Part shown: positions 1-64,000 of the stretch, piece by piece
Layout of the letters: every line of letters starts with the position of its first letter
Numbering within the stretch: the stretch's first letter is position 1
Source: Thalia democratica
Lineage: Eukaryota
Length of the DNA stretch: 64,000 nucleotides
Direction of reading: 5' to 3'
NCBI GenBank assembly: GCA_965202585.1
Contig: OZ241831.1
Span: 65,162,001 to 65,226,000, forward strand
The notes under the pieces: model-generated
Database searches by the model: none
The model's input: only the letters and a program-made list of their open reading frames with translations
Told to the model about the DNA's origin: nothing
Made by a program: the position numbers and the translations under genes

Positions 1-92
1 GTAAAGATCAACAATCAAAACTGAAATGTATAACACAAAGAAGTATTGTTCATGATTACCTTAAGACAATAGCTGAATACAATTCCAGATAG
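1..92 (+). CDS. 3' end of a C2H2 zinc-finger family gene (conserved C-terminal tail only; gene starts before the window)
   Basis: Frame from base 3 reads [29 protein letters not shown]-stop (TAG 90-92), matching the tail of the downstream paralogs. The integrity of the rest cannot be seen. Confidence 0.75.
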   Translation, partial: KDQQSKLKCITQRSIVHDYLKTIAEYNSR

Positions 93-462
93 CTTTATTG
101 TTCTAAAATAATTTAGTTGTTTTTTGTTTTCCTAGTAAAACTTTTAAAGTTACTGACTAAGTTATTTTGTTTATTTAGGTAATGTTTCCTTATGCTCGAC
201 TTGAACTTTTTTTATAAAGTAATATTTATACTTAATATTTTGACTAAAAAAAAAAGTTTTTCAAATTAAAAAATTAAAATTGATAATTTTTTTTTTGAAG
301 AAAAAATAGAAAGTTTTTTCCCTTTTTAAGCTACTTAAAACTTTTAATCGTTTATTTTAATTTCTGTCACTAATTTTGACTAATTCGTGTACCTTAAAGT
401 CAACGTCAATCTCATTTTTTACATACTACTAAACATAATTTTTAGCTCTTTAGTTTAAAACC

Positions 463-1147
463 ATGGATAATTCTGGTTAAAATAAAAATAATATGGTTGT
501 TAAAAGTATTATTTTTGATGTTTTCAGGAAAACTTTCAAAACTAAATCCTACCTGAAAATTCACAAAAGAATACATAAGGAGAGAAACTATACAAATTAG
601 ATATTTGTGACAAATAAATTAAATTCAAAAGTAGCTTAACAAAACACATGTTGGTGCATAATAGTAGTAAAGAGTTACAATGTCATGTTTGTCATAAAAA
701 CTTTGCTTAAAAATCTAATTTAAATCGACATTTAGTTACTCACACCAAAGACAAACTTTTTAAATGTGATGTTTGTGAAAAAGGTTTACTCAAAAAAGTA
801 GTGTGAAGACACATATGTTAGTTCATACTCGTTTAAAAAAACATCATTGTGAAGTTTGTGAGAAAAAAATTACACAAAAAGGTAATTTAAAACAGCACAT
901 GTTGACTTTTTAGAAGAAGCCAATTAATTTATCACTTTAGAATTCATTAAAGAGAAAAACCTTATGGTCGTGCAGAATGTGACAAATGTTTACTGCTTGT
1001 TCAAATCGAGATAATCATATACATAAGTGTCATAAAACTTTAAGTAAGGATAAACAATCAAATTTGAAGTGTAAAATACAAAGAAGTATTGTTCATGATT
1101 ACCTTGAGACAATAGACAAATACAATTCTACGAATACCTATTGTTAG
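463..1147 (+). pseudogene. C2H2 zinc-finger pseudogene (N-terminal class A)
   Basis: ATG GAT AAT TCT GGT TAA: the Gln codon of paralogs is a stop at 478-480. There is a frameshift in the first TGEKP linker, further stops, loss of most of finger 6, and a recognisable tail ending TAG at 1147. Confidence 0.9.
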
Positions 1148-3839
1148 CACTTTGTTTTTTTTTTTTTTTTAATTTAGTTTATCGAAACATTTTTAACTAC
1201 TGAGTTTTTAGTTTTACACTGACCTATGACACTCTAACTTAATTTTATTATATTTGAGTAAGTTTATAGAATTTTAATAAGTTTACTTTAAAATTCATAC
1301 ATATATAGCCATTTAATGTTTTCATCGTTGTTGCTTTCATCTAAGGTTTTTATTTGAAACTCAAAAAAGATACTGAGAACACTATGAACTACTTTAAAAA
1401 ATTAATATGGTTTTTAAATTTGAAACATTTCCATTTTAAAATATTAGTTAACATGAATAAAATTTTAGATTAGTGCCAATTAAGAAATATTAAAATTTTC
1501 ATGTCTGTGTTGTAATAAAGTAGTTGAAATAATATGTAAGGTTTTGCAAAATATAAGAATAAAAACCGCAATAAGAAGAGAAAATATATTTAGGAGAAAC
1601 TTATATGCAAAATGATGTGCTAAATTCTATTTAATAAAACTCAGTTTTTTATTATTAAAAGTTATATAAGTGTTAGTGTGCGATGAATTTGTTTTTCCCA
1701 AAAAAAAAGAAGTAATTTAGTAACTAAGTAGTTAGAATTTAAACTTGATAAAAAAGTTTAAATATAAAGCATAGTTTACTTAAAATTGTTTTTCGTCTTT
1801 AAATAGTTATAACATTTTAATAATATCACAATCAAGTTTAAAATCTTGAAAAATTTGCAAAGAATTTGCTACACAAATAAGAATATCTTATTAAACAACG
1901 TAAAAAGTAAAAGGTACGCTAAAACTTTTAACGGTGCTTAACTTTTGCATGCTTCTAGTTTTAAAATAAAAGTTTGTTTGTAATGTTGCAAGTAAACATT
2001 CAAAAAAATGAAAAATTAGTCACAACTTATATTAAAAACGACCAATTTATTACAACCGTACATGAATAATAGTTATACTTAATATATTAAAGATAAATTA
2101 AATACGGATACTTTAAAATATTCTAGTTTATTGTGTATTTTTATTCCGTTTTTATTTTATAAAAAAAATTAAATTTTTTTACTCTAAATGAGTAAATTAA
2201 AAACAACACAGCATAATACAAATGATTAACAACCGATCAGAAATAAAGTTGTAATTAACTTACTAGAGATAAGTTTTAAAAACTTAAGTTAAGTTTTAGT
2301 TTTTGAAAAAAGGTTAAATACGTACATTGCTTGCACATTTTAAATATAATGCATAATTATAAAATAAATATGAGGAATTTTATGATAATAATATTAGTAA
2401 AACGTTTAGGTTCATGCCTTACATAAAAACAGTTTGGATTACGATTAAGCGTCGACTAGCTAAAATTGTCATAAATAATAGTGTTAAAAAAATTTTTAGT
2501 AAAGAACTTTTTTGTTTTGCGATAGTGACCGAAAATTGAGGGTCTTTGAAATTCACAATCGGGCATATCTGTATATATTATAAAAAATTAGAAAGTTGGT
2601 AAAAAAACACCGACTCTTGAAAACACTCAAAAAGTCGAGCCCTAATCCAATGGCATTTTTTTCGTAAGAGCAGCGTTTTCTAGAATAAAAAAAATGTTAG
2701 TTACATTTTAAGATAAGGAAAATAATTGGAGTTAACGCTTGGAAATTTTTAAAAAATTATAAAAAAATGTTATTCTTGTTATTCAAATTATTAAATTCTT
2801 CGATAATCAAAAATTGTTAACGCTCATACTTTAATCTATCATACAGATTGATAACACGTTTAGATTGACTGTTGTATAAAGTTAGTTTGTTTATTTAAAA
2901 AAATTTAAGCTAGATTTTATAAAATTTGTTTGCATGGTGACAAAATAGTTAGTAAACATCAGAAAAAATGTTTAAAGTGTAGAAATAAAGTAAAAATTCA
3001 GTGTACTAAAAATTGTCAAGTAAAACGATTTCTTATAAAGTTATAGATAATACTGTTAAAGAGACAAATATTTCTTTCTCAAGTATGCTTAAGCACTTAT
3101 AAGAAATAAAAAAAGTTTGTTTTTTAACTATTAATAAACTTGTTAATTACAGCCCCTTCTAATATTTGATTAAATATAAGTAGCCAATCAGAAATAAATA
3201 ACTACATAAAAAAAAGTAATTAAATTTTTTTTATAGACTGCTGTATTTTAGAGAAACGAGGATCAAGAAAGCTACTTTTACTTAAATAGTTTTTCGTTTA
3301 CTACAAAGTAATACAATTTATTTAACAGTAAACATATGTTTTATTTATTGTGACTACAAGTGTGCATATAAATTATTTTAATGTGCACAAAAAATTTAAT
3401 GATATGAAAAAATATATGTTCCATTATATTTATAGTACCAGATCCTATCAAAAAATATATTCAATTTATTATTTAATATTATTTTAATTAAGATGCACTA
3501 AAACACGGTTATAGCATTTATTAAAAAGTTATAAAAATTTTTCAAATACGGTTTTATACTTACAAATTTATAGAATTAGTGATCTTATAACTAAATAAAT
3601 GAGTATGTTTGTAAATCATCAAAATATATTCATGAATCATAGAATTAAACAATAAAGATATAAATTGTGTTATTGACCAAATAAAACATGTTAATTTTTT
3701 ATGGTTTTATCTGATAGGTTACAAACTTAAAATCTTTATGTTGATATTATGATACGTTATTAACTTATAGTAAACAGATTTGACAAATGTAGTATAAAGA
3801 TATCTACTTTTAGTTGTTATAAGGTTTTGTTTGCTAACT

Positions 3840-4571
3840 ATGGATAAAAATGGACCAACTGGGAGTTATTTAAATGCTAAATGTATTACTTGTGATGTTT
3901 GCAAGAAAAGTTTCAAATATAAGTCAAATTTTACAGTTCACAAAAGATTTCATACTGGTGAAAAACCCCATAAGTGTAAAAAATGTGAGAAAACTTTTGC
4001 TTGGAAAGGCAGTTTAACGAAACACATGTTGGTACATAGTGGTATAAAAGAATTTCAATGTATGGTTTGTTTAAAAAAAATTGCATATAAACATCACTTG
4101 AAAGAGCACATGGTTACTCATACTAAAGAAAAAGCATTTCAATGTGATTTGTGTGACAAATATTTTACACTAAAAAGTAATGTAAAAACACACATGTTAG
4201 TTCATACTGGCATAAAAGATTTTCAATGTGAAATTTGTCAGAAGAAGTTTTCTAAAAAATATAATTTGAAAAGTCATATATTGATTCACACCAAACTTAA
4301 ACATCATGAATGTGATATTTGCAGGAAGAAGTTTACTCTAAAAGGAAATTTAGTAAAACACTTTAGGATTCATTTAGGAGAAAAACCGTTTGGATGTGCA
4401 GAATGTGGAGAATGGTTTACTCAAAGTTCTAGTCGAAATACGCATATAAAAACTCACCATAAGGAGTTATGTAAAGTAAAACAATCAGAACTGAAGTGTA
4501 AAATTCAAAGAAGTATTGTTCATGACTACCTTAAGACAACAATATCTGAATACAATTCTGAATATCTTTAA
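3840..4571 (+). CDS. 7-finger C2H2 zinc-finger protein, N-terminal class B (MDKNGPTGSYLNAKC...), 243 aa
   Basis: Open frame with seven CxxC..HxxxH fingers, TGEKP/LGEKP linkers and the conserved tail. ATG at 3840 is preferred over the TTG at 3831 by alignment to the class B paralog start at 47146. Confidence 0.92.
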   Translation: MDKNGPTGSYLNAKCITCDVCKKSFKYKSNFTVHKRFHTGEKPHKCKKCEKTFAWKGSLTKHMLVHSGIKEFQCMVCLKKIAYKHHLKEHMVTHTKEKAFQCDLCDKYFTLKSNVKTHMLVHTGIKDFQCEICQKKFSKKYNLKSHILIHTKLKHHECDICRKKFTLKGNLVKHFRIHLGEKPFGCAECGEWFTQSSSRNTHIKTHHKELCKVKQSELKCKIQRSIVHDYLKTTISEYNSEYL

Positions 4572-7500
4572 TATTAGCGGTTATTTTTATATAAAACTAC
4601 TTTATAAAACTGAGAATATGTGCTAAATGATGTACAAATGAGTATCAAAAAAATCTTTATTTTAATCCACAATGATTTACTTTTGTGTTTATTTTTATAC
4701 GTTCAATGTTCTAGTTGCAAATTTCAAAATAAAAAAATTAAACCTCTAAATATTATTATTTTCTATATGTTTGTTTCTTTTTTTGAAAAAAATTAAAAGG
4801 AACGTACGATCTAAAAGCAGTAATTTTTGTGGTTTATTGAACAAAAAAAATACAAAAAAAGTTTTTGGGTCAATGATATCGATACGCAAAAAGACCACTC
4901 GGTCATCGAGTTGTATACCCATTTAATCAAAATTATAATGAGATAACTTAACAGTCAAAATCTAAAATCTCGATTATTGTATATTAAAATGAATAATACG
5001 AAGATGAAACTATTAAAATTAATTTTGTTCACATATATCTAACATTATATACACAAATAAAATATATTGAACTCTGCACCAAATGCGAAAATTTCTATCT
5101 GAAGTGTCTATTATTTTAAATTTATCAACGTTTTAGCAAACAATTTAACATTTTATATGAGTAAAATATGAGAAAAAAACATAAATAAAGTTGAATTTTT
5201 TCTTCAAAGTATGTTTATAATTTTAAACTTTTTACATATTTCAAATTATTAAAAAATATGCGAAAACAAATAAAGCTATAACACTAAAAAGAAAAAGAAA
5301 AAAAAAAAAACACATATAAAATAAAGCTGCAATATTCAAAATATAAAATAAAATAAAGCTGTTCCAAAAAGCAAAATTTTGCTTGAATTAGATAAAAAGT
5401 ATAATGAAATATATCATTTTTAATAAAAGTTATTAGTTCTTACAAACTTGAATAAAAGTCTAAATATAGGAGTTTAACTATACCAAAATGTAAATATTAA
5501 CAAACACAAAAAAGACTTAAATAGTAAATAAAATAAGATAAATAAATAAAATAAAAAACACTAATAATCATAAAATAAGTCAATTTTATAATAATTTTAA
5601 TTTTTAGCAGTGACATCAGCTCATGATTTAAGTATTTAACTTTTTTTTGTTTTCCAGCAAAAATATATTAAGATAATTTTAATTTTACTTGAGTAAGCTA
5701 AAGTGTAGACTAGGTAATAAAATTATTTATTAACACATTAACAAACTACAAATAGAAAAAAAAAAAGTATTACGACTTTCTACAAACTAGACTGGACCAA
5801 TGCTACCCAGTTAATATACTCAAAAAAATATAAATACCTACTCGGATGCAAAATGAATACAAATCTACTGTTTATAAATGAAACAAACATCTTATGAAAA
5901 CTCTATTAATTCAATTGATCATTTATTAAACTATACTTCAGTTCAACCTGAAATTTTCCAATATGACTTTGGTTTAATAATTTATTAGAAAGCCTGTCCA
6001 AAGTTTACTACCTTGATAAGATAGAAATTTGTGACCATTACTGATTTTAAATTATAGTAAGAAAAAATTGGTTTTTTTGAGGACGTTGTTGAATGGATAT
6101 GTAACTTATTTATATTTTCAAATTAACACTTATTATTTACTGGTAAAAAGTTATCTATAAATTAAAACAGAAAAACTCCTAAACTATATTTGAATAAATT
6201 TTTGACACTTAATATATTTTTGTTAATTTTATATTTATTTCACTCTTGTTATACTTTTTATAGTGAATGTACCTTAGTGCTTTATTTAAGATTTCATTAA
6301 CTATTCTTTTATTGGTTCTGCCCTAGCATAACAGACCGTACCTTATATGGCTCATTAAAAATAAATAAAAATAAAAGTATAAATATAATGTATAGAAATA
6401 TTTTTATCTTAATTTAATTTTTATTATTTCGTTCCGTTATTTTAATTAATCTTAAAAAAAAATTTAAGAAGTTTAGCTTATTTTTGGTGACAAACAAAAC
6501 TAAAACGAGTATTTTGAAAACGACTGTTTACGACTTTAGTAAATGAGAAAAATTCATAACTAGTTTCTTCGTTTTTAAAGTTATTGTAACCTTAATAACT
6601 TTTAAAGTTATTAATATATATTAAAAAAATTAGTCTAAATAATATGATTAAATAAAGCAAAGGCTTTTTTTCTAATTTGAAATTTTGAGTAGTTTATACT
6701 TTTCTTTTATAATGGTTTATTTTTTTAAGTTTTAGAAAAACTTAAAATTTATTTTTTTTTTTGGAATTTACACGCAAACACTACAATTAGAATTTTTTTG
6801 ATAAAACTATACTTGAAAAAAAAAAGAATTAATCAGACATTTTAAAATGGTGTAACACTATTCTTTATATTACTATTAAATTATATTTCTTATGATCTGA
6901 GTACCTAAGATAATGTTTTTTAATTGTAATTAAATGTAGTGTTATAAAAAAAAATATACGTTATTTAACTTCAATTATCTAAATATATTGTTTTAACTTC
7001 TTCCATAAATAGTTTATACTTGAAATGTTTAGAAGTATAAGTAAATTAAAGAAAAAAAATCATTTGGCTTATTTTGTTAAGAAAATATTGTTAGAATTTA
7101 TTAATTTCAAGCTTACACTTTAAAATAAAACTGAACAAATTGTAAGTTTAAAAGAATAACTAAAGGATTTAAAGTTATTTTTTGTAAAAAAAAAGAGTAA
7201 CAACTTTAAAAATATTAGTTTTTTCAAGGTACAATTAAGAAGCAATCTCTTCAGTAATTTACATTAAAATCTAAATAAAAATTATGAACCTTTTATCCTT
7301 TTATGCAAAAGAAACAAATTAGGTGATCAATGGCTGAACTATAATAAATACTAAGCAATCATTTATTAGAAATTAAATACAATTTAAGGTGACTAAATGA
7401 TTAGTTTAACTTATTACACTATATATACGATTCTCTTGTTTTTATGTTGACATAATTTCTAACTTAGCATTATCAAAAACATTACCGCAAGGATTAATGA

Positions 7501-9254
7501 CTGTATATCTATATATAGATAATTTGTTTGCTTATTGTTTATTGTTTATTAATTTCTCAGCTATTCTGGTTATTTTGAAGCGTTTGTCAGTAATAAAAAT
7601 GTAAAGCAAATATTAAATAAAATTAAATTACAATAAGAGGAAACAAAAAGGTTTTTTAAACTAAATAGAGACACTTTATAATCAATTCTCTTATTTTTTT
7701 GTTGATATAGTTTCTAACTTAAAATGATCTAAAACAATATCGCAATGATTAATTGTATTAAATCTATATTTTTACAATTGTTAGCACAAATTTATTAGTT
7801 ATTAAATGTTTATCTATTGAGGATCTATAGGCAGCAATAAAGGTATTTTTGTGATAATTTTATATTTCTCCGCACAAACTTAAACGTATACTCTTCGATC
7901 CTAACTTTTAAATGTCTAAAAGGATATCCGATGTAGTTTATTTCAAAGAAGTAATTAAATTTTATACTATACAGCTTTGTTTAGTTCTGGTATCTGTTCT
8001 TTTAACTGCACTTTTAATACTGCTTTCGAAACATTCTCGGATTTTCTTTATTTTACTTGGAAACTTTTTTATTTATTTTAAACACGGAATATATCTAATA
8101 TAAAATAGTTTCAAAACTAACGGGAATTTCTCAGATCTATTTGGGCTTCTATAGGTTATTATCATGTACAGAATAATACTATTATAAAGTTAAAAATATT
8201 TCAACAAAAAACGTGGTAGTTTGAATTTAAGTAACAAAAATTATCTTTAAAACCTAAATAAGCATGAAATAATTTATTTTAAATACAAATTTTTAATATA
8301 TTTTTAAACATAATTACGTATATAAATGTTTTATATGAGTACTTTAAAAGAAATCATCAGTTTTTGTAAAATATATGAATCAAAGTCGCAAAAAGTTAAA
8401 ATAACAAATATTTAAATGAAAATAGTATTTAAAAGATGTGCTAGAAACTGTTTTAATAAAACTCGGTTTTTTATAATCAAAAACTAAAATAAATTTTTGA
8501 TTTACGTAAATATATTTTCTTCATAAAAAAACATTTAAATAAATGTCATGATTTAGTAAAGCTGTATAATATAGTTAAGAAACAAAGCATAGATCACTTA
8601 AAAGTTTCCTATGACAGTAAGGCATCTACACTTATAACATTTATATGACATCATAAACAAGTTTAAAAATTTAAAAATATTGCACAATCAAATTTGCTAA
8701 AATAAGCGAGTATATCGTTTCTTTTAAAAATTCAATTTTTTTTTATTGCTCTTCATATTTTTTAGGGTCCAAACTTTTAAAAAGTCTGAACCTGTATTTG
8801 GCATAAACTTTTTTTTTTATCTAGCGTTATCTGTTTTCAGCAAAACTAATTTTCGGTTTTCAATATTCTGATTAAATAATTTGTCGTTTTATTGCAAGAA
8901 AAACATATTTAAAAATTTCCCTAGGTAGAATAATAAAAACCAGTTCTTCATCTTATTTTAAATTCAAAACATTAAGATTATTAATGAGAAGATAACATGT
9001 TTTATACAAGTTTATAATTAGTACACATAAGGGTTTCTATTTAGTAGTTTATTGTAGTTCGAACAAAAGTTAAATGGTTAAATCTAATTTAATTACTACG
9101 CTTATCTTAAATTTCATGTCTATAAAAGCATTTCAAAGGGTATAGTTTGAAAATACTTTTATTTCCTTCTAAAATGATAAACTGAAACATAGAAAGGCTT
9201 CTCAAATTGTGTAATATTGTTTCTATCGGACAATGATGGGTATCAGTGGGCGTT

Positions 9255-9611
9255 CATGGTTACCATAGACTTAGACAAACCAGGAATTTGACAATTTGGC
9301 TGAAAAACTCGGGATTTGTGAAATTTTGAAACATAACCTGGAACTATAAACAGTTTTTACATGTCAAAAACTGAAATTTTAGTTTGACACGAAAAATCTA
9401 TAATAAAGTTTAAAAAAATACTGTTGTCACAAAATATAAATAATCACATTTAAAGTAGCTTTACAGTATCATTTCAATGTCGTTATACAACTAAAAACAA
9501 TTTATAAACTTAACTTAAATTAAAAATAGACCTAAACACTTGTACTTTCAAAAATCTAAAGAAAGCTCAGACAACCTGAAAGAAATTTCTCAAAAACTAG
9601 TGTCTACCCTG
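9255..9611. mobile_element. ~350-bp MITE-like element with CAGGGTTGCCA-type termini (putative hAT non-autonomous)
   Basis: Ends are catggttacca and tgtctaccctg, and the subterminal gaaatttctcaaaaac is shared with the copy at 19656-20005. No clean TSD was found. Confidence 0.55.
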
Positions 9612-10507
9612 TTTATATTGACACTAACTAATTTTCTAAAAAAGTATCGTTTGGTTTAAACTACCACAAATTAAGATAACATATCTAAACAACACAGAAG
9701 TAAAAGTTTAGAAAAATATAATAATAATTAGTTTTGTTTAGTGAAAAACAATTGTAAGTAATTAAGAAGTGTTTTCTGTCCAGATTATTACTTCATATCT
9801 CATCAAATTTGTATAAATATTAGTTTACCTACGTAAGATAAAAGAAAAATTTTAACCTAAATAAAATAAATTAGTTAAGTATTTGAAAAAAAATGATCCG
9901 GACTATAATAGAATTTTTTTATAAGTAAACATAAAATTTTTTAATTTAATAAAAAAACAGCTTAAGTCCTGTATAATAAAAAGTTTTCAAGTAATTTTAA
10001 GAGTTATAATTGTTTCAGGGTAATTAGAAAATCATTTTAGGATTTAAAAACAAAATAATTTCAGAAATGTAAACTTTTTTAATAATAATTCCAACTAAAA
10101 TAAAGTTTTATGTACAGAGCTTTGGTTATATATTATTGCTTGTTTTTAATTTTAAATTTTATAGTTGATTTTGACTTTGTATTTGTATCTTTTAGTCAAC
10201 AGGCAATCGAATAAGTTGTATAAACAAATTAAAAATAACCAGTCTTTTTGTACAAGTTGTTATTTCGAAAACAGATAATATATTAAATCATTAATATCTT
10301 ATGATAAAATAGCTATTTTTAGCTTAAATTTATGAAATTAGACGAGCTGAAATGAAAACTTTTAAACTAGGCAAATTTTATTTGTTAAATAGTTTTTAGT
10401 GATAAATAGTTGTCATTAAACAAATAATTATTCATTAATTAAAATTAAATGCACCAACCTCTAGTTTTCACATTATTAGAAATATTTTTAGCACTTAAGT
10501 TAAAATT

Positions 10508-11236
10508 ATGGGTAATTTTGGTCAAGACAAAAGTACTAAAGTTGTTAAAAATGTTTCTTGTGATGTTTGCAAGAAAACTTTCAAAACTAAATCCTACCTG
10601 AAATATCACAAAAGAATACATACAGGAGAAAAGCCATACAGTTGTGATATTTGTGACAAAAAATTTATCATTAAAGGCCATTTAACAAGTCATATACTGG
10701 TACATAGTGGTAAGAAAGAGTTTCAATGTCATGTTTGTCATAAGACATTTGCAAAAGTATCTAATTTAAAACAACATTCATTTACTCACACAAAAGATAA
10801 ACTTTTCAAATGTGAAATATGTGACAAACGTTTTGCTCAAAAAAGTCATGTAAAAAAACATATGTTGGTTCATACTGAAATAAAAGAACATCAGTGTGAA
10901 GTTTGCAAAAATAAGTTCTTTTGGAAAAGTAATTTAAAACAACACATGTTAACTCATACTAAAATAAAAGCTCTTGAATGTGATATTTGCAAGAAAAAAT
11001 TCAGTCAGAAAAGTGGTTTAATTAAACATTTTAGAATTCACTTAGGAGAAAAACCGTTTGGATGTGCAGAATGTGGAAAATGGTTTACTCAAGCTTCTAA
11101 TCGTGATACGCATATAGGAACTCATCATAAGGAACTAAATAAAGAACAACAGTTAAAACTGAAGTGTAAAATACAAAGAAGCATTGTTCATGACTATCTT
11201 AAAACAATAGACAAATACAATTCTATTTATAGTTAA
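10508..11236 (+). CDS. 7-finger C2H2 zinc-finger protein, class A, 242 aa
   Basis: Intact ORF, all 7 fingers with complete zinc ligands, conserved tail. Confidence 0.93.
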   Translation: MGNFGQDKSTKVVKNVSCDVCKKTFKTKSYLKYHKRIHTGEKPYSCDICDKKFIIKGHLTSHILVHSGKKEFQCHVCHKTFAKVSNLKQHSFTHTKDKLFKCEICDKRFAQKSHVKKHMLVHTEIKEHQCEVCKNKFFWKSNLKQHMLTHTKIKALECDICKKKFSQKSGLIKHFRIHLGEKPFGCAECGKWFTQASNRDTHIGTHHKELNKEQQLKLKCKIQRSIVHDYLKTIDKYNSIYS

Positions 11237-14200
11237 CGTTAGCGGTTTGTTTTTTATAAAATACAATGATGTTAAATTTTAAATATTTGTTAAATTGTTT
11301 TAAAATAAATCATTTATCTACCTAACTGCAATGATTCACTTCTGAAGATACTTTTTCAGCACGATGTTCTAAATATAATTTATCGTAATCTATATAACTT
11401 ATATGTTTTTTTTATTTTCTTTATACATTAATTTTTTATAATAAACTTAGGTACGTCAACTCTATAGTTAGTAAGTATATTTTATATATAACTTTTTATT
11501 TGCTTTTGTTATTTAATGTTCGTTGAGTTTTTTAAAATGATTATATTTTAATAACAAATATTCATAAAAAATTCTGTTTTTATTAAGTTACAAATATATA
11601 AAAGTTAGTTAAGCTTTTGTTAAAACTATTATTACGACTTCAATTTCAGATAATATAGCGTCACTGGCTCCTTAGTTTGATTACTTGATATAACTGTAAT
11701 AGTTTATTAAATTGTTAGTAAAAAATAAGAATAGTTTGATGTTTTATAGTGTAGTTAAACAGAAAATCTTTTAAATTTAAGTCTTAATTTATTTATACTT
11801 TTATTTAATAATGATTTTTTTCATAGTAGTGTAATGAAAAAAAAATAGTTCATAATTTTTTTAAAGTTCTATACAAACACTATAACTTTATTCGCTAAAT
11901 CTCTATTTAAAGTTAAACATATCTTTAATCAGGCGGTTTGAAAATGGTGGAGCTCTACATTTATATAGCTTTAAATAATTTTATTTCTAATGACTTAAGT
12001 GTCTACAATGTTTATTACTTATAATTAAAAGTATTGTTTATAAAAATGCTTTTATGGTATATAAAATATTTTAAACCAATTATTTCAATTTATAAATTTT
12101 CTTACTTAAATTGAGTCTCAACTATTAAGTTAATTTGTACCAACTCCTGTTAAATTAAAATTATACTTAACTGTTTTAGTTAAGAAAATATGGTTAGTTT
12201 CAATTTATTTAGCTCCAAAACTTAGAGACAAAACATATAATACGTTGAAACAAGAACTAAATTATTGATTGTTAGATAATTAACTAAAAATTTTTGGTCA
12301 GGTACAAATAGTATACAAAATTATTTCTGACAGTTTAATTAGTTGTTTCACTACATTTCGTCAGAAACTTACAGTAGAAGCAAAATACAACATAATTAAT
12401 ATTTTTTCACAAAGAAGAAAAAAAAAACTAGTTAAGTGACCAATGAGAGTAATAACAAAAAAAAGCAAACATTAAACAAAATTAAAATACAATAAAAGGA
12501 AACAAAATGGTTAGTTTAACTTAATGATTATACTTTATATGTTTTTTATTTTTTATGTTTTTTAAGTTAAGATGATCAAAAACTTTATCTTAAAGATTAA
12601 TAATTCAAAAGTTATTTTTTTTGCAATTGTTAGCTAATTTTTGTTATCTGTTAATTTTTTAAATATTTAGAACCTTTTAGCAGCAATTGTGATACTTTGG
12701 TGATAATTTTTGATTTTTCTACTTTGAATCACCACATGCACAAATACAGATATCCTACAATGCTACTACCTATATTTCCGGAAGAGTATTCAATTTATTT
12801 TTTACACAGAAGCAATTGAATTTGTACACTATACAAGGTTTTTTTTAAATTGGGTATAAGGTCTTTAAACTGCATTTTTAATATAAGGTTCGAAACATTT
12901 TCGCATTTTTTTCGTTTTATTTTGACTTCAATAACTTTTTTTTTCTTAAAATCACGGAATATATTTCCAGTAGTAGCTTCAAAACAACAAAAAACTTCTG
13001 AGGTTTATGTACCTTGGCCTTGTTGATGTTGCTGCTATGTAGAAGTTAACTTGACTAACAAATTTAATAATATTTCTATGAAAAACTCTTTAGTTCTATC
13101 ATATTTATTAAAAATTATTTTTGAAACCTAAAATGACTTGAATGATTTAAGTTTAGTTTCAATTTTAAGAAATTGTTTGAATACAACTTTGTATAATAAT
13201 GTCGTATTAGAGTATGGAAAATGAAAAAGTCAGTTTTTGTAAAGTATAAAAATCAAAGCCGCTTAATTAAAAGAGGAAAATAATATTTTAAAATATTTGC
13301 TAGATGTGTTTTTATAAAATATGTTTTTTTAATTAATTAAAATAAATTCTTTTTTATTCATGAATTTATTTTCATTAAATACAAAAATTGTACAACTTTA
13401 ATAACTAAGTAGTTAGTATAAATGCTGTACTACATAGTTTACATATAATTTATAGATAACTAAGAAGTTTCATTTCTCATTTAGGCTCTTGACACTTAAA
13501 ATTTTTTATGACATCATAATCAAGTTTTAAATTTTGAAAATATAAGCAAAAATAAAAAAGAATATCTGGTTAAAAACGTTTACGTTAAATATTTTAAATT
13601 TCTATTCATTTTTTTAGTCGCAACAAATCTAAACCTGTATTTTACAAAAACGTAAAGTTTCTTTTTTAATCTGTTTACGGCAAAATTTATATTCGATTTT
13701 TTAAAATTCCGTTTTCCGAACAAGCAAAAAAATGTTTAAAAAATTCCCTAACTACAATAATAATTTAAAATAAGTGTTATCTTATTTTATATCCAAAACA
13801 TAAAATTTATAATTAAAAAATATTTTTTAAACAAGTTCATAAGTAAAACACAAAAGGGTTTCTAATTACTAATTTAAAGGAGTTTTAAAATGATTTCAAA
13901 ATTAGTTACATGGTTAAATTTAGTTAAACTATGGTTTTTTGAAAAATGTCATGTTTATGAAAGTATTTTAAAGGGTTGAGTTTTAGGATAAATTTTTATT
14001 ATAATGATTGCATCTGATATAAATTTTAATATACACAACTTTTGCTATACACTCTTGCTCGTTTAAAAGTTTAGGTTTTATAATGGATTTTGACTTAGTC
14101 ATATACCTTTTAGTCAACAGGTAATCTTAAAATAGTATAAAAGAAAACTATTACAAAAAAGAAAGTCTTAATACATTTTATAACAAGTTGTTATATCAAA

Positions 14201-14439
14201 AACAGATAAAATAGTTATTTATTACTGTGTCATAATAAAAAAACACCGTTTTTACTTTAATTTTGATAATTTAACAAACTTATATGAAAATTTTAAATCA
14301 AGCAATTCTTTTTATTATATAGTGTTTATTGATGGAAAGTTATCATTAAAAAATTATTTTTTCCAACTTAAATCAAGTAGAACAAAATCAGTTTTTTTAA
14401 ACACTATTGAACATAAAATTTAGCATTTAAGTTAAAATA

Positions 14440-15150
14440 ATGGATTATTCTGGCCAAAACAAAAGTAATACGATTGTTAAAAGTGTTTCTTGTGATGTTT
14501 GCAAGAAAACTTTCATAACTGAATACTACCTGAAATTCCACAAAATAATACATACAGGTGAAAAATCATACAAATGGGATATTTGCGACAAAAGATTTGA
14601 CATTAATTGTAGGTTAACAAGTCGTATGCTGGTACATAGTGGTAGGAAAGAGTTTCAATGTCATGTTTGTCATAAGAAGTTTGCTCGAAAAGCTTACGTA
14701 AAACAACACATGGTTACTCACACCAAAGATAAACTTTTCAAATGTGATATATGTGAAAAAAGTTTTGCTCGAAAATATCATGTAAAAACACATATGTTAG
14801 AACATACTGGAATTAAAGAACATCAGTGTGAAGTTTGTAAGAAGAAATTTTCTCTAAAAGTTAATTTGAAACGACACATCATGATTCATACCAAATTAAA
14901 AGCACATGAATGTGATATTTGCAAGAAGAAGTTTTCACATAAAAGCCATTTAGTCAGACACTACAGAATTCACTAAGGCGAAAAACCTTATGGTTGCGCA
15001 GATTGTGGCAAATGGTTTACTGATAATTCTACTCGAAATAGGCATATACATGCTCATCATAAGGAACTTAGTAAAGAAAAGCAACAAGAATTGAAGTGTA
15101 AAATACAAAGAAGCATTGTTTATGACTATCTTAAAACAATATCTGAATAA
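14440..15150 (+). pseudogene. C2H2 zinc-finger pseudogene or truncated gene (178-aa ORF)
   Basis: TAA at 14974-14976 replaces the Leu of LGEKP. Finger 7 and the tail continue in frame to a second premature TAA (15148-15150). Finger 2 has lost a Cys (to W) and a His (to R). Confidence 0.85.
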
Positions 15151-18100
15151 AATTCAAGTATTGTAATCAAGTCAAAACAATTTTATAACTCTTTTGATGT
15201 ATAATTTTAAGTAACATAATTTATAATGTTCTGGCTTGTTTTACTATTTGATTTGATGGAGGCGTTTAAATATGTAAAAACTCTCTTTTAAAACTATAAA
15301 AAAAAACTTTTAGCATTTATAAATCTGTGTATAAATTAATGTTGAATAGATAGATTTCATATAAAGGTACGTCAGTTATAGAATCCGTAGTTGTTTTAAC
15401 TATAATAAACTAAATAAGTGTAAATTGTTTTTGTTTTGAATTTCCTGATTAAATGTAATATTCGAAAATAAGAAAAATAGATATGATTTTAAGGAAAGTT
15501 AGTTTTATACAAAATATAAAAACAACCACTTTTTAAAAAGTTAAGTTTTTTTTTTAACTAAAAAAATAATTTTTAAAATATTAGCTCAACGACTTTTAGT
15601 ATGTTCATAATCGTTTGTTTGATAAATGCTAATTAAAGGTAAAGAATTACTTTAAATTATAACATAATGAATAATGTGTTTTATGAAAATATGTGTTGGA
15701 CTTATTGAAATCAACAAATAAGTTCTTGATAAATTTATTGCTGAACATGCCTAACTAATCAATGAGTTTAAAGTTTTATTGCTTTAACTTCTAAAGTTTA
15801 ATTTACATCTTTGCCGTTATTTTAGGTTATGTGTTTTATATTTTAGCATACTTCTTAAATTAAAAATAGTATAAATACAACTAAAATACTAGTAATTTGT
15901 TAACGTATTTTGGTGTTTTTTATGCATTTATATTTCAAATAAAAACATATTTATAAAGTAGTGGTCAAAAGTCTTATTAAAACTAACTTTTGAAAACTTC
16001 AAAAAAAAAGTGAAATAAACCTTATTTAAATGTTCAAAAAATCTTTTAATTTAGATAAAAGCCATATTAATGCATTTATTGTCAAAAATAAAATCGTATT
16101 TAAATTTTAAGCTCCTATATTATAACAATTAAATGTAAAAATGATTAATATGATCTCTCAATATATTGCTTACAACTTTTACTGCACTGGAGAGTTTAAA
16201 AATTGTTAAAAAAAAAACATAAGTGAATTCTATCCAGTTTAGTGTAAGAGCAAAAACATGTAGTCAATTAAACTATAATTTATTAACTTGTATATAACAT
16301 AATTTCACAAATTAAAAATTCAACACGTCTAAAACTTCCTTATAAAATAGGTCTTAGTTTATTAGAATGTAGTATATTTGTGTCCATATAAGTGTACTAA
16401 ACGTAAAAATTATTTTTGCATACAATTTTTAAGCTTCTGTAATGTAGCAACTAAATGTTAAAAAAAAGTAAACGATTTTTCAACATATTGCTAACAATTT
16501 TTTTCTATATAGATCTGAAAAAAAGTAATTAAAAAAAAAGCTCAATCATTTTTTTTATCAAGTTATAGTCAATTTATAGTCTATTAATTTATAATTTACA
16601 AGTTGTATATAAGGTAATTTTACAATTTACTCTATACGTCTAAAACTTTATACAAAATGCGTCTTAGTGTGTTAGAGTGTAGTTAATTTGTAACATTAAA
16701 AATCTTATTTAGTCATCTTAACAGTTTATAACAGTAGTTTTTAACATTATTTATTGCGTCTAAAAATGAGCACTAACCTAAAATTATCTATAGCAATTTT
16801 TTCTACTTTTAATGAACAAATGTACAAAATCACTGTACTAAACAAAGATGCAAAAGTTATGCAAAAAAACAAATAACAGTATAACGTAATATTGTGCATT
16901 ACAAAAACAATCAAACAACTAAACTTCACAAAGACAAAAGTTAAATGACTATAAAATACTTCAAAATTTCTTGTATTTTGAGAGGATTTTTTCAAATGTC
17001 GACAAGACGTAATGAATTTGCTCCTTTTTTAAACAACCTTCCTTTTTTAATGCATATATAACGGCTCTTGATTTTTTTAAGCAAATATTACGTTATACAA
17101 TAATAACCTTACTATATATATAAGTATATATATATATATATAGAAATAACATAGACAAAATAAATTTTTGCTTGGTACAGCTGTTTCTGCGTTTAATACG
17201 CGTCCTCAGCCAAGTTTTGTTCAATATATATATATATACATAAACTTTTTGTTTTGTTACCGAGTTTTATAAAATAATATTTTAAGTTCAATTTACTGAA
17301 ATTTCTACAAGTTATATTTATTTATTTTTATTTCTTTTAACATTGTTTCATCAAAAAATTTTGTAAATAGAGTTAATAAGACTAAATTTCACTTTTTAAA
17401 GTTATTTTAGTTATATTATTGTTATTTAGATGTACTTAAAAATATAACAAAATGAAGTAAATTGAGAGTGCTACACATTCTACTAATTTTAGTTTATTAG
17501 TTTAATTTTTTGAGAAAGTATACGTTTAAATTCAACTCTTTATGTTTTTTATTAAGAAATTTAATTATATATATTTTTTAACAGCAGTAAAATATAATTC
17601 TTTAATTATGAAATTAAATTCAAGTTTATTACATTTCAATTGAAAAGTTCACTAAGTTATATATGTTGTTTTGCTAAATGTATTTAGGTTTATTATTTTT
17701 GTATAAAGTATGTTTTTTGCTATATGTATTTAAGTTTATTGTTTTGTTCTTTTTGTTTTAGATGCCCAAAGAAAGTGTTCCAACCGAAGACAAAGCTCAG
17801 AAATATTCTTTTGTTGTTTCTTTTCATTACTATAGTTAATTTGTTTTTAGGTTTTCATTTGTTGATATTCTTTAAAATTGAAATTTAAATAGTAATTTTC
17901 CAATTGAGCAGATGATATAAGTTTGTTTGTGAAATTAAGAGTTTAGTTATAAAAATTAAGAATTTTAGTTTTTGATAGCTTGTTCATTTGTTTATAGTTT
18001 TTAGTGACCCAGAATTGTTTAATGATATTTTTTTTCTCGTATCTTTCGACTTGTATATTTTCAAAATAGTTTAGATATTTTCACACTAATTATAAACTTA

Positions 18101-18764
18101 TACTAAGTATACTTTTGTTTGTAATAATAAACGATCTATATGTATTCTTTTTTAAGCTGTTTAAGTAAGTTTTATATTTAAAATTTCTAATAAAATTATT
18201 TTTAGATGTATAATTAGAAATTAATCTTAGATATTTGAAGACCCTCAACAAGATGTCTATAAAATAATAATATTTTGAAATCACATAAAACTAACACTTA
18301 TTAATTTAAATTAGTTATTAAGTTATTTATTTATTTTTTTTCTCGTGTCTTTAACAAATATTATAATGAAGTGCATTAGAATTATGAGTTTTCCCGTTTT
18401 AATTATAAAAAGCAAAATACAAATAAATATAAAGTATTATCATTTGCTTATTTAAATTTATTTAAATGTTTTATTAAAATATAACAAGAGAATTTAAAAT
18501 CAGAAAGTATTCAAACTAAAAAGTTACTTAATTATTGTAGGTTGGATTTACAATTAGTAATAAACTAAAATAATTGGATTTCTTGGTAGTGTTTTATTAA
18601 AATCTCAGTCGCTTAAATAAGTTTCTCGTAAATAAGTTGAAAAATTTAGTAAAAAGTTTTTAGGAACATTAAAATACACAAAGAATGCATTTTTTTTTTA
18701 AATATTAAAAGCAAGATATAAACTGGTAAGTAATAACAATCTGTTTAGTAAAATATTTTAACCT

Positions 18765-19943
18765 ACCTCTGCAATCTGACATATTTAAAGAATTTTAAGA
18801 TAGATTAACTTCGAGAGGTTATAGCCCTAAAAATATTTAAAAAAAAAAAAACCGTTGTTAAAAAAAAAATAATATACATCATTTCTGTTTCCTTATTTCA
18901 GTGGTTTTATAAAAAGTTTACATAGAATAGTTTTTAAATTAATGCCCAGGTGATAGAATGATTTAAGTTACCAAACATTTTTACTTAAGTTTATTCCTTT
19001 TCACTAACAACTTAAATCTCCAACTGAATACAACGATTTTTATTTTAATTAGCTTTATGTTTGTTCAGGGTCGCCACTTAACCTGAGATGCTGGAGTTTG
19101 GCTAAAAAAACTTATAAATTAAAAAAGTTTGAAAAAACTTGAATTGTGAATAATTTTTACATACTAAATTTTAAAATTTCGATTTGATACAAAAAATCTT
19201 TTATTTAGATAAAACTTATTGTCATTATCAAGTTTTTTATATTAAAAACACATTCAAATTATATTTACGGTATCGTTTTAATGTTGCTATACCAATTAAC
19301 ACAGTTTTTAACCTTAATTTTAATTTAAAAATATACCTAAAAACGTGCACTTTCAACCTCTGCAATCTGACATATTTAAAGAATTTTAAGATAGATTAAC
19401 TTCGAGAGGTTATAGCCCTAAAAATATTTAAAAAAAAAAAAACCGTTGTTAAAAAAAAATAATATACATCATTTCTGTTTCCTTATTTCAGTGGTTTTAT
19501 AAAAAGTTTACATAGAATAGTTTTTAAATTAATGCCCAGGTGATAGAATGATTTAAGTTACCAAACATTTTTACTTAAGTTTATTCCTTTTCACTAACAA
19601 CTTAAGTCTCCAACTGAATACAACGATTTTTATTTTAATTAGCTTTATGTTTGTTCAGGGTCGCCACTTAACCTGAGATGCTGGAGTTTGGCTAAAAAAA
19701 ATATAAATTAAAAAAGTTTGAAAAAACTTGAATTGTGAATAATTTTTACATACTAAATTTTAAAATTTCGATTTGATACAAAAAATCTTTTATTTAGATA
19801 AAACTTATTGTCATTATCAAGTTTTTTATATTAAAAACACATTCAAATTATATTTACGGTACCGTTTTAATGTTGCTATACCAATTAACACAGTTTTTTA
19901 CCTTAATTTTAATTAAAAAATATACCTAAAAACGTGCACTTTT
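18765..19943 (+). repeat. Recent direct tandem duplication, two ~590-bp copies (18765-19353 and 19356-19943)
   Basis: Both copies begin acctctgcaatctgacatatttaaag and end aaaacgtgcacttt. I saw only about five or six differences by eye. Confidence 0.95.
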
Positions 19944-20005
19944 AAAAAACTAAAAGCAATTCAGAATACCTAAGCGAAATTTCTCAAAAACCAGTGACCA
20001 CCCTG
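19656..20005. mobile_element. Same MITE-like family; a 3'-truncated duplicate lies at 19066-19353
   Basis: Ends are cagggtcgccac and gtgaccaccctg (imperfect inverted repeats). It occupies the same spacer position as the 9255 copy. Confidence 0.6.
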
Positions 20006-21760
20006 AATATAACAATTCAAATTAAGTTTCTGAAAATTTACCGTTTGGTTAGATCTACATTAATACAAATTTATATAGTAATTTTACACAATACAGAAGT
20101 ATATGTTTTAAAAAGCATTATAAAAATGGTTTAATGACAATAAAACAGGCTAAAGATTTTTGTTTTTAAGTATCTGGAGTACAAAAATTATCTAGATCAT
20201 CGAATCATACAACACATGCTTACATCAACTATCTATAACAAAAAAATATTTTTAACAGTTAAAATTTAAATTTCTGAGGCTTATAAAAAATAACTGTAGA
20301 CTTATGGTAATTAATGATCGTATTAATGTATCGCTAATATTTTTTAATTAAATTTTATATAAAATTTATTTATAAAAAAATCGATTTTCACTACTAAGTA
20401 CGACACAAACTGATTTTCTTTCATAAAAGCTATTTTTTCACTTATAAAAGTACTTTAGTCATACTTTTAACGCTGAATAAGATAGAAAACTGTATGAATA
20501 AGAGTGCTTAAATTTTGTTCTTCAATTATTACTTTATCTTGTTACTTAAAAAGCTGTGACAGTACTTTTAGGAGATACAGTTTCAGCTAAATTATTGAAA
20601 AATTTTTTAATTCTTTTGACATTGCTAAAAGCAGATAAGACTATCTTTAAAAATAGGACAACAAATGAACAATACAGTTCACGACAACCATAAATTAAAA
20701 AAAAAAACTACAAAAATTTCAGAAAAGTATTGCATCTTAATATGATGTTAAAATTTTTTAAAGTAGATAAATTATTTTTGAATTGTTTTAGTAGCAAAAT
20801 TTTAAAAATTATTGACTAAATTATTATGTTTGTTTAGGTGGTGTTTTCTTCTACCCTATCTGAACATTTAATCTAAGATTTTACTTATACACTGAATAAA
20901 CGAAAATAATTTCTCAAGATCAATTAATAATGAAGTAAATAGAGATCGTCTTTTTTCTAAGCATTTGGCAGTTTTGATCACACTTAAATTGTAATTAGAA
21001 CTAGTTTAATATATCATACATTACCAAATTTGTATGAATATTAGTTTGCCTACGTAGGATATACGAAAAATTTACCCTAAAAATATAAATAAGTATTTAA
21101 TTAATCAAGACTAAAATGAAATTTTTATACGTTGCTTGCTTAAACTTTTTTTAAATGTTAACTTTTGAGAACTCTAAACCTAGTACAAGTATTAGATAAA
21201 AGTAAATAAATGCTATAATTGTTTGAGAACAAAAGTATAATTTTTAAAACAGATTTTCTGCTGTAAAATAAAATTTCAAGTGAGTTTGACAATTATAACT
21301 ATTACTCTGTAATTAAATATACATTTAGAATATGAAAGTTAAATAACCTCAGAAATGTAAACTTTTTATTGATTGTTGCATCTTAAATAATAATTACTGT
21401 GCACAATTTTAAATACACATATTTGTTTATTTTAATTTCTCTATCTTATTTTACCAATCATGTAAATTTTAGTCAATAAGTAATCTAATAAGTACAAACA
21501 ATAGCATTCCAAAACACTAGTCTTAATACATTGTAACATAAGTTGTTTAAAAAAAAAAAAACGCTGTTTTTATCTTTTATTGTGAAGTCAAAAATTTAGA
21601 TAAAAATTTTCACAAAAAGGATTTTTTTTATAAAATATTATTTATTAATTTAAAGTTATCACTAAAAAACTAATTATTTTTTAGTTAAAGTAAAGTTCAT
21701 CAATCATCTCTGTTTTTTTACACACTGTTAAACATAATTTTTAGAACTCAAATTTTAACT

Positions 21761-22483
21761 TTGTGTGATTACGGTCAAAACAAAAGCAATATGGTTGTTA
21801 AAAGTGTTTTTTGTGATGTTTGCAAAAAATCTTACAAAACTAAATCCTACCTGAAAATTCACAAAAGAATACATGCAGGAGAAAAACCATACAAATGTGA
21901 TAATTGTGACAAAAAATTTATTACTAAACGTAGCTTGACAACTCACATGTTGGTACATGGTGGTGAAAAAGAGTTTCAATGTCATGTTTGTCAAAAAAGT
22001 TTTGCTATAAAATCTAGATTAAAACAACATTCAGTTACTCACACCAAACTTTTTAAATGTGATTTGTGTGAAAATAGTTTTACTTATAAAAGTAGTGTGA
22101 AGACACACATGTTAGTTCATACAGAAATAAAAGAACATCAGTGTGAAGTTTGTGAGAAGAAGTTTTCTCTAAGTAGTAATTTGAATCGTAATATGTTGAC
22201 TCATACTAAAGTAAAAGCTTATAAATGTGATATTTGCAAGAAAAAATGCAGTCAGAAAAGTGATTTAGTCAAACACTTTAGAATTCACTTAGGAGAAAAA
22301 CCTTATGGTTGTGCAGAATGTGGAAAGTGGTTTACTGATTGTTCTAGTCGAAATAGACATATAAAAATACACCATAATGAACTAAGTAAAGAAAAGCAAT
22401 CAGAACTGAAGTGTAAAATACAAAGAAGTATTGTTTATGATTATCTCAAGGCAATATTTGAATACAACTCTAAATATCCTTAA
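21761..22483 (+). CDS. 7-finger C2H2 zinc-finger gene with ancestral ATG mutated to TTG (next in-frame ATG at 21791); possibly an early pseudogene
   Basis: ORF is open to the normal stop. TTG TGT GAT aligns with ATG TGT GAT at 41889. It has a 6-bp deletion in linker 3-4 (HTKLFKC vs HTKDKLFKC), His to Asn in finger 5, and Phe to Cys in finger 6. Confidence 0.7.
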   Translation: MCDYGQNKSNMVVKSVFCDVCKKSYKTKSYLKIHKRIHAGEKPYKCDNCDKKFITKRSLTTHMLVHGGEKEFQCHVCQKSFAIKSRLKQHSVTHTKLFKCDLCENSFTYKSSVKTHMLVHTEIKEHQCEVCEKKFSLSSNLNRNMLTHTKVKAYKCDICKKKCSQKSDLVKHFRIHLGEKPYGCAECGKWFTDCSSRNRHIKIHHNELSKEKQSELKCKIQRSIVYDYLKAIFEYNSKYP

Positions 22484-25400
22484 TGTTAGCAGTTTGTATT
22501 TTGTCATATAATTATAGTAAACTCTGAATATCTGTTACATGTTTATAAATAAGTATTAAACAAATGTCTTTATACTGATCTTAATTTTTTTACTGTTGTG
22601 TAAAATTTTCAAATTTTTGTGTACTAGATATAGGTGCTATAAAAAAATACTACTTAAAAAATAATACTTATCATAAACATTTAAGTGTGTTATTGAATTT
22701 CCGATCAAATTTAAAAGCTACGGAAGCTTTAAAACAGTAAAAGGAAAACTTTTTGCTTTGTTTTATTTTTTCATTCTTAGTTTAGTTTTTTGAATTTATA
22801 TATTAATAAAATAAAACATTTTGATAAGAAGTTTTGTTTATTTTTTGTAACATATAAAACTGAAAAAATCATATTTATGATTAGTTACGACTTCATTTTA
22901 CGACGATAAATTATAAATAGTATCTTAATTTATTCAACTGTTGTATTTCAAAATGACTAATGAATATACTAAAGAATAATAAAAATGAACCGATATGTCA
23001 AGTTAAGCAGTTTAGTTAAGCAGTAAATGTGTTTGCTTAAATTTAAATTTGAGTAATTAATGCTTTCGTTTAAATAAATCTTTTAACTAAATATTGAAAA
23101 AGATAAAAAAATATTAATACAATTTTTTTCAAAATTTACCTACAAGCATTATTTGCAAAACCTTATTAAATTAAAAAAATATTCAATCAAATGGTTTAAA
23201 ATGGTGTAGCACTACTTCTAATACTACTTTAAAAAAATAATATATTAAACATCGTAAGTTTCTACGATAATGTTTATTAATGATAATTAAAGGTAGTTTT
23301 ATATACCGCATTCATAATTTTTTAGTTAAATTATTCAAACTTATTGTTTACTTTTACTCGATAAATAGTTCTTACTTAAAATGCTTAAAAATATAAATAA
23401 ATTTGAATAAAAAAAAATATTTTCATTAAAAATATTGCTATAATTTATTTACTGTAAGCTAAAACTTAAACATAAAACTCAAATTGTAAGTTCTAAACAG
23501 TAAACGAAACAATTGAATTATCAATAGTAGCCTAGTAAAAAGTTAGAATAGAAACAAATAAAATGTTGATTTTTGATAAGGTACAAATAAGTAACAATTT
23601 CTAAATCGGTTATGACTTTTTAATATAGTTCACTACTTTTAATTTTCATTAGAAGCTAAACATAATATCATAAAAAGCTTTTTTTTGAAAACAAAAAAAA
23701 AAAAAAACTGATTAATTGATAAATGAAAGTTTTAAATGAGTGTAAATCAATCATAAAAATTGAAATTTAGTTCAAGCGTCGATTGCAGATCTAATGTCGA
23801 TTCTGATTGGCTTTTATTATTCTTACTTCTATTTTAGATTTGTAATAATACTTTTTTTTTCAGTTTATTTTTTTTATTTTTGTGTAAAGATGGTTAGGGT
23901 TAAGGGTATAAATGTTTTCAATGTTCTGTTGTAGTATATTATTACCTTATTTACATAACGTTATGAATGAAAACATTTTAAAAAACTTACAACTCAGCCG
24001 ATCCGAATTAAAAGAAAAAAATTGTCAGTTTACCTAAATAGAGAATCTTATAATCAACTCTCGTTTTTAATGTTTATATATCTTCTAACTTAGCATGATG
24101 AAAGTCATTAAAGTACAATTAATGATTTTGAATCTTTATATTTGTAATTATTTGCTCAATGTTTAATTTCTATAATTTTTTAAGCTATTCATGATGTTTA
24201 AGAAACGTTTGTCCTTGCTTTAATGATAAATTCAGAACTTTATTCTAAAATTTTTTACACACGTTTAGGTATATGTTCTATGATCCTGGTACCTATGTCC
24301 TGAAGCTTGAAGTTTGAAGCAGCTGATTTTGTTTTATTTTTAATTTTGTTTAAATTTGGTATTGGGTCTTTCAACTGCACTTTTAATACTAGTTTCGAAA
24401 TATTCTCATAGTTTCTTTATTTTAAATTGACGTTAAAAATTTTTTAATTATGTTCTCAAACACATGTGATATGTCTCCAATTAAAAGTAGTTTGGAGTCT
24501 GCCGTGAACTTCTGTATACATTAGGCTTGTTTAAGTTATCATGCGGAATTTAATTTGATTATCAAATATGAAATATTTCTATGAAAAACCGGTTAGTAAT
24601 TATATTACCAAATTATTTTTGAAAGCTAAAATAATGTAAAAAGATTTAAGTTTAGTGTCAACTTTAAGATAATGTTAAAAAATAAGTTTGTACATTAAAG
24701 TCGTATATGAGTAGTTAAATTTACACGGTTAGTTTTGTAAAATAAAAAATTGCAGCCGGAAAATTAAAAACAACGAATATTTAAAAAAATGTATTATTTT
24801 AAAAGATTCAATATAATCTTTTTTAATAGAGCACTTTACTTATTAAAGAGTAGATAAATATTTGTTATAGATGAAGTTTTTCTTTTTGTATAAAAAATTT
24901 AATAACGCTTTTAACAGGTAATAGGATTGAAAGCCACAATGTATAGTTCAGATATAAAGCATATATAACTTACAAGTTTCCTTTTACAAGTTTCCATTTC
25001 CTCTTAATAGTTTTAAACTTTTTATGCCATCAAAAATAAGTTAGAAATTTTGTAAAGATTGCACAAGCGAATTTAATAAATTAAGTGAGAACACATGACT
25101 TTTCAACGTTTTCGTTGAAACTATATTTCTTAATATTTTTAGGGGTCGTACAGTGTTTTCGTCTTTAATAATTTTTTTTCTACTCAATGATCAACTTTCC
25201 GCAAAACTAAAATTCGGCTTTCAACATTCCATTCAACAAATTTGATACTCTGCTATAAACCAAGAATACTTAAAAAAAAGTCCCTAATTAGGTTGATAAA
25301 AATAAAAACAAATGTCTACATAATATTCCAAAAATATAGGTATTTTAGACATATTTCATACAAGTTAATATGTAATATTCATTAAATTTACCATTTACTA

Positions 25401-25732
25401 GTTGTTAGTAGTTTGAGATTAATTCGGTTATTTTTGGTTTTTATGATGATATACAGAAGTTTTTCAGGTTTGTTTTGAACAACAATCTTTTTTTTTTGAG
25501 GATACAATTTTTGCAAAATTTGAAAAGTTACAGACCAAGGAATTCAGTTAAATTAACTCTAATTTTAATGTTCCACAAATAAAGATGAACATTTTTGAAA
25601 TAAGCAACTTATTTTTTTAAACAATTTTTATTAATTGAAGAATTAATTTTTTTTTATGGTAAATAAAGTACATAAATCTCTGTTTTTGTTAAACACCATT
25701 AACCATTAATTTTAGCACTTAAGTTTAAAAGT

Positions 25733-26467
25733 ATGGATGATTCTGGTCAAAACAAAAGTATTATGGTTAAAAAAACTGTTTCTTGTGATGTTTGCCAGAA
25801 AACTTTCAAAACTAAATATTACCTGAAAATTCACAAAAAAATACATACTGGAGAAAAACCATACAAATGTGAAGTTTGCGGCAAAACATTTGTTATTAAA
25901 GGTAGGTTAACAAGACACATGTTGGTACATAGTGGTAAGAAAGAGTTTCAATGTCATGTTTGTTTGAAAGAATTCGCACATAATCATGTTTTAAAACAAC
26001 ACATGGTTACTCATACTAAAGAAAAAGCTTTCAAGTGTGATATATGTGACAAAAGTTTTACTAAAAAAAGTAACGTTAAAAGACATATTTTAATTCATAC
26101 TGGAATAAAAGAATATCAGTGTGAAGTTTGCGAGAAGAATTTTTCTCAAAAAAGTCATTTAGAACAACACATGTTGACTCATACTAAATCAAAAGATCAC
26201 GAATGTGATATTTGCAAGAAGAAGTTTACTCAGAAAAGTGATTTAGTCACACATTTTAGAAATCACTTGGGAGAAAAACCTGATGGATGTTCAGATTGTG
26301 GAAAATGGTTTACTAGTAGCTCTAATAGATGTAAGCATATACGTACTTGTCATAAAGAACTAAGTAAAGAGCAACAATCAAAACTAAAGTGTAAAATACA
26401 AAGAAGTATTGTTCATGACTATCTTACGACAATAGCTGAATACAATTCTAAGGACACGTGTCCTTAG
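25733..26467 (+). CDS. 7-finger C2H2 zinc-finger protein, class A, 244 aa
   Basis: Intact ORF, 7 fingers, conserved tail; finger 7 ends HIRTCH. Confidence 0.92.
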   Translation: MDDSGQNKSIMVKKTVSCDVCQKTFKTKYYLKIHKKIHTGEKPYKCEVCGKTFVIKGRLTRHMLVHSGKKEFQCHVCLKEFAHNHVLKQHMVTHTKEKAFKCDICDKSFTKKSNVKRHILIHTGIKEYQCEVCEKNFSQKSHLEQHMLTHTKSKDHECDICKKKFTQKSDLVTHFRNHLGEKPDGCSDCGKWFTSSSNRCKHIRTCHKELSKEQQSKLKCKIQRSIVHDYLTTIAEYNSKDTCP

Positions 26468-27544
26468 CAGTTAACTATTAATTTGAAGAAACTAAGTTTA
26501 CTTAAAGATTTTGAACAACATAATGTATAATGGTACACCGACTTATGAATTTAAAGTTTGGTATTTTTGTATATGAATGAGTTGTTTAAGTTTTAAAAAA
26601 CCTGTTTTGAAAGCTATATAAATAAGCCTTTTCATGATTTCACTTCTGTTTTTCATTTTTTTATAAATAAAAGTACGTAAGCTATGGAATTTCATTGTAA
26701 TATATTGTATATCAAAGTTATCTAAATTTGTAATTGTAGTTTAAATTGTTATTTATTTTGAATTTAAAGTTTAATTTGTTTAACATAACTTGAAAATTTG
26801 TGATTGATTTGATGGATGATAAATAATCTGAAATATATCAAAATAAAATAAGTACCTTTATTGAAATGAATAGTAATGTTAATCTTAATAATTAATCTAC
26901 TTCAATTTTAAATAAGGTTAATTATTTAATGTTGACTTTGTAAACTATCGTAGTTAAAAAAAATCAAGAACTTTAAACTAGTGATTTTTCATAACGTTTT
27001 ATCTTTTAAAAGCTTATTGGTCTATTTGAACTCAACATATAATTAATTGGTGGTTTAATGGTTTGACCATTTTTATCTACCCAAACAGTATTAACAAAGA
27101 TTTTATGTGGAAACTTTAATTTTTGCTCAAATTTTTTACCTACCTATATACATCAATTACGTCATGATGATATAAGCAATGTTTTACAAAACTTTTTAAT
27201 GCTTTTTCAAATTAGTTAAATATAACCCCAGCTAGTTTCTTAGTTTATCAGTTATAAATTTAATTCGAATTCCTTTGTTCTTGGTAATATGTAAGTCATT
27301 TAGTTTATTTATTCAGTTTAAGCTGATTGTACTTTTAAATTTGTAGTTTTATGTTTAATACCTAAGTTAAAGTTTTTAAATTATTTTGTATTCTAGTACA
27401 TACAAATATCATGATTAAGACTCAAAACTTTCTAAATATCATCAGTTACAATTTCTAATTAATTTGTTTTAAAAGTACATACACTTCATAAACATAGTAT
27501 AAAAATATTTACCTTTAACTCTTATAAGGTTTTGTTTATAAACT

Positions 27545-28080
27545 ATAGATAATAATGGATCATCTGGAAATTACTTAAGTGCTAAATGTATTAGTTGCGA
27601 TGTTTTCAAGAAAAGTTTTATACATAAATCACAGTTGGTCTCTTTACAGAAGATTTAATACGGGGGAAAGGCCATATAAATGTGAACATTGTGACAAAAG
27701 GTAGTTTTTCACAATGCTGGTACATACTGGAGTTTTAATACTATGTTTGTCATAATTTATATTCTTAAAAAGGCCAATTAAAACTAATTTATTTACCCAC
27801 AAACACTTTTAAATGTGATTTGTGTCATAACAGTTATTTTTAAAAGGCGATGTGATAAAATATATGTTAGTTCTTACTGTAAAGGAAGATTTTTAGTGTA
27901 AAGTTTGTAAAAGGAAATTTTATTGGAAAAGTAGTATGAACCTTCATATGTTAACTCATTTGAAATAAAAAGACCATGAATGTGGTATTTGCAAGAAGAA
28001 ATTTACTTAAAAAACAAGTTTAGTTAATCATTTTAGAATTCACTTAAGAGAAAAACCATATGCTTGTGCAAAATGTTGAG
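27545..28080 (+). pseudogene. C2H2 zinc-finger pseudogene, class B, 3'-truncated
   Basis: ATA in place of ATG, then DNNGSSGNYLSAKCISCDVF, homologous to the 3840 copy. Several stops and frameshifts. Homology ends in finger 7 (TGT GCA AAA TGT TGA) and the tail is absent. Confidence 0.85.
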
Positions 28081-29289
28081 TTTAAATGAAACTAGATATT
28101 GCAGTCAAAACTTAAACTCTAAAACAAAAAAACTCTATGGAAAATAAAACTAATTAAAACTTTCAATATTATTATATTAAACTTAAATACACATTTCTTA
28201 GGTATGCACTGCCAGTTAAGTGCGCGATATGTAGCCGAAAATCTCTGTGTTAAAAATGTTTTTTTTTCTGCTTAGAAATAAAAAAAACATATGGTAGTAA
28301 TGGAAAATTATCTTTTTTTTTATTATACTGTATTTAATTTAAATAAATTATAACTAAAAGAACCAGAAAAAATTGTGAAATTACATATTGAATATCAAAA
28401 TTAAAATCTGTTATTTAAAACAAAAATATTACAGACATCATTAACTTACTCTATAAAAAAACTAACTTTTTTATCAGGAAAAGTATTATAAAATAGTAAA
28501 AACTAGAAAAATAAAAATTATAAAGAGAATTTCAATTTCGAATTAGATGTTAGAATAGAAGGAGTTCTTACAAATTTATCTTTTAAATTTTAAACTCTTT
28601 ACATTTATATATCTATTTGTTAAATTTTTTTTTTAAGTAATTTAGTCTATAAAAATATTAATTTCACTAAAAAAGTGCTTAGACTTATACAATCACATTA
28701 AAGTATCTTTAAATTTTATTTAGATGTTTGCCTGATGGTGCAGGGATTCTAATAATGGTTTTGAAATCTCTTAGTTGAAAGTTTCAAAAAATCAAAAACC
28801 ACATTTGTGGCCAACAGCTTTACAAAAATAAAACAACTTAAATAAAAAGACTAAAATACCAATAAATGATAAAATAATAAATTGTCAGGTGATGTAATTG
28901 TCTAAAGATGATTTTGAAAACCTTCTGAATTGAACTTTTCAAGGTTTAAACCCAGTTGGTTCACAAAAAAAAAAACAAACAATACAAATGCTTAAGTACA
29001 AACAAAACACTATAGTGTTTTAAATTTAAACTGTTTTAAAAACTAAAATTTAATCTTTCAGTGTTACAAATAACAACGTTCTTTATTTAAAACTTATTAA
29101 ATAGCCAAAACAAAGTGAATAAACAACGTTTTCAATGGTATTCTAATAATCTGTTTTTCATTTTTGTTTTCTTTTTTTTCAGGGAGTTCACAGGAAACAG
29201 AAAGCCACTCAAAACACGCCCTTGCATTAAACCAAAAAATAATGTTATTAATATTTTTATTTTATTAGCGATTTCAGAATATCACTCTT

Positions 29290-30630
29290 TTATTGTATAA
29301 GTCTGTAAGCAAATATTCTCAAAACTAATATTTAAATCTTTAACGATTTCAACTGGATTAGTAAAAGAGTTTAAATTTATATCTAACTGGTGTGGGAATC
29401 GATTTTCTTGTATTTTCCAATTTCTTATATTATTTATTATTCTTCAAGTTTTAGATGTATTTTTTGAGAGATTTCAAGCGTTTTTTTATAATAAGCCAAT
29501 TTTGATATTGTTTTGGTTTTGGTATTTCTATATGTTTTGTATTCTAAAACTTTAAATGGATTATTAAAATTACTTTTGTAGATATTTGTATAACTTTTTT
29601 TTTTGTTTTATGGATATTTATATCGCTTTTGATGTTGAGCTTTAGATAAATTTGTATTTGGAACAGTTTTGGAAGTTATTTCTTTAATTTTTCCTACTAA
29701 GTTATAAAACTTTGTATTAATAGAATTTTCAGATTGATTTAAATTGCTAGTTTTATGTATGCTAATAATAAGTGAAGCATCTACTAAAAGTTTTTTTGTA
29801 TTGATTTTTGAAAAGTCTTGAAAGTATTTGTTTTTAATTTTCAAACAATTTCTTTTAGGTTGCAATTTTTAAGTTTTATAAAAGGGGGAAAGTAATCTGA
29901 TATATCTGAAAAGAATTTTTTAGAACTTATCTCATCTAATCTATACGAGTTGAATACTATTACAAAATTTTAGTTAGTATCTAAACTAAAAACATGTTAT
30001 ATGTTTATGCTTTTATATTGATGATGTAAAAAAGAGAACTTTTAAACTTTTTAGCACTGAATAACTTTTTTTAATGTTGAGCAATAAAAACGTCTATCAA
30101 TGAACTCCCAGAATAATTAATTTAAGTTGGAATTTTGATGATATTTGTAAGACCAAAGCAATTTATTAGATTCAAGTTTTTTTTTCACAGAATTTGCTTT
30201 ATTATTTAAATAGTTTATATTAGTTTCTCCAAATAGACAAATATCTTTATAGTTATTTATATTTTCTAAAAAGAAATCTAAGAATTTATATTAAATTCAG
30301 GAATCGAAGCTTTTGGATGACGGTAAACTAATCCTACTAAAATGTTTTTACTATTTTAGTTTAATTTCTACTGATATTTTTAAACATACAAATTCATAAC
30401 ACTTGTAAAACTTATAACCTTTCTGATTTAGTATACTATTGAGTCTTTTAGACACACACCCTAACTCCTCCTGAGTTTGAAATAAATTAACACAATAAAA
30501 ATTATAACTATATACTGATTAAAAGTTTGTGTTGGTCTTTTATTAATTTAAGTTTCACTGATGCCTATTATACCAGGTATAATTTTATATGAGGACATTA
30601 ATTATTCAAGCTAAGATTTATTATTACTTA
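29290..30630 (-). mobile_element. Decayed non-LTR retrotransposon (LINE) ORF2 fragment: APE endonuclease plus linker, CR1/L2-like
   Basis: Minus-strand conceptual translation gives the APE motifs in the correct order: IIGISET (~30560), NSGGV, ILVGLVYRHP (~30320), FGETNINYL, IKIPT*...SSLIDVF, ISDYFP (~29890). The linker follows as DFSKIN...KTVP, EYKTYRN, PVEIVKDLNISF. Many stops and frameshifts; no RT domain seen. Confidence 0.8.
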
Positions 30631-31146
30631 AATCAAAGTTAATTGTTACATATCATAACTAACACCCCAAATTCATTAAAAAAACTGTAAAACATTTAAT
30701 CTTAATCTTTGTTTAGCAACATTTTAATTTATAATAAAATAGGAGTATAAGCTGATCTAAATGTTCTTAAATTTTAATTAACTTTAAAGTTTGAATAACT
30801 TTTTGAGAAAAATATTTCAAGTCATACATAAATCTTGTAGTAATATAACTTTGACTTACTTTAATCTTTTTGAATATGGAAGTTTTAAAATGAAACAAAT
30901 AGTAATTTAATTTTCTGGCACAACATAGAAATAAATTCATATAAAAGTTGTAATTTATAATTACAGTTTTAATATATTAAGAAAAATACATTAAAGTTAA
31001 TTTAAAAAATGTTTTTAAAACATTTTCAAAAAATAAAAACGTTTCGATTGTTTATTGAACGATAAGAAAAAGCGCTTTAAAATATAGCAATCTCTGTTTT
31101 TTTTTACAGAATATTAAACTTAACTTTTAGAACTTGTGTTTAAACT

Positions 31147-31884
31147 ATGAGTGATTCTAGTCAAAACAAAAGTAACATGATAGTTGAAAGTGTTTCCTGT
31201 TATGTTTGCAAGAAAACTTTCATAACTAAATCCTACCTGAAAATTCACAAAAGAATTCATACAGGAGAAAAACCATACAAATGTGATGTTTGCGATAAAA
31301 GTTTTACTCAAAAAAGTAATTTAAAAAGACACATGTTGGTACATAGTAAAAAGAAAAAGTTTCAATGTCATGTTTGTCATAAAAATTTTGCACGAAAAGC
31401 TCACGTAAAAGAACACATGATTACTCACACTAAAGATAAATATTTTAAGTGTGATATATGTGACAAAAGTTTTACTAAAAAAAGTAGCGTTAAAAGACAT
31501 ACTTTAATTCATACTGGAATAAAAGAACATCAGTGTGAAGTTTGCAAGAAGAAGTTTTCTCGAAAATGTAATTTGAATCAACATACGTTGACTCATACTA
31601 AATTAAAAGATCACGAATGTGATATTTGCAAGAAGACGTTTACTCAGAAAGGAAGTTTAGTTAATCACTTCAGAATTCACTTAGGAGAGAAACCTTACGG
31701 CTGTGCAAAATGTGGAAAATGGTTTACTGCTAGTTCTGATCGATGTCTGCATATACGTACTTGTCATAAGGAACTAAGTAAAGAACAACAATCTAAATTA
31801 AAATGCAAAATACAAAAAAGTATTGTTCATGACTATCTTAAAACAATATCTGATTATAATTCTAAATATTCTGATTTTCGGTAA
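31147..31884 (+). CDS. 7-finger C2H2 zinc-finger protein, class A, 245 aa
   Basis: Intact ORF, 7 fingers, conserved tail; finger 7 ends HIRTCH. Confidence 0.92.
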   Translation: MSDSSQNKSNMIVESVSCYVCKKTFITKSYLKIHKRIHTGEKPYKCDVCDKSFTQKSNLKRHMLVHSKKKKFQCHVCHKNFARKAHVKEHMITHTKDKYFKCDICDKSFTKKSSVKRHTLIHTGIKEHQCEVCKKKFSRKCNLNQHTLTHTKLKDHECDICKKTFTQKGSLVNHFRIHLGEKPYGCAKCGKWFTASSDRCLHIRTCHKELSKEQQSKLKCKIQKSIVHDYLKTISDYNSKYSDFR

Positions 31885-34800
31885 ATTGTTTTTTATTTAA
31901 CGAAATAAGGATAGACAAACTCAGGAACTCTTAGTATTAAGTATAATTTTCTTAGAAAATTTACATAGATGATTTAATTTACGATGTTCTAGTTTGATTT
32001 ATTACTTTATATGTTTGATGTTCTTCATAAAGTATTAAAATAGTCAAAATATTTAAAAGTATAAAATTTTTAAACTAAAATATGGTTTATAATTTTTTCT
32101 CGATTAATTCGATTTAGGTACGTAAACTAAAGAAATGGTATTTGTATAACATAATTATGTATAAAGTCTTTATATACTGTTTAAACTTTGCACAATTTTT
32201 GTGTTTGATATTTTATTAAATTCTATTTTGTTTTAAAATATTAAGATGCCGTTTGCTATTTAAGAACAATAAAATTATTTATCTTATTAATTTTTTTTTT
32301 TTCAGAGAATTAAATAGTTTCAAAGACTATAATAGAGTCTGGAGCTTTATAATTCGAAAGCATTTTATAGAAAAAATTGTTTACCACGAAGCACTATTTA
32401 TATAAAGACAGTGTAAATAAATTAATAACAATTATAACAAAAATTGTGATATATGAGACTTATAAACTTTATGTATAATTTGTTTTTAGTTATCTGGAGT
32501 AACTTTACTCTAAACTACTTGATCATATTTTGATCGATTAAAACAATTTTAGTTTTTAAAACTCTTGACTTAACAACTTGTTATAAGTTTGAGAAAGTGA
32601 AAAACAAAACATCAACTCAATATGTTATGCAATACACAACTAAAAAATTGTTATTTAATTGTTGTTTGCTTTAAAAATCAAGCTAAAATTAAAATATATT
32701 AATTTAAAAAGCTTTTGTACTTAATAAAACCGTTTTTCCAAACAGCTTTAATAATTTAGATTACTTTTAAACTAAGCTGTATTTTTCAAAGTTCGTTGGT
32801 TTCTATATTTAATTCCGAACATAAACTGTTAGAATTAAGTTAATGTTATAAATATGCATGTCTAATTTAATACAATTGACTTTATTAATAGTTTGGTTAA
32901 TGTTTTAGAAATTGATTGTGATGTGTTATAAACAGTTTAAAAACACTTATAAAATCAACTTAGAAATCTTTTAAACGTTTATAAACTTTGTAGCAAAATA
33001 TTGTTTACTTAAGTGCAGTCATTTTTCTTTTGTTTTTTTTCTAAAAATAGTATTTAGTACTAATAACTAATCAACGAATTTTTATACAATATAATTTATA
33101 GCAGTAAGGTAATTTTTATAATTAAACAAAAAAATTATTTTAAAATAATAAAATGATCTAGAAAAAAATTAAAAAAGAACTATTTAATACTGATTTCGAA
33201 ACAAATATAATTCTCAGAAATCTTCATTGTACGTTTATTTCGTTAAGACTTTTATTTTGTTCTCAAAAACACGTGATATGTCTGCAATATATGGTAGTTT
33301 CAAAACTATCGTGAACTTCTCAGGTCTGTATACCTTAGTCTTGCTTAGGTTATAGCCATGTATTGATTATCGAACTTAAAATATTTATTGTAAAAATCAT
33401 TAGCTTAAAAATTAATACTGACATATTAAATTTTAAACCTAAAATAGCATGAAATGATTTAGTTAAAAACCCAATTTATAGTAAATGTTAAAATATAACA
33501 TGTTTTAAAAATTTTTTAAAACTTGTTTTTTTTAATTTTGTTATTAGTAGCGAACTGACTTTGGTCAGTCTTTGTAAAATAAAAAAAATCAAAGCCGCAA
33601 AGATTAAAAACAATAAATGTTTAATAGAATATGATATACTAAAAGATGTGCTAGAATCTGTTTAAATAGAACTAAATTTTTAATTATCAAAATGTAATGT
33701 TTGTTATAAATGAAGTCATTATTCTTTAAATTCAAAAAAATTAACAACGATTTTAACTAAATAGTTACAATTAAATCAACAATAGTCATAGATAAAGATC
33801 AAAAGTATAGATTACTTGAAAGTTTCGTATTAGAAACACTCCATTAAAACAAAATTAAAAATTTAGTCAATTTCTCAGAAGTTAATTTAATAAAATATCT
33901 GAATTAACATCGTTTTCGTCGAATTCATTTTCTTTGCATTTTCAGGGGTCGCCTAAAAACGCCTGGTCTGTTATAAAAACGTATTTTTTTCTCAACAATC
34001 AATTTTCTGCAAATATAATACTAGGTTTTTAACGTTCTGTTTAAACAGCTTGTTGCTTTGCTTTTAGCCAAAATACTTAAAAAAGTCAACCTTAGATTAA
34101 TCTACTCTAGATAAATAATAATCAAAACAAGTTTATACATAATGTTCTAAAATTATAAAACAACATTGTTAATGAAACAATAAAATACTTAATAAATTCC
34201 CTAACTAGAATAATAGTAAAACAAGTTTCTGTCTATCTTATTTTTAAATTAATAAATTTTTTTAACATTTATTGTACAAGTTAATGACTAAAACACATGA
34301 AGGTTACTATTTACTAGTTTGTAGGAGTTTTAAAATAATTCGGTTACCTTTAGTTGTTTGATGATATACAGAAATTTTTCAGCTTTAATTTGAACAACTA
34401 TTATTTTGAGAATAATTTTGTAGCAAAATTTTTCAAGTTATTGACTAAAGCATAATGTTTATTTAACTATATTAAGCGTGTGTTTTACTATATCCTAGCT
34501 GATCTTAACATTCTTCAATGTCTTGACTGAACGACAACAATCCTTCAAAGTAAAAAAAAAGACTTTTGGTTGTTTTTTGATGTAGAAAATAAAAATTAGT
34601 TTACTTTCTAAGCTTTTTGGTAGTTTCATTTGCATTTTATTTTTAATAAGTATAAAAATTGACATCAATTAAGAATTGATTTCTGTCTGGTTTATTATCT
34701 TGTATCTTAAAATAACTTTACAAATTACAGTTTGCCATTGTCAAATACAAAAAATAAATAAATTAGAATTAAACTAGTATTTGACACCTAAGATATTTAT

Positions 34801-35763
34801 CCAGATTAAAAAAAATATTTTTATTGTTTACTTTAATCTTTTATAACGTAAAATTTTTAAATATATGTACAGTAATAAAACTATTGAATGTAAAATAACC
34901 AAGTAATAATTTTTTTTAGAACTAAAGTATGAATGTTAATGATAAACTGTTTTAATTTTAAATTTTAATTGTTTAAATCTTGAAAAATAAAACGTTTGAA
35001 GTAAGTTTGAGATTTATATATTTTTCTCAGCAACCAGATATTCATTTTGAAACTTAAATGTATAACAACGCTCAGAAATGTAATTTTTATAATAATAATT
35101 ACATCTGTAATAAAATTTAATGTACAAAACTTTTGTTGTAAATTATTGTTTATTTTAATTTTTTTAATTTTTATATTAATTTTGACCAAGTCAAAATAAT
35201 TGCAACTATTATTCTACATGTAACCTAATAAACAGTGTTAAAAATAAATTGTTACTAAAAACCAGTCTTGAAACGTTTTAAAATAAGTTGTTATTTAGAA
35301 AAAAATTCATTTTATACTATCTAATAAAAAACTACACTGTTTTTAGCTTTAGTTCATGAAATATAATAAACTTAGACGAAAATTTTATAACTAATTAACT
35401 AAACTGAAAATTAAGTTAAGTTTGACCAACTCATGTTATTTTAATCAACATGTAATCTAATTAGTAAAATTTTAACAACTATGTTTTACTGAAAACCAGT
35501 ATTAATACATGGTTAAATAAGTTATTTATATAAAAGCAGATAAAATTTTCATTTAGCACCATCTTATAAAAGAAATACACTGTTTTAGCTTTATGAAGTA
35601 TAACAGTTTTTAATATATTTTTTTAAGTTTGTTTGTTTATTAATAGTTTTCATTGATTAAGAGTTAATAAACAATTAATTATTTGTCAATACTAATTAAG
35701 TGCATAATTATCTGCTGTTTTACACACTATTAAACACAACTTTTAGCACTAAAGTTTAATACT

Positions 35764-36489
35764 ATGGGTGATTCTGGTCATAACAAAAGTATGTATGTCA
35801 AAAGTGTTTCTTGTGATGTTTGCGAGAAGACTTTTAAAAATAAATTATACCTGAAATATCACAAAAGAATACATACAGGAGAAAAACCATACAAATGTGA
35901 TATTTGTGACAAAAGATTTATAATTAAAGACAGCTTAACAAGACACATGCTGGTACATAGTGGTAAGAAAGAGTTTCAATGTTATGTGTGTCATAAGAAC
36001 TTTGCTCAAAATTATAACTTAAAACTACATTACGTTACACATACCAAAGATAAACTTTTCAAATGTGATATATGTGACAAAAGTTTTGCTCGAAAAAGTC
36101 ATGTAAAAGCACATATGTTAGTTCACACTAAAATAAAAGAACATCACTGCAAAGTTTGTGAGAAGAAGTTTTCTCAGAAAAGTATTTTGAAACGTCATAT
36201 GTTGACTCACACCAAAGTGAAAGCCCACGAATGCGATATTTGCAAGAAAAAAATCAGTCAGAAAAGTGATTTAGTCAGACATTTTAGAATTAACTCTGGA
36301 GAAAAACCTTATGGATGTGCAGAATGTGGAAAATGGTTTACTCATCCTTCTGGTCGAAATAAGCATATACGTTTTCATCATAAGGAATTAAGTAAAGAAA
36401 AACAATCAGAACTGAAGTGTAAAATACAAAGAAGTAATGTTCATGACTATCTTAAGTCAATATCTGAATACAATTCTAAATATAATTAA
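35764..36489 (+). CDS. 7-finger C2H2 zinc-finger protein, class A, 241 aa (finger 6 last His to Asn)
   Basis: Intact ORF; finger 6 ends HFRINSGEKP where paralogs have HFRIHLGEKP; conserved tail. Confidence 0.88.
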   Translation: MGDSGHNKSMYVKSVSCDVCEKTFKNKLYLKYHKRIHTGEKPYKCDICDKRFIIKDSLTRHMLVHSGKKEFQCYVCHKNFAQNYNLKLHYVTHTKDKLFKCDICDKSFARKSHVKAHMLVHTKIKEHHCKVCEKKFSQKSILKRHMLTHTKVKAHECDICKKKISQKSDLVRHFRINSGEKPYGCAECGKWFTHPSGRNKHIRFHHKELSKEKQSELKCKIQRSNVHDYLKSISEYNSKYN

Positions 36490-36842
36490 TTGTTCCTAGC
36501 AGCTAGTTTGCGGTTTATAAAATCTTTAAATACAGTTAACAGTGTACTGTTTTGTATATTACTGTTTACAGATTTGTATCAGCATACAGTGCACTAGCTT
36601 TGTTTTTTTTAAAGTGTTTAATGAACTAGTTGTATTTTAAAAATTCTATGTAAAAATATAAAAACTTTCAAATTATGTTATATAAACTTTTTTGTTAAAC
36701 AGAAGTACTTAAATTTACAAAGCTATGAAGTTTCCTATTTAGAAAATTTTTATATATTGTGTTTTTTTTGGTCGTGTAGTTTGTTTCTTTTAAAGTTAAT
36801 AATATTATTTTGTAAATTATGATATTTTTTTTGGTGTTATTT

Positions 36843-36960
36843 ATACGAACTCATCATAAGGAGTTAATAAAAAACAGCAATAGAAAGTGCAAAATTGAAA
36901 AAACAATTCTTTATGACTATTTTAAAACAATATTTGAACAAAATCTAAAGATCTTTATTG
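36843..36960 (+). pseudogene. Tail-only remnant of a zinc-finger gene
   Basis: Reads IRTHHKELIKNSNRKCKIEKTILYDYFKTIFEQN, a decayed version of the family tail. It is followed by the family's typical 3' flank (gagtgatgtataaatgagtatcaaaa ~37017). No fingers lie upstream. Confidence 0.75.
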
Positions 36961-39900
36961 TAAGAGGTTTGTTTTTCGTCTTATAAAATATTATTAGAAA
37001 ACTTAAAATTTTCGTTGAGTGATGTATAAATGAGTATCAAAATATATATATAGTACACTGATCTACAATGCTATACTTTAGTCTGTAAATTTATATGTAC
37101 CATGTCGTAGTTTCATATTCTAAAAAGAATCTTTGGAATCGATAAAAATCAAAAAAAATATATATTTGTTGTTGTTTTTTTATAACTAAATTTAAAAGGT
37201 ACGTTAGCACTAGTTACAATAAATTTTACGTTAATAAAAAAATTCATTCTTATTAATTATTGTTCGTTTAGTTATTTGAATTTATATATTTTTAATATGA
37301 ATAATAAATTATCAAGATTTTGAGTTAACTTTTAGTAACAAATAAAACTAAAAGTTAGGTATTTTAAAAACACTAGTTACAGCTTAATTTAGGAGCGTAA
37401 CTCTTAACTAGGTTTTTTTGTTTGTTAGGTTTTTATAACTATAAGAACTTATAAAACTAATAAAGTTAAACAAAAAATAAATAGAGATGTTATATTTAAA
37501 TGTAGCAAGGAAACTTTTTTGCTTAAATTGAAATGTTTAAACACTTTATGTTTTTTCTTTAATATGATTTTTTTCTTACTTTTAGAAAATAATTAAGTTA
37601 TTAGTGTAAATCAATTATTTTTGTTTTCGGTTATTGCGCACAAAATTTTCCAGTTAAAATTTTTGTTAACTAAGTTTTACTAAATGTTTTCATATCTTTA
37701 ATCAAACGTGTTAAAATGATAAAGCACCACTTTTTATAATTTTTTTATTAAAATATTTTTAAAATGATGTAAATATCTACGATAATGCTTGATTATTATA
37801 AGTTAAAGTAGTTACTATAAAAATTTTATAATTAACCAGTTAGTATAAATGTATTAAGAAAACATTCAGCTTTTTTAGCTAGAAATTAATTTTAGTGTTA
37901 ATTAATTTTTAACCAGAAAATACAATTTTAAACAAAAACAAAAGACTATTTAAGTTATCGTTAGTAAATACATACTATCTACCATATAATGTAAATAAAA
38001 AAATTTAACAATATTGACTTTAAATGATGTGAAAATAAGTAACAATTTATAATTTATTTTGTGAAACATTATTATATTCTATTACTTGTAGTCAGTAGTT
38101 TATACTAGGAGGTGATAAAACTATATAAACATATTTCTTCAAAAACAACGAGTAAGTAAACTAATATTGTGATAAATGAGAATATGAACAAGTATAAAAG
38201 AATCAATAAATAAAACTGAAATAAAATTTAAGGAAATAAAATAGTAAGCTAAACTAAATAGAGATCATCAAAAACATTTTTTTAATTTTGATGCAGCTTC
38301 TAATTTGACAAGGTCATAAAAAATACTGCAATAAATAATCGTTTTTAATCTAGGTGTTATAAACTTTTTGCTTAATGATTATTATTTATTTATTTTTCAG
38401 CTAATCAGAATTTTTAGTAGCGTTTGTCTTAACTTTAGGACTTACTTCCAAAAATTTCAACACACCTTTAGGTAAAAAAAAAAATCTATCCTAGTTTTAA
38501 ACTATTTGGAATTTTGTCCGGTATAGCTTCTTTTATAAAGGCAAGGTAGTTTAATTTTTGTATTATACAACTTTTAATTTATTCTGGTATTAGGCCTTTT
38601 AACTGCACTTTTAATTCTGATTTCGAAACAAATACAATTCTCAGAATTTTTCATTGTACGTTGATTTAGTTAAGAATTTTTTTTTTTTTCAAACACACGT
38701 CATCTGCAATATATGATAGTTTCAAAACTACTGTGAACTTCAGGTCTATATACCTTAGTTTTGTTTAGGTTATTTCCATGTATAATTCAATTTAATTACC
38801 AAACTTGAATTTTTTCATTGAAAAAATTATTAGTTTTAAAACAAATTCTAACAAATTAGATTTAAAACCTAAAATAAAATGAAATAATTTAAGTTTAATA
38901 CCAGTTTTAAATTTTTTTTAAATATGAATGTTTTTATTAATGTCTTTATGAGTAGCTGGACTGACCTATTCAGTCTTTTTAAATAAAACTAAGATCACAA
39001 AAACTAAGAACATTATATATTTAAAAGAATGTTAATAAATTAACCTTATTTTCAAATTTCAATACTTTGACCTTTTTATGACATCATAATCAAGTTTAAA
39101 GTTTTGTATAGACTATAGAAGCGAATTTACTAATAAAAGTGAGAATACCTGATTAAACATCGTTTTCGTTAAAATTTTTTTTATCATATTTTTACAGGGG
39201 TCGCTTTAAAAACAAGCCTAAACACGCCCTTCTTCAATATAAATATATATTTTTCCTTAATGATCAATTTTTACGCAAAACTAATATTCGGTTCCGAACA
39301 TTCAGTTTAAGTACTTTTTTGGTTTGCTGTAAGCAAAACATCATTGTAAAGTTCCTAACTAGAACATCAATAATAATAAAAGCAAGTGTCTTTATTTTAT
39401 TCTTAAATTATAATATAAAATTAGTCAAAATTTATAATCATCTGTTATACTAGTTAACAACTAAAACACATGAAGGTAATACCCGTTCATATTTTACCTT
39501 TTTGTATGAACTACGTTAGCACAATTTCATACAATCATTTTACACAAAACAGAAGTATAAGTTAAAAAAATCGTTATAAAAGTAAGTTTAATGACCACTA
39601 GAGAAAAATGCTAACAGTTTTTTTTTAGTATCTGGTGTAAAAAAAGACCTATTGATCAGCTTATAATACAACTCATACCTATATCAACAGCTTGAACTTC
39701 TGAAGCTTATTATTAAAACTGTTTTTAATAGTAAGTAATTATCATATCAATATAACCAAAATAATTTTAACGTAATCTATATATATAATTTATTGTTAAA
39801 AAAAAATCGATTTTTAAATATTAAGATTAGTTTTTTAAAAACTGATTAGTCCTTACTAAACCTTTTATTTTACATGAAAGAAAGTAAAAATGTAACTTAG

Positions 39901-40792
39901 TAAGAGTTTTAGTCAAACTTGTAATGTTGCTATAAGCAGATTATTTTATCTTTAAATTCGGGTGAACTACCAAAGATAATTTATTTCTTAAAAAAACCAT
40001 AAGTTAATTGAAAAATAAAATAACTACTAAACTTTCTGAAAGTATTTCAACTTAATATGTTGTTAAATGGTTTTAAATGAATTTAGTTATTATTATACAC
40101 CTTGCAAAATACTAAAAGTTATTGACTAATTTGATCAGTTTATTTAGGTATTTATGTTTCCTTCTGCCCTATCTGAACAATTTAATTAAAAATTTACTTA
40201 ATTTATACTTAGATACTGAATAAACGATAAAAATGATCAAATTAAAAAAACTTAAATTTAAAACAAATTTTTTGTTGAAGGAAAAAAGGAAATTTGTTTA
40301 CTATTTGCTATTCAGCTTTTTTAATCACACTGAAGTTAAAAAATATAATAAGAAGTTGTCAGAAAGAAGTGCTTTCTGTCTAGTTCATTATCTCATACCT
40401 TAGAAAACTTATACAAACATTAGTTTTGCCTAACTCAAGTTTACAAATAATATAAACCTAAACTTTATAATTAAGTTTTAAAAATCAAAATTCTATTCAG
40501 ATTGAAATAAACATTTTGTATGTTGCCTACTTAAAAAATTTTAAAACAAAAAATTTCTAAACATCTGTATCTTACTACAACTATTAAATAGAAGGTAAAT
40601 AAATACTAAAAAATCATAAGAACAAGTTTATAATAGTTAAAACAGCTTTACTTTTGTGAAATAAAATGTTTTCGAGTATTTGATAATTATTAGTGTTTTT
40701 GTTCAATTAGAAGTTTAGTATTTAAAAATAAGATAACGCTCAGATATGTAAACTTTATTAATAAAAATGCATCTGAAGTAAAATTAAATGTA

Positions 40793-41494
40793 AAGTATCC
40801 TCTAGCATCTTTACGCACTCGTGACGTTACGCAATTTCGTTTAGTTACGCATTTTAGAATTCTAAAAAAATCAAAAAACAAAAATTTTAATTTTTTTCTT
40901 AATATTGCACTAAATAGGTTTATCGAATATTTTCAATATCATATATATCTTTAGACTCTGTAAACTTATGTTCCTTGACTAATTGATAAACATTTAGTTA
41001 TACCTCAGTATATCAGAAATTAACATTAAGAGATTTAAAAATGAAAGTTTAATGATATAAGTTTATAAACAAATTTTAATATAGACACCATTTCTTAATT
41101 GCGAATAAATGTTTAATTATAAATTGAGCTTTCTAAGTAAAATAGAATACAAATTTTAAGTATCAAATAAGTCACATATAAACAAAAATAAAGATAAAAT
41201 CTACTTATTATTAAAATTAGTAGCTTTTATATAAAAGTATTATTATTTTATTCAAATTTAAATCCTTTTTTTTTCTAATCTATGTACAGTTTTTTTTTGT
41301 TTTTATATTTTTAAATAAAGTAAACAAACTGTTAAAAGTGGCAAAGTCTTCATTTTGCTTTTAACTACAATTAATATAAAAAAACAGCCATTATAAGTAA
41401 GTATATTTGATACTTCTCGTATCTTTACGATTTCTCTTATCTTTACGCACTTTTTTTGTGGACACAAGGTGCGTAAATAAGCGAGAGGTTACTG
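40793..41494. mobile_element. ~700-bp Tc1/mariner (pogo/Tigger-like) MITE with TA target-site duplication
   Basis: Left end TAaagtatcctctagcatctttacgcac vs reverse complement of right end TAcagtaacctctcgcttatttacgcac (23/28 match). TA on both sides. Paralogous spacers show the empty site (atgTAca at ~10113 and ~35123). Confidence 0.8.
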
Positions 41495-41584
41495 TATACA
41501 ACTTATTTTTATATATTATTACTTGTTTTAAATTACATATTTTATAATTTATTTTGATTTAGCCATGTACTTTTTAGTCAACAG

Positions 41585-41872
41585 GTAATCTAATAAGTAA
41601 CATGAAACAGATATTACAACAAATCAGCCTGAATTCATTTAAAAATAATTTGTTATTTCAGAAATAGATGATACGTTAATTGAGTACTATCTTAAAATAA
41701 AATGGACCTTTTTTAGCTTCAATTATTAAGTTTAACAAACTTAGATACAATTTACAAAACGAGCATTTTTTTATAAAATAGTTTTTTTTGATTTAAAGTT
41801 TTAATTAACAATTAATTATATAATAATCTAAATTAAGTACATCAATCCTCCACTATTGAACATAACTTTTAG
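41585..41872 (+). other. Predicted 5'-UTR intron of the class A zinc-finger genes (this copy as the example)
   Basis: Conserved donor-like caacag|gtaatc and acceptor-like ttttag| 16 nt before the ATG. Homologous pairs: 10203-10491 (GC donor), 14121-14423, 21480-21744, 35452-35746. Confidence 0.55.
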
Positions 41873-41888
41873 CACTTAAGTTAAAACT

Positions 41889-42614
41889 ATGTGTGATTCT
41901 GGTCAAAACATAAGTCAAATGGTTTCGAAAAGTGTTTTTTGTGATGTTTGTAAAAAGACTTTCAAAACTAAATCCTACCTGAAATATCACAAAAGAATAC
42001 ATACAGATGAAAAACCATACAAATGTGATATTTGTGACAAAAAATTTATAATTAAAAGTAACTTAACAAGTCACATGTTTGTACACAGCGGTAAAAAAGA
42101 CTTTCAATGTTTTGTTTGTCATAACAATTTTGCTCGCAAATCCGATTTAAAACAACATTTAGTTACTCACACAAAGGATAAACTTTTTAAATGTGTTGTT
42201 TGTGACAAAAGTTTTACTACAAAAGGTAATGTGAAGAGACACATGTTAGTTCATACTGGTTTAAAGGAACATCATTGTGAAGTCTGCAAGAAGAAGTTTT
42301 CCCAGAAGGGCGATTTGACACGGCATGTGTTGACTCATACTAATGTGAAAGAACATGAATGTGATATTTGTAAAAAGAAGTTTTCTCAGAAAGGAAGTTT
42401 AGTCAGACACTTTAGAATTCACTTAGGAGAAAAACCTTATGGTTGTGCAGAATGTGGAAAATGGTTTACTGACAATTCTCATCGAAATAGGCATATTAAA
42501 ACTCATCATAAGGAGTTAAGTAAAGAGCAACAATCAGAACTGAAGTGTAATATTCAAAGAAGCATTGTTTATGAATATCTTAAAACAATATCTGAATACA
42601 ATTCGAAGTATTAA
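41889..42614 (+). CDS. 7-finger C2H2 zinc-finger protein, class A, 241 aa
   Basis: Intact ORF, all 7 fingers complete, conserved tail. Confidence 0.93.
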   Translation: MCDSGQNISQMVSKSVFCDVCKKTFKTKSYLKYHKRIHTDEKPYKCDICDKKFIIKSNLTSHMFVHSGKKDFQCFVCHNNFARKSDLKQHLVTHTKDKLFKCVVCDKSFTTKGNVKRHMLVHTGLKEHHCEVCKKKFSQKGDLTRHVLTHTNVKEHECDICKKKFSQKGSLVRHFRIHLGEKPYGCAECGKWFTDNSHRNRHIKTHHKELSKEQQSELKCNIQRSIVYEYLKTISEYNSKY

Positions 42615-43331
42615 AATCAAGTTTATCTTAAATAATTAAATACTTTTATTGATGTATAATTTTGAATAATATATAATAGTACACTAGTATATTATGCTCT
42701 CTGTTTAACTATTTGATTTGATGAAACTATTTATAAAGGTAAAAGAATCTCTTTAAAAATTATAAAATTTTAGTTTTTAAATATTTATAAATATCTGTAC
42801 AATTTAATGTTAAATAGATCGATTTCTTATACAAATACTTAGGCTATAGAATTTATGACTGTTTATAATAGTTTATTTACAAACTATTCAAACCTTTTTT
42901 TTATTGAATTTGGTTATCAAATTTCGTGTTCTGCAACTAAAATACTAGATTTGGTTTTAAGGAAAGTTAATTTTATGACATACAAGGAAAAAAACACTTT
43001 AAAATTTTTAAACTACATTTACTGTTAAACTTAAATAATGGTTAACTAAAGCAGATACTTTTTTTATTATTTAGATTAAGGAATTATATAATGTTGCTAA
43101 TCGTTTGTTTGATAAATGCTCGATTTAACTATTGAATTTAATTTTGATTTAATATGATAAATAACATTTTATTTAAAGATGTTTGTCGAATTTATTGTAA
43201 ATAATAGAAAAAATTTGCTACTTTTATGGCCAAACCATGTCTAAACAATTAATTTATTTGAAGCAAACTTTGACATTTTTTTATTCAAACTTTTAAGTTT
43301 TAATATATTTAAATCTCTGCTTTTATATTAC

Positions 43332-44028
43332 GTGAAATTAATAAACTACTCAAAGTTTTAAGTGTGATATTTGCGAGAAAGCTTTTAATTAAAAATCACA
43401 AGTTGAATGTCCATAAAACAACTCATACTATACTAAAACAAAATCGTACAAACGTTAAGATTGCGACAAACTTTTTCTAAGAAAAGCAATTTAACAAGAC
43501 ATACGTTGGTACTAAGTGGTATAAAAGGTTTTCAATGTTATGTTTGTGGAAAATACTTCGCACAAAGGTTATTTAAAGCGACATTTAGATACTCAAACTA
43601 AAGGAAAACTATACAAGTGTGATTTATGTTTAGAGTTTATGCAAGGAACTGTATTTTGAAGAAACATATGCTACTTCATATGTGATTAAAAGAGCATTAG
43701 TTTGAAGGTTGTAAGAAAAATTGCTCAAAAACATATTTTAAATAACTTGACTCATACTAAAGTATAAGCTCATGAATGTGATATTCGGAAGAAAAACTTT
43801 TCAATGAAGGATAATTTAGTCAATCACTTTATAATTCACTTAGGAGAGAGACCGTATGGTTGTGCAGAATGTGGAAAATGGTTTACTTACGCTTGTGCAA
43901 GAACTAGACATATTCGTACTTGTCATAAGAAACTAAGCAAAGAGCAACAATCAGAACTGAAGTGTAAAATACAAAGAACTTTTGGTCATGACTATCTTTA
44001 GTCAATATCTGAACATAATCTTAATTAG
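43332..44028 (+). pseudogene. Degenerate C2H2 zinc-finger pseudogene (finger 1 ends LNVHKTTH, third N-terminal class)
   Basis: KCDICEKAF at ~43360, then many stops and frameshifts through fingers 1-6. The 3' part [17 protein letters not shown]...[25 protein letters not shown] is well preserved. The 5' boundary is approximate. Confidence 0.85.
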
Positions 44029-47000
44029 TTAAAATGTTACAATTTGTTATTAAACAAATGAGATCAAAATCTGAGTGATGTATAAACTTGTATAACAACC
44101 TCTAAAGTTTTACTTAATCTTTTACATTCTAGGTTGTTTTATTACTATATATATTTGGTTTTGATAGTTTTATTATTATAAATGTCCTTTAAAATCTAAA
44201 AACATAAACATCTTACATTAATATTTAGCACTTTTAGGTTTCAAGAAAACATGTAATTCATTGTATTCAATATAACATCTAAAATATTTATTGATTTTGT
44301 GTTTAATTATATACTTTTTGTTAAATAAACATAGTTTTCATAACTAATAATTTTTTGATTTCATAAGAAGTTTATTATAAGCAGTAAATTATAATATAAG
44401 TATTAGTTTAATAGAATCATAATGTCAATTTAATGTATAAAAAGTATTGAACAAAAACCAGTTTGAAAATTTTCGACGGTTAAAATAAAGTAAATATTTA
44501 AATATAATAAGTAAAAATGTTGACATACTTTAAGAATAAAAATAATTTAATTTTTTTTAAGTTTTTTGGAACTATTTTAGGTGCTAGCTTGTCTAATCCC
44601 GCAATTAAGCTGAATCATAAATCGTCTAAAAATGTTCTTTAGAATTAATTTAGCATAAAATTTATTAATAAAAAAAGGTAACAACATCTTAGTTAAATAT
44701 AAAAAACAATTTTTCTTAATTCGAGTTAATAAGTATTTAGACCAATGTTAAAGTTTCAAATAAAAACTATTAGAAAACTATTATTAAAAAAAAAATAAAT
44801 AATTCAATATTTCTAAATTATTTTGAAGAAAAGATGTTTTATTGTGGTTGAGACTAATTTACTAAAGAATAGGGCAACTTTTTAAATTTTGCTTAAAAAA
44901 AGTTTTCAGCGTAATAAATAATTTGTAATACGTGATTTAATAAATACTTTTAAAACTAAAGGTCACATCAACATAATTGATAAAGTAGCATTACTTTTTT
45001 TTTAATTTTAGCCTACTTTAAATAATATTAAAGACCTTAAACTCATTTAGTTATTACTATTATTTCATTTTCATAAACACAAGTTAATAATACCTTTGTA
45101 TAAAATAATGCCGGCAAAAATTTTTAAGACACTTCTCTAATACAAATAACTCCCACAGTTACCTCATAAATTAATAAAACCATTTCAGATTGAATAAAAC
45201 TAAAATACTGCTTTTGATAATCAAATCAATTAAAATTAATCAAGTTTGACAAATCGTAATTATAGCTAATTTTTTTAGTTTTGAAGATAGAATGTTAACT
45301 CATTTAGTTTTGAATTTATAATTGCTTATATTCACTTTATACATGTTTTTTTTTAGAGAAGATTTCATAGGTTTTTATAAAATATTAAAAAAGTGTTATC
45401 TTATTAAGTAGCTTTCAATAGAACTAAACTGACAATGTTTTAAATGATTATTTGAGATCAACAAACACATGCTTTTAATACGCTTAAGTAATGAGTATTC
45501 TTAAAAACTAATAAAATACATAAAATAAAAATTTACTAAATAAACACAAAGTTATAAACTATAAATAATACTCGGGTCGAAAGTTATTTTAGAATATAAT
45601 ATAAACTACAGACTCTGAAAAAGAAAACAACGTGTAACATTCTTTTTTTAAATTAAGTTGATAAGTAATAAAGCTACTTTGGCGCAAATTTCTTATTTAT
45701 TACATTTGCGCTATATGTTCACAAGTTTTATGTTACCACTCTGCCTCACTTGAACAAAAAACTTTAAGTGCTTTAGTTTTATTTAAAGTTTTACTAATTC
45801 TGAAACAAACTTTTTTAATGGTAAAATAAATCTAGTTTTTTACTTTAATTATTTGAATAATTGACTAACTACAAACATACAAAACAAAATTGGTGATGCT
45901 CTTACATTAGGAATAAGTCTAAATTCAGCTTTTAATGCTACTATTTTAATACAAATTAAACAGATATTATTGTAACAGTTCATACTATGTTAGAACCGTT
46001 TGAAACGATAACTATTAAGAAGTATAAAAAGCTAATATAAATTATGTTTTTTGTAAAATGTTTTATATTATAAATTAAGTCTAAGTAAGAGTTTTGTAAA
46101 TTAAACTAAAATATAAACTCTTATAACTATACATAGTTTTAAAACTTAATAAAAATGTAATTAGTAGTTTGTTTCTAAGAAAAACAAAAAGTATGTACTT
46201 TTTAAATTCTTATTTTATCATTCAAGTTCTGAACTGGTTTTACTCCAAAATTAGTTTTTAATAATTTAGTAAACAATATATATCACAAATTTGTGTACAT
46301 TTTTTTAAATTAAACTGTGTACATTAACATCTTATTTTCTATACTAATATGTGTCTTTTGTACTAATCAGTGGCATTAAAACGACTATAGCAATATGTTT
46401 TCAAACAACGAAGCTTATTATTTATTTATATATGCTTCAGAACTTTCAGAACTTAAAACTAAATTTTGGTTAAGTATTTTGTTTCTAACCAGTATTTTAA
46501 TAGTCTAAAAAATTTTACTCACGTTGTGACTAAATTAAAATTATTATTGCTATATTATATTTTAAACTTATTACTTTTATTTTTGTTTTAATATGTGAGA
46601 TAAAAAAAAACTAAATTTATTAGCCAATATTTTGATACATACTTTAAATCAATATATCTTAATTCTAAAGATGTAAATTGTACATACTTTACACAAAACT
46701 TGTTTGTGATGTTTTATAAAAAGAGAATTTATATCAAGTTTATTAAATAAACTGATCGTTACATAATTATTTTGTGTTCTATAATAAAGTATACTTCTAG
46801 ACTCTAGTCTGTTAAGATAGTTTTTTAGTAGTTTATTATGCCGTTTTTAAAATTCAATAACCGTTTGTAAATAAATTACAAAAAATTATTCTACAATTGT
46901 TTTATTTTTCTAAGTTTACTTGTAGAAAATATTTTAAATTGATAGAACTTTATAGGTTAATTTAATAACCTTCCTAAAGTATTTATAAACGATGATAAGA

Positions 47001-47142
47001 AAATAAAAATATGGTTTATTAAAAAGTATATTGTAGTTATATTTTAAGTTGTATTTAAAAATGTGTATGAATTTGATTTACTTAATATATTATTTCTTTT
47101 TATTAGTTTTTCGCATTAAATAGTTTTTTTCTAAGAAGTTGA

Positions 47143-47872
<730 letters not shown>

Positions 47873-50800
47873 AAGTTTGTTTGCCGAAAATTTTGAATAA
47901 CTCTGTTTTGTTTTATTTTTAATATTTCAGTTTATAAATTAATTATAATTTATGATGCCCTAGTTTTTTTATCGATATATATAAGTTAGCTCTTTAAATT
48001 AAAAAAATAATTTCCTCAAAAACAAAGAACATGTAAGTTTTTTTTTTTAAATCTCTATAAAATTTCCTAAGTAACTTTACTTCGAAAATACTTAAGCTAT
48101 AGAGACTATAATTGTTTAAATCGTACATTAAAGTGTTTTTCAGACTGTTTTAAATTTTATTAATTTCTTAAATTGAATTTGCTAAATAAATTTTTTTATG
48201 GATATAAAAAGTTAGAGCTTTATTTAAGGCAAAATTAATACTTTCTTTTATTTTAGAAATAAATATTTACTATTAATATAGCATAACTTTAAACATGACG
48301 TTTATCAGTTCTCATAAAAAACTTAGTTAGGTACATTTATCAAAAACTATTTGTTTAATTTAAAAGCATTTTTTATCAAATATCTTAAGACATAATATTA
48401 ATGTTATTGTAATTAGCCTTTTTATTAATACTTTGTTAATAAACTTTAATCAGTAAGAAAGTTTTGAGTAATAGCTAGTTGTATACATTAATAAACATTA
48501 CTTTAAAACTGAAAATTTTACTTTTTTAATTAACAATTCGTCTATTATCTTATGTTAAGTCTATTATTATAAAACTAATAAAATTAATTAAAGTAGAGTT
48601 TATTTTCATAAAACAAAATATATTCCATTTTATTTTTGATTTTTTCGCTTATCTGTTTACTATTATTAAAAAAAAAAACATGTTATTGTGCTTAATGTAA
48701 TTATTAATGTTGGTTATGATGTTTTATTTAAGTTAAAACTAAATTAGCTAAGATTAAGTTCTATTTTTTAAACCTATTGGTACCTTCAAAACCATAAGTA
48801 TTTTCTTGTTAAATTATTAGATTATTTTTAAGCTAATTAATTGATGCTTTAATTAATTTTAAGTAGTTAAGTAAATTTTTTATCATTATCAATTACAATT
48901 TGGTTGACTAACTAGACATTTTTAAAGTAATTTAGTATAGGAGATAAGTATTTTAATTGCGAATGACAAACTAACAATAAATTACACTTTTTGTTTTTGA
49001 ACAACTAAAAATAAATTTTAAACACTGTCATGGTTAATATTCATATTACTAGTAAATTTTAATATTTTTTTTTCAAGAAAAAATACACAATTAAAATCAC
49101 TATAAAAAATATTAATCTAAAGTAAGTTTTCATAAAGTCTTCATAGTTGAGTAGTATGATCAAAATCTCAATTTTAAAAAAAATGTAAAACTTTAAATCT
49201 ACAAAAGAGTTTTAGAAAATTATCTGCAACATGTAAATTTATTATATGAAAATAGGTAGAAAAATAAACTGATTTAAACTATTTAACTGTAAACGTAACT
49301 TTTTCTAAAGTTGACTTATAGTTTCGGGAAATGAGTATTATGTTTTTAATTTAAACTTAACAAAATTATATTAATTCAACTCTAACTTACATTAAATTTA
49401 AGTTTTATAGTTTATATTATTATATTAATAAAACAAATCGCATCTTAACTTCATATTATAAGATAAGTTAATAAATTTAGGAATATGAATAAAGTACATA
49501 TTAAACTAACAAGATTTTCTCGAATAATAATTTATATTAAACTGTTGTAAACATAAATAAAAACTTTAAGCTTATAAGTATTGGCTAATTAATTATGGAT
49601 TAAACTGCAAAATGTTTTAAAAGATAAAGGAAATTTACTACTATATTTATAGTACTATATTTTGAAGTATTTTTCTGACAAATTAATTAATTAAATAATA
49701 AAAATATACACAGATTGCATTAGGATGTGTTTATATGTTTTAATATTATATTCGTATACTTCACTGAGTATTTGCGGTTTTATGACTTTTATTTAGTCTA
49801 GACTAGACTTTAGTAGCTATACTCAGTTATACTTTTAGTATACTAACAGTAAACTTTCATTCGACAATTTAATTTGTTTTGTGTAAGTTTATTTGCTGAT
49901 GTGCTTTTATTAATTCTTTAACAAGATAATTAGTTTAAGTATGAATTGAAAATGCTATTTAAATGTAAAGCTAAAACTACCTTTATGTAATTTTTGTACA
50001 TATTCCTTTCTTACGCAGTAAATATTTTTTGTTTATTTTTCTGAAGTGCTTTATACAATTTATGTTTTATATTTGAATATATAAGAACAAAATCGACTTT
50101 CATTTTTTAAAATTATTAGTTTAAAGTAGATAAATTATATATTATTTTTCTTCAACCACATATAACTTAAACGTAGGTGTTTAAACTAATTCTACTTTTA
50201 ATATACTTTTTCTATATATTTCTTTGTTGTATAGTAAAAACCTTATAGTTACTTTCCTTGAGTTTTGTACCTGCTTTATGTTGTTATAGTTGAATATAAA
50301 AGTATAAGTTTCAGTTTAACTTGATAATTTAAGCATTTTAACATATAAAAACAAATGTTCTTTTTCCTGAGGCACAAATATCTAAACCTTTAATATTTTT
50401 AAACTGTTATTAACTTTAAAGCATTCACAACAGTATAACCTTATATTTTGAACAAAAAGCTAAGACACGTTTGTTATAAAAGTTTTATCTGATCCGTATG
50501 CTATAAATAAATAACATTACTTTAATTATAATTTAAAGCTTCTAACAAGATTGTGTTCTACTAAATCAGCTATGTGTGCAATATTTTAAAAAATAAAAAT
50601 ATCTTAGAAACAAAATTGAAGTTAAAATTATTTTTACAACTTTTATATGAGTGTATAACAACAACTTGTTTTACAAATCAATAATGTAAGCGATATTTAA
50701 ATAAAAATATCATAGAAATAAGCTCATATAATAATTGTAGTTTATAGTAACACTTTTAATATTCAAAGAAATATACATAAAAAAACAATTTTATAAATTG

Positions 50801-51407
50801 ATTCGTAACATTATCAAAAAAAAATTGTTCAATTTACGAATAGATGATCAAATAAAAAAGCATTATGTTTTGTTTTAGATTTATTAAATCATAGTGTAAG
50901 TGTTTAGAGATATATAAATGTTATTTGAGTCGGGTGAGGATGGAATATTATACTGACAGTTTATTTTACCTAATTTTAACTCTATTTGTTTGAATTAACT
51001 ATATAAATAGCGTTTTATGAAATGATACAAAAAGTTATAATTACAGATAGCATTATATCTAAACTATTACAAAAAATTAAATTTTAAGAGAAAGGCAATT
51101 GTTTGCTAAGTTAAAAATACAATTATGTATAAAATCAATTAGTTTTGTAAATTAAAGAATGTTTATTAATAAAAACTGTAAAAAACTACAAGAAAATTTA
51201 TTCTTTAATTAGAAATGTGATGATAAATTATCTAATGAAAATAACTGAACTATAACCAGTTTTAATTATACTTTCAGAGCACTTTTAACTAGATCTTATT
51301 TTTATATTAAGAGTTGAAAAATTTTCATTTCATACATATTTTATAGTTAAGTAAATAGAAACATCGAAAATTATTTTAGTTTGGATATTCTGAATATCTG
51401 AATATAA

Positions 51408-51981
51408 CTGAATATTCACAAAACAATTCATGCGGGAGAAAAGCCATACAAATGTAAAGACTGTGGTAAAAGTTTTAAGCGTAAAGGTGATTTGACAAAA
51501 CACATGTTGGTACATAGTGGTAAGAAGGATTTCCAATGTAATGTCTGTTTAAAATTATTTGCTCAAAAATGTAGTTTAAACCGACACATACAAACTCACA
51601 CTAAAGATAAACCATTCAAATGTAGCGAGTGTGATAAAAGCTTTACTCGAAAAGATAATAAAAAAGCTCATATGTTAATTCATATTGGTAAGAAAGTTTT
51701 TAAATGTGAAGTTTGTAAAAAGAAGTTTTAAAGAAAAGAAAATTTAAATTCTCATATGTTGACTCACACAAAAGTAAAGGCTATGAATGTGATATTTGCA
51801 AAAAGAAACTTATACATAAAAGTCAATTAGTTGATAACTTTAGAATTCACTTAGGAGAAAAACCTTATGGTTGTACGGAATGTGGAAAGTGGTTTACTGA
51901 ATGTTCTAATCGAAATAGACATATGAAAATTCACCATAAGGAGTTAAGTGAAGATCAACAATCAAAACTGAAGTGCAAAAT
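51408..51981 (+). pseudogene. C2H2 zinc-finger pseudogene truncated at both ends (last copy of the array)
   Basis: Starts at LNIHKTIHAGEKP (end of finger 1). Fingers 2-4 are intact, finger 5 has a TAA (51729-51731), and a frameshift precedes finger 6. The tail stops at LKCKI, where the inverted duplication begins. Confidence 0.85.
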
Positions 51982-52085
51982 AAGCGTTATAAAAGTAGGT
52001 TTTAAAACAAACACGCTAACAGTTTTTTTATAAGTATGTGGTGTACAAAAATACCTCTTGATCATCTAATCATACAACACATGCT

Positions 52086-53480
52086 TACACCAGATACTTA
52101 TAAAAAACTGTTAGCGTTTTTGTTTAGTGGTCTTTAAATTTACTTTTATAACGCTTTTTTAACTTATACTTCTGTTTAATGTAAAATGATTACATGAATT
52201 TGTGCTAAGGTAGTTCAAACGAAAAGGTTAAATATAAACGGATATAAACAGAGTTGCAACTGGTTTTTCGAATTGATTTTGAGGTATTCTGGACTTCTTC
52301 TAAGTTTTTCAAAGTATACGTTTTAAGTTCTAGTTTTAGTTTAAAATCAAGTTTAAAGTAAAAAACCGTTTTAATTTTTGAAAAAACATTGAAAAGATAG
52401 TGTAGAGCTACTTTAAAAGTGTTTTTTAATATCATATTTTTGATGAGGACAAAAAAATTTATGTTAAATTCTTTATTCGTGTGAAAGTTGTAAAAAATTC
52501 AAGGTATTTTAGTGATTTTTTAAAACTTCAAAGTTTCCAGAGTTTTAAAATAAAATTATCAATATCCAGGATTCCACGTTAAGTGCCCCTTCTGTTAGCA
52601 GTGTAAATCCTTGCTAAAGTTTTATTCTCTAAAAATTATTCAAAATAAAGCTGAAGAACTCATGTATACCATCAAAAAACTAGAGATAACCGAATTATTC
52701 TAAAATTATTACAACCTAGTAAATAAAAACCTTCATGTGTCTTAGTTATTAACTAGTATAAGAGAGGTTTAAAATTTTGAACAATTATGTGTAATAATTT
52801 TAGAATAAAATAAAGACACTTGCTTTTATTCTTATTTATCTAGTTAGGGACTTCTTAAGAATGTTTTGCTTACAGCAGAGCAATATATTTTATTAAAACC
52901 GAACTCTAGAAGTTCAATATTAGTTTTGCGGAAAATTATTCTTTTAGGAAATTGAGCGTTTATAATAAAGACAGGGCGTGTTTAGACTAATTTCTGGTGC
53001 AATCCCTGAAAATTCAATGAAAACGATGATTATTCAGATAATCTCATTTATCTTAATAAATCTCGCGTAAGCAATCTTTACTATTTTTTAAACTTGATTC
53101 TGACGAAATAAAAAAATTATAACTTTTAAGTGTCCGTCTTTGTAACAGGAAACTTATAAGTAATCTACGTCTTATATCTGAACTATTTAAAGCAGCTTAA
53201 TTTATTATTACTTTGTTCAAAACGTTATTCTATTTTTATATATTTAAAAAACTTCATCTATAACAAACATTTATTTAACTTCTGATAAAAAAAAGATTTA
53301 TATTTAAATTCTAGCATATGTTTTAAATTGTTATTTTCTTTTTGCTATTTGTTATTTTTATTTTATGCGGTCTTGATTCTTATATTAAAAAAGAACTGAT
53401 CATATATTTAAATTACTTAAAGACGGAATTTACAGAAGTATATAATTAAAGTTCTCAATTAAGAAATGATTTTTTTGATT
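52086..53480 (-). repeat. Inverted copy of the inter-gene spacer, with fold-back arms 51982-52045 / 52086-52156
   Basis: The reverse complement matches spacer blocks at ~39475-39640, ~39070-39470 and ~8350-8450. The left arm aagcgttataaaagta..gctaacagttttttttataagtatgtggtgta pairs with tacaccagatacttataaaaaactgttagc..tacttttataacgctt. The right boundary is approximate. Confidence 0.85.
52249..52594. mobile_element. Same MITE-like family, inside the inverted spacer copy
   Basis: The reverse complement begins cagaaggggcacttaac and ends gaaaaaccagttgcaactctg, matching both ends of the 19656 copy. Confidence 0.55.
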
Positions 53481-54536
53481 AGATCATTTAGTACATTTAA
53501 AAGTTTTAAGTTTCGTTTTTCTTTAATTTTAATATTTTTATATATTTATATAAATAAATTATAAAAAAATTACTCATTTAATAATAATATTTTGTAGCAA
53601 ATTTTAAACTTAAATTCACTTAACTTAAAATTGAAAAGTTAAATACTAAGCAATTTTTTTAATTTTAAATCCAAACTTAAACAGCAGTGCGAACTCAATA
53701 TTTGCAAACTTAACCGACTGTGCGAACTCAAAAAACGCAATCCTAACTGATAGACTTCTGCATTTGAAAATTTTAAGTATGAACAAAAAACTGCAAGCAA
53801 CTTTTAAATCAGCTATAAAATGATATCGGAATTTGTACTTTTAAATCGCAAGAATTATTATTTTAGTATTTTAGTATAAAGAAGTTAATTTCAGTAAACT
53901 GAAAGTTTATAAGAATAGCACTAAAGTATAGCGTTTTATTTGTAGACTAATTCATTTACTGAAATTCAAAGAAAACCAAACTTAGCTCTTGGGCGATACT
54001 TAACGGTTAAAAATTTGTATATGTCAATTTTCCTATAGAAGTTTAATGAGGGCAAAAATAGCCGAAAAATTCTGGCAACTATGGTGTAAACAAATTAAAT
54101 AAAATCATAAGTTAACAACTTTTTCTTACATCTCTACTCTCTGGCCAATACCAGTTCTAGAAAGTTTTCCTTGAAATTTCCTTAACAATTTAATAAAATT
54201 CACTGGCTGTTCCATTTAGTTGAATACTAAATTGAAAGAAAGTAAAAAGATGAGAGAAAATGATTTTTATATAACTTTTCTTAAGCTATGTTCAGCTATA
54301 TGTATACTAAATATGACTAATGACGTCACCATCTTATTGCTGTTAACAGGTATTCTATTATAGTTTGTTCTTGTTTTAGTAAAGTTTGTTTTGTTTAACT
54401 GTTTTATATGAAGTGTTGTATTTAAGAATTAGTCCTTTTCATAAGTATTTTATTATTTTAGTTTAAAACAGATAATTCTCTTTCTAATTTAAACTTTCTA
54501 AAAGTATGAATATTTTACATATGTATTTTGTTTAAA

Positions 54537-56421
54537 GTGGTAAACTAACGGATCTAAGATCTGGATCCGGATCCGGCCGGACCTTGCAATTTTTTGTTTG
54601 GTTCTTGAAGCGGTCGGATCTTAATTTTTAAAAAAGATCTGGATCCTAGATGAGATTTTGCCGAATCCAGATCTAGTAAGTTTAAAAAAGCTTTATTTAC
54701 TTTGATCAGCTCCTTTTATTTTTGTATACTTAGATTTTTGTGTTTTGAATGTTTAATATTTATCAATTTAGTCAAGCGAATAAGACTTCTTAAAGTTAAG
54801 CTAATTCAATCTTATGTTGTAAACATACAAGTACATACATTGATTAGAGTAGAAAAAGTCAGTTGTTAATTATAGTTTTTCGCAGATTAAATTCTTCTAA
54901 TGACTATATAATTTAGTATGTAGTTGAGTCTTTAATTAAGTTCTATTTAGAAACTTTTAATATTTTGTTTTTTGATATATAAAACATATATTTTAGTTTT
55001 AATGTAATTGAATTTGTTTAAAGTATTTACATTGTTAATTGAACTAATTTAATATCATTTGAATATATTAAATAATGTAAAACTTTGCAAATAAAGCTTA
55101 CTCAATTTTCTGTTACTAAAATTTTTGCAGCTATTGTTTACTTTGATTTTGTTTTTTCACTTGATAATTTTTTTTTTACCAGCCCTGTCATAGATGAATA
55201 GTAAGATTAAAAAATTTTTCTGTAAAAAGTTTTAAACTTGTTTGTACAACTGCTGCCTCTTAAAATTTTATCAACCTAATGTATTAAAAACTTTATTCTC
55301 TATATACTTATAAAATAGTTTATTAAGGATAATGTTTATATTAAACAAGAATGGCAGCTACAAACTCAGCCTACAAAGTAAACATAGGATAAGTATGAAG
55401 TTTTTTTTTTATTTTTTTTAATATTTTAGATAACTCAAGGCACTAATGCTTACATTATTTTTTTTATAACTAGTGCTGAACAAGTTTTTTATAAAAAATA
55501 TCTAGATAGTTTTAGAGTTTTTTTAAACTTCATAACTGTTTTTTTAGATATTAAATAAGAATAAATGAATCAAAAGCAATACTTGTTATTACTTGTTTTG
55601 TTTTATATAACCGTACTTTAAAGAAAAACTTGATTATAAAAGTGAATTAAATTTTCTAGTATCCCTCTGCCATTCTATTTTTACACTTTGACAAATTATC
55701 GCAACATTAGTTTAATTAACATCAAATTTAGCAGAGTTTAAATATTTTTATTAAGAAGCCAAGTTTATAAGGTATGGTATATAGAAAAAGGTATTTTTTA
55801 GGATATTTAAACCAGAAAAACTCAGGCTAGTTTTAGGTTACAAAGTAAAGTTTGCAGTTTTTCAGGACAGCTTTATAGTTTATGCATGGTGGCCATATAA
55901 CCAGTAAACCTGACATTTAAAAAACTAAATATAAAATTCTGCAAAAACTAAGCATTTTTTATCAATTGTCAAAAATTTAGAAATTAAAAAAAATTATGTG
56001 ATAGACTGTAGTTTTTAACTATTTGAATATCAGTGTGACTACTTTTTAGAAAGTTTCAAATTTTTTTAAGAAATATTTAAAAATTTAGGAACTTAAAAAA
56101 GTTTAATCTCCAGATTTTCTAGACATGTTTTATTAATACTTAACTTAATTTGCAATATTAATTTTTCACTGATAAAATTTAACTGTTGTTATAAACTAAT
56201 TTCATATAAAAACTTTATAAAATATAAGCTTAATACATACCTATGCAAAAGAAATTTAAGTAGTATATTTTATATTAACCAACAACAAACATTCAATTTA
56301 AAGCATTAAGGATCCGACCGGGTCCAAATTTAAAAATAATATTCAAACCTGGCTTTTTCTTGAATTAAAAAAAAAGAACGGAATCTGGATCCGACTAAAT
56401 AGTGGATCCAGTAAATCATTA
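54537..56421. mobile_element. Putative ~1.9-kb non-autonomous DNA transposon with GGATCC-rich subterminal repeats (hAT-like)
   Basis: Clusters of GGATCC/GGATCT/CCGGAT occur only at 54550-54675 and 56310-56410 in otherwise AT-rich DNA. The termini are weakly inverted, gtttaaa flanks both sides, and no transposase ORF was seen. Confidence 0.5.
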
Positions 56422-58244
56422 GTTTAAAAGTTTTAACGACATTTGAGGTATTTCTGAAGCATAAAGTTTTTTATACTCTACTTGGTTCTTTATATAATTG
56501 TTAGTGTTACATTTGTTCTTTAAAACAAAATGTTCAATCTAGTCATTCCTAGTTTAAAAAATGGATAGAATATATTAGCTTTCTTAAAGACTACTTAGTT
56601 ACAATAATGTTAAAGTTTTATTATGGTTTAGGGTTTGAGTATGATATAAGCATCCATTAGGGTATTTATTATCTTTTAGTAGGGTAATAAACCACATTCC
56701 ATGTTGGCTATTATAAAAAAACGAAAAATAAGTTATAAGAAAATACTTTTTTTTTGTATAAAAAGTTCATTTTGGTATTTTTTGCCTAAAAAACATGTAA
56801 ATGCTTTCTTGTTTTTTCTTCTTGAACCTTATTATCAACTTAGTGCTTTTCTATTTCAAAGTACACCAATGCATTTAACTTGGTATTGCTCATCCTGCTT
56901 CTTAACCTGTTCTATTTTATTCAAAAAACAAAACTTTCATTTAGTATCTGCAGTTTACATAGGGATTTAAACTCTTTCGCCCATTTAAAAATATCTTCCC
57001 TCCCATCCCCTTCAACTAAAATCTTCCCAGGGTGCATTATTGCCAACTTCGGGAAACCCTGATCTAAACCTTCTTCCTTGAACTATTAAATTTCCAATGA
57101 TTCTTTAGGATAACTGTTTTTATGGTTCAAAGTATTATCCTAAGCTTACGAATATTAAGTATGGGAAAAACTTCAGAAATATCACTTAACAACTGAAATT
57201 TAGAACAACTCTCCAAAAAACCTTTTCTCTAACTCAAAAAAAAGTTTACTAGTAACTTCACGTGCTGTTTCCTGAGTTTCAAAAAAAAATACTAACTTTA
57301 ACGCCTTTAACATACTTTCTAATTCTCTGGAGCTTATGTTTTTAAATATTTTGCTTTCAGCTGACTCATTTAAACAAGATTAAAGTTTTAAAATGTTTTC
57401 GAAAAAATTAATACTTTTCTTATTTTGCCGACATTTTTTATAATAACTTTCTGCATTTTTCGGCATTGATAGTGTGTGTAGTTGGTCCTTCTATATAAAT
57501 GCTTAATTCTATATTGAACTCCTTTCTTCTTTATTTACATTACCTTGGTTCCCTTAACAGTTTTAGCGTCAAGTTTTTCCTGATTTTTCCTTTAGCACAA
57601 CCTTAAGCTTCTCTAATATACATTTAGAAATACAATTGTTTTGCAGTTACAGAATCTGTAAAACATAACCTAAAAACGCTCAACAACCTAACCAGCTAAC
57701 TTAATGTACCTAAAAACAAAACTAAGTTTGGCCACTTAAATCTTAGTTTCAAATATTATAACTGCTAAATATGTAGCGCATTTTATTTAAAACAACTTGC
57801 CTGCCGTAAGCCTAAAGTACACTTTATAAAATTTCTTAGGAGTTTAAAGGAAAGTGAGCTTACAAATTAGTCCTAAAAAACTTTTAAAATGGTTTTTAAG
57901 TATAAAGATATCATCTGCTGAAAGATCTAACATGTATAAAATTTAGTAGTCATTTTAGCTAACTAGACTATAGTTCAAGATTCTTAGATAGTTTACAATG
58001 GAAGAAAAATAAAAAAAAGACTATATATTTCAAAAAGTGATCACTTTTATTTTCTTTAATGTGTATTCCGCTTTATAAAAAGTTGAGCTTTGAGTTGTGG
58101 TAAATTTTTGTAAAAAAAGTTTAATTTCTCATTTGGCTATTAAAACTGACTTTAATAAAATAATTTACATAAGCCTACTAAAACTAAACTATCAAATTTG
58201 GTAAACTAAATTTAATTTTAACGGTTAAAATGTATTTAAGTACA

Positions 58245-58584
58245 TAGGGTTGCTATACCACTAGTTTAGTTAAAATAAAACTGTCCTGAGCGACATATAA
58301 CTGACTGATTCATCTTTTGTGTTTTTTAAATCTTAACGAAAGCTTTTAGAAATAATAAAAATCTAGTTTTTTAACAAAAGAGGTTAAATATTTACAACTT
58401 ATTAAAACTAAACCAACAAAATCTCGTTTTAAATCTAAAAACAATTCTGTTTTGAAATTATAAAATACCTAAAAATATCCTGAGCTTAACATAGAAAAAA
58501 AAACTATCCTGAGTCAGGCTGAGTTTAAAAAAACAATATTTAAAATATCCTAGAGTTATCAAAAGTAGTTTTGTGGCAACCATG
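58245..58584. mobile_element. Putative MITE with AGGGTTGCCA-type termini
   Basis: Left tagggttgcta, right tggcaaccatg, internal tcctgag repeats. No clear TSD. Confidence 0.45.
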
Positions 58585-58589
58585 TAGAA

Positions 58590-58939
58590 CAGGGGTCGGC
58601 AGCCTTAAGTAACTTGCGGGCCAATTTTACTAGGAAAAATAGCTCGCGGGCCGCACTATTTAGAAATAAACCTTTAAAGGCCACATTTATTTAAAAAATA
58701 TTCTAGTAATCAGCATAAAAATATTATTTAAGATCAAAAATACGGTAAATTAAGCAACATTAGGGCACTAATAAAGATAGTTTATTGAATTAAGAGCCTA
58801 ACAGTAAGTTTTTATTACGAAATCTTTAATTTTTATTGTTTTTAAATTATATAACTTTGGCTAAAAATGAGCTCGCGGGCCGCAGATTTTGACATAAAGG
58901 GCCGCATTTGGCCCACGGGCCGCAGTTTGCCGACCGCTG
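58590..58939. mobile_element. 350-bp hAT-family MITE
   Basis: TIRs caggggtcggca / tgccgaccgctg (11/12 match), 8-bp TSD atgtagaa / atgtaaaa (7/8 match), and repeated subterminal gcgggccgca motifs at both ends. Confidence 0.9.
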
Positions 58940-60397
58940 ATGTAAAATATAAATTTTTTAACGAAGCTAAAGACTGTAAAAAACAACTATACCTCAACAA
59001 TTATAAAGTCTTAAGAACAAAATGCAAATTGAATATTCTCAAATACTATACAAAAGAATCTACAACTTTTTTGTTTTATTTCCAAAAAAAAAACTATAGA
59101 GTTTTAAAACTTAGTTATACATGTTGCAAGCTTATCGTTTTTTTTCTTAATTTATTTAATCAAAAAAAGGTTTACATACTTAAATTTTCATAAAAAAAAA
59201 TTAAAATGATATGCTCAGTATTATAATTCATTTGTTGTATACTTGTCTATAACAGTGATTCAATTTTATAATTTACAACTCAGAAAATTTATTTTATTGC
59301 AATTAAATGTTGATGCTTTCTTGTTATTCAAATTGTTGCATATATACATTGTCTTTTTTTGCCTTTTTGTGACACAAAATAATGTAAATTTCCTAAAAAT
59401 CTTATTTATAAGTCGATACAAAAACTTCAATAAAACAGAAATCTCATTCACTTTTTACTTTTTTATTTTCTCACATTAAAAGTAATAACTTTAGATTTCA
59501 AAACGATTTCTATACAATGTTTTGCTTTTTTATATATGAAATCTGATCAACCAAATTGTATAAAATTTAATAGTATTCATTTTATTTATTTTTAATGGCG
59601 CTTTAAGTGCTAAAGAGTACCTATATGTAATAACTGTCTTTCAAGGTTGCAAAACTAGGTATTAATGTAACAAAAAGCTAAAACAACAGAATCTTTCAAA
59701 GCTGAACAATTGAAACAAAAATGATTTTTTTGCACAATAATATACATTTGTGCAGAAATGCAGCAACGTTCTAAACTACGCGTCTGGATGACATTTCATT
59801 TAAGTTTAATTATTATTTTTTTATATTACTATATACTTTAAGTTAGTATTTAATGTTAGTTTTTTTATTCGGATTAGTTTAGTTAATTTTATACATTTAT
59901 ACTCAACAGTTCTAAAACTTAATTATAGTTACATAAATGAACTGAATATTTTGTGTAATGAATTAGAATCAAAATAACAAATAGCTGTCGTTAACTAGCA
60001 TAATACTTATTTATATTATATATTAAGCTTAAGTTTTCATCTAATAACAGTTTATAGCTTAAAACTAATAAACTAACAAACTTAGTTTACATATTGAAAA
60101 TCTTACTATTAAATGCAAGTAGTGTTATAAAAAAAAGTTTCACGAAATGACATGTAAAATAGTTTACAATTAAAAATTAAATACATTATATTCTTAATGT
60201 TGTTTTTAATTTTAAGTATTTTACAAACATGTTCACAATAAAACATCATAATTAGCGTCAACTTTATATATTTACAACAAAACTTTAGTTCAGTAATGAG
60301 CAAAATAAAATATTTTTAATTAAACTTCAATAACTTAAGTAGAAAAAGTTTAGGTTTAAATAAAATACTAAATAAAAGATATTTATGATATAAAGAA

Positions 60398-62740
60398 ATG
60401 GGAAACTATTATTCACAACATTCACCATATTTACTCGAAGACAGTATAGAAAAAACACAAAGTTTAAAGCAAGTATTTAGAAAACACTTGAATAAATATC
60501 AAATTGGAAAGTCAGATCACGCAAATATTACTGCGGTGTTAAAAGCAGGTTGTGGACAGAATAACTTTAATGTTTCGTTTGATTTTCTTTACGAAAACTT
60601 TGGATACTTTAGAACAATAAAACATTTTAAGAACATCAAGAAAGGAACGTTTAACCTCACGAGTATATCTGATTTAACATTGCAAAACATGTTTAGTTTT
60701 TTAACTACAGGTAGTTGTTTTCTACTTTTTGAAACGCTTATATTTTAAATATTTTAAAATAAAAAGCAAATGTTAATGATCAAAAGGTTATAAAACATAT
60801 AGTTTTAAACATTACTGTATATTTTACTTTTATGTATTCCTACTAACCAAAAAACTTGAAGTATTTTTTTTTATATAATTCAAACAAAATAAGTAATAAC
60901 AGTAGTTAAATTTTTTAGAAGCGATTTTTACGATGTTATTTGTTAGTATTTAACAACACAAAATAAAATGTTTTCTAACTTAAGTTGAAATACTTGTTTA
61001 ATTTGTTTTATTTAACTAACATAAACAACAGAACTTAGCCAAAAACTATAAACTTACATATGAGAAAAAAAATACTTTTTTTCCTTATTAAAATGTATCT
61101 GTTCCTTATCTGGTAAAGTTTATATTTACATTTTATATAAGAAATTGTACAGTAATAATTATACAGTGTGATTTATAGAAAACTAATGTAGCTTTTTAAC
61201 TATAGGTAAATTAGAACTGAATCAAGCAAACATCATTGACTTATTAAAGGCAGAAGATTTACTTGGGGGTACAAAAGTTCAACAATATGTTTGCGAAGAA
61301 ATACTTACATTGGAAAACTACCATTTTTACTTTAAACTTTGTAAACTACTAAACCTCAGACACCTAAAAGAATACTTTTATAACATCTTCTTGCAGCATT
61401 ATCTTACAAAAATAGATGTAAAAACCTTTTATGAGCTGACTTATAAAGACATTGCTAATTTGATTGCTTCATCCCAGCTGAAAGTAGACTCAGAAATTGA
61501 AGTTTTCAATGCAGTGATAGATTGGATATCGTACAAAGAACGTGAACGTAAACAATTTATTCACGAACTTTTAAAACTAGTTCGATTACCTTTGTTAACA
61601 AAAGAAATAATAGTTGATGTTGTGCAAGCTCATCCTTTGTGCTCAAGCTCTTTTGAATGTAAAAATATAATTTTAAAGGCTCTAAAAGTCAAAGAAAACC
61701 ACCACATTTGCTCACCGAAAACATTGTTAGAAAATAGACACTACAGCAATATTATAAACAACAAAAGAGTAATGTTAATTGGCGGAAAAGATAGAGCTAC
61801 CAAAAATGTTAGAAAATTTTCTTGTTTGTACTACATAGACGGTATGAAAATGAAAAAGTATATGATAACAAGTGAAATGAACAAGCAAAGGTCAAGAAGC
61901 AGGGCTTTTGTTATTGGTACAAAAGTTTATTGTTTTTCAGGTGGCAGTGATTACACAAGCAAATTTCTTGATTTAAACTCTCTTGAAGTTTATTGCACAA
62001 AAAGTGATTGTTGGAAGTCACTGGCCCCCCTTAAAGGTGCGGGTTTCTCGCCAGGTTGTGATGACTTCTGTGGCTGCGCGTTTATGGGTAAAATATACAT
62101 AATTCACCATACTTATAATTTACACAAGCTATCGAACTGTTCGGTTTACGATCCCAGCAATGACCGATGGAATAAGCGAGCGAACTTGAATGTATCAAGG
62201 TTATTTGCATCTTGCACTGTGTTTAACGGTAAGTGTGTGGTAGTCGGCGGTAGAAAATTTAACAATATTAACGTAAACTTGAAAACAGTCGAAGCTTACG
62301 ACCACCATCTCAACAAATGGTCGTATTTGCCCGCTCAAACGCAAGTGAGTCGGTACAAATCGGGATTGATTTCGAAAGGAAACAAGATGTTTGTAATCAG
62401 TGGGGTGCAACGAGAATATTGTTTTTGGGGCGACCTAGTGACTCATGAAGTGTATGATTGCTCGACAAAGCAGTTTACTTTTATTGCAAACAACTATTTT
62501 ACAGAGCAATTTGCTTGGACTTATAGTTTTTATAACTCCGGTCGCCTTAAATGTTTGTACACCGTTGCTGACAAAATCTTTGTTTTCGATGATGTTTTCC
62601 CTTCGAATAATGACGGCAATTTAAAGATTCCTACTTATGACGTAACTAGAAATACGTGGTTTGAAACTTGCATAAAAACTTCAGTCATTGAAAACATTTC
62701 TGAGTATTCTTTTGTAGCCTTGCAAAAATATTTAATCTAA
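60398..62740 (+). CDS. BTB-BACK-Kelch (kelch-like) protein, two exons join(60398..60710,61206..62740), 615 aa
   Basis: A GT..AG intron 60711-61205 (actacag|gtagtt ... taactatag|gtaaa) joins the two ORFs in phase: FSFLTTG|KLELNQANIIDLLKAEDLL..YVCEE (BTB C-half). The BACK domain follows (LKVDSEIEVFNAVIDWI..ELLKLVRLPLL), then six kelch-like blades (e.g. KCVVVGG..EAYDHHLNKW). Total 1848 nt = 616 codons including the stop. Confidence 0.88.
60711..61205 (+). other. Predicted 495-bp phase-1 GT-AG intron of the kelch gene
   Basis: Canonical ends and AT-rich interior; removing it restores a continuous BTB domain in frame. Confidence 0.85.
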
Positions 62741-64000
62741 AAAGTTAGCAACCAACTGATTAATGTTTTTTTTTTACATAAAAAAGTATTTTAGTGACGA
62801 AAATTCTTAGTTTTTTATATTGTAATGAATGTTTCAGATTTAGTTAATTATCTTAACTGTAAGTTTTTTATTTACTCTTAAGTAGATTAAATTTATTATA
62901 CATGATATTTAACATATATATAATAGTCAGTTACTACAGTGGTTTTAAAAATATAAGCCCTACAAAAGGTCAACTTTAGAAAATAAAAACAAGTATGCTT
63001 AAATTTAAAAGCTTTTTTGAACAACTATATAACTTTAAAAACATTGTTTTAAATAGTAAGCATAAATTTAATATAGTCCTTAAAAATAAAGGAAAAGTTA
63101 TTAGGTTTTTTTTGATTTGAAAAAAAAAATTCTTGTCTTTAAAACGTTTTTGCTACAATGTAATTATATCATTTTACTAAATTTTATAAAAAATTCTTAG
63201 ATGGTTACATTTTTTTATTATTGAAACAATTTTTTATCCTTTTTAAATTAATTTTTGGCACTATAACATTTTTATAGGTTTAATGCATTCTGGTAAAAAC
63301 TATTTTATACAACAATTTTAGTTTTTGGGTTTTTTATAGTTTTTTGAAGTTTTTCAAAAGTTTGAAGTTTTCTGACAATTTTCCTTATATACTACCAGAA
63401 GTGTGATTAAAAGTTTTTATCTTCACTAAATATTTGGTAAAAACTAAATTTTATTCAACTTTAAAAGTTTTGTTGTTTAGTCAAGACATTGAGGAGTTTC
63501 ATATAGTTTCAAATAAAACTAAATTATTCGATAATATATCAAGTTGCAGTACTTTTCAGGAAACATTGTACTTTTTGTTATTTTGTAAAATAAATTTATG
63601 GTTGTCGTAAGTTTTATATGTATCTTACAATAGTAATCCTATTTTTAATTGTAGCCTAATCTGCTCGTACGACTAAAATTATTTTATATATGATTTTGAC
63701 TTTTAAAGTCAAACAAAAGCTTTTATGAGAGCGAATCAATTTGTGTCTTATTTAAAAATGAAAATCCGATTTTTTTAATAATAAGTTTTTGCCTAGTTTA
63801 GGTTAAAACTAGTACCATTAGATGGATGCGATGATTACTTATTATTAGTTATTAAGCTAATAATATATAATATAAGAATGTGTTGTATAGGTAGATGATT
63901 AAAATACTTTTTGTACACCTCGTACATTAGTAGTTTTACTGTTTTTTTAAATTTATGGTTGTCGTATGTTATAATATATGTTTCAATAGTTATCCTGTTT

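What the first reader, a model, noticed from the sequence alone, without database searches (positions are those of the whole stretch)
1..52000. Diversifying 7-finger C2H2 gene cluster: fixed scaffold, hypervariable DNA-reading residues, shared C-terminal tail (candidate KRAB-ZF-like system)
Seen: 15 tandem loci. Every complete copy has exactly 7 fingers with position-specific scaffolds, but helix positions -1/2/3/6 differ between paralogs. Finger 3 reads YHHE, KSNQ, RAYQ, ISRQ, HHVQ, RAHE, QYNL, RSDQ; finger 7 reads QSST, QSNT, DSTR, DSSR, SSNK, ASDL, HSGK, DSHR. No N-terminal KRAB, SCAN, BTB or ZAD domain is present, since only ~16-17 aa precede finger 1. Established: clustered, fast-evolving C2H2 families with variable recognition helices and a constant effector (vertebrate KRAB-ZFPs, insect ZAD-ZFPs) often target transposons. 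Inference: this may be an independent lineage-specific version, with the effector at the C-terminus.
Basis: partly seen in the sequence, partly recalled or inferred. Interest (0 to 1): 0.8.

Follow-up and report, generated by a model that had tools for sequence, protein, structure and literature searches.

The report
Giant fast-evolving zinc-finger gene array
The window is a slice of a multi-megabase tandem array with at least about 460 copies of a small seven-zinc-finger gene. The DNA-reading residues are under diversifying selection while a private 35-residue C-terminal tail is held constant, so it is a new, undescribed counterpart of the KRAB, FiNZ and ZAD zinc-finger families, and its targets are still untested.

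Summary
Window 1-52000 carries 15 same-strand loci of one C2H2 family: 7 open full-length genes, 1 copy with two stops, and 7 fragments or pseudogenes. Open copies have a 17-aa N-terminus, 7 positionally homologous fingers and a 35-aa tail.

There are 63 loci in 264 kb of contiguous sequence, and at least 463 tail-bearing loci genome-wide, almost all on one contig between about 59.5 and 66.5 Mb. Only about 24% are intact, which fits birth-and-death turnover.

- Helix positions -1/2/3/6 have omega about 0.75-1.7. The rest of the protein has 0.25, the tail 0.16-0.22 and the zinc and core residues 0.02.
- Site models favour a positively selected class (M8 vs M7, p = 2e-6).
- 12 of the 13 sites assigned to that class are contact positions (Fisher p = 6e-12).

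No N-terminal domain exists. The tail occurs nowhere else among 1.84 billion representative proteins except in fragments of this family from Tara Oceans metagenomes.

Untested: expression (no RNA runs), transposon targeting, and an effector role for the tail.

Another first-reader note in this scan (s1-311156) reports a similar cluster elsewhere in this genome.

Verdict: a new member of a known kind, of moderately high interest.

The parts
1..89 (+). 3' end (finger 7 plus tail) of a broken copy that starts about 600 bp before the window
   Evidence: The tblastn HSP runs from -606 to 89, covers query residues 7-240 and has 3 stops.
463..1129 (+). Pseudogene copy
   Evidence: Two HSPs lie in different frames, with 9 stops in total. 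Finger 3 carries a stop.
3840..4571 (+). Intact 7-finger gene (243 aa) with the second N-terminal type (MDKNGPTGS...)
   Evidence: Open ORF with 7 intact fingers and the tail.
10508..11236 (+). Intact 7-finger gene (242 aa)
   Evidence: (zinc-finger Pfam families only).
14440..15156 (+). Recently broken copy
   Evidence: The ORF stops right after finger 6, and finger 7 and the tail continue in the same frame. There are 2 stops over query residues 4-239. Finger 2 has lost a Cys.
21761..22483 (+). Open copy with signs of decay
   Evidence: TTG stands in place of the family ATG. The first His of finger 5 is replaced by Asn. There is a 2-aa deletion in the finger 3-4 linker.
25733..26467 (+). Intact 7-finger gene (244 aa)
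27645..28076 (+). Pseudogene fragment (about fingers 2-6)
   Evidence: 8 stops, 43% identity.
31147..31884 (+). Intact 7-finger gene (245 aa)
35764..36489 (+). Open copy in which finger 6 has lost its last His (RINSGEKP)
36843..36950 (+). Isolated tail fragment
   Evidence: tblastn covers query residues 203-240 at 55% identity.
41889..42614 (+). Intact 7-finger gene (241 aa), used as the reference copy
   Evidence: AlphaFold model: mean pLDDT 78.8, seven beta-beta-alpha fingers.
42510..42611 (+). The conserved C-terminal tail (34 aa after the last zinc-binding His) in the reference copy
   Evidence: 12 invariant columns across 16 tails. Omega is 0.16 by NG86 and 0.22 by ML. It is predicted as a helix when finger 7 plus tail is folded alone (pLDDT 85). 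Elsewhere it is found only in fragments of this family.
41585..41872 (+). Putative 5'-UTR intron of the reference copy: donor-like CAG|GTAAT at 41585 and acceptor TTTTAG at 41867-41872, 16 nt before the ATG. Alternatively the acceptor is a spliced-leader trans-splice site.
   Evidence: Both motifs are conserved in the upstream alignment of the 8 copies. An in-frame TAA at 41877-41879 lies between the acceptor and the ATG. This is inferred from sequence only, with no RNA evidence.
43348..44019 (+). Old pseudogene
   Evidence: 10 stops, 45% identity.
47158..47866 (+). Pseudogene
   Evidence: Three HSPs in three frames (two frameshifts) and 1 stop.
51417..51982 (+). Pseudogene lacking finger 1
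   Evidence: One frameshift and one stop.

Best explanation
The window is part of a very large, lineage-private tandem array of single-coding-exon genes.

Each intact gene encodes a protein of about 28 kDa with three parts:
- A short, unconstrained N-terminus.
- Seven tandem C2H2 fingers, enough to read about 21 bp of DNA.
- A constant, 35-residue, probably helical C-terminal tail.

Shown:
- The array grows by tandem duplication of units of about 4-6 kb. Homology extends into the spacers.
- Copies diverge mainly at the base-contacting helix positions -1/2/3/6, under diversifying selection.
- About three quarters of the loci have died through stops and frameshifts.
- Zinc ligands, hydrophobic core, linkers and the tail stay under purifying selection, so the surviving copies are working DNA-binding proteins.

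Inferred:
- The tail is the shared business end, a docking helix for one common cofactor.
- The ever-changing fingers track fast-evolving genomic targets, most likely transposons or satellites. This would be a parallel of tetrapod KRAB-ZFPs and cyprinid FiNZ-ZNFs.

My odds: about 0.85 for a diversifying birth-and-death family of functional DNA readers; about 0.4 for a transposon or repeat-directed role; about 0.35 for the tail being a cofactor-recruiting effector.
For: Size and layout:
- At least 158 protein matches at E <= 1e-10, nearly all on contig C7 between 62.2 and 66.5 Mb and mostly on the + strand.
- For the tail protein, 150 of 150 scored candidates match, out of 568 candidates.
- A 35-nt tail DNA pattern gives 463 hits against 0 for the reversed control.
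- 63 loci lie in 264 kb, of which 15 are full-length and open.

Unit duplication: blocks of spacer homology lie in collinear order at 65-75% identity.

Function maintained:
- A 241-codon open frame has a chance probability of 7.5e-11 at this base composition, yet the paralogs differ by a median dS of 0.69.
- Omega is 0.02 at core residues, 0.16-0.22 in the tail and 0.25 at non-contact sites.

Diversifying selection:
- Omega at contact sites is 0.85 (NG86), 1.24 (MG94), and 0.75-1.66 (GY variants). The hypothesis that it equals the background value of 0.25 is rejected with 2dlnL = 83.
- M2a vs M1a gives 2dlnL = 17.4 (MG94) and 21.2 (GY94). M8 vs M7 gives 26.0.
- 12 of the 13 sites with posterior > 0.8 are -1/2/3/6 positions, Fisher p = 6e-12.
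- 12-15 distinct contact quadruplets per finger among 15 copies.

No other domain: Pfam finds zinc-finger families only, N-terminal omega is 0.82, and there is an in-frame stop upstream of the ATG.

Tail private to the family: 15 hits in 1.84 billion representative proteins, all finger-plus-tail fragments.

General frame: ZNF copy number tracks transposon load across metazoans whatever the accessory domain, and FiNZ-ZNFs show the same signature of selection (PMC10547256).
Against: - There is no RNA evidence at all for this organism, so expression, splicing and timing are unknown.
- Mean omega at contact sites cannot be told from 1 (2dlnL = 1.4). The positive class rests on my own site-model code, 15 sequences, branch lengths fixed up to a scale, and a star-like tree.
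- Paralogs in tandem arrays undergo gene conversion, which inflates M7/M8 tests. I did not test for recombination.
- dS is high (0.36-1.02), so contact sites are near saturation.
- The tail has no match to any known effector, fold or motif. Its hydrophobic moment is no higher than in shuffles. The two structure models disagree on its shape.
- No transposon link was tested.
- Four of the 15 open copies have lost one zinc ligand.
Confidence: 0.6

Rival explanations
1. This is an expanded family of ordinary gene-regulatory transcription factors. The paralogs diversify to control different host genes, for example in the development or life-cycle stages of this animal. They do not target transposons, and the tail is a common activation or repression motif.
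For: The anatomy and selection pattern fit this reading as well as the transposon one. Large C2H2 expansions in cephalopods have been linked to the nervous system rather than only to transposons (PMC12513265, title and abstract seen). No transposon ORF lies inside the window.
Against: Hundreds of copies with about 75% pseudogenes, and positive selection on contact residues, are the signature of arms-race families rather than stable regulators (PMC10547256). No paralog pair is conserved enough to suggest fixed targets, since contact quadruplets are nearly all distinct.
Confidence: 0.2
2. This is a largely decaying macrosatellite-like gene array. The variability at helix positions reflects relaxed constraint rather than adaptive change. 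The tail is merely a structural or DNA-contacting extension of finger 7, or a nuclear-localisation or stability element, and not an effector.
For: 76% of loci are dead. Mean omega at contact sites is not different from 1. Four open copies lack a zinc ligand. The full-length model packs part of the tail as a strand next to finger 7. C-terminal extensions that contact DNA are known in Kaiso, which appeared only as a weak fold-search row, so this is a lead from my own knowledge and not a match.
Against: A class with omega > 1 is preferred over the nearly neutral model under two codon parameterisations. That class falls on contact sites 12 times out of 13. Core, linker and tail residues are strongly constrained across dS of about 0.7, so many copies have been kept working for a long time.
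Confidence: 0.12
3. The family reads tandem satellites or chromosome-end repeats rather than dispersed transposons. It would work as heterochromatin or satellite-binding proteins co-evolving with fast-changing satellites.
For: The array lies 1.2-8.2 Mb from the end of a 67.7-Mb contig, counting the outlying loci from 59.5 Mb. A 36-bp satellite array (the 10-kb piece examined is entirely satellite, and repeat-derived ORFs span about 22 kb) sits inside it. Some fast-evolving ZAD-ZNFs of Drosophila are reported to bind heterochromatin and satellites; that is my own knowledge and was not checked here.
Against: No test was done. One embedded satellite is weak evidence in a genome that is probably repeat-rich.
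Confidence: 0.08

Closest known systems
KRAB zinc-finger proteins (KZFPs) of tetrapods
   Same: Hundreds of clustered, tandemly duplicated C2H2 genes. Birth-and-death turnover. A fixed finger scaffold with positive selection at helix positions -1/2/3/6. One constant non-finger module shared by all members.
   Different: There is no KRAB domain and no N-terminal domain at all. The constant module is a 35-aa C-terminal tail with no similarity to KRAB. Genes have a single coding exon and a fixed 7 (rarely 8) fingers, not variable long arrays. Transposon binding and a TRIM28-like partner are untested.
FiNZ-ZNFs of cyprinid fish (Wells et al. 2023, PMC10547256)
   Same: An independent lineage-private expansion to hundreds of copies, defined by a short family-specific sequence next to the fingers. 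M1a/M2a and M7/M8 tests are significant, with contact residues enriched among selected sites (one search compared).
   Different: FiNZ is N-terminal, whereas this module is C-terminal. FiNZ genes have been shown to be expressed at zygotic genome activation and to repress young transposons. Nothing of that kind is known here.
ZAD-ZNFs of insects
   Same: A lineage-specific, clustered, rapidly evolving C2H2 family with one shared accessory module.
   Different: ZAD is an N-terminal zinc-coordinating dimerisation domain (PF07776), and it is absent here. The tail has only one invariant Cys and no predicted zinc site. A homodimer prediction gave no verdict.
Effector-less poly-ZNF expansions in other invertebrates (for example cephalopods, PMC12513265)
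   Same: Large C2H2 expansions without KRAB, SCAN, BTB or ZAD.
   Different: Here every member shares a constrained, private C-terminal tail and a rigid 7-finger plan.

Membership tests
Tandem C2H2 (Krueppel-type) zinc-finger proteins | Several consecutive C-x2-C-x12-H-x3-5-H fingers joined by 7-residue TGEKP-like linkers | tested here: met
   Seven fingers per open copy. Pfam zf-C2H2 and zf-H2C2_2 match with E = 1e-32 to 1e-45. The AlphaFold model shows seven beta-beta-alpha units.
KRAB-ZFP | N-terminal KRAB domain (PF01352) | tested here: not met
   No KRAB hit. Only 17 aa precede finger 1, with omega 0.82. An in-frame stop lies upstream of the ATG.
KRAB-ZFP | Recruits TRIM28/KAP1 and silences transposons | not testable with these tools
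   No RNA, binding or interaction data exist.
ZAD-ZNF | N-terminal ZAD domain (PF07776) | tested here: not met
   No hit in Pfam.
SCAN-ZNF / BTB-ZNF | N-terminal SCAN or BTB domain | tested here: not met
   No hit in Pfam. The BACK-Kelch ORF at 61310-62740 belongs to a separate neighbouring gene.
FiNZ-ZNF | Conserved N-terminal FiNZ sequence; restricted to cyprinids | tested here: not met
   There is no conserved N-terminal sequence. The FiNZ sequence itself was not compared.
Arms-race type ZNF family (functional class, not a homology family) | Clustered tandem duplicates with birth-and-death turnover | tested here: met
   63 loci in 264 kb, 24% intact. At least 463 loci genome-wide.
Arms-race type ZNF family (functional class, not a homology family) | Positive selection focused on base-contacting residues | tested here: met
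   M2a/M1a p = 1.6e-4 and 2.5e-5; M8/M7 p = 2e-6. 12 of 13 selected sites are contact positions. Caveats: own code, 15 sequences, recombination not modelled.
Arms-race type ZNF family (functional class, not a homology family) | Members bind and repress transposons | not tested
   This needs a transposon library of this genome plus motif prediction or DAP-seq.

The most novel reading that the evidence does not exclude
The 35-residue C-terminal tail is a new, independently evolved effector domain. It would make this array of at least 460 loci a separate chordate invention, in a pelagic tunicate, of a zinc-finger-based transposon or repeat silencing system, alongside KRAB in tetrapods and FiNZ in cyprinid fish. 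It would differ in having the effector at the C-terminus and a rigid 7-finger reader.
Probability: 0.3. Interest if true: 0.75.

Novelty: new member of a known kind. Interest (0 to 1): 0.58.

Why it matters
[quoted passage not shown] A private, several-hundred-copy zinc-finger family with the selection signature of KZFPs and FiNZ-ZNFs would be another independent case of animals using expanding DNA-reader arrays against fast-changing genomic targets. That would support the general rule proposed by Wells et al. 2023.

The short constant tail gives a concrete, testable handle. Tethering it to a reporter or pulling down its partner could reveal which silencing or activating machinery such a system plugs into when TRIM28-KRAB is absent.

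I found no full-length member of the family in the protein collections searched, only short fragments. Genome annotations of this lineage probably miss one of its largest gene families.

Tried and rejected
- More paralogs from the rest of the cluster.
- Tree-based per-branch substitution counts. I did not work around this and used likelihood site models that sum over ancestors instead.
- RNA evidence. No RNA run holds the sequence or exists for the species label. I did not use read laying, because the only two runs are low-coverage DNA, probably from the assembly's own sample.
- Homodimer prediction for finger 7 plus tail: no verdict, score 0.01. This is evidence neither for nor against binding.
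- Tail look-alikes:
  - ESM Atlas by features: none.
  - Foldseek against the PDB with the finger 7 plus tail model: nothing at E <= 0.001.
  - Word-indexed protein search of residues 200-241: 1 candidate, none scored. This is weak, because the reference copy has unusual residues at the conserved words.
- Amphipathic helix idea. The hydrophobic moment is 0.58, against 0.56 +/- 0.29 in shuffles, so it is not supported.
- Resemblances recalled from memory (Mad1 SID-like 'IQ...DYL', a CoRNR-like L-x3-I-x3-I). I rejected these as chance-level and they were not tested.
- A hidden N-terminal domain in the 'long open frame' copies (270-333 aa). In the sampled region these are 8-finger variants or chance-open AT-rich upstream sequence.
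- The gene being carried by a transposon. Spacer homology is collinear between units, and no transposase or RT ORF of at least 150 aa lies in the window.
- Rfam: no RNA family in the window.
- Organism. I did not identify it myself. Earlier notes of this scan call it a pelagic tunicate. The Tara Oceans hits and the genome size, within the published salp range of 742-901 Mb (PMC10686999), are consistent with that.
Full report
WHAT IS THERE

The window is very AT-rich (GC 0.19-0.28 per 2 kb). A scan of all six frames for C-x2-C-x12-H-x3-5-H finds 64 fingers, every one on the + strand.

- Seven are open from the family start to the tail: 3840, 10508, 21761, 25733, 31147, 35764, 41889.
- One has two stops (14440).
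- Seven are fragments or multiply broken pseudogenes.

The open copies are 240-245 aa. They consist of 17 residues, seven fingers separated by 7-residue linkers, and a tail of about 35 residues (consensus [35 protein letters not shown]).

Pfam sees only zinc-finger families.

THE ARRAY IS MUCH LARGER THAN THE WINDOW

The window is C7:65162001-65226000 of an 802-Mb assembly.
- A six-frame search of that genome with one copy gives at least 158 matches at E <= 1e-10, at 64-79% identity. Nearly all lie on C7 between 62.2 and 66.5 Mb and on the + strand, with two on C8.
- For the 37-aa tail alone, 568 candidates were found. All 150 scored ones match, and all lie in the same regions.
- A 35-nt degenerate DNA pattern from the tail gives 463 hits with up to 3 mismatches, against 0 for the reversed control.

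In the resulting 264 kb of contiguous sequence there are 63 loci, one per 4.2 kb. Fifteen of them (24%) are full-length and open.
- Two of these have 8 fingers, through two different single-finger insertions, so '7 fingers' is the rule and not a law.
- Four have lost one zinc ligand.

Units share collinear blocks of spacer homology at 65-75% identity, against 74-80% in the coding part. This is what unequal crossing-over of whole units of about 4-6 kb would leave.

GENE STRUCTURE

The 400 bp upstream align among most copies. Sixteen nucleotides before the ATG lies a conserved pyrimidine-rich TTTTAG. In the reference copy an in-frame TAA (41877-41879) lies between it and the ATG. About 290 nt further up is a conserved CAG|GTAAT.

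I read this as a non-coding first exon plus a 5'-UTR intron, or as a spliced-leader acceptor. Either way it gives no room for a hidden N-terminal domain. This is inference from sequence only.

ARE THE OPEN COPIES REAL GENES?

At this base composition a codon is a stop with probability 0.092, so a 241-codon open frame has a chance of 7.5e-11. Yet the 15 open copies differ from each other by dS 0.36-1.02, median 0.69. They have therefore been kept open by selection for a long time.

The 15 proteins align without gaps inside fingers. The same finger in different paralogs is 78% identical outside the contact sites, against 48% between different fingers of one protein, so fingers are positionally homologous.

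Results by partition (entropy and NG86, IQ-TREE MG94+F3X4 on a fixed tree; '-' means not computed or not reported):

| Partition | Mean column entropy (bits) | Omega, NG86 pooled | Omega, IQ-TREE MG94+F3X4 |
|---|---|---|---|
| Contact sites -1/2/3/6 | 1.96 | 0.85 | 1.24 |
| Helix positions 1 and 5 | 0.82 | 0.41 | - |
| Other scaffold | 0.81 | 0.43 | - |
| Linkers | 0.61 | 0.20 | - |
| Scaffold, linkers and helix 1/5 together | - | - | 0.32 |
| Zinc ligands and core | 0.13 | 0.02 | - |
| N-terminus | 1.68 | 0.82 | - |
| Tail | 0.56 | 0.16 | 0.22 |
| All non-contact sites | - | 0.24 | 0.25 |

For the contact partition, omega = 1 is not rejected (2dlnL = 1.4), but omega = 0.25 is (2dlnL = 83). 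GY variants give 0.75-1.66.

iqtree2 would not give ancestral states, so I wrote pruning-likelihood site models. These sum over ancestors and use branch lengths fixed up to a scale.
- MG94: M2a vs M1a gives 2dlnL = 17.4 (p = 1.6e-4). M8 vs M7 gives 26.0 (p = 2e-6), with 10% of sites at omega 1.6.
- GY94: the same tests give 21.2 and 26.0.
- Of the 13 sites with posterior > 0.8 for the positive class, 12 are -1/2/3/6 positions and the 13th is position +1 of finger 7. None lies in the core, linkers, N-terminus or tail. Fisher p = 6e-12.

Caveats:
- The code is my own, with naive empirical Bayes posteriors.
- There are only 15 sequences.
- The tree is star-like.
- Contact sites are near saturation.
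- Gene conversion was not modelled, and it is known to inflate these likelihood-ratio tests.

The positional enrichment is hard to explain by any of these artefacts. The absolute claim 'omega > 1' is less secure than the relative one.

THE TAIL

It is constrained: omega 0.16-0.22, and 12 invariant columns in 16 sequences, including one Cys.
- The full-length AlphaFold model (mean pLDDT 78.8) gives helix-strand-helix, with confidence falling towards the end.
- Finger 7 plus tail folded alone (mean pLDDT 85) gives one long helix.
- The fold is therefore not settled.

I found nothing similar:
- No Atlas look-alike.
- No PDB fold match.
- No Pfam family.

A profile of the tail run against 1.84 billion representative proteins finds only 15 proteins. 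All are short finger 5-7 plus tail fragments of this same family. Those I traced sit on Tara Oceans marine metagenome contigs of the same GC content and at paralog-level identity.

A homodimer prediction gave no verdict. The tail is not more amphipathic than shuffles.

So the tail is a constrained, family-private module. That it is an effector is inference.

ORGANISM AND CONTEXT

I did not identify the organism myself. Follow-up notes of this scan on other windows call it a pelagic tunicate.

The two Salpa genome papers among the listed results (PMC5174732 and PMC10686999) contain no occurrence of 'zinc finger', and the one mention in a salp transcriptome paper is unrelated.

First-reader notes report further C2H2 tandem families in this genome, some with N-terminal coiled coils, and one 'effector-less' cluster on another piece (s1-301209, s1-301247, s1-311156). 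I did not examine those.

COMPARISON WITH WHAT IS KNOWN

Wells et al. 2023 (PMC10547256) showed three things:
- ZNF numbers track transposon load across metazoans, independently of the accessory domain.
- ZNFs of many animals are predicted to bind transposons.
- The cyprinid FiNZ family, about 700 genes in zebrafish, shows M1a/M2a and M7/M8 positive selection enriched at contact residues and represses young transposons.

The present family has the same genomic and evolutionary signature. It fails the membership tests for KRAB, ZAD, SCAN, BTB and FiNZ, because it has no N-terminal domain at all. I therefore file it as a new member of the known class of 'lineage-specific, diversifying tandem-ZNF families'. 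Its distinctive points are the rigid 7-finger plan, the single coding exon and a short C-terminal constant module.

WHAT REMAINS OPEN

Expression, targets and the tail's partner. Rival readings cannot be excluded with the tools available:
- Ordinary host-gene regulators.
- A mostly decaying array with relaxed contact sites and a purely structural tail.
- Satellite readers.

The strong constraint on the scaffold and tail, and the site-specific omega > 1 class, argue against the decay reading.

Noticed in passing
L008-L010 (C7:65037500-65060000, about 125-102 kb upstream of the window): A 36-bp satellite array (unit TTTTTACTGAAAGAACGTTGCGGAACTTTTTCTTGA, 93% matches) sits inside the zinc-finger cluster. 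All 10 kb of L009 is satellite, and repeat-derived ORFs span about 22 kb in total. No ZNF locus was found between about 72.5 and 103.3 kb of the 264-kb sample.
   Followed up: partly
window 60389-62740 (+): A gene with BACK and Kelch-repeat domains is embedded in the ZNF array. I suspect part of a BTB domain in upstream exons, but Pfam did not detect one. Its closest named relatives (KLHL5) are only 23-28% identical. Unnamed metagenome proteins reach 37-77%, which suggests another lineage-expanded family.
   Followed up: partly
window 52085-52245 and 52729-53114: Spacer blocks that normally lie upstream of a ZNF gene (39479-39640 and 39073-39477) recur here in inverted orientation, at 88% and 73% identity. 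This is an inverted partial unit at the point where the local run of ZNF loci stops.
   Followed up: no
L004:4819-5631 and L015:6308-7120: Two full-length 8-finger variants (270 aa). The extra finger was inserted at different places, between fingers 1 and 2 in one and before finger 1 in the other, so finger number can change by single-finger duplication.
   Followed up: partly
G000 C8:8.60-9.32 Mb, C2:6.64 and 8.01 Mb, C7:59.5-60.1 Mb: Small outlying groups or single loci that carry the same tail lie outside the main array. In the 62.1-62.5 Mb part of the array the orientation is mixed, unlike the mostly + strand core.
   Followed up: no
window 3798-3900 compared with 10499-10570: There are two N-terminal types, MGDSGQNKS... 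and MDKNGPTGS.... The second type forms its own clade on the tree (b71820, w3840, b34819, b124271, b141018, b146308) and has a different upstream sequence.
   Followed up: partly

Follow-up and report, generated by a model that had tools for sequence, protein, structure and literature searches.

What is the segment of about 35 residues that follows the last zinc finger in a tandem family of C2H2 proteins of Thalia democratica, and is it conserved for the sake of the protein? The question is raised by positions 4461-4571 of a 64,000-nt stretch of contig OZ241831.1 (G+C content 23%), referred to below as the window. An earlier reading of the letters alone (the original prediction) had placed a conserved C-terminal motif there, outside the fingers, and had suggested that it might be an undescribed effector domain. 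The coordinates are correct, and the motif does belong to a family of such tails. The sequence that had been given for it is, however, the family consensus, and the copy at this position departs from it by four changes, namely the replacements S to C, E to V and Q to K and the insertion of a T.

The window contains 12 copies of a seven-C2H2-finger gene with a single coding exon and a product of ~240 residues, arranged in tandem with a spacing of ~4-7 kb and all on the (+) strand (Table 1). A complete copy is one uninterrupted open reading frame of 240-246 codons, which encodes an N-terminus of 15 residues, seven fingers with TGEKP-like linkers between them, and a 35-40-residue tail. Six copies with an ATG are clearly intact (marked as such in Table 1), and frameshifted or truncated copies were found at ~400-1147, 27600-28050, 43500-44028, 47117-47872 and 51400-52030. 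The tail is recognizable 12 times in the window, eight times behind an invariant histidine (positions in Table 1) and also in the broken copies at 1031, 43924 (decayed), 47762 and 51935 (frameshifted past KCKI). As had been claimed, it follows finger 7 in every complete copy, starting directly after the last zinc-binding histidine.

Table 1. Gene copies, tails and the terminal finger in the window. The histidine column gives the position of the invariant histidine preceding the tail.
Feature	Position	Strand	Tail	Histidine	Remarks
Tail	1034..1147	+	1034..1147		Pseudogene, frameshift upstream; tail in frame, ~6 replacements relative to the consensus
Gene	3840..4571	+	4461-4571	4458	Intact, seven fingers and tail; most divergent copy; ATG at 3840 is the likely start; ORF 3831-4571
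Finger 7	4377..4460	+			GEKPFGCAECGEWFTQSSSRNTHIKTHH; atypical, Trp before the conserved Phe, Arg at helix position +4; tail predicted to pack there
Tail	4461-4571	+	4461-4571	4458	36 residues and stop codon (4569-4571), directly after the last finger-7 histidine
Gene copy	10508..11236	+	11129-11236	11126	Intact
Gene copy	14440..15150	+	15061-15150	15058	Probably a recent pseudogene; two in-frame stops, one past finger 6 and one within the tail (ISE*); tail otherwise conserved
Gene copy	21761..22483	+	22376-22483	22373	Frame intact, TTG replaces ATG
Gene copy	25733..26467	+	26354-26467	26351	Intact
Gene copy	31147..31884	+	31768-31884	31765	Intact; reference for residue numbering; tail K208-R245
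Gene copy	35764..36489	+	36382-36489	36379	Intact
Gene copy	41889..42614	+	42510-42614	42507	Intact
Tail	43924..44028	+	43924..44028		Decayed; pseudogene with several frameshifts; reads IQRTFGHDYL*SISEHNLN*
Tail	47765..47872	+	47765..47872		Fingers 1-5 frameshifted; fingers 6-7 and tail still in frame
Tail	51935..52030	+	51935..52030		Pseudogene; frameshift after KLKCKI

A search for sequencing runs that contain the locus turned up two DNA runs, both from one study, and no RNA run. A conserved, acceptor-like TTTAG lies 17-20 nt 5' of the ATG, and in most copies an in-frame stop is found between the two, so that an upstream coding exon is unlikely. Taken together with the weak constraint on the N-terminus (omega 0.64-0.70), the same stop also makes an N-terminal effector exon unlikely. 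When the full-length proteins were scanned against Pfam, only zinc-finger models matched, and every match fell inside the fingers.

Conservation was quantified by the Nei-Gojobori method over all pairs of eight paralogues from this single window, two of them probably recent pseudogenes. The tail core (34 codons) had an amino acid identity of 0.82, with dS 0.63, dN 0.086 and omega 0.14. The corresponding values were 0.69, 0.59, 0.186 and 0.31 for all finger codons; 0.30, 0.59, 0.59 and 1.0 for the recognition positions -1, 2, 3 and 6; and 0.49, 0.50, 0.35 and 0.70 for the N-terminus. The tail is therefore more conserved than the finger helices, as the original prediction had stated, not only at the recognition positions (0.82 versus 0.30) but also at the other helix positions (0.76). 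The zinc ligands alone exceed the tail core (pairwise identity 0.95 versus 0.82). Bootstrap intervals for the tail were 0.36-1.08 for dS and 0.06-0.29 for omega. No other 34-codon window of the entire coding sequence has an omega as low, and when 34 codons were sampled at random from the finger codons other than recognition positions and zinc ligands, only 0.06% of the samples reached the tail value.

With maximum likelihood codon models on a fixed tree, the tail had an omega of 0.157, compared with 0.199 in the finger framework including the ligands, 1.51 at the recognition positions and 0.635 in the N-terminus. For the tail, omega = 1 was rejected (2ΔlnL = 43.1, a cost of 21.6 log-likelihood units). 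Fixing the tail omega at 0.199 costs 0.36 units, which amounts to no difference from the finger framework. In its constraint, which clearly concerns the protein, the tail is thus on a par with the finger scaffold. It is the only well-conserved segment outside the fingers, the N-terminal 15 residues having an omega of ~0.65.

The boundaries of this conservation are sharp and coincide with the ATG and the stop codon. Nucleotide identity among the eight copies is 0.75-0.86 in the coding sequence and has dropped to ~0.35 by ~30 nt from the ATG and immediately after the stop. The copies are old duplicates, since their flanks are saturated and cannot be aligned. Constraint at the protein level had been proposed because synonymous codons vary while residues stay fixed, and this is borne out by the excess of tail dS over tail dN. 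The codon usage on which the proposal was based is correctly described throughout. Among ten tails compared by codon, LKC is written CTG AAG TGT in six and TTG AAG TGT in two, with TTA AAA TGC in the 31147 gene and CTA AAG TGT in the 25733 gene; AGT/AGC, GAC/GAT and TAC/TAT also alternate. In heavily broken copies, the tail has either decayed (43924) or is frameshifted after KCKI (51935), which represents relaxed constraint.

In agreement with the original prediction, the tail could not be assigned to any named domain, either with Pfam and NCBIfam or by comparison with PDB sequences and, as a profile, with 1.84 billion representatives. With the tail alone, Pfam returned only chance-level scores at E-values up to 10 (13-15 bits against cut-offs of 25-27, for MlaC and NADH_u_ox_C), and NCBIfam had nothing for the 8 tails scanned. 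No profile match to KRAB, SCAN, ZAD or BTB was obtained for the full-length proteins (Pfam, E-value up to 1), and the Pfam models of FiNZ and FAX gave none either.

Relatives of the tail were nevertheless found in metagenome data. A word search confined to the tail led to a single protein, namely a fragment of 139 residues encoded on a Tara Oceans metagenome contig. The HMMER search with a profile of 11 tails gave 16 matches among the 1.84 billion representatives at E-values up to 0.001. Fifteen of these are fragments of 49-117 residues that combine a finger or finger remnant with the tail; the sixteenth, a protein of 1,681 residues with 13 matches to one 10-residue stretch of the profile, was taken as spurious. 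All ten fragment sources that were looked up are ENA metagenome assemblies (Tara Oceans is named in 4 of 6 records), and the tail-bearing metagenome contigs that were fetched have a G+C content of 22-27%. Several of the metagenome tail fragments are themselves broken. JGI metagenome contigs yielded no relatives of the tail, and C2H2 is not mentioned in the salp genome papers that a literature search listed.

The fragments include a second subfamily, ...ELKCKIPR[ST]IVH[DE][YW]L[ND][YH]IDNF (IPRTIVHDYLDYIDNF), and the part of the tail past L231 is subfamily-specific (TISEYNS versus [YH]IDNF). Among 23 tails, conservation is highest at H207, L210, Q215, L218, K219, C220, I222, I226, V227 and L231. 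By sequence, the tail is a new lineage-restricted family that has no named relative. It is already known in kind, as expanded zinc-finger families have family-specific constant modules and as terminal fingers can carry extensions of the Kaiso type.

Secondary structure was predicted with two AlphaFold runs, one on the full protein (8 sequences) and one on a stretch of 66 residues that comprises finger 7 and the tail (17 sequences). The full-length model has a helix at residues 212-217, a beta-bridge at K219 and a helix at 226-241, with pLDDT 83-93 for residues 201-220, 31-55 beyond residue 220, and 44-55 in the last helix. The 66-residue model consists of strands at 5-7 and 12-14, helices at 17-27 and 33-39, a strand at 40-42 (K219-K221) and a helix at 45-62. 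Its mean pLDDT is 86.5 and its pTM 0.59 (means of 86, 93, 96, 94, 78 and 85 for successive 10-residue blocks, and 63 for the last six residues), with the five models spanning pLDDT 65-86, and these values have to be read in the light of AlphaFold's tendency to dock amphipathic helices onto anything in short constructs.

The amphipathic helix of the original prediction corresponds to the last helix (224-241) and not to the tail as a whole, which is predicted as helix 212-218, strand 219-221 and helix 224-241. The segment L218-K-C-K-I222 alternates between hydrophobic and basic residues in a strand-like manner, and residue 223 (Q223), at the strand-helix junction, is a proline in 8 of 23 tails. 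The helical hydrophobic moment of S225-S239 (0.42) ranks among the top 2% of shuffled sequences. One long helix or a coiled coil was rejected because of the proline at 223, the strand-like LKCKI and the agreement of both AlphaFold runs.

The finger to which the tail is attached is itself atypical. G185, G190, W192, F193, T194 and R199 are invariant in finger 7. The arginine occupies helix position +4, which is L or V in fingers 1-6, and the finger is devoid of the canonical core leucine, while the invariant tryptophan precedes the core phenylalanine. At non-recognition positions finger 7 is no more conserved than the other fingers (identity 0.73, omega 0.43). Since its recognition positions vary (dN 0.59), it has probably kept its ability to read DNA. 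In front of the invariant H207 stands C, H, L, Y, R or no residue at all, so that finger 7 is best described as C-x2-C-x12-H-x3/4-H, with no spare pair of zinc ligands.

Additional zinc binding by the tail was also considered. The tail has one conserved cysteine (C220), and position 228 is histidine or tyrosine in a ratio of ~50:50. A second zinc site that uses the residue before H207 is ruled out, because this residue is variable or absent and because H228 alternates with tyrosine. A degenerate or frameshifted eighth finger is likewise ruled out, as the tail does not fit the C2H2 ligand pattern C-x2-4-C-x12-H-x3-5-H, has no match to the zf-C2H2 profile at E-values up to 10, and reaches only E 0.29 in a BLAST comparison of tail against fingers.

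Of the explanations considered, we lean tentatively towards a tail that would be a family-specific structured C-terminal extension capping the last finger, and not a free-standing domain. From H207 (the fourth zinc ligand in the 31147 copy), the chain would enter a short helix (K212-L218) and return as a short strand (L218-K-C-K-I222), whose hydrophobic side (L218, C220, I222) would pack on finger 7 and turn the two-stranded hairpin of this finger into a three-stranded one. The chain would end as an amphipathic helix (R224-Y241) with I226, V227, Y230, L231, I234 and Y237 on its hydrophobic face. We infer that the tail probably fills out the hydrophobic core of the atypical finger 7. Finger 7 and tail would then form a constant terminal module of ~60 residues in a protein whose seven fingers all diversify in the residues that read DNA. 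By analogy with the C-terminal extension of Kaiso, such a module may stabilize the end of the finger array, and non-specific contacts with DNA may come from the exposed conserved residues K219, K221 and R224. The last helix would keep its conserved polar face free for a partner.

The analogy derives from structural comparisons. A Foldseek search of the PDB with the finger 7 plus tail model returned nothing at E-values up to 0.001. Among its top twelve rows, ten are entries of Kaiso (ZBTB33), aligned over 28-43 columns, which is more than a single finger, with TMq 0.41-0.53; the best Kaiso match has probability 0.99 and E 0.09. VIA-align also ranked Kaiso ZF3 with its C-terminal extension first, including in a scan of 48,161 PDB chains that was independent of Foldseek. 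Residues 1-53 of the model align to Kaiso residues 546-596 (Z 4.8-5.2, rmsd 4.2 Å over 50 residues), a weak match, since Z below 8 in VIA-align may reflect a mere common arrangement. The next structural match was the archaeal-virus finger AFV1p06 (Z 4.4), and ZIM-2 ZF1-2-CTD was among the weak ones (Z 3.1).

In Kaiso, residues 579-587 of a conserved 31-residue extension form an extra beta-strand on ZF3, and residues 592-604 bind the minor groove, the extension being needed for efficient binding (PMC9779254). Kaiso and the proteins studied here both have ~30 conserved residues straight after the last C2H2 finger, and for the strand that Kaiso adds to the sheet of that finger both AlphaFold runs predict a counterpart in LKCKI. 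The Kaiso extension is also conserved in ZBTB4 and ZBTB38 and belongs to the DNA-binding domain, not to an effector.

The differences are considerable as well. There is no sequence similarity between the extensions. The tail profile has no Kaiso match among the PDB sequences, and matches of the finger 7 plus tail profile to these sequences end at profile position 32, inside the finger. The extension of Kaiso has conserved prolines and the consensus tail has none. Without DNA the Kaiso extension is disordered, and its final loop enters the minor groove, whereas the tail is predicted as helix-strand-helix and is nearly charge-neutral. Kaiso also has a BTB effector domain, which is absent from the proteins studied here. 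Other terminal extensions are more distant still. The basic C-terminal arm of TZAP and the CTD of ZIM/HIM-8 modulate DNA binding by minor-groove or phosphate contacts or by docking on fingers (PMC11605055); neither is related to the tail in sequence, the TZAP arm is basic and the tail is not, and the ZIM/HIM-8 CTD is larger.

Several observations weigh against a capped finger: the weak match to Kaiso, the spread of pLDDT among the models, the low pLDDT of the last helix in the full-length prediction, and the ordinary conservation of the finger-7 framework. In addition, the tail is almost charge-neutral, with D229 and E236 in the last helix, and this fits poorly with a binder of the DNA groove.

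It is also quite possible, though we incline against it, that the tail as a whole, or just its last helix (S225-Y241), acts autonomously as an interaction module that recruits a co-repressor or chromatin factor or mediates homo- or heterodimerization of the paralogues, in the manner of KRAB, SCAN, ZAD or BTB. This is close to the original prediction, which had co-repressor recruitment or dimerization in mind. The tail is the sole strongly conserved segment outside the fingers, in proteins for which an N-terminal effector exon is unlikely. Its conserved polar positions Q215, K219, S225, D229, N238 and S239 suggest an interface beyond the needs of the fold alone, be it with DNA or with protein. 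The last helix is amphipathic, and its low pLDDT in the full-length model is as expected of a helix that requires a partner. The diversification of the recognition residues (omega 1.0-1.5) would fit a constant effector combined with variable DNA specificity.

The same helix also speaks against autonomy, as its hydrophobic face extends over only ~2.5 heptads, a short span for a coiled coil on its own, and as the sequence past L231 differs between the subfamilies. Moreover, both AlphaFold runs predict with confidence that the first half of the tail packs on finger 7, and no known effector or dimerization family matches. Known short motifs were rejected as well. The eh1/Groucho motif (FxIxxIL) requires a phenylalanine that the tail does not have, and the SUMO-interaction motif a fourth hydrophobic residue that is also missing. 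The Mad1-type Sin3-interaction helix has IQ…DYL in common with the tail, with the spacing one residue short and the Ala-Ala pair missing, and leucine-rich nuclear export patterns fit only as loosely as they do with any amphipathic helix.

KRAB, SCAN, ZAD, BTB/POZ, FiNZ and FAX resemble the tail in being constant, constrained non-finger modules of tandem families with diversifying DNA-contact residues. They are, however, N-terminal, 40-120 residues long, usually encoded by their own exon and independently folded, whereas the tail is C-terminal, 35 residues long, encoded by the same exon as the fingers and predicted to be fused to the last of them. Capping and partner binding are compatible with each other: the first 15 residues of the tail may lie on finger 7 and the last helix may present the conserved surface.

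Finger 7 and tail could also form a hitherto undescribed composite domain, in which a finger without its core leucine depends on a helix-strand-helix extension. The domain would be the constant part, for docking or as an effector, of a rapidly diversifying, lineage-specific family of pelagic tunicates, a C-terminal, finger-fused counterpart of KRAB, ZAD and SCAN, possibly derived from a captured fragment of a ribosomal protein. In this full form we regard the proposal as unlikely.

Conserved non-finger parts in zinc-finger families are unsurprising per se. In the expanded families of vertebrates, insects and fish, it is a family-specific constant domain (KRAB, SCAN, ZAD, FiNZ) that decides what the variable array does. 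If the module of finger 7 and tail recruits a partner, it would represent an independent invention of the design of variable fingers plus a constant handle in the sister group of the vertebrates. If it merely stabilizes or extends DNA binding, it would be a second natural example of the little-studied finger extension of the Kaiso type. A capped atypical last finger with an extension like that of Kaiso is in any case a concrete structural hypothesis that is accessible to simple biochemistry.

A ribosomal origin, in which a captured piece of the uS17 (RPS11) gene, such as a retrocopy, gave rise to the tail core (20 residues) and was later exapted, appears improbable to us. It is suggested by 12 identities in 20 residues with a segment of uS17, at the cost of one two-residue gap, and by the kind of PDB sequences that the tail profiles find at E-values below 10. 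These are uS17/RPS11 in 17 of 18 cases with the 11-tail profile (the remaining match is a nucleotidyltransferase, E 0.6) and in 18 of 18 cases with a profile of 23 tails. The second subfamily even agrees with uS17 at further residues (T, Y-I, F). Nevertheless, the scores are insignificant and do not improve with the deeper profile (E 0.08 for 11 tails, 0.066 for 23 tails, 15-16 bits). The similarity is confined to the 20 residues, with nothing upstream or downstream, uS17 falls short of E 0.001 in the search of 1.84 billion representatives, and Pfam and NCBIfam gave no Ribosomal_S17 match. In uS17, the segment is a beta-structure inside an OB fold, whereas the tail is predicted to be a strand plus a helix and not an OB fold. 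At E 0.066-0.083 over 20 residues, the resemblance to uS17 is insignificant.

Finally, we give hardly any credence to the idea that the conservation is non-functional at the protein level and due to young or conversion-homogenized copies, to constraint on the nucleotides (an RNA element or a small-RNA target) or to a decayed eighth finger: the tandem, same-strand layout does favour conversion, and the codons of V227 (GTT) and Q223 (CAA) are invariant in all ten tails compared by codon, but the tail dS (0.63) is like that of the rest of the gene (0.5-0.6), the tail omega is 0.15 with omega = 1 rejected, the other reading frames of the tail have stops throughout, and zf-C2H2 models are silent on the tail. 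Gene conversion and recency are ruled out by a tail dS equal to that of the gene and by flanks that are saturated and not alignable, and nucleotide-level constraint or an overlapping ORF by the high dS and the stops in the other frames. Homogenization by conversion is further contradicted by the dead copies, in which the tail has decayed or lost its frame.

Across all seven fingers of the eight copies aligned in the window, the DNA-contact positions and the finger framework evolve very differently. For positions -1, 2, 3 and 6, omega ranged from 1.0 with the Nei-Gojobori method to 1.5 with a maximum-likelihood codon model, whereas it was only 0.2-0.3 for the framework. Such a combination is what is classically seen when DNA specificity diversifies. 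Finger 7, the last before the conserved C-terminal tail, has peculiarities of its own, described here for the 31147 copy (the reference gene for residue numbering) and the equivalent fingers of the other copies. Helix position +4 is an invariant Arg in finger 7 versus Leu or Val in fingers 1-6, and an invariant Gly-Lys-Trp-Phe-Thr replaces the usual x-K-x-F-x.

The zinc-finger array is undergoing birth and death. Three further copies of the same gene have decayed (see table); one of their tails is lost, one is decayed and one is frameshifted. In another copy, TTG is found at the start-codon site (21761-21763) where the paralogs have ATG, and the rest of the gene is intact. This copy is either a very recent pseudogene or a user of another start.

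Two independent marine metagenome contigs in ENA, L004 (a Tara Oceans contig) and L005, both with 26-27% G+C, each carry a decayed remnant of finger plus tail. On each of them, a trypsin-family gene lies downstream of this remnant, at a distance of approximately 1.4 kb. Hence, whether in the source organism or in a relative, the family also has scattered members beyond its tandem arrays.

Approximately 20 nt 5' of each ATG, a conserved TTTTAG is followed by a CACTTAAGTTAAAACT-like sequence. This motif looks like a 3' splice acceptor, as would fit a 5'-UTR intron or spliced-leader trans-splicing. An in-frame stop separates its AG from the ATG in most copies.

The core of the tail (20 residues; window 4500-4560 and equivalents in other copies) resembles a 22-residue segment of eukaryotic ribosomal protein uS17/RPS11, with 12/20 identities and one two-residue gap. 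PDB sequence matches were uS17/RPS11 in 17 of 18 cases for a profile built from 11 tails, and in all 18 for one built from 23; the E-value was only 0.07-0.08, with no gain from the deeper profile.

The window also contains an ORF for BACK and Kelch repeats that lacks a BTB domain, which may be encoded in an upstream exon.

Coordinates of features in the window and on the metagenome contigs
Feature	Location	Remark
Finger 7 of 31147 copy	window 31684-31767	
Conserved pre-ATG motif, examples	window 31125-31146; 41867-41888; 10486-10507	directly before ATG
Decayed copies	window 27600-28050; 43500-44028; 51400-52030	frameshifts and stops
BACK and Kelch ORF, 476 codons	window 61310-62740	+ strand
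Trypsin-family gene, 319 residues	L004 5627-6586; L005 1600-2559	ENA marine metagenome contigs
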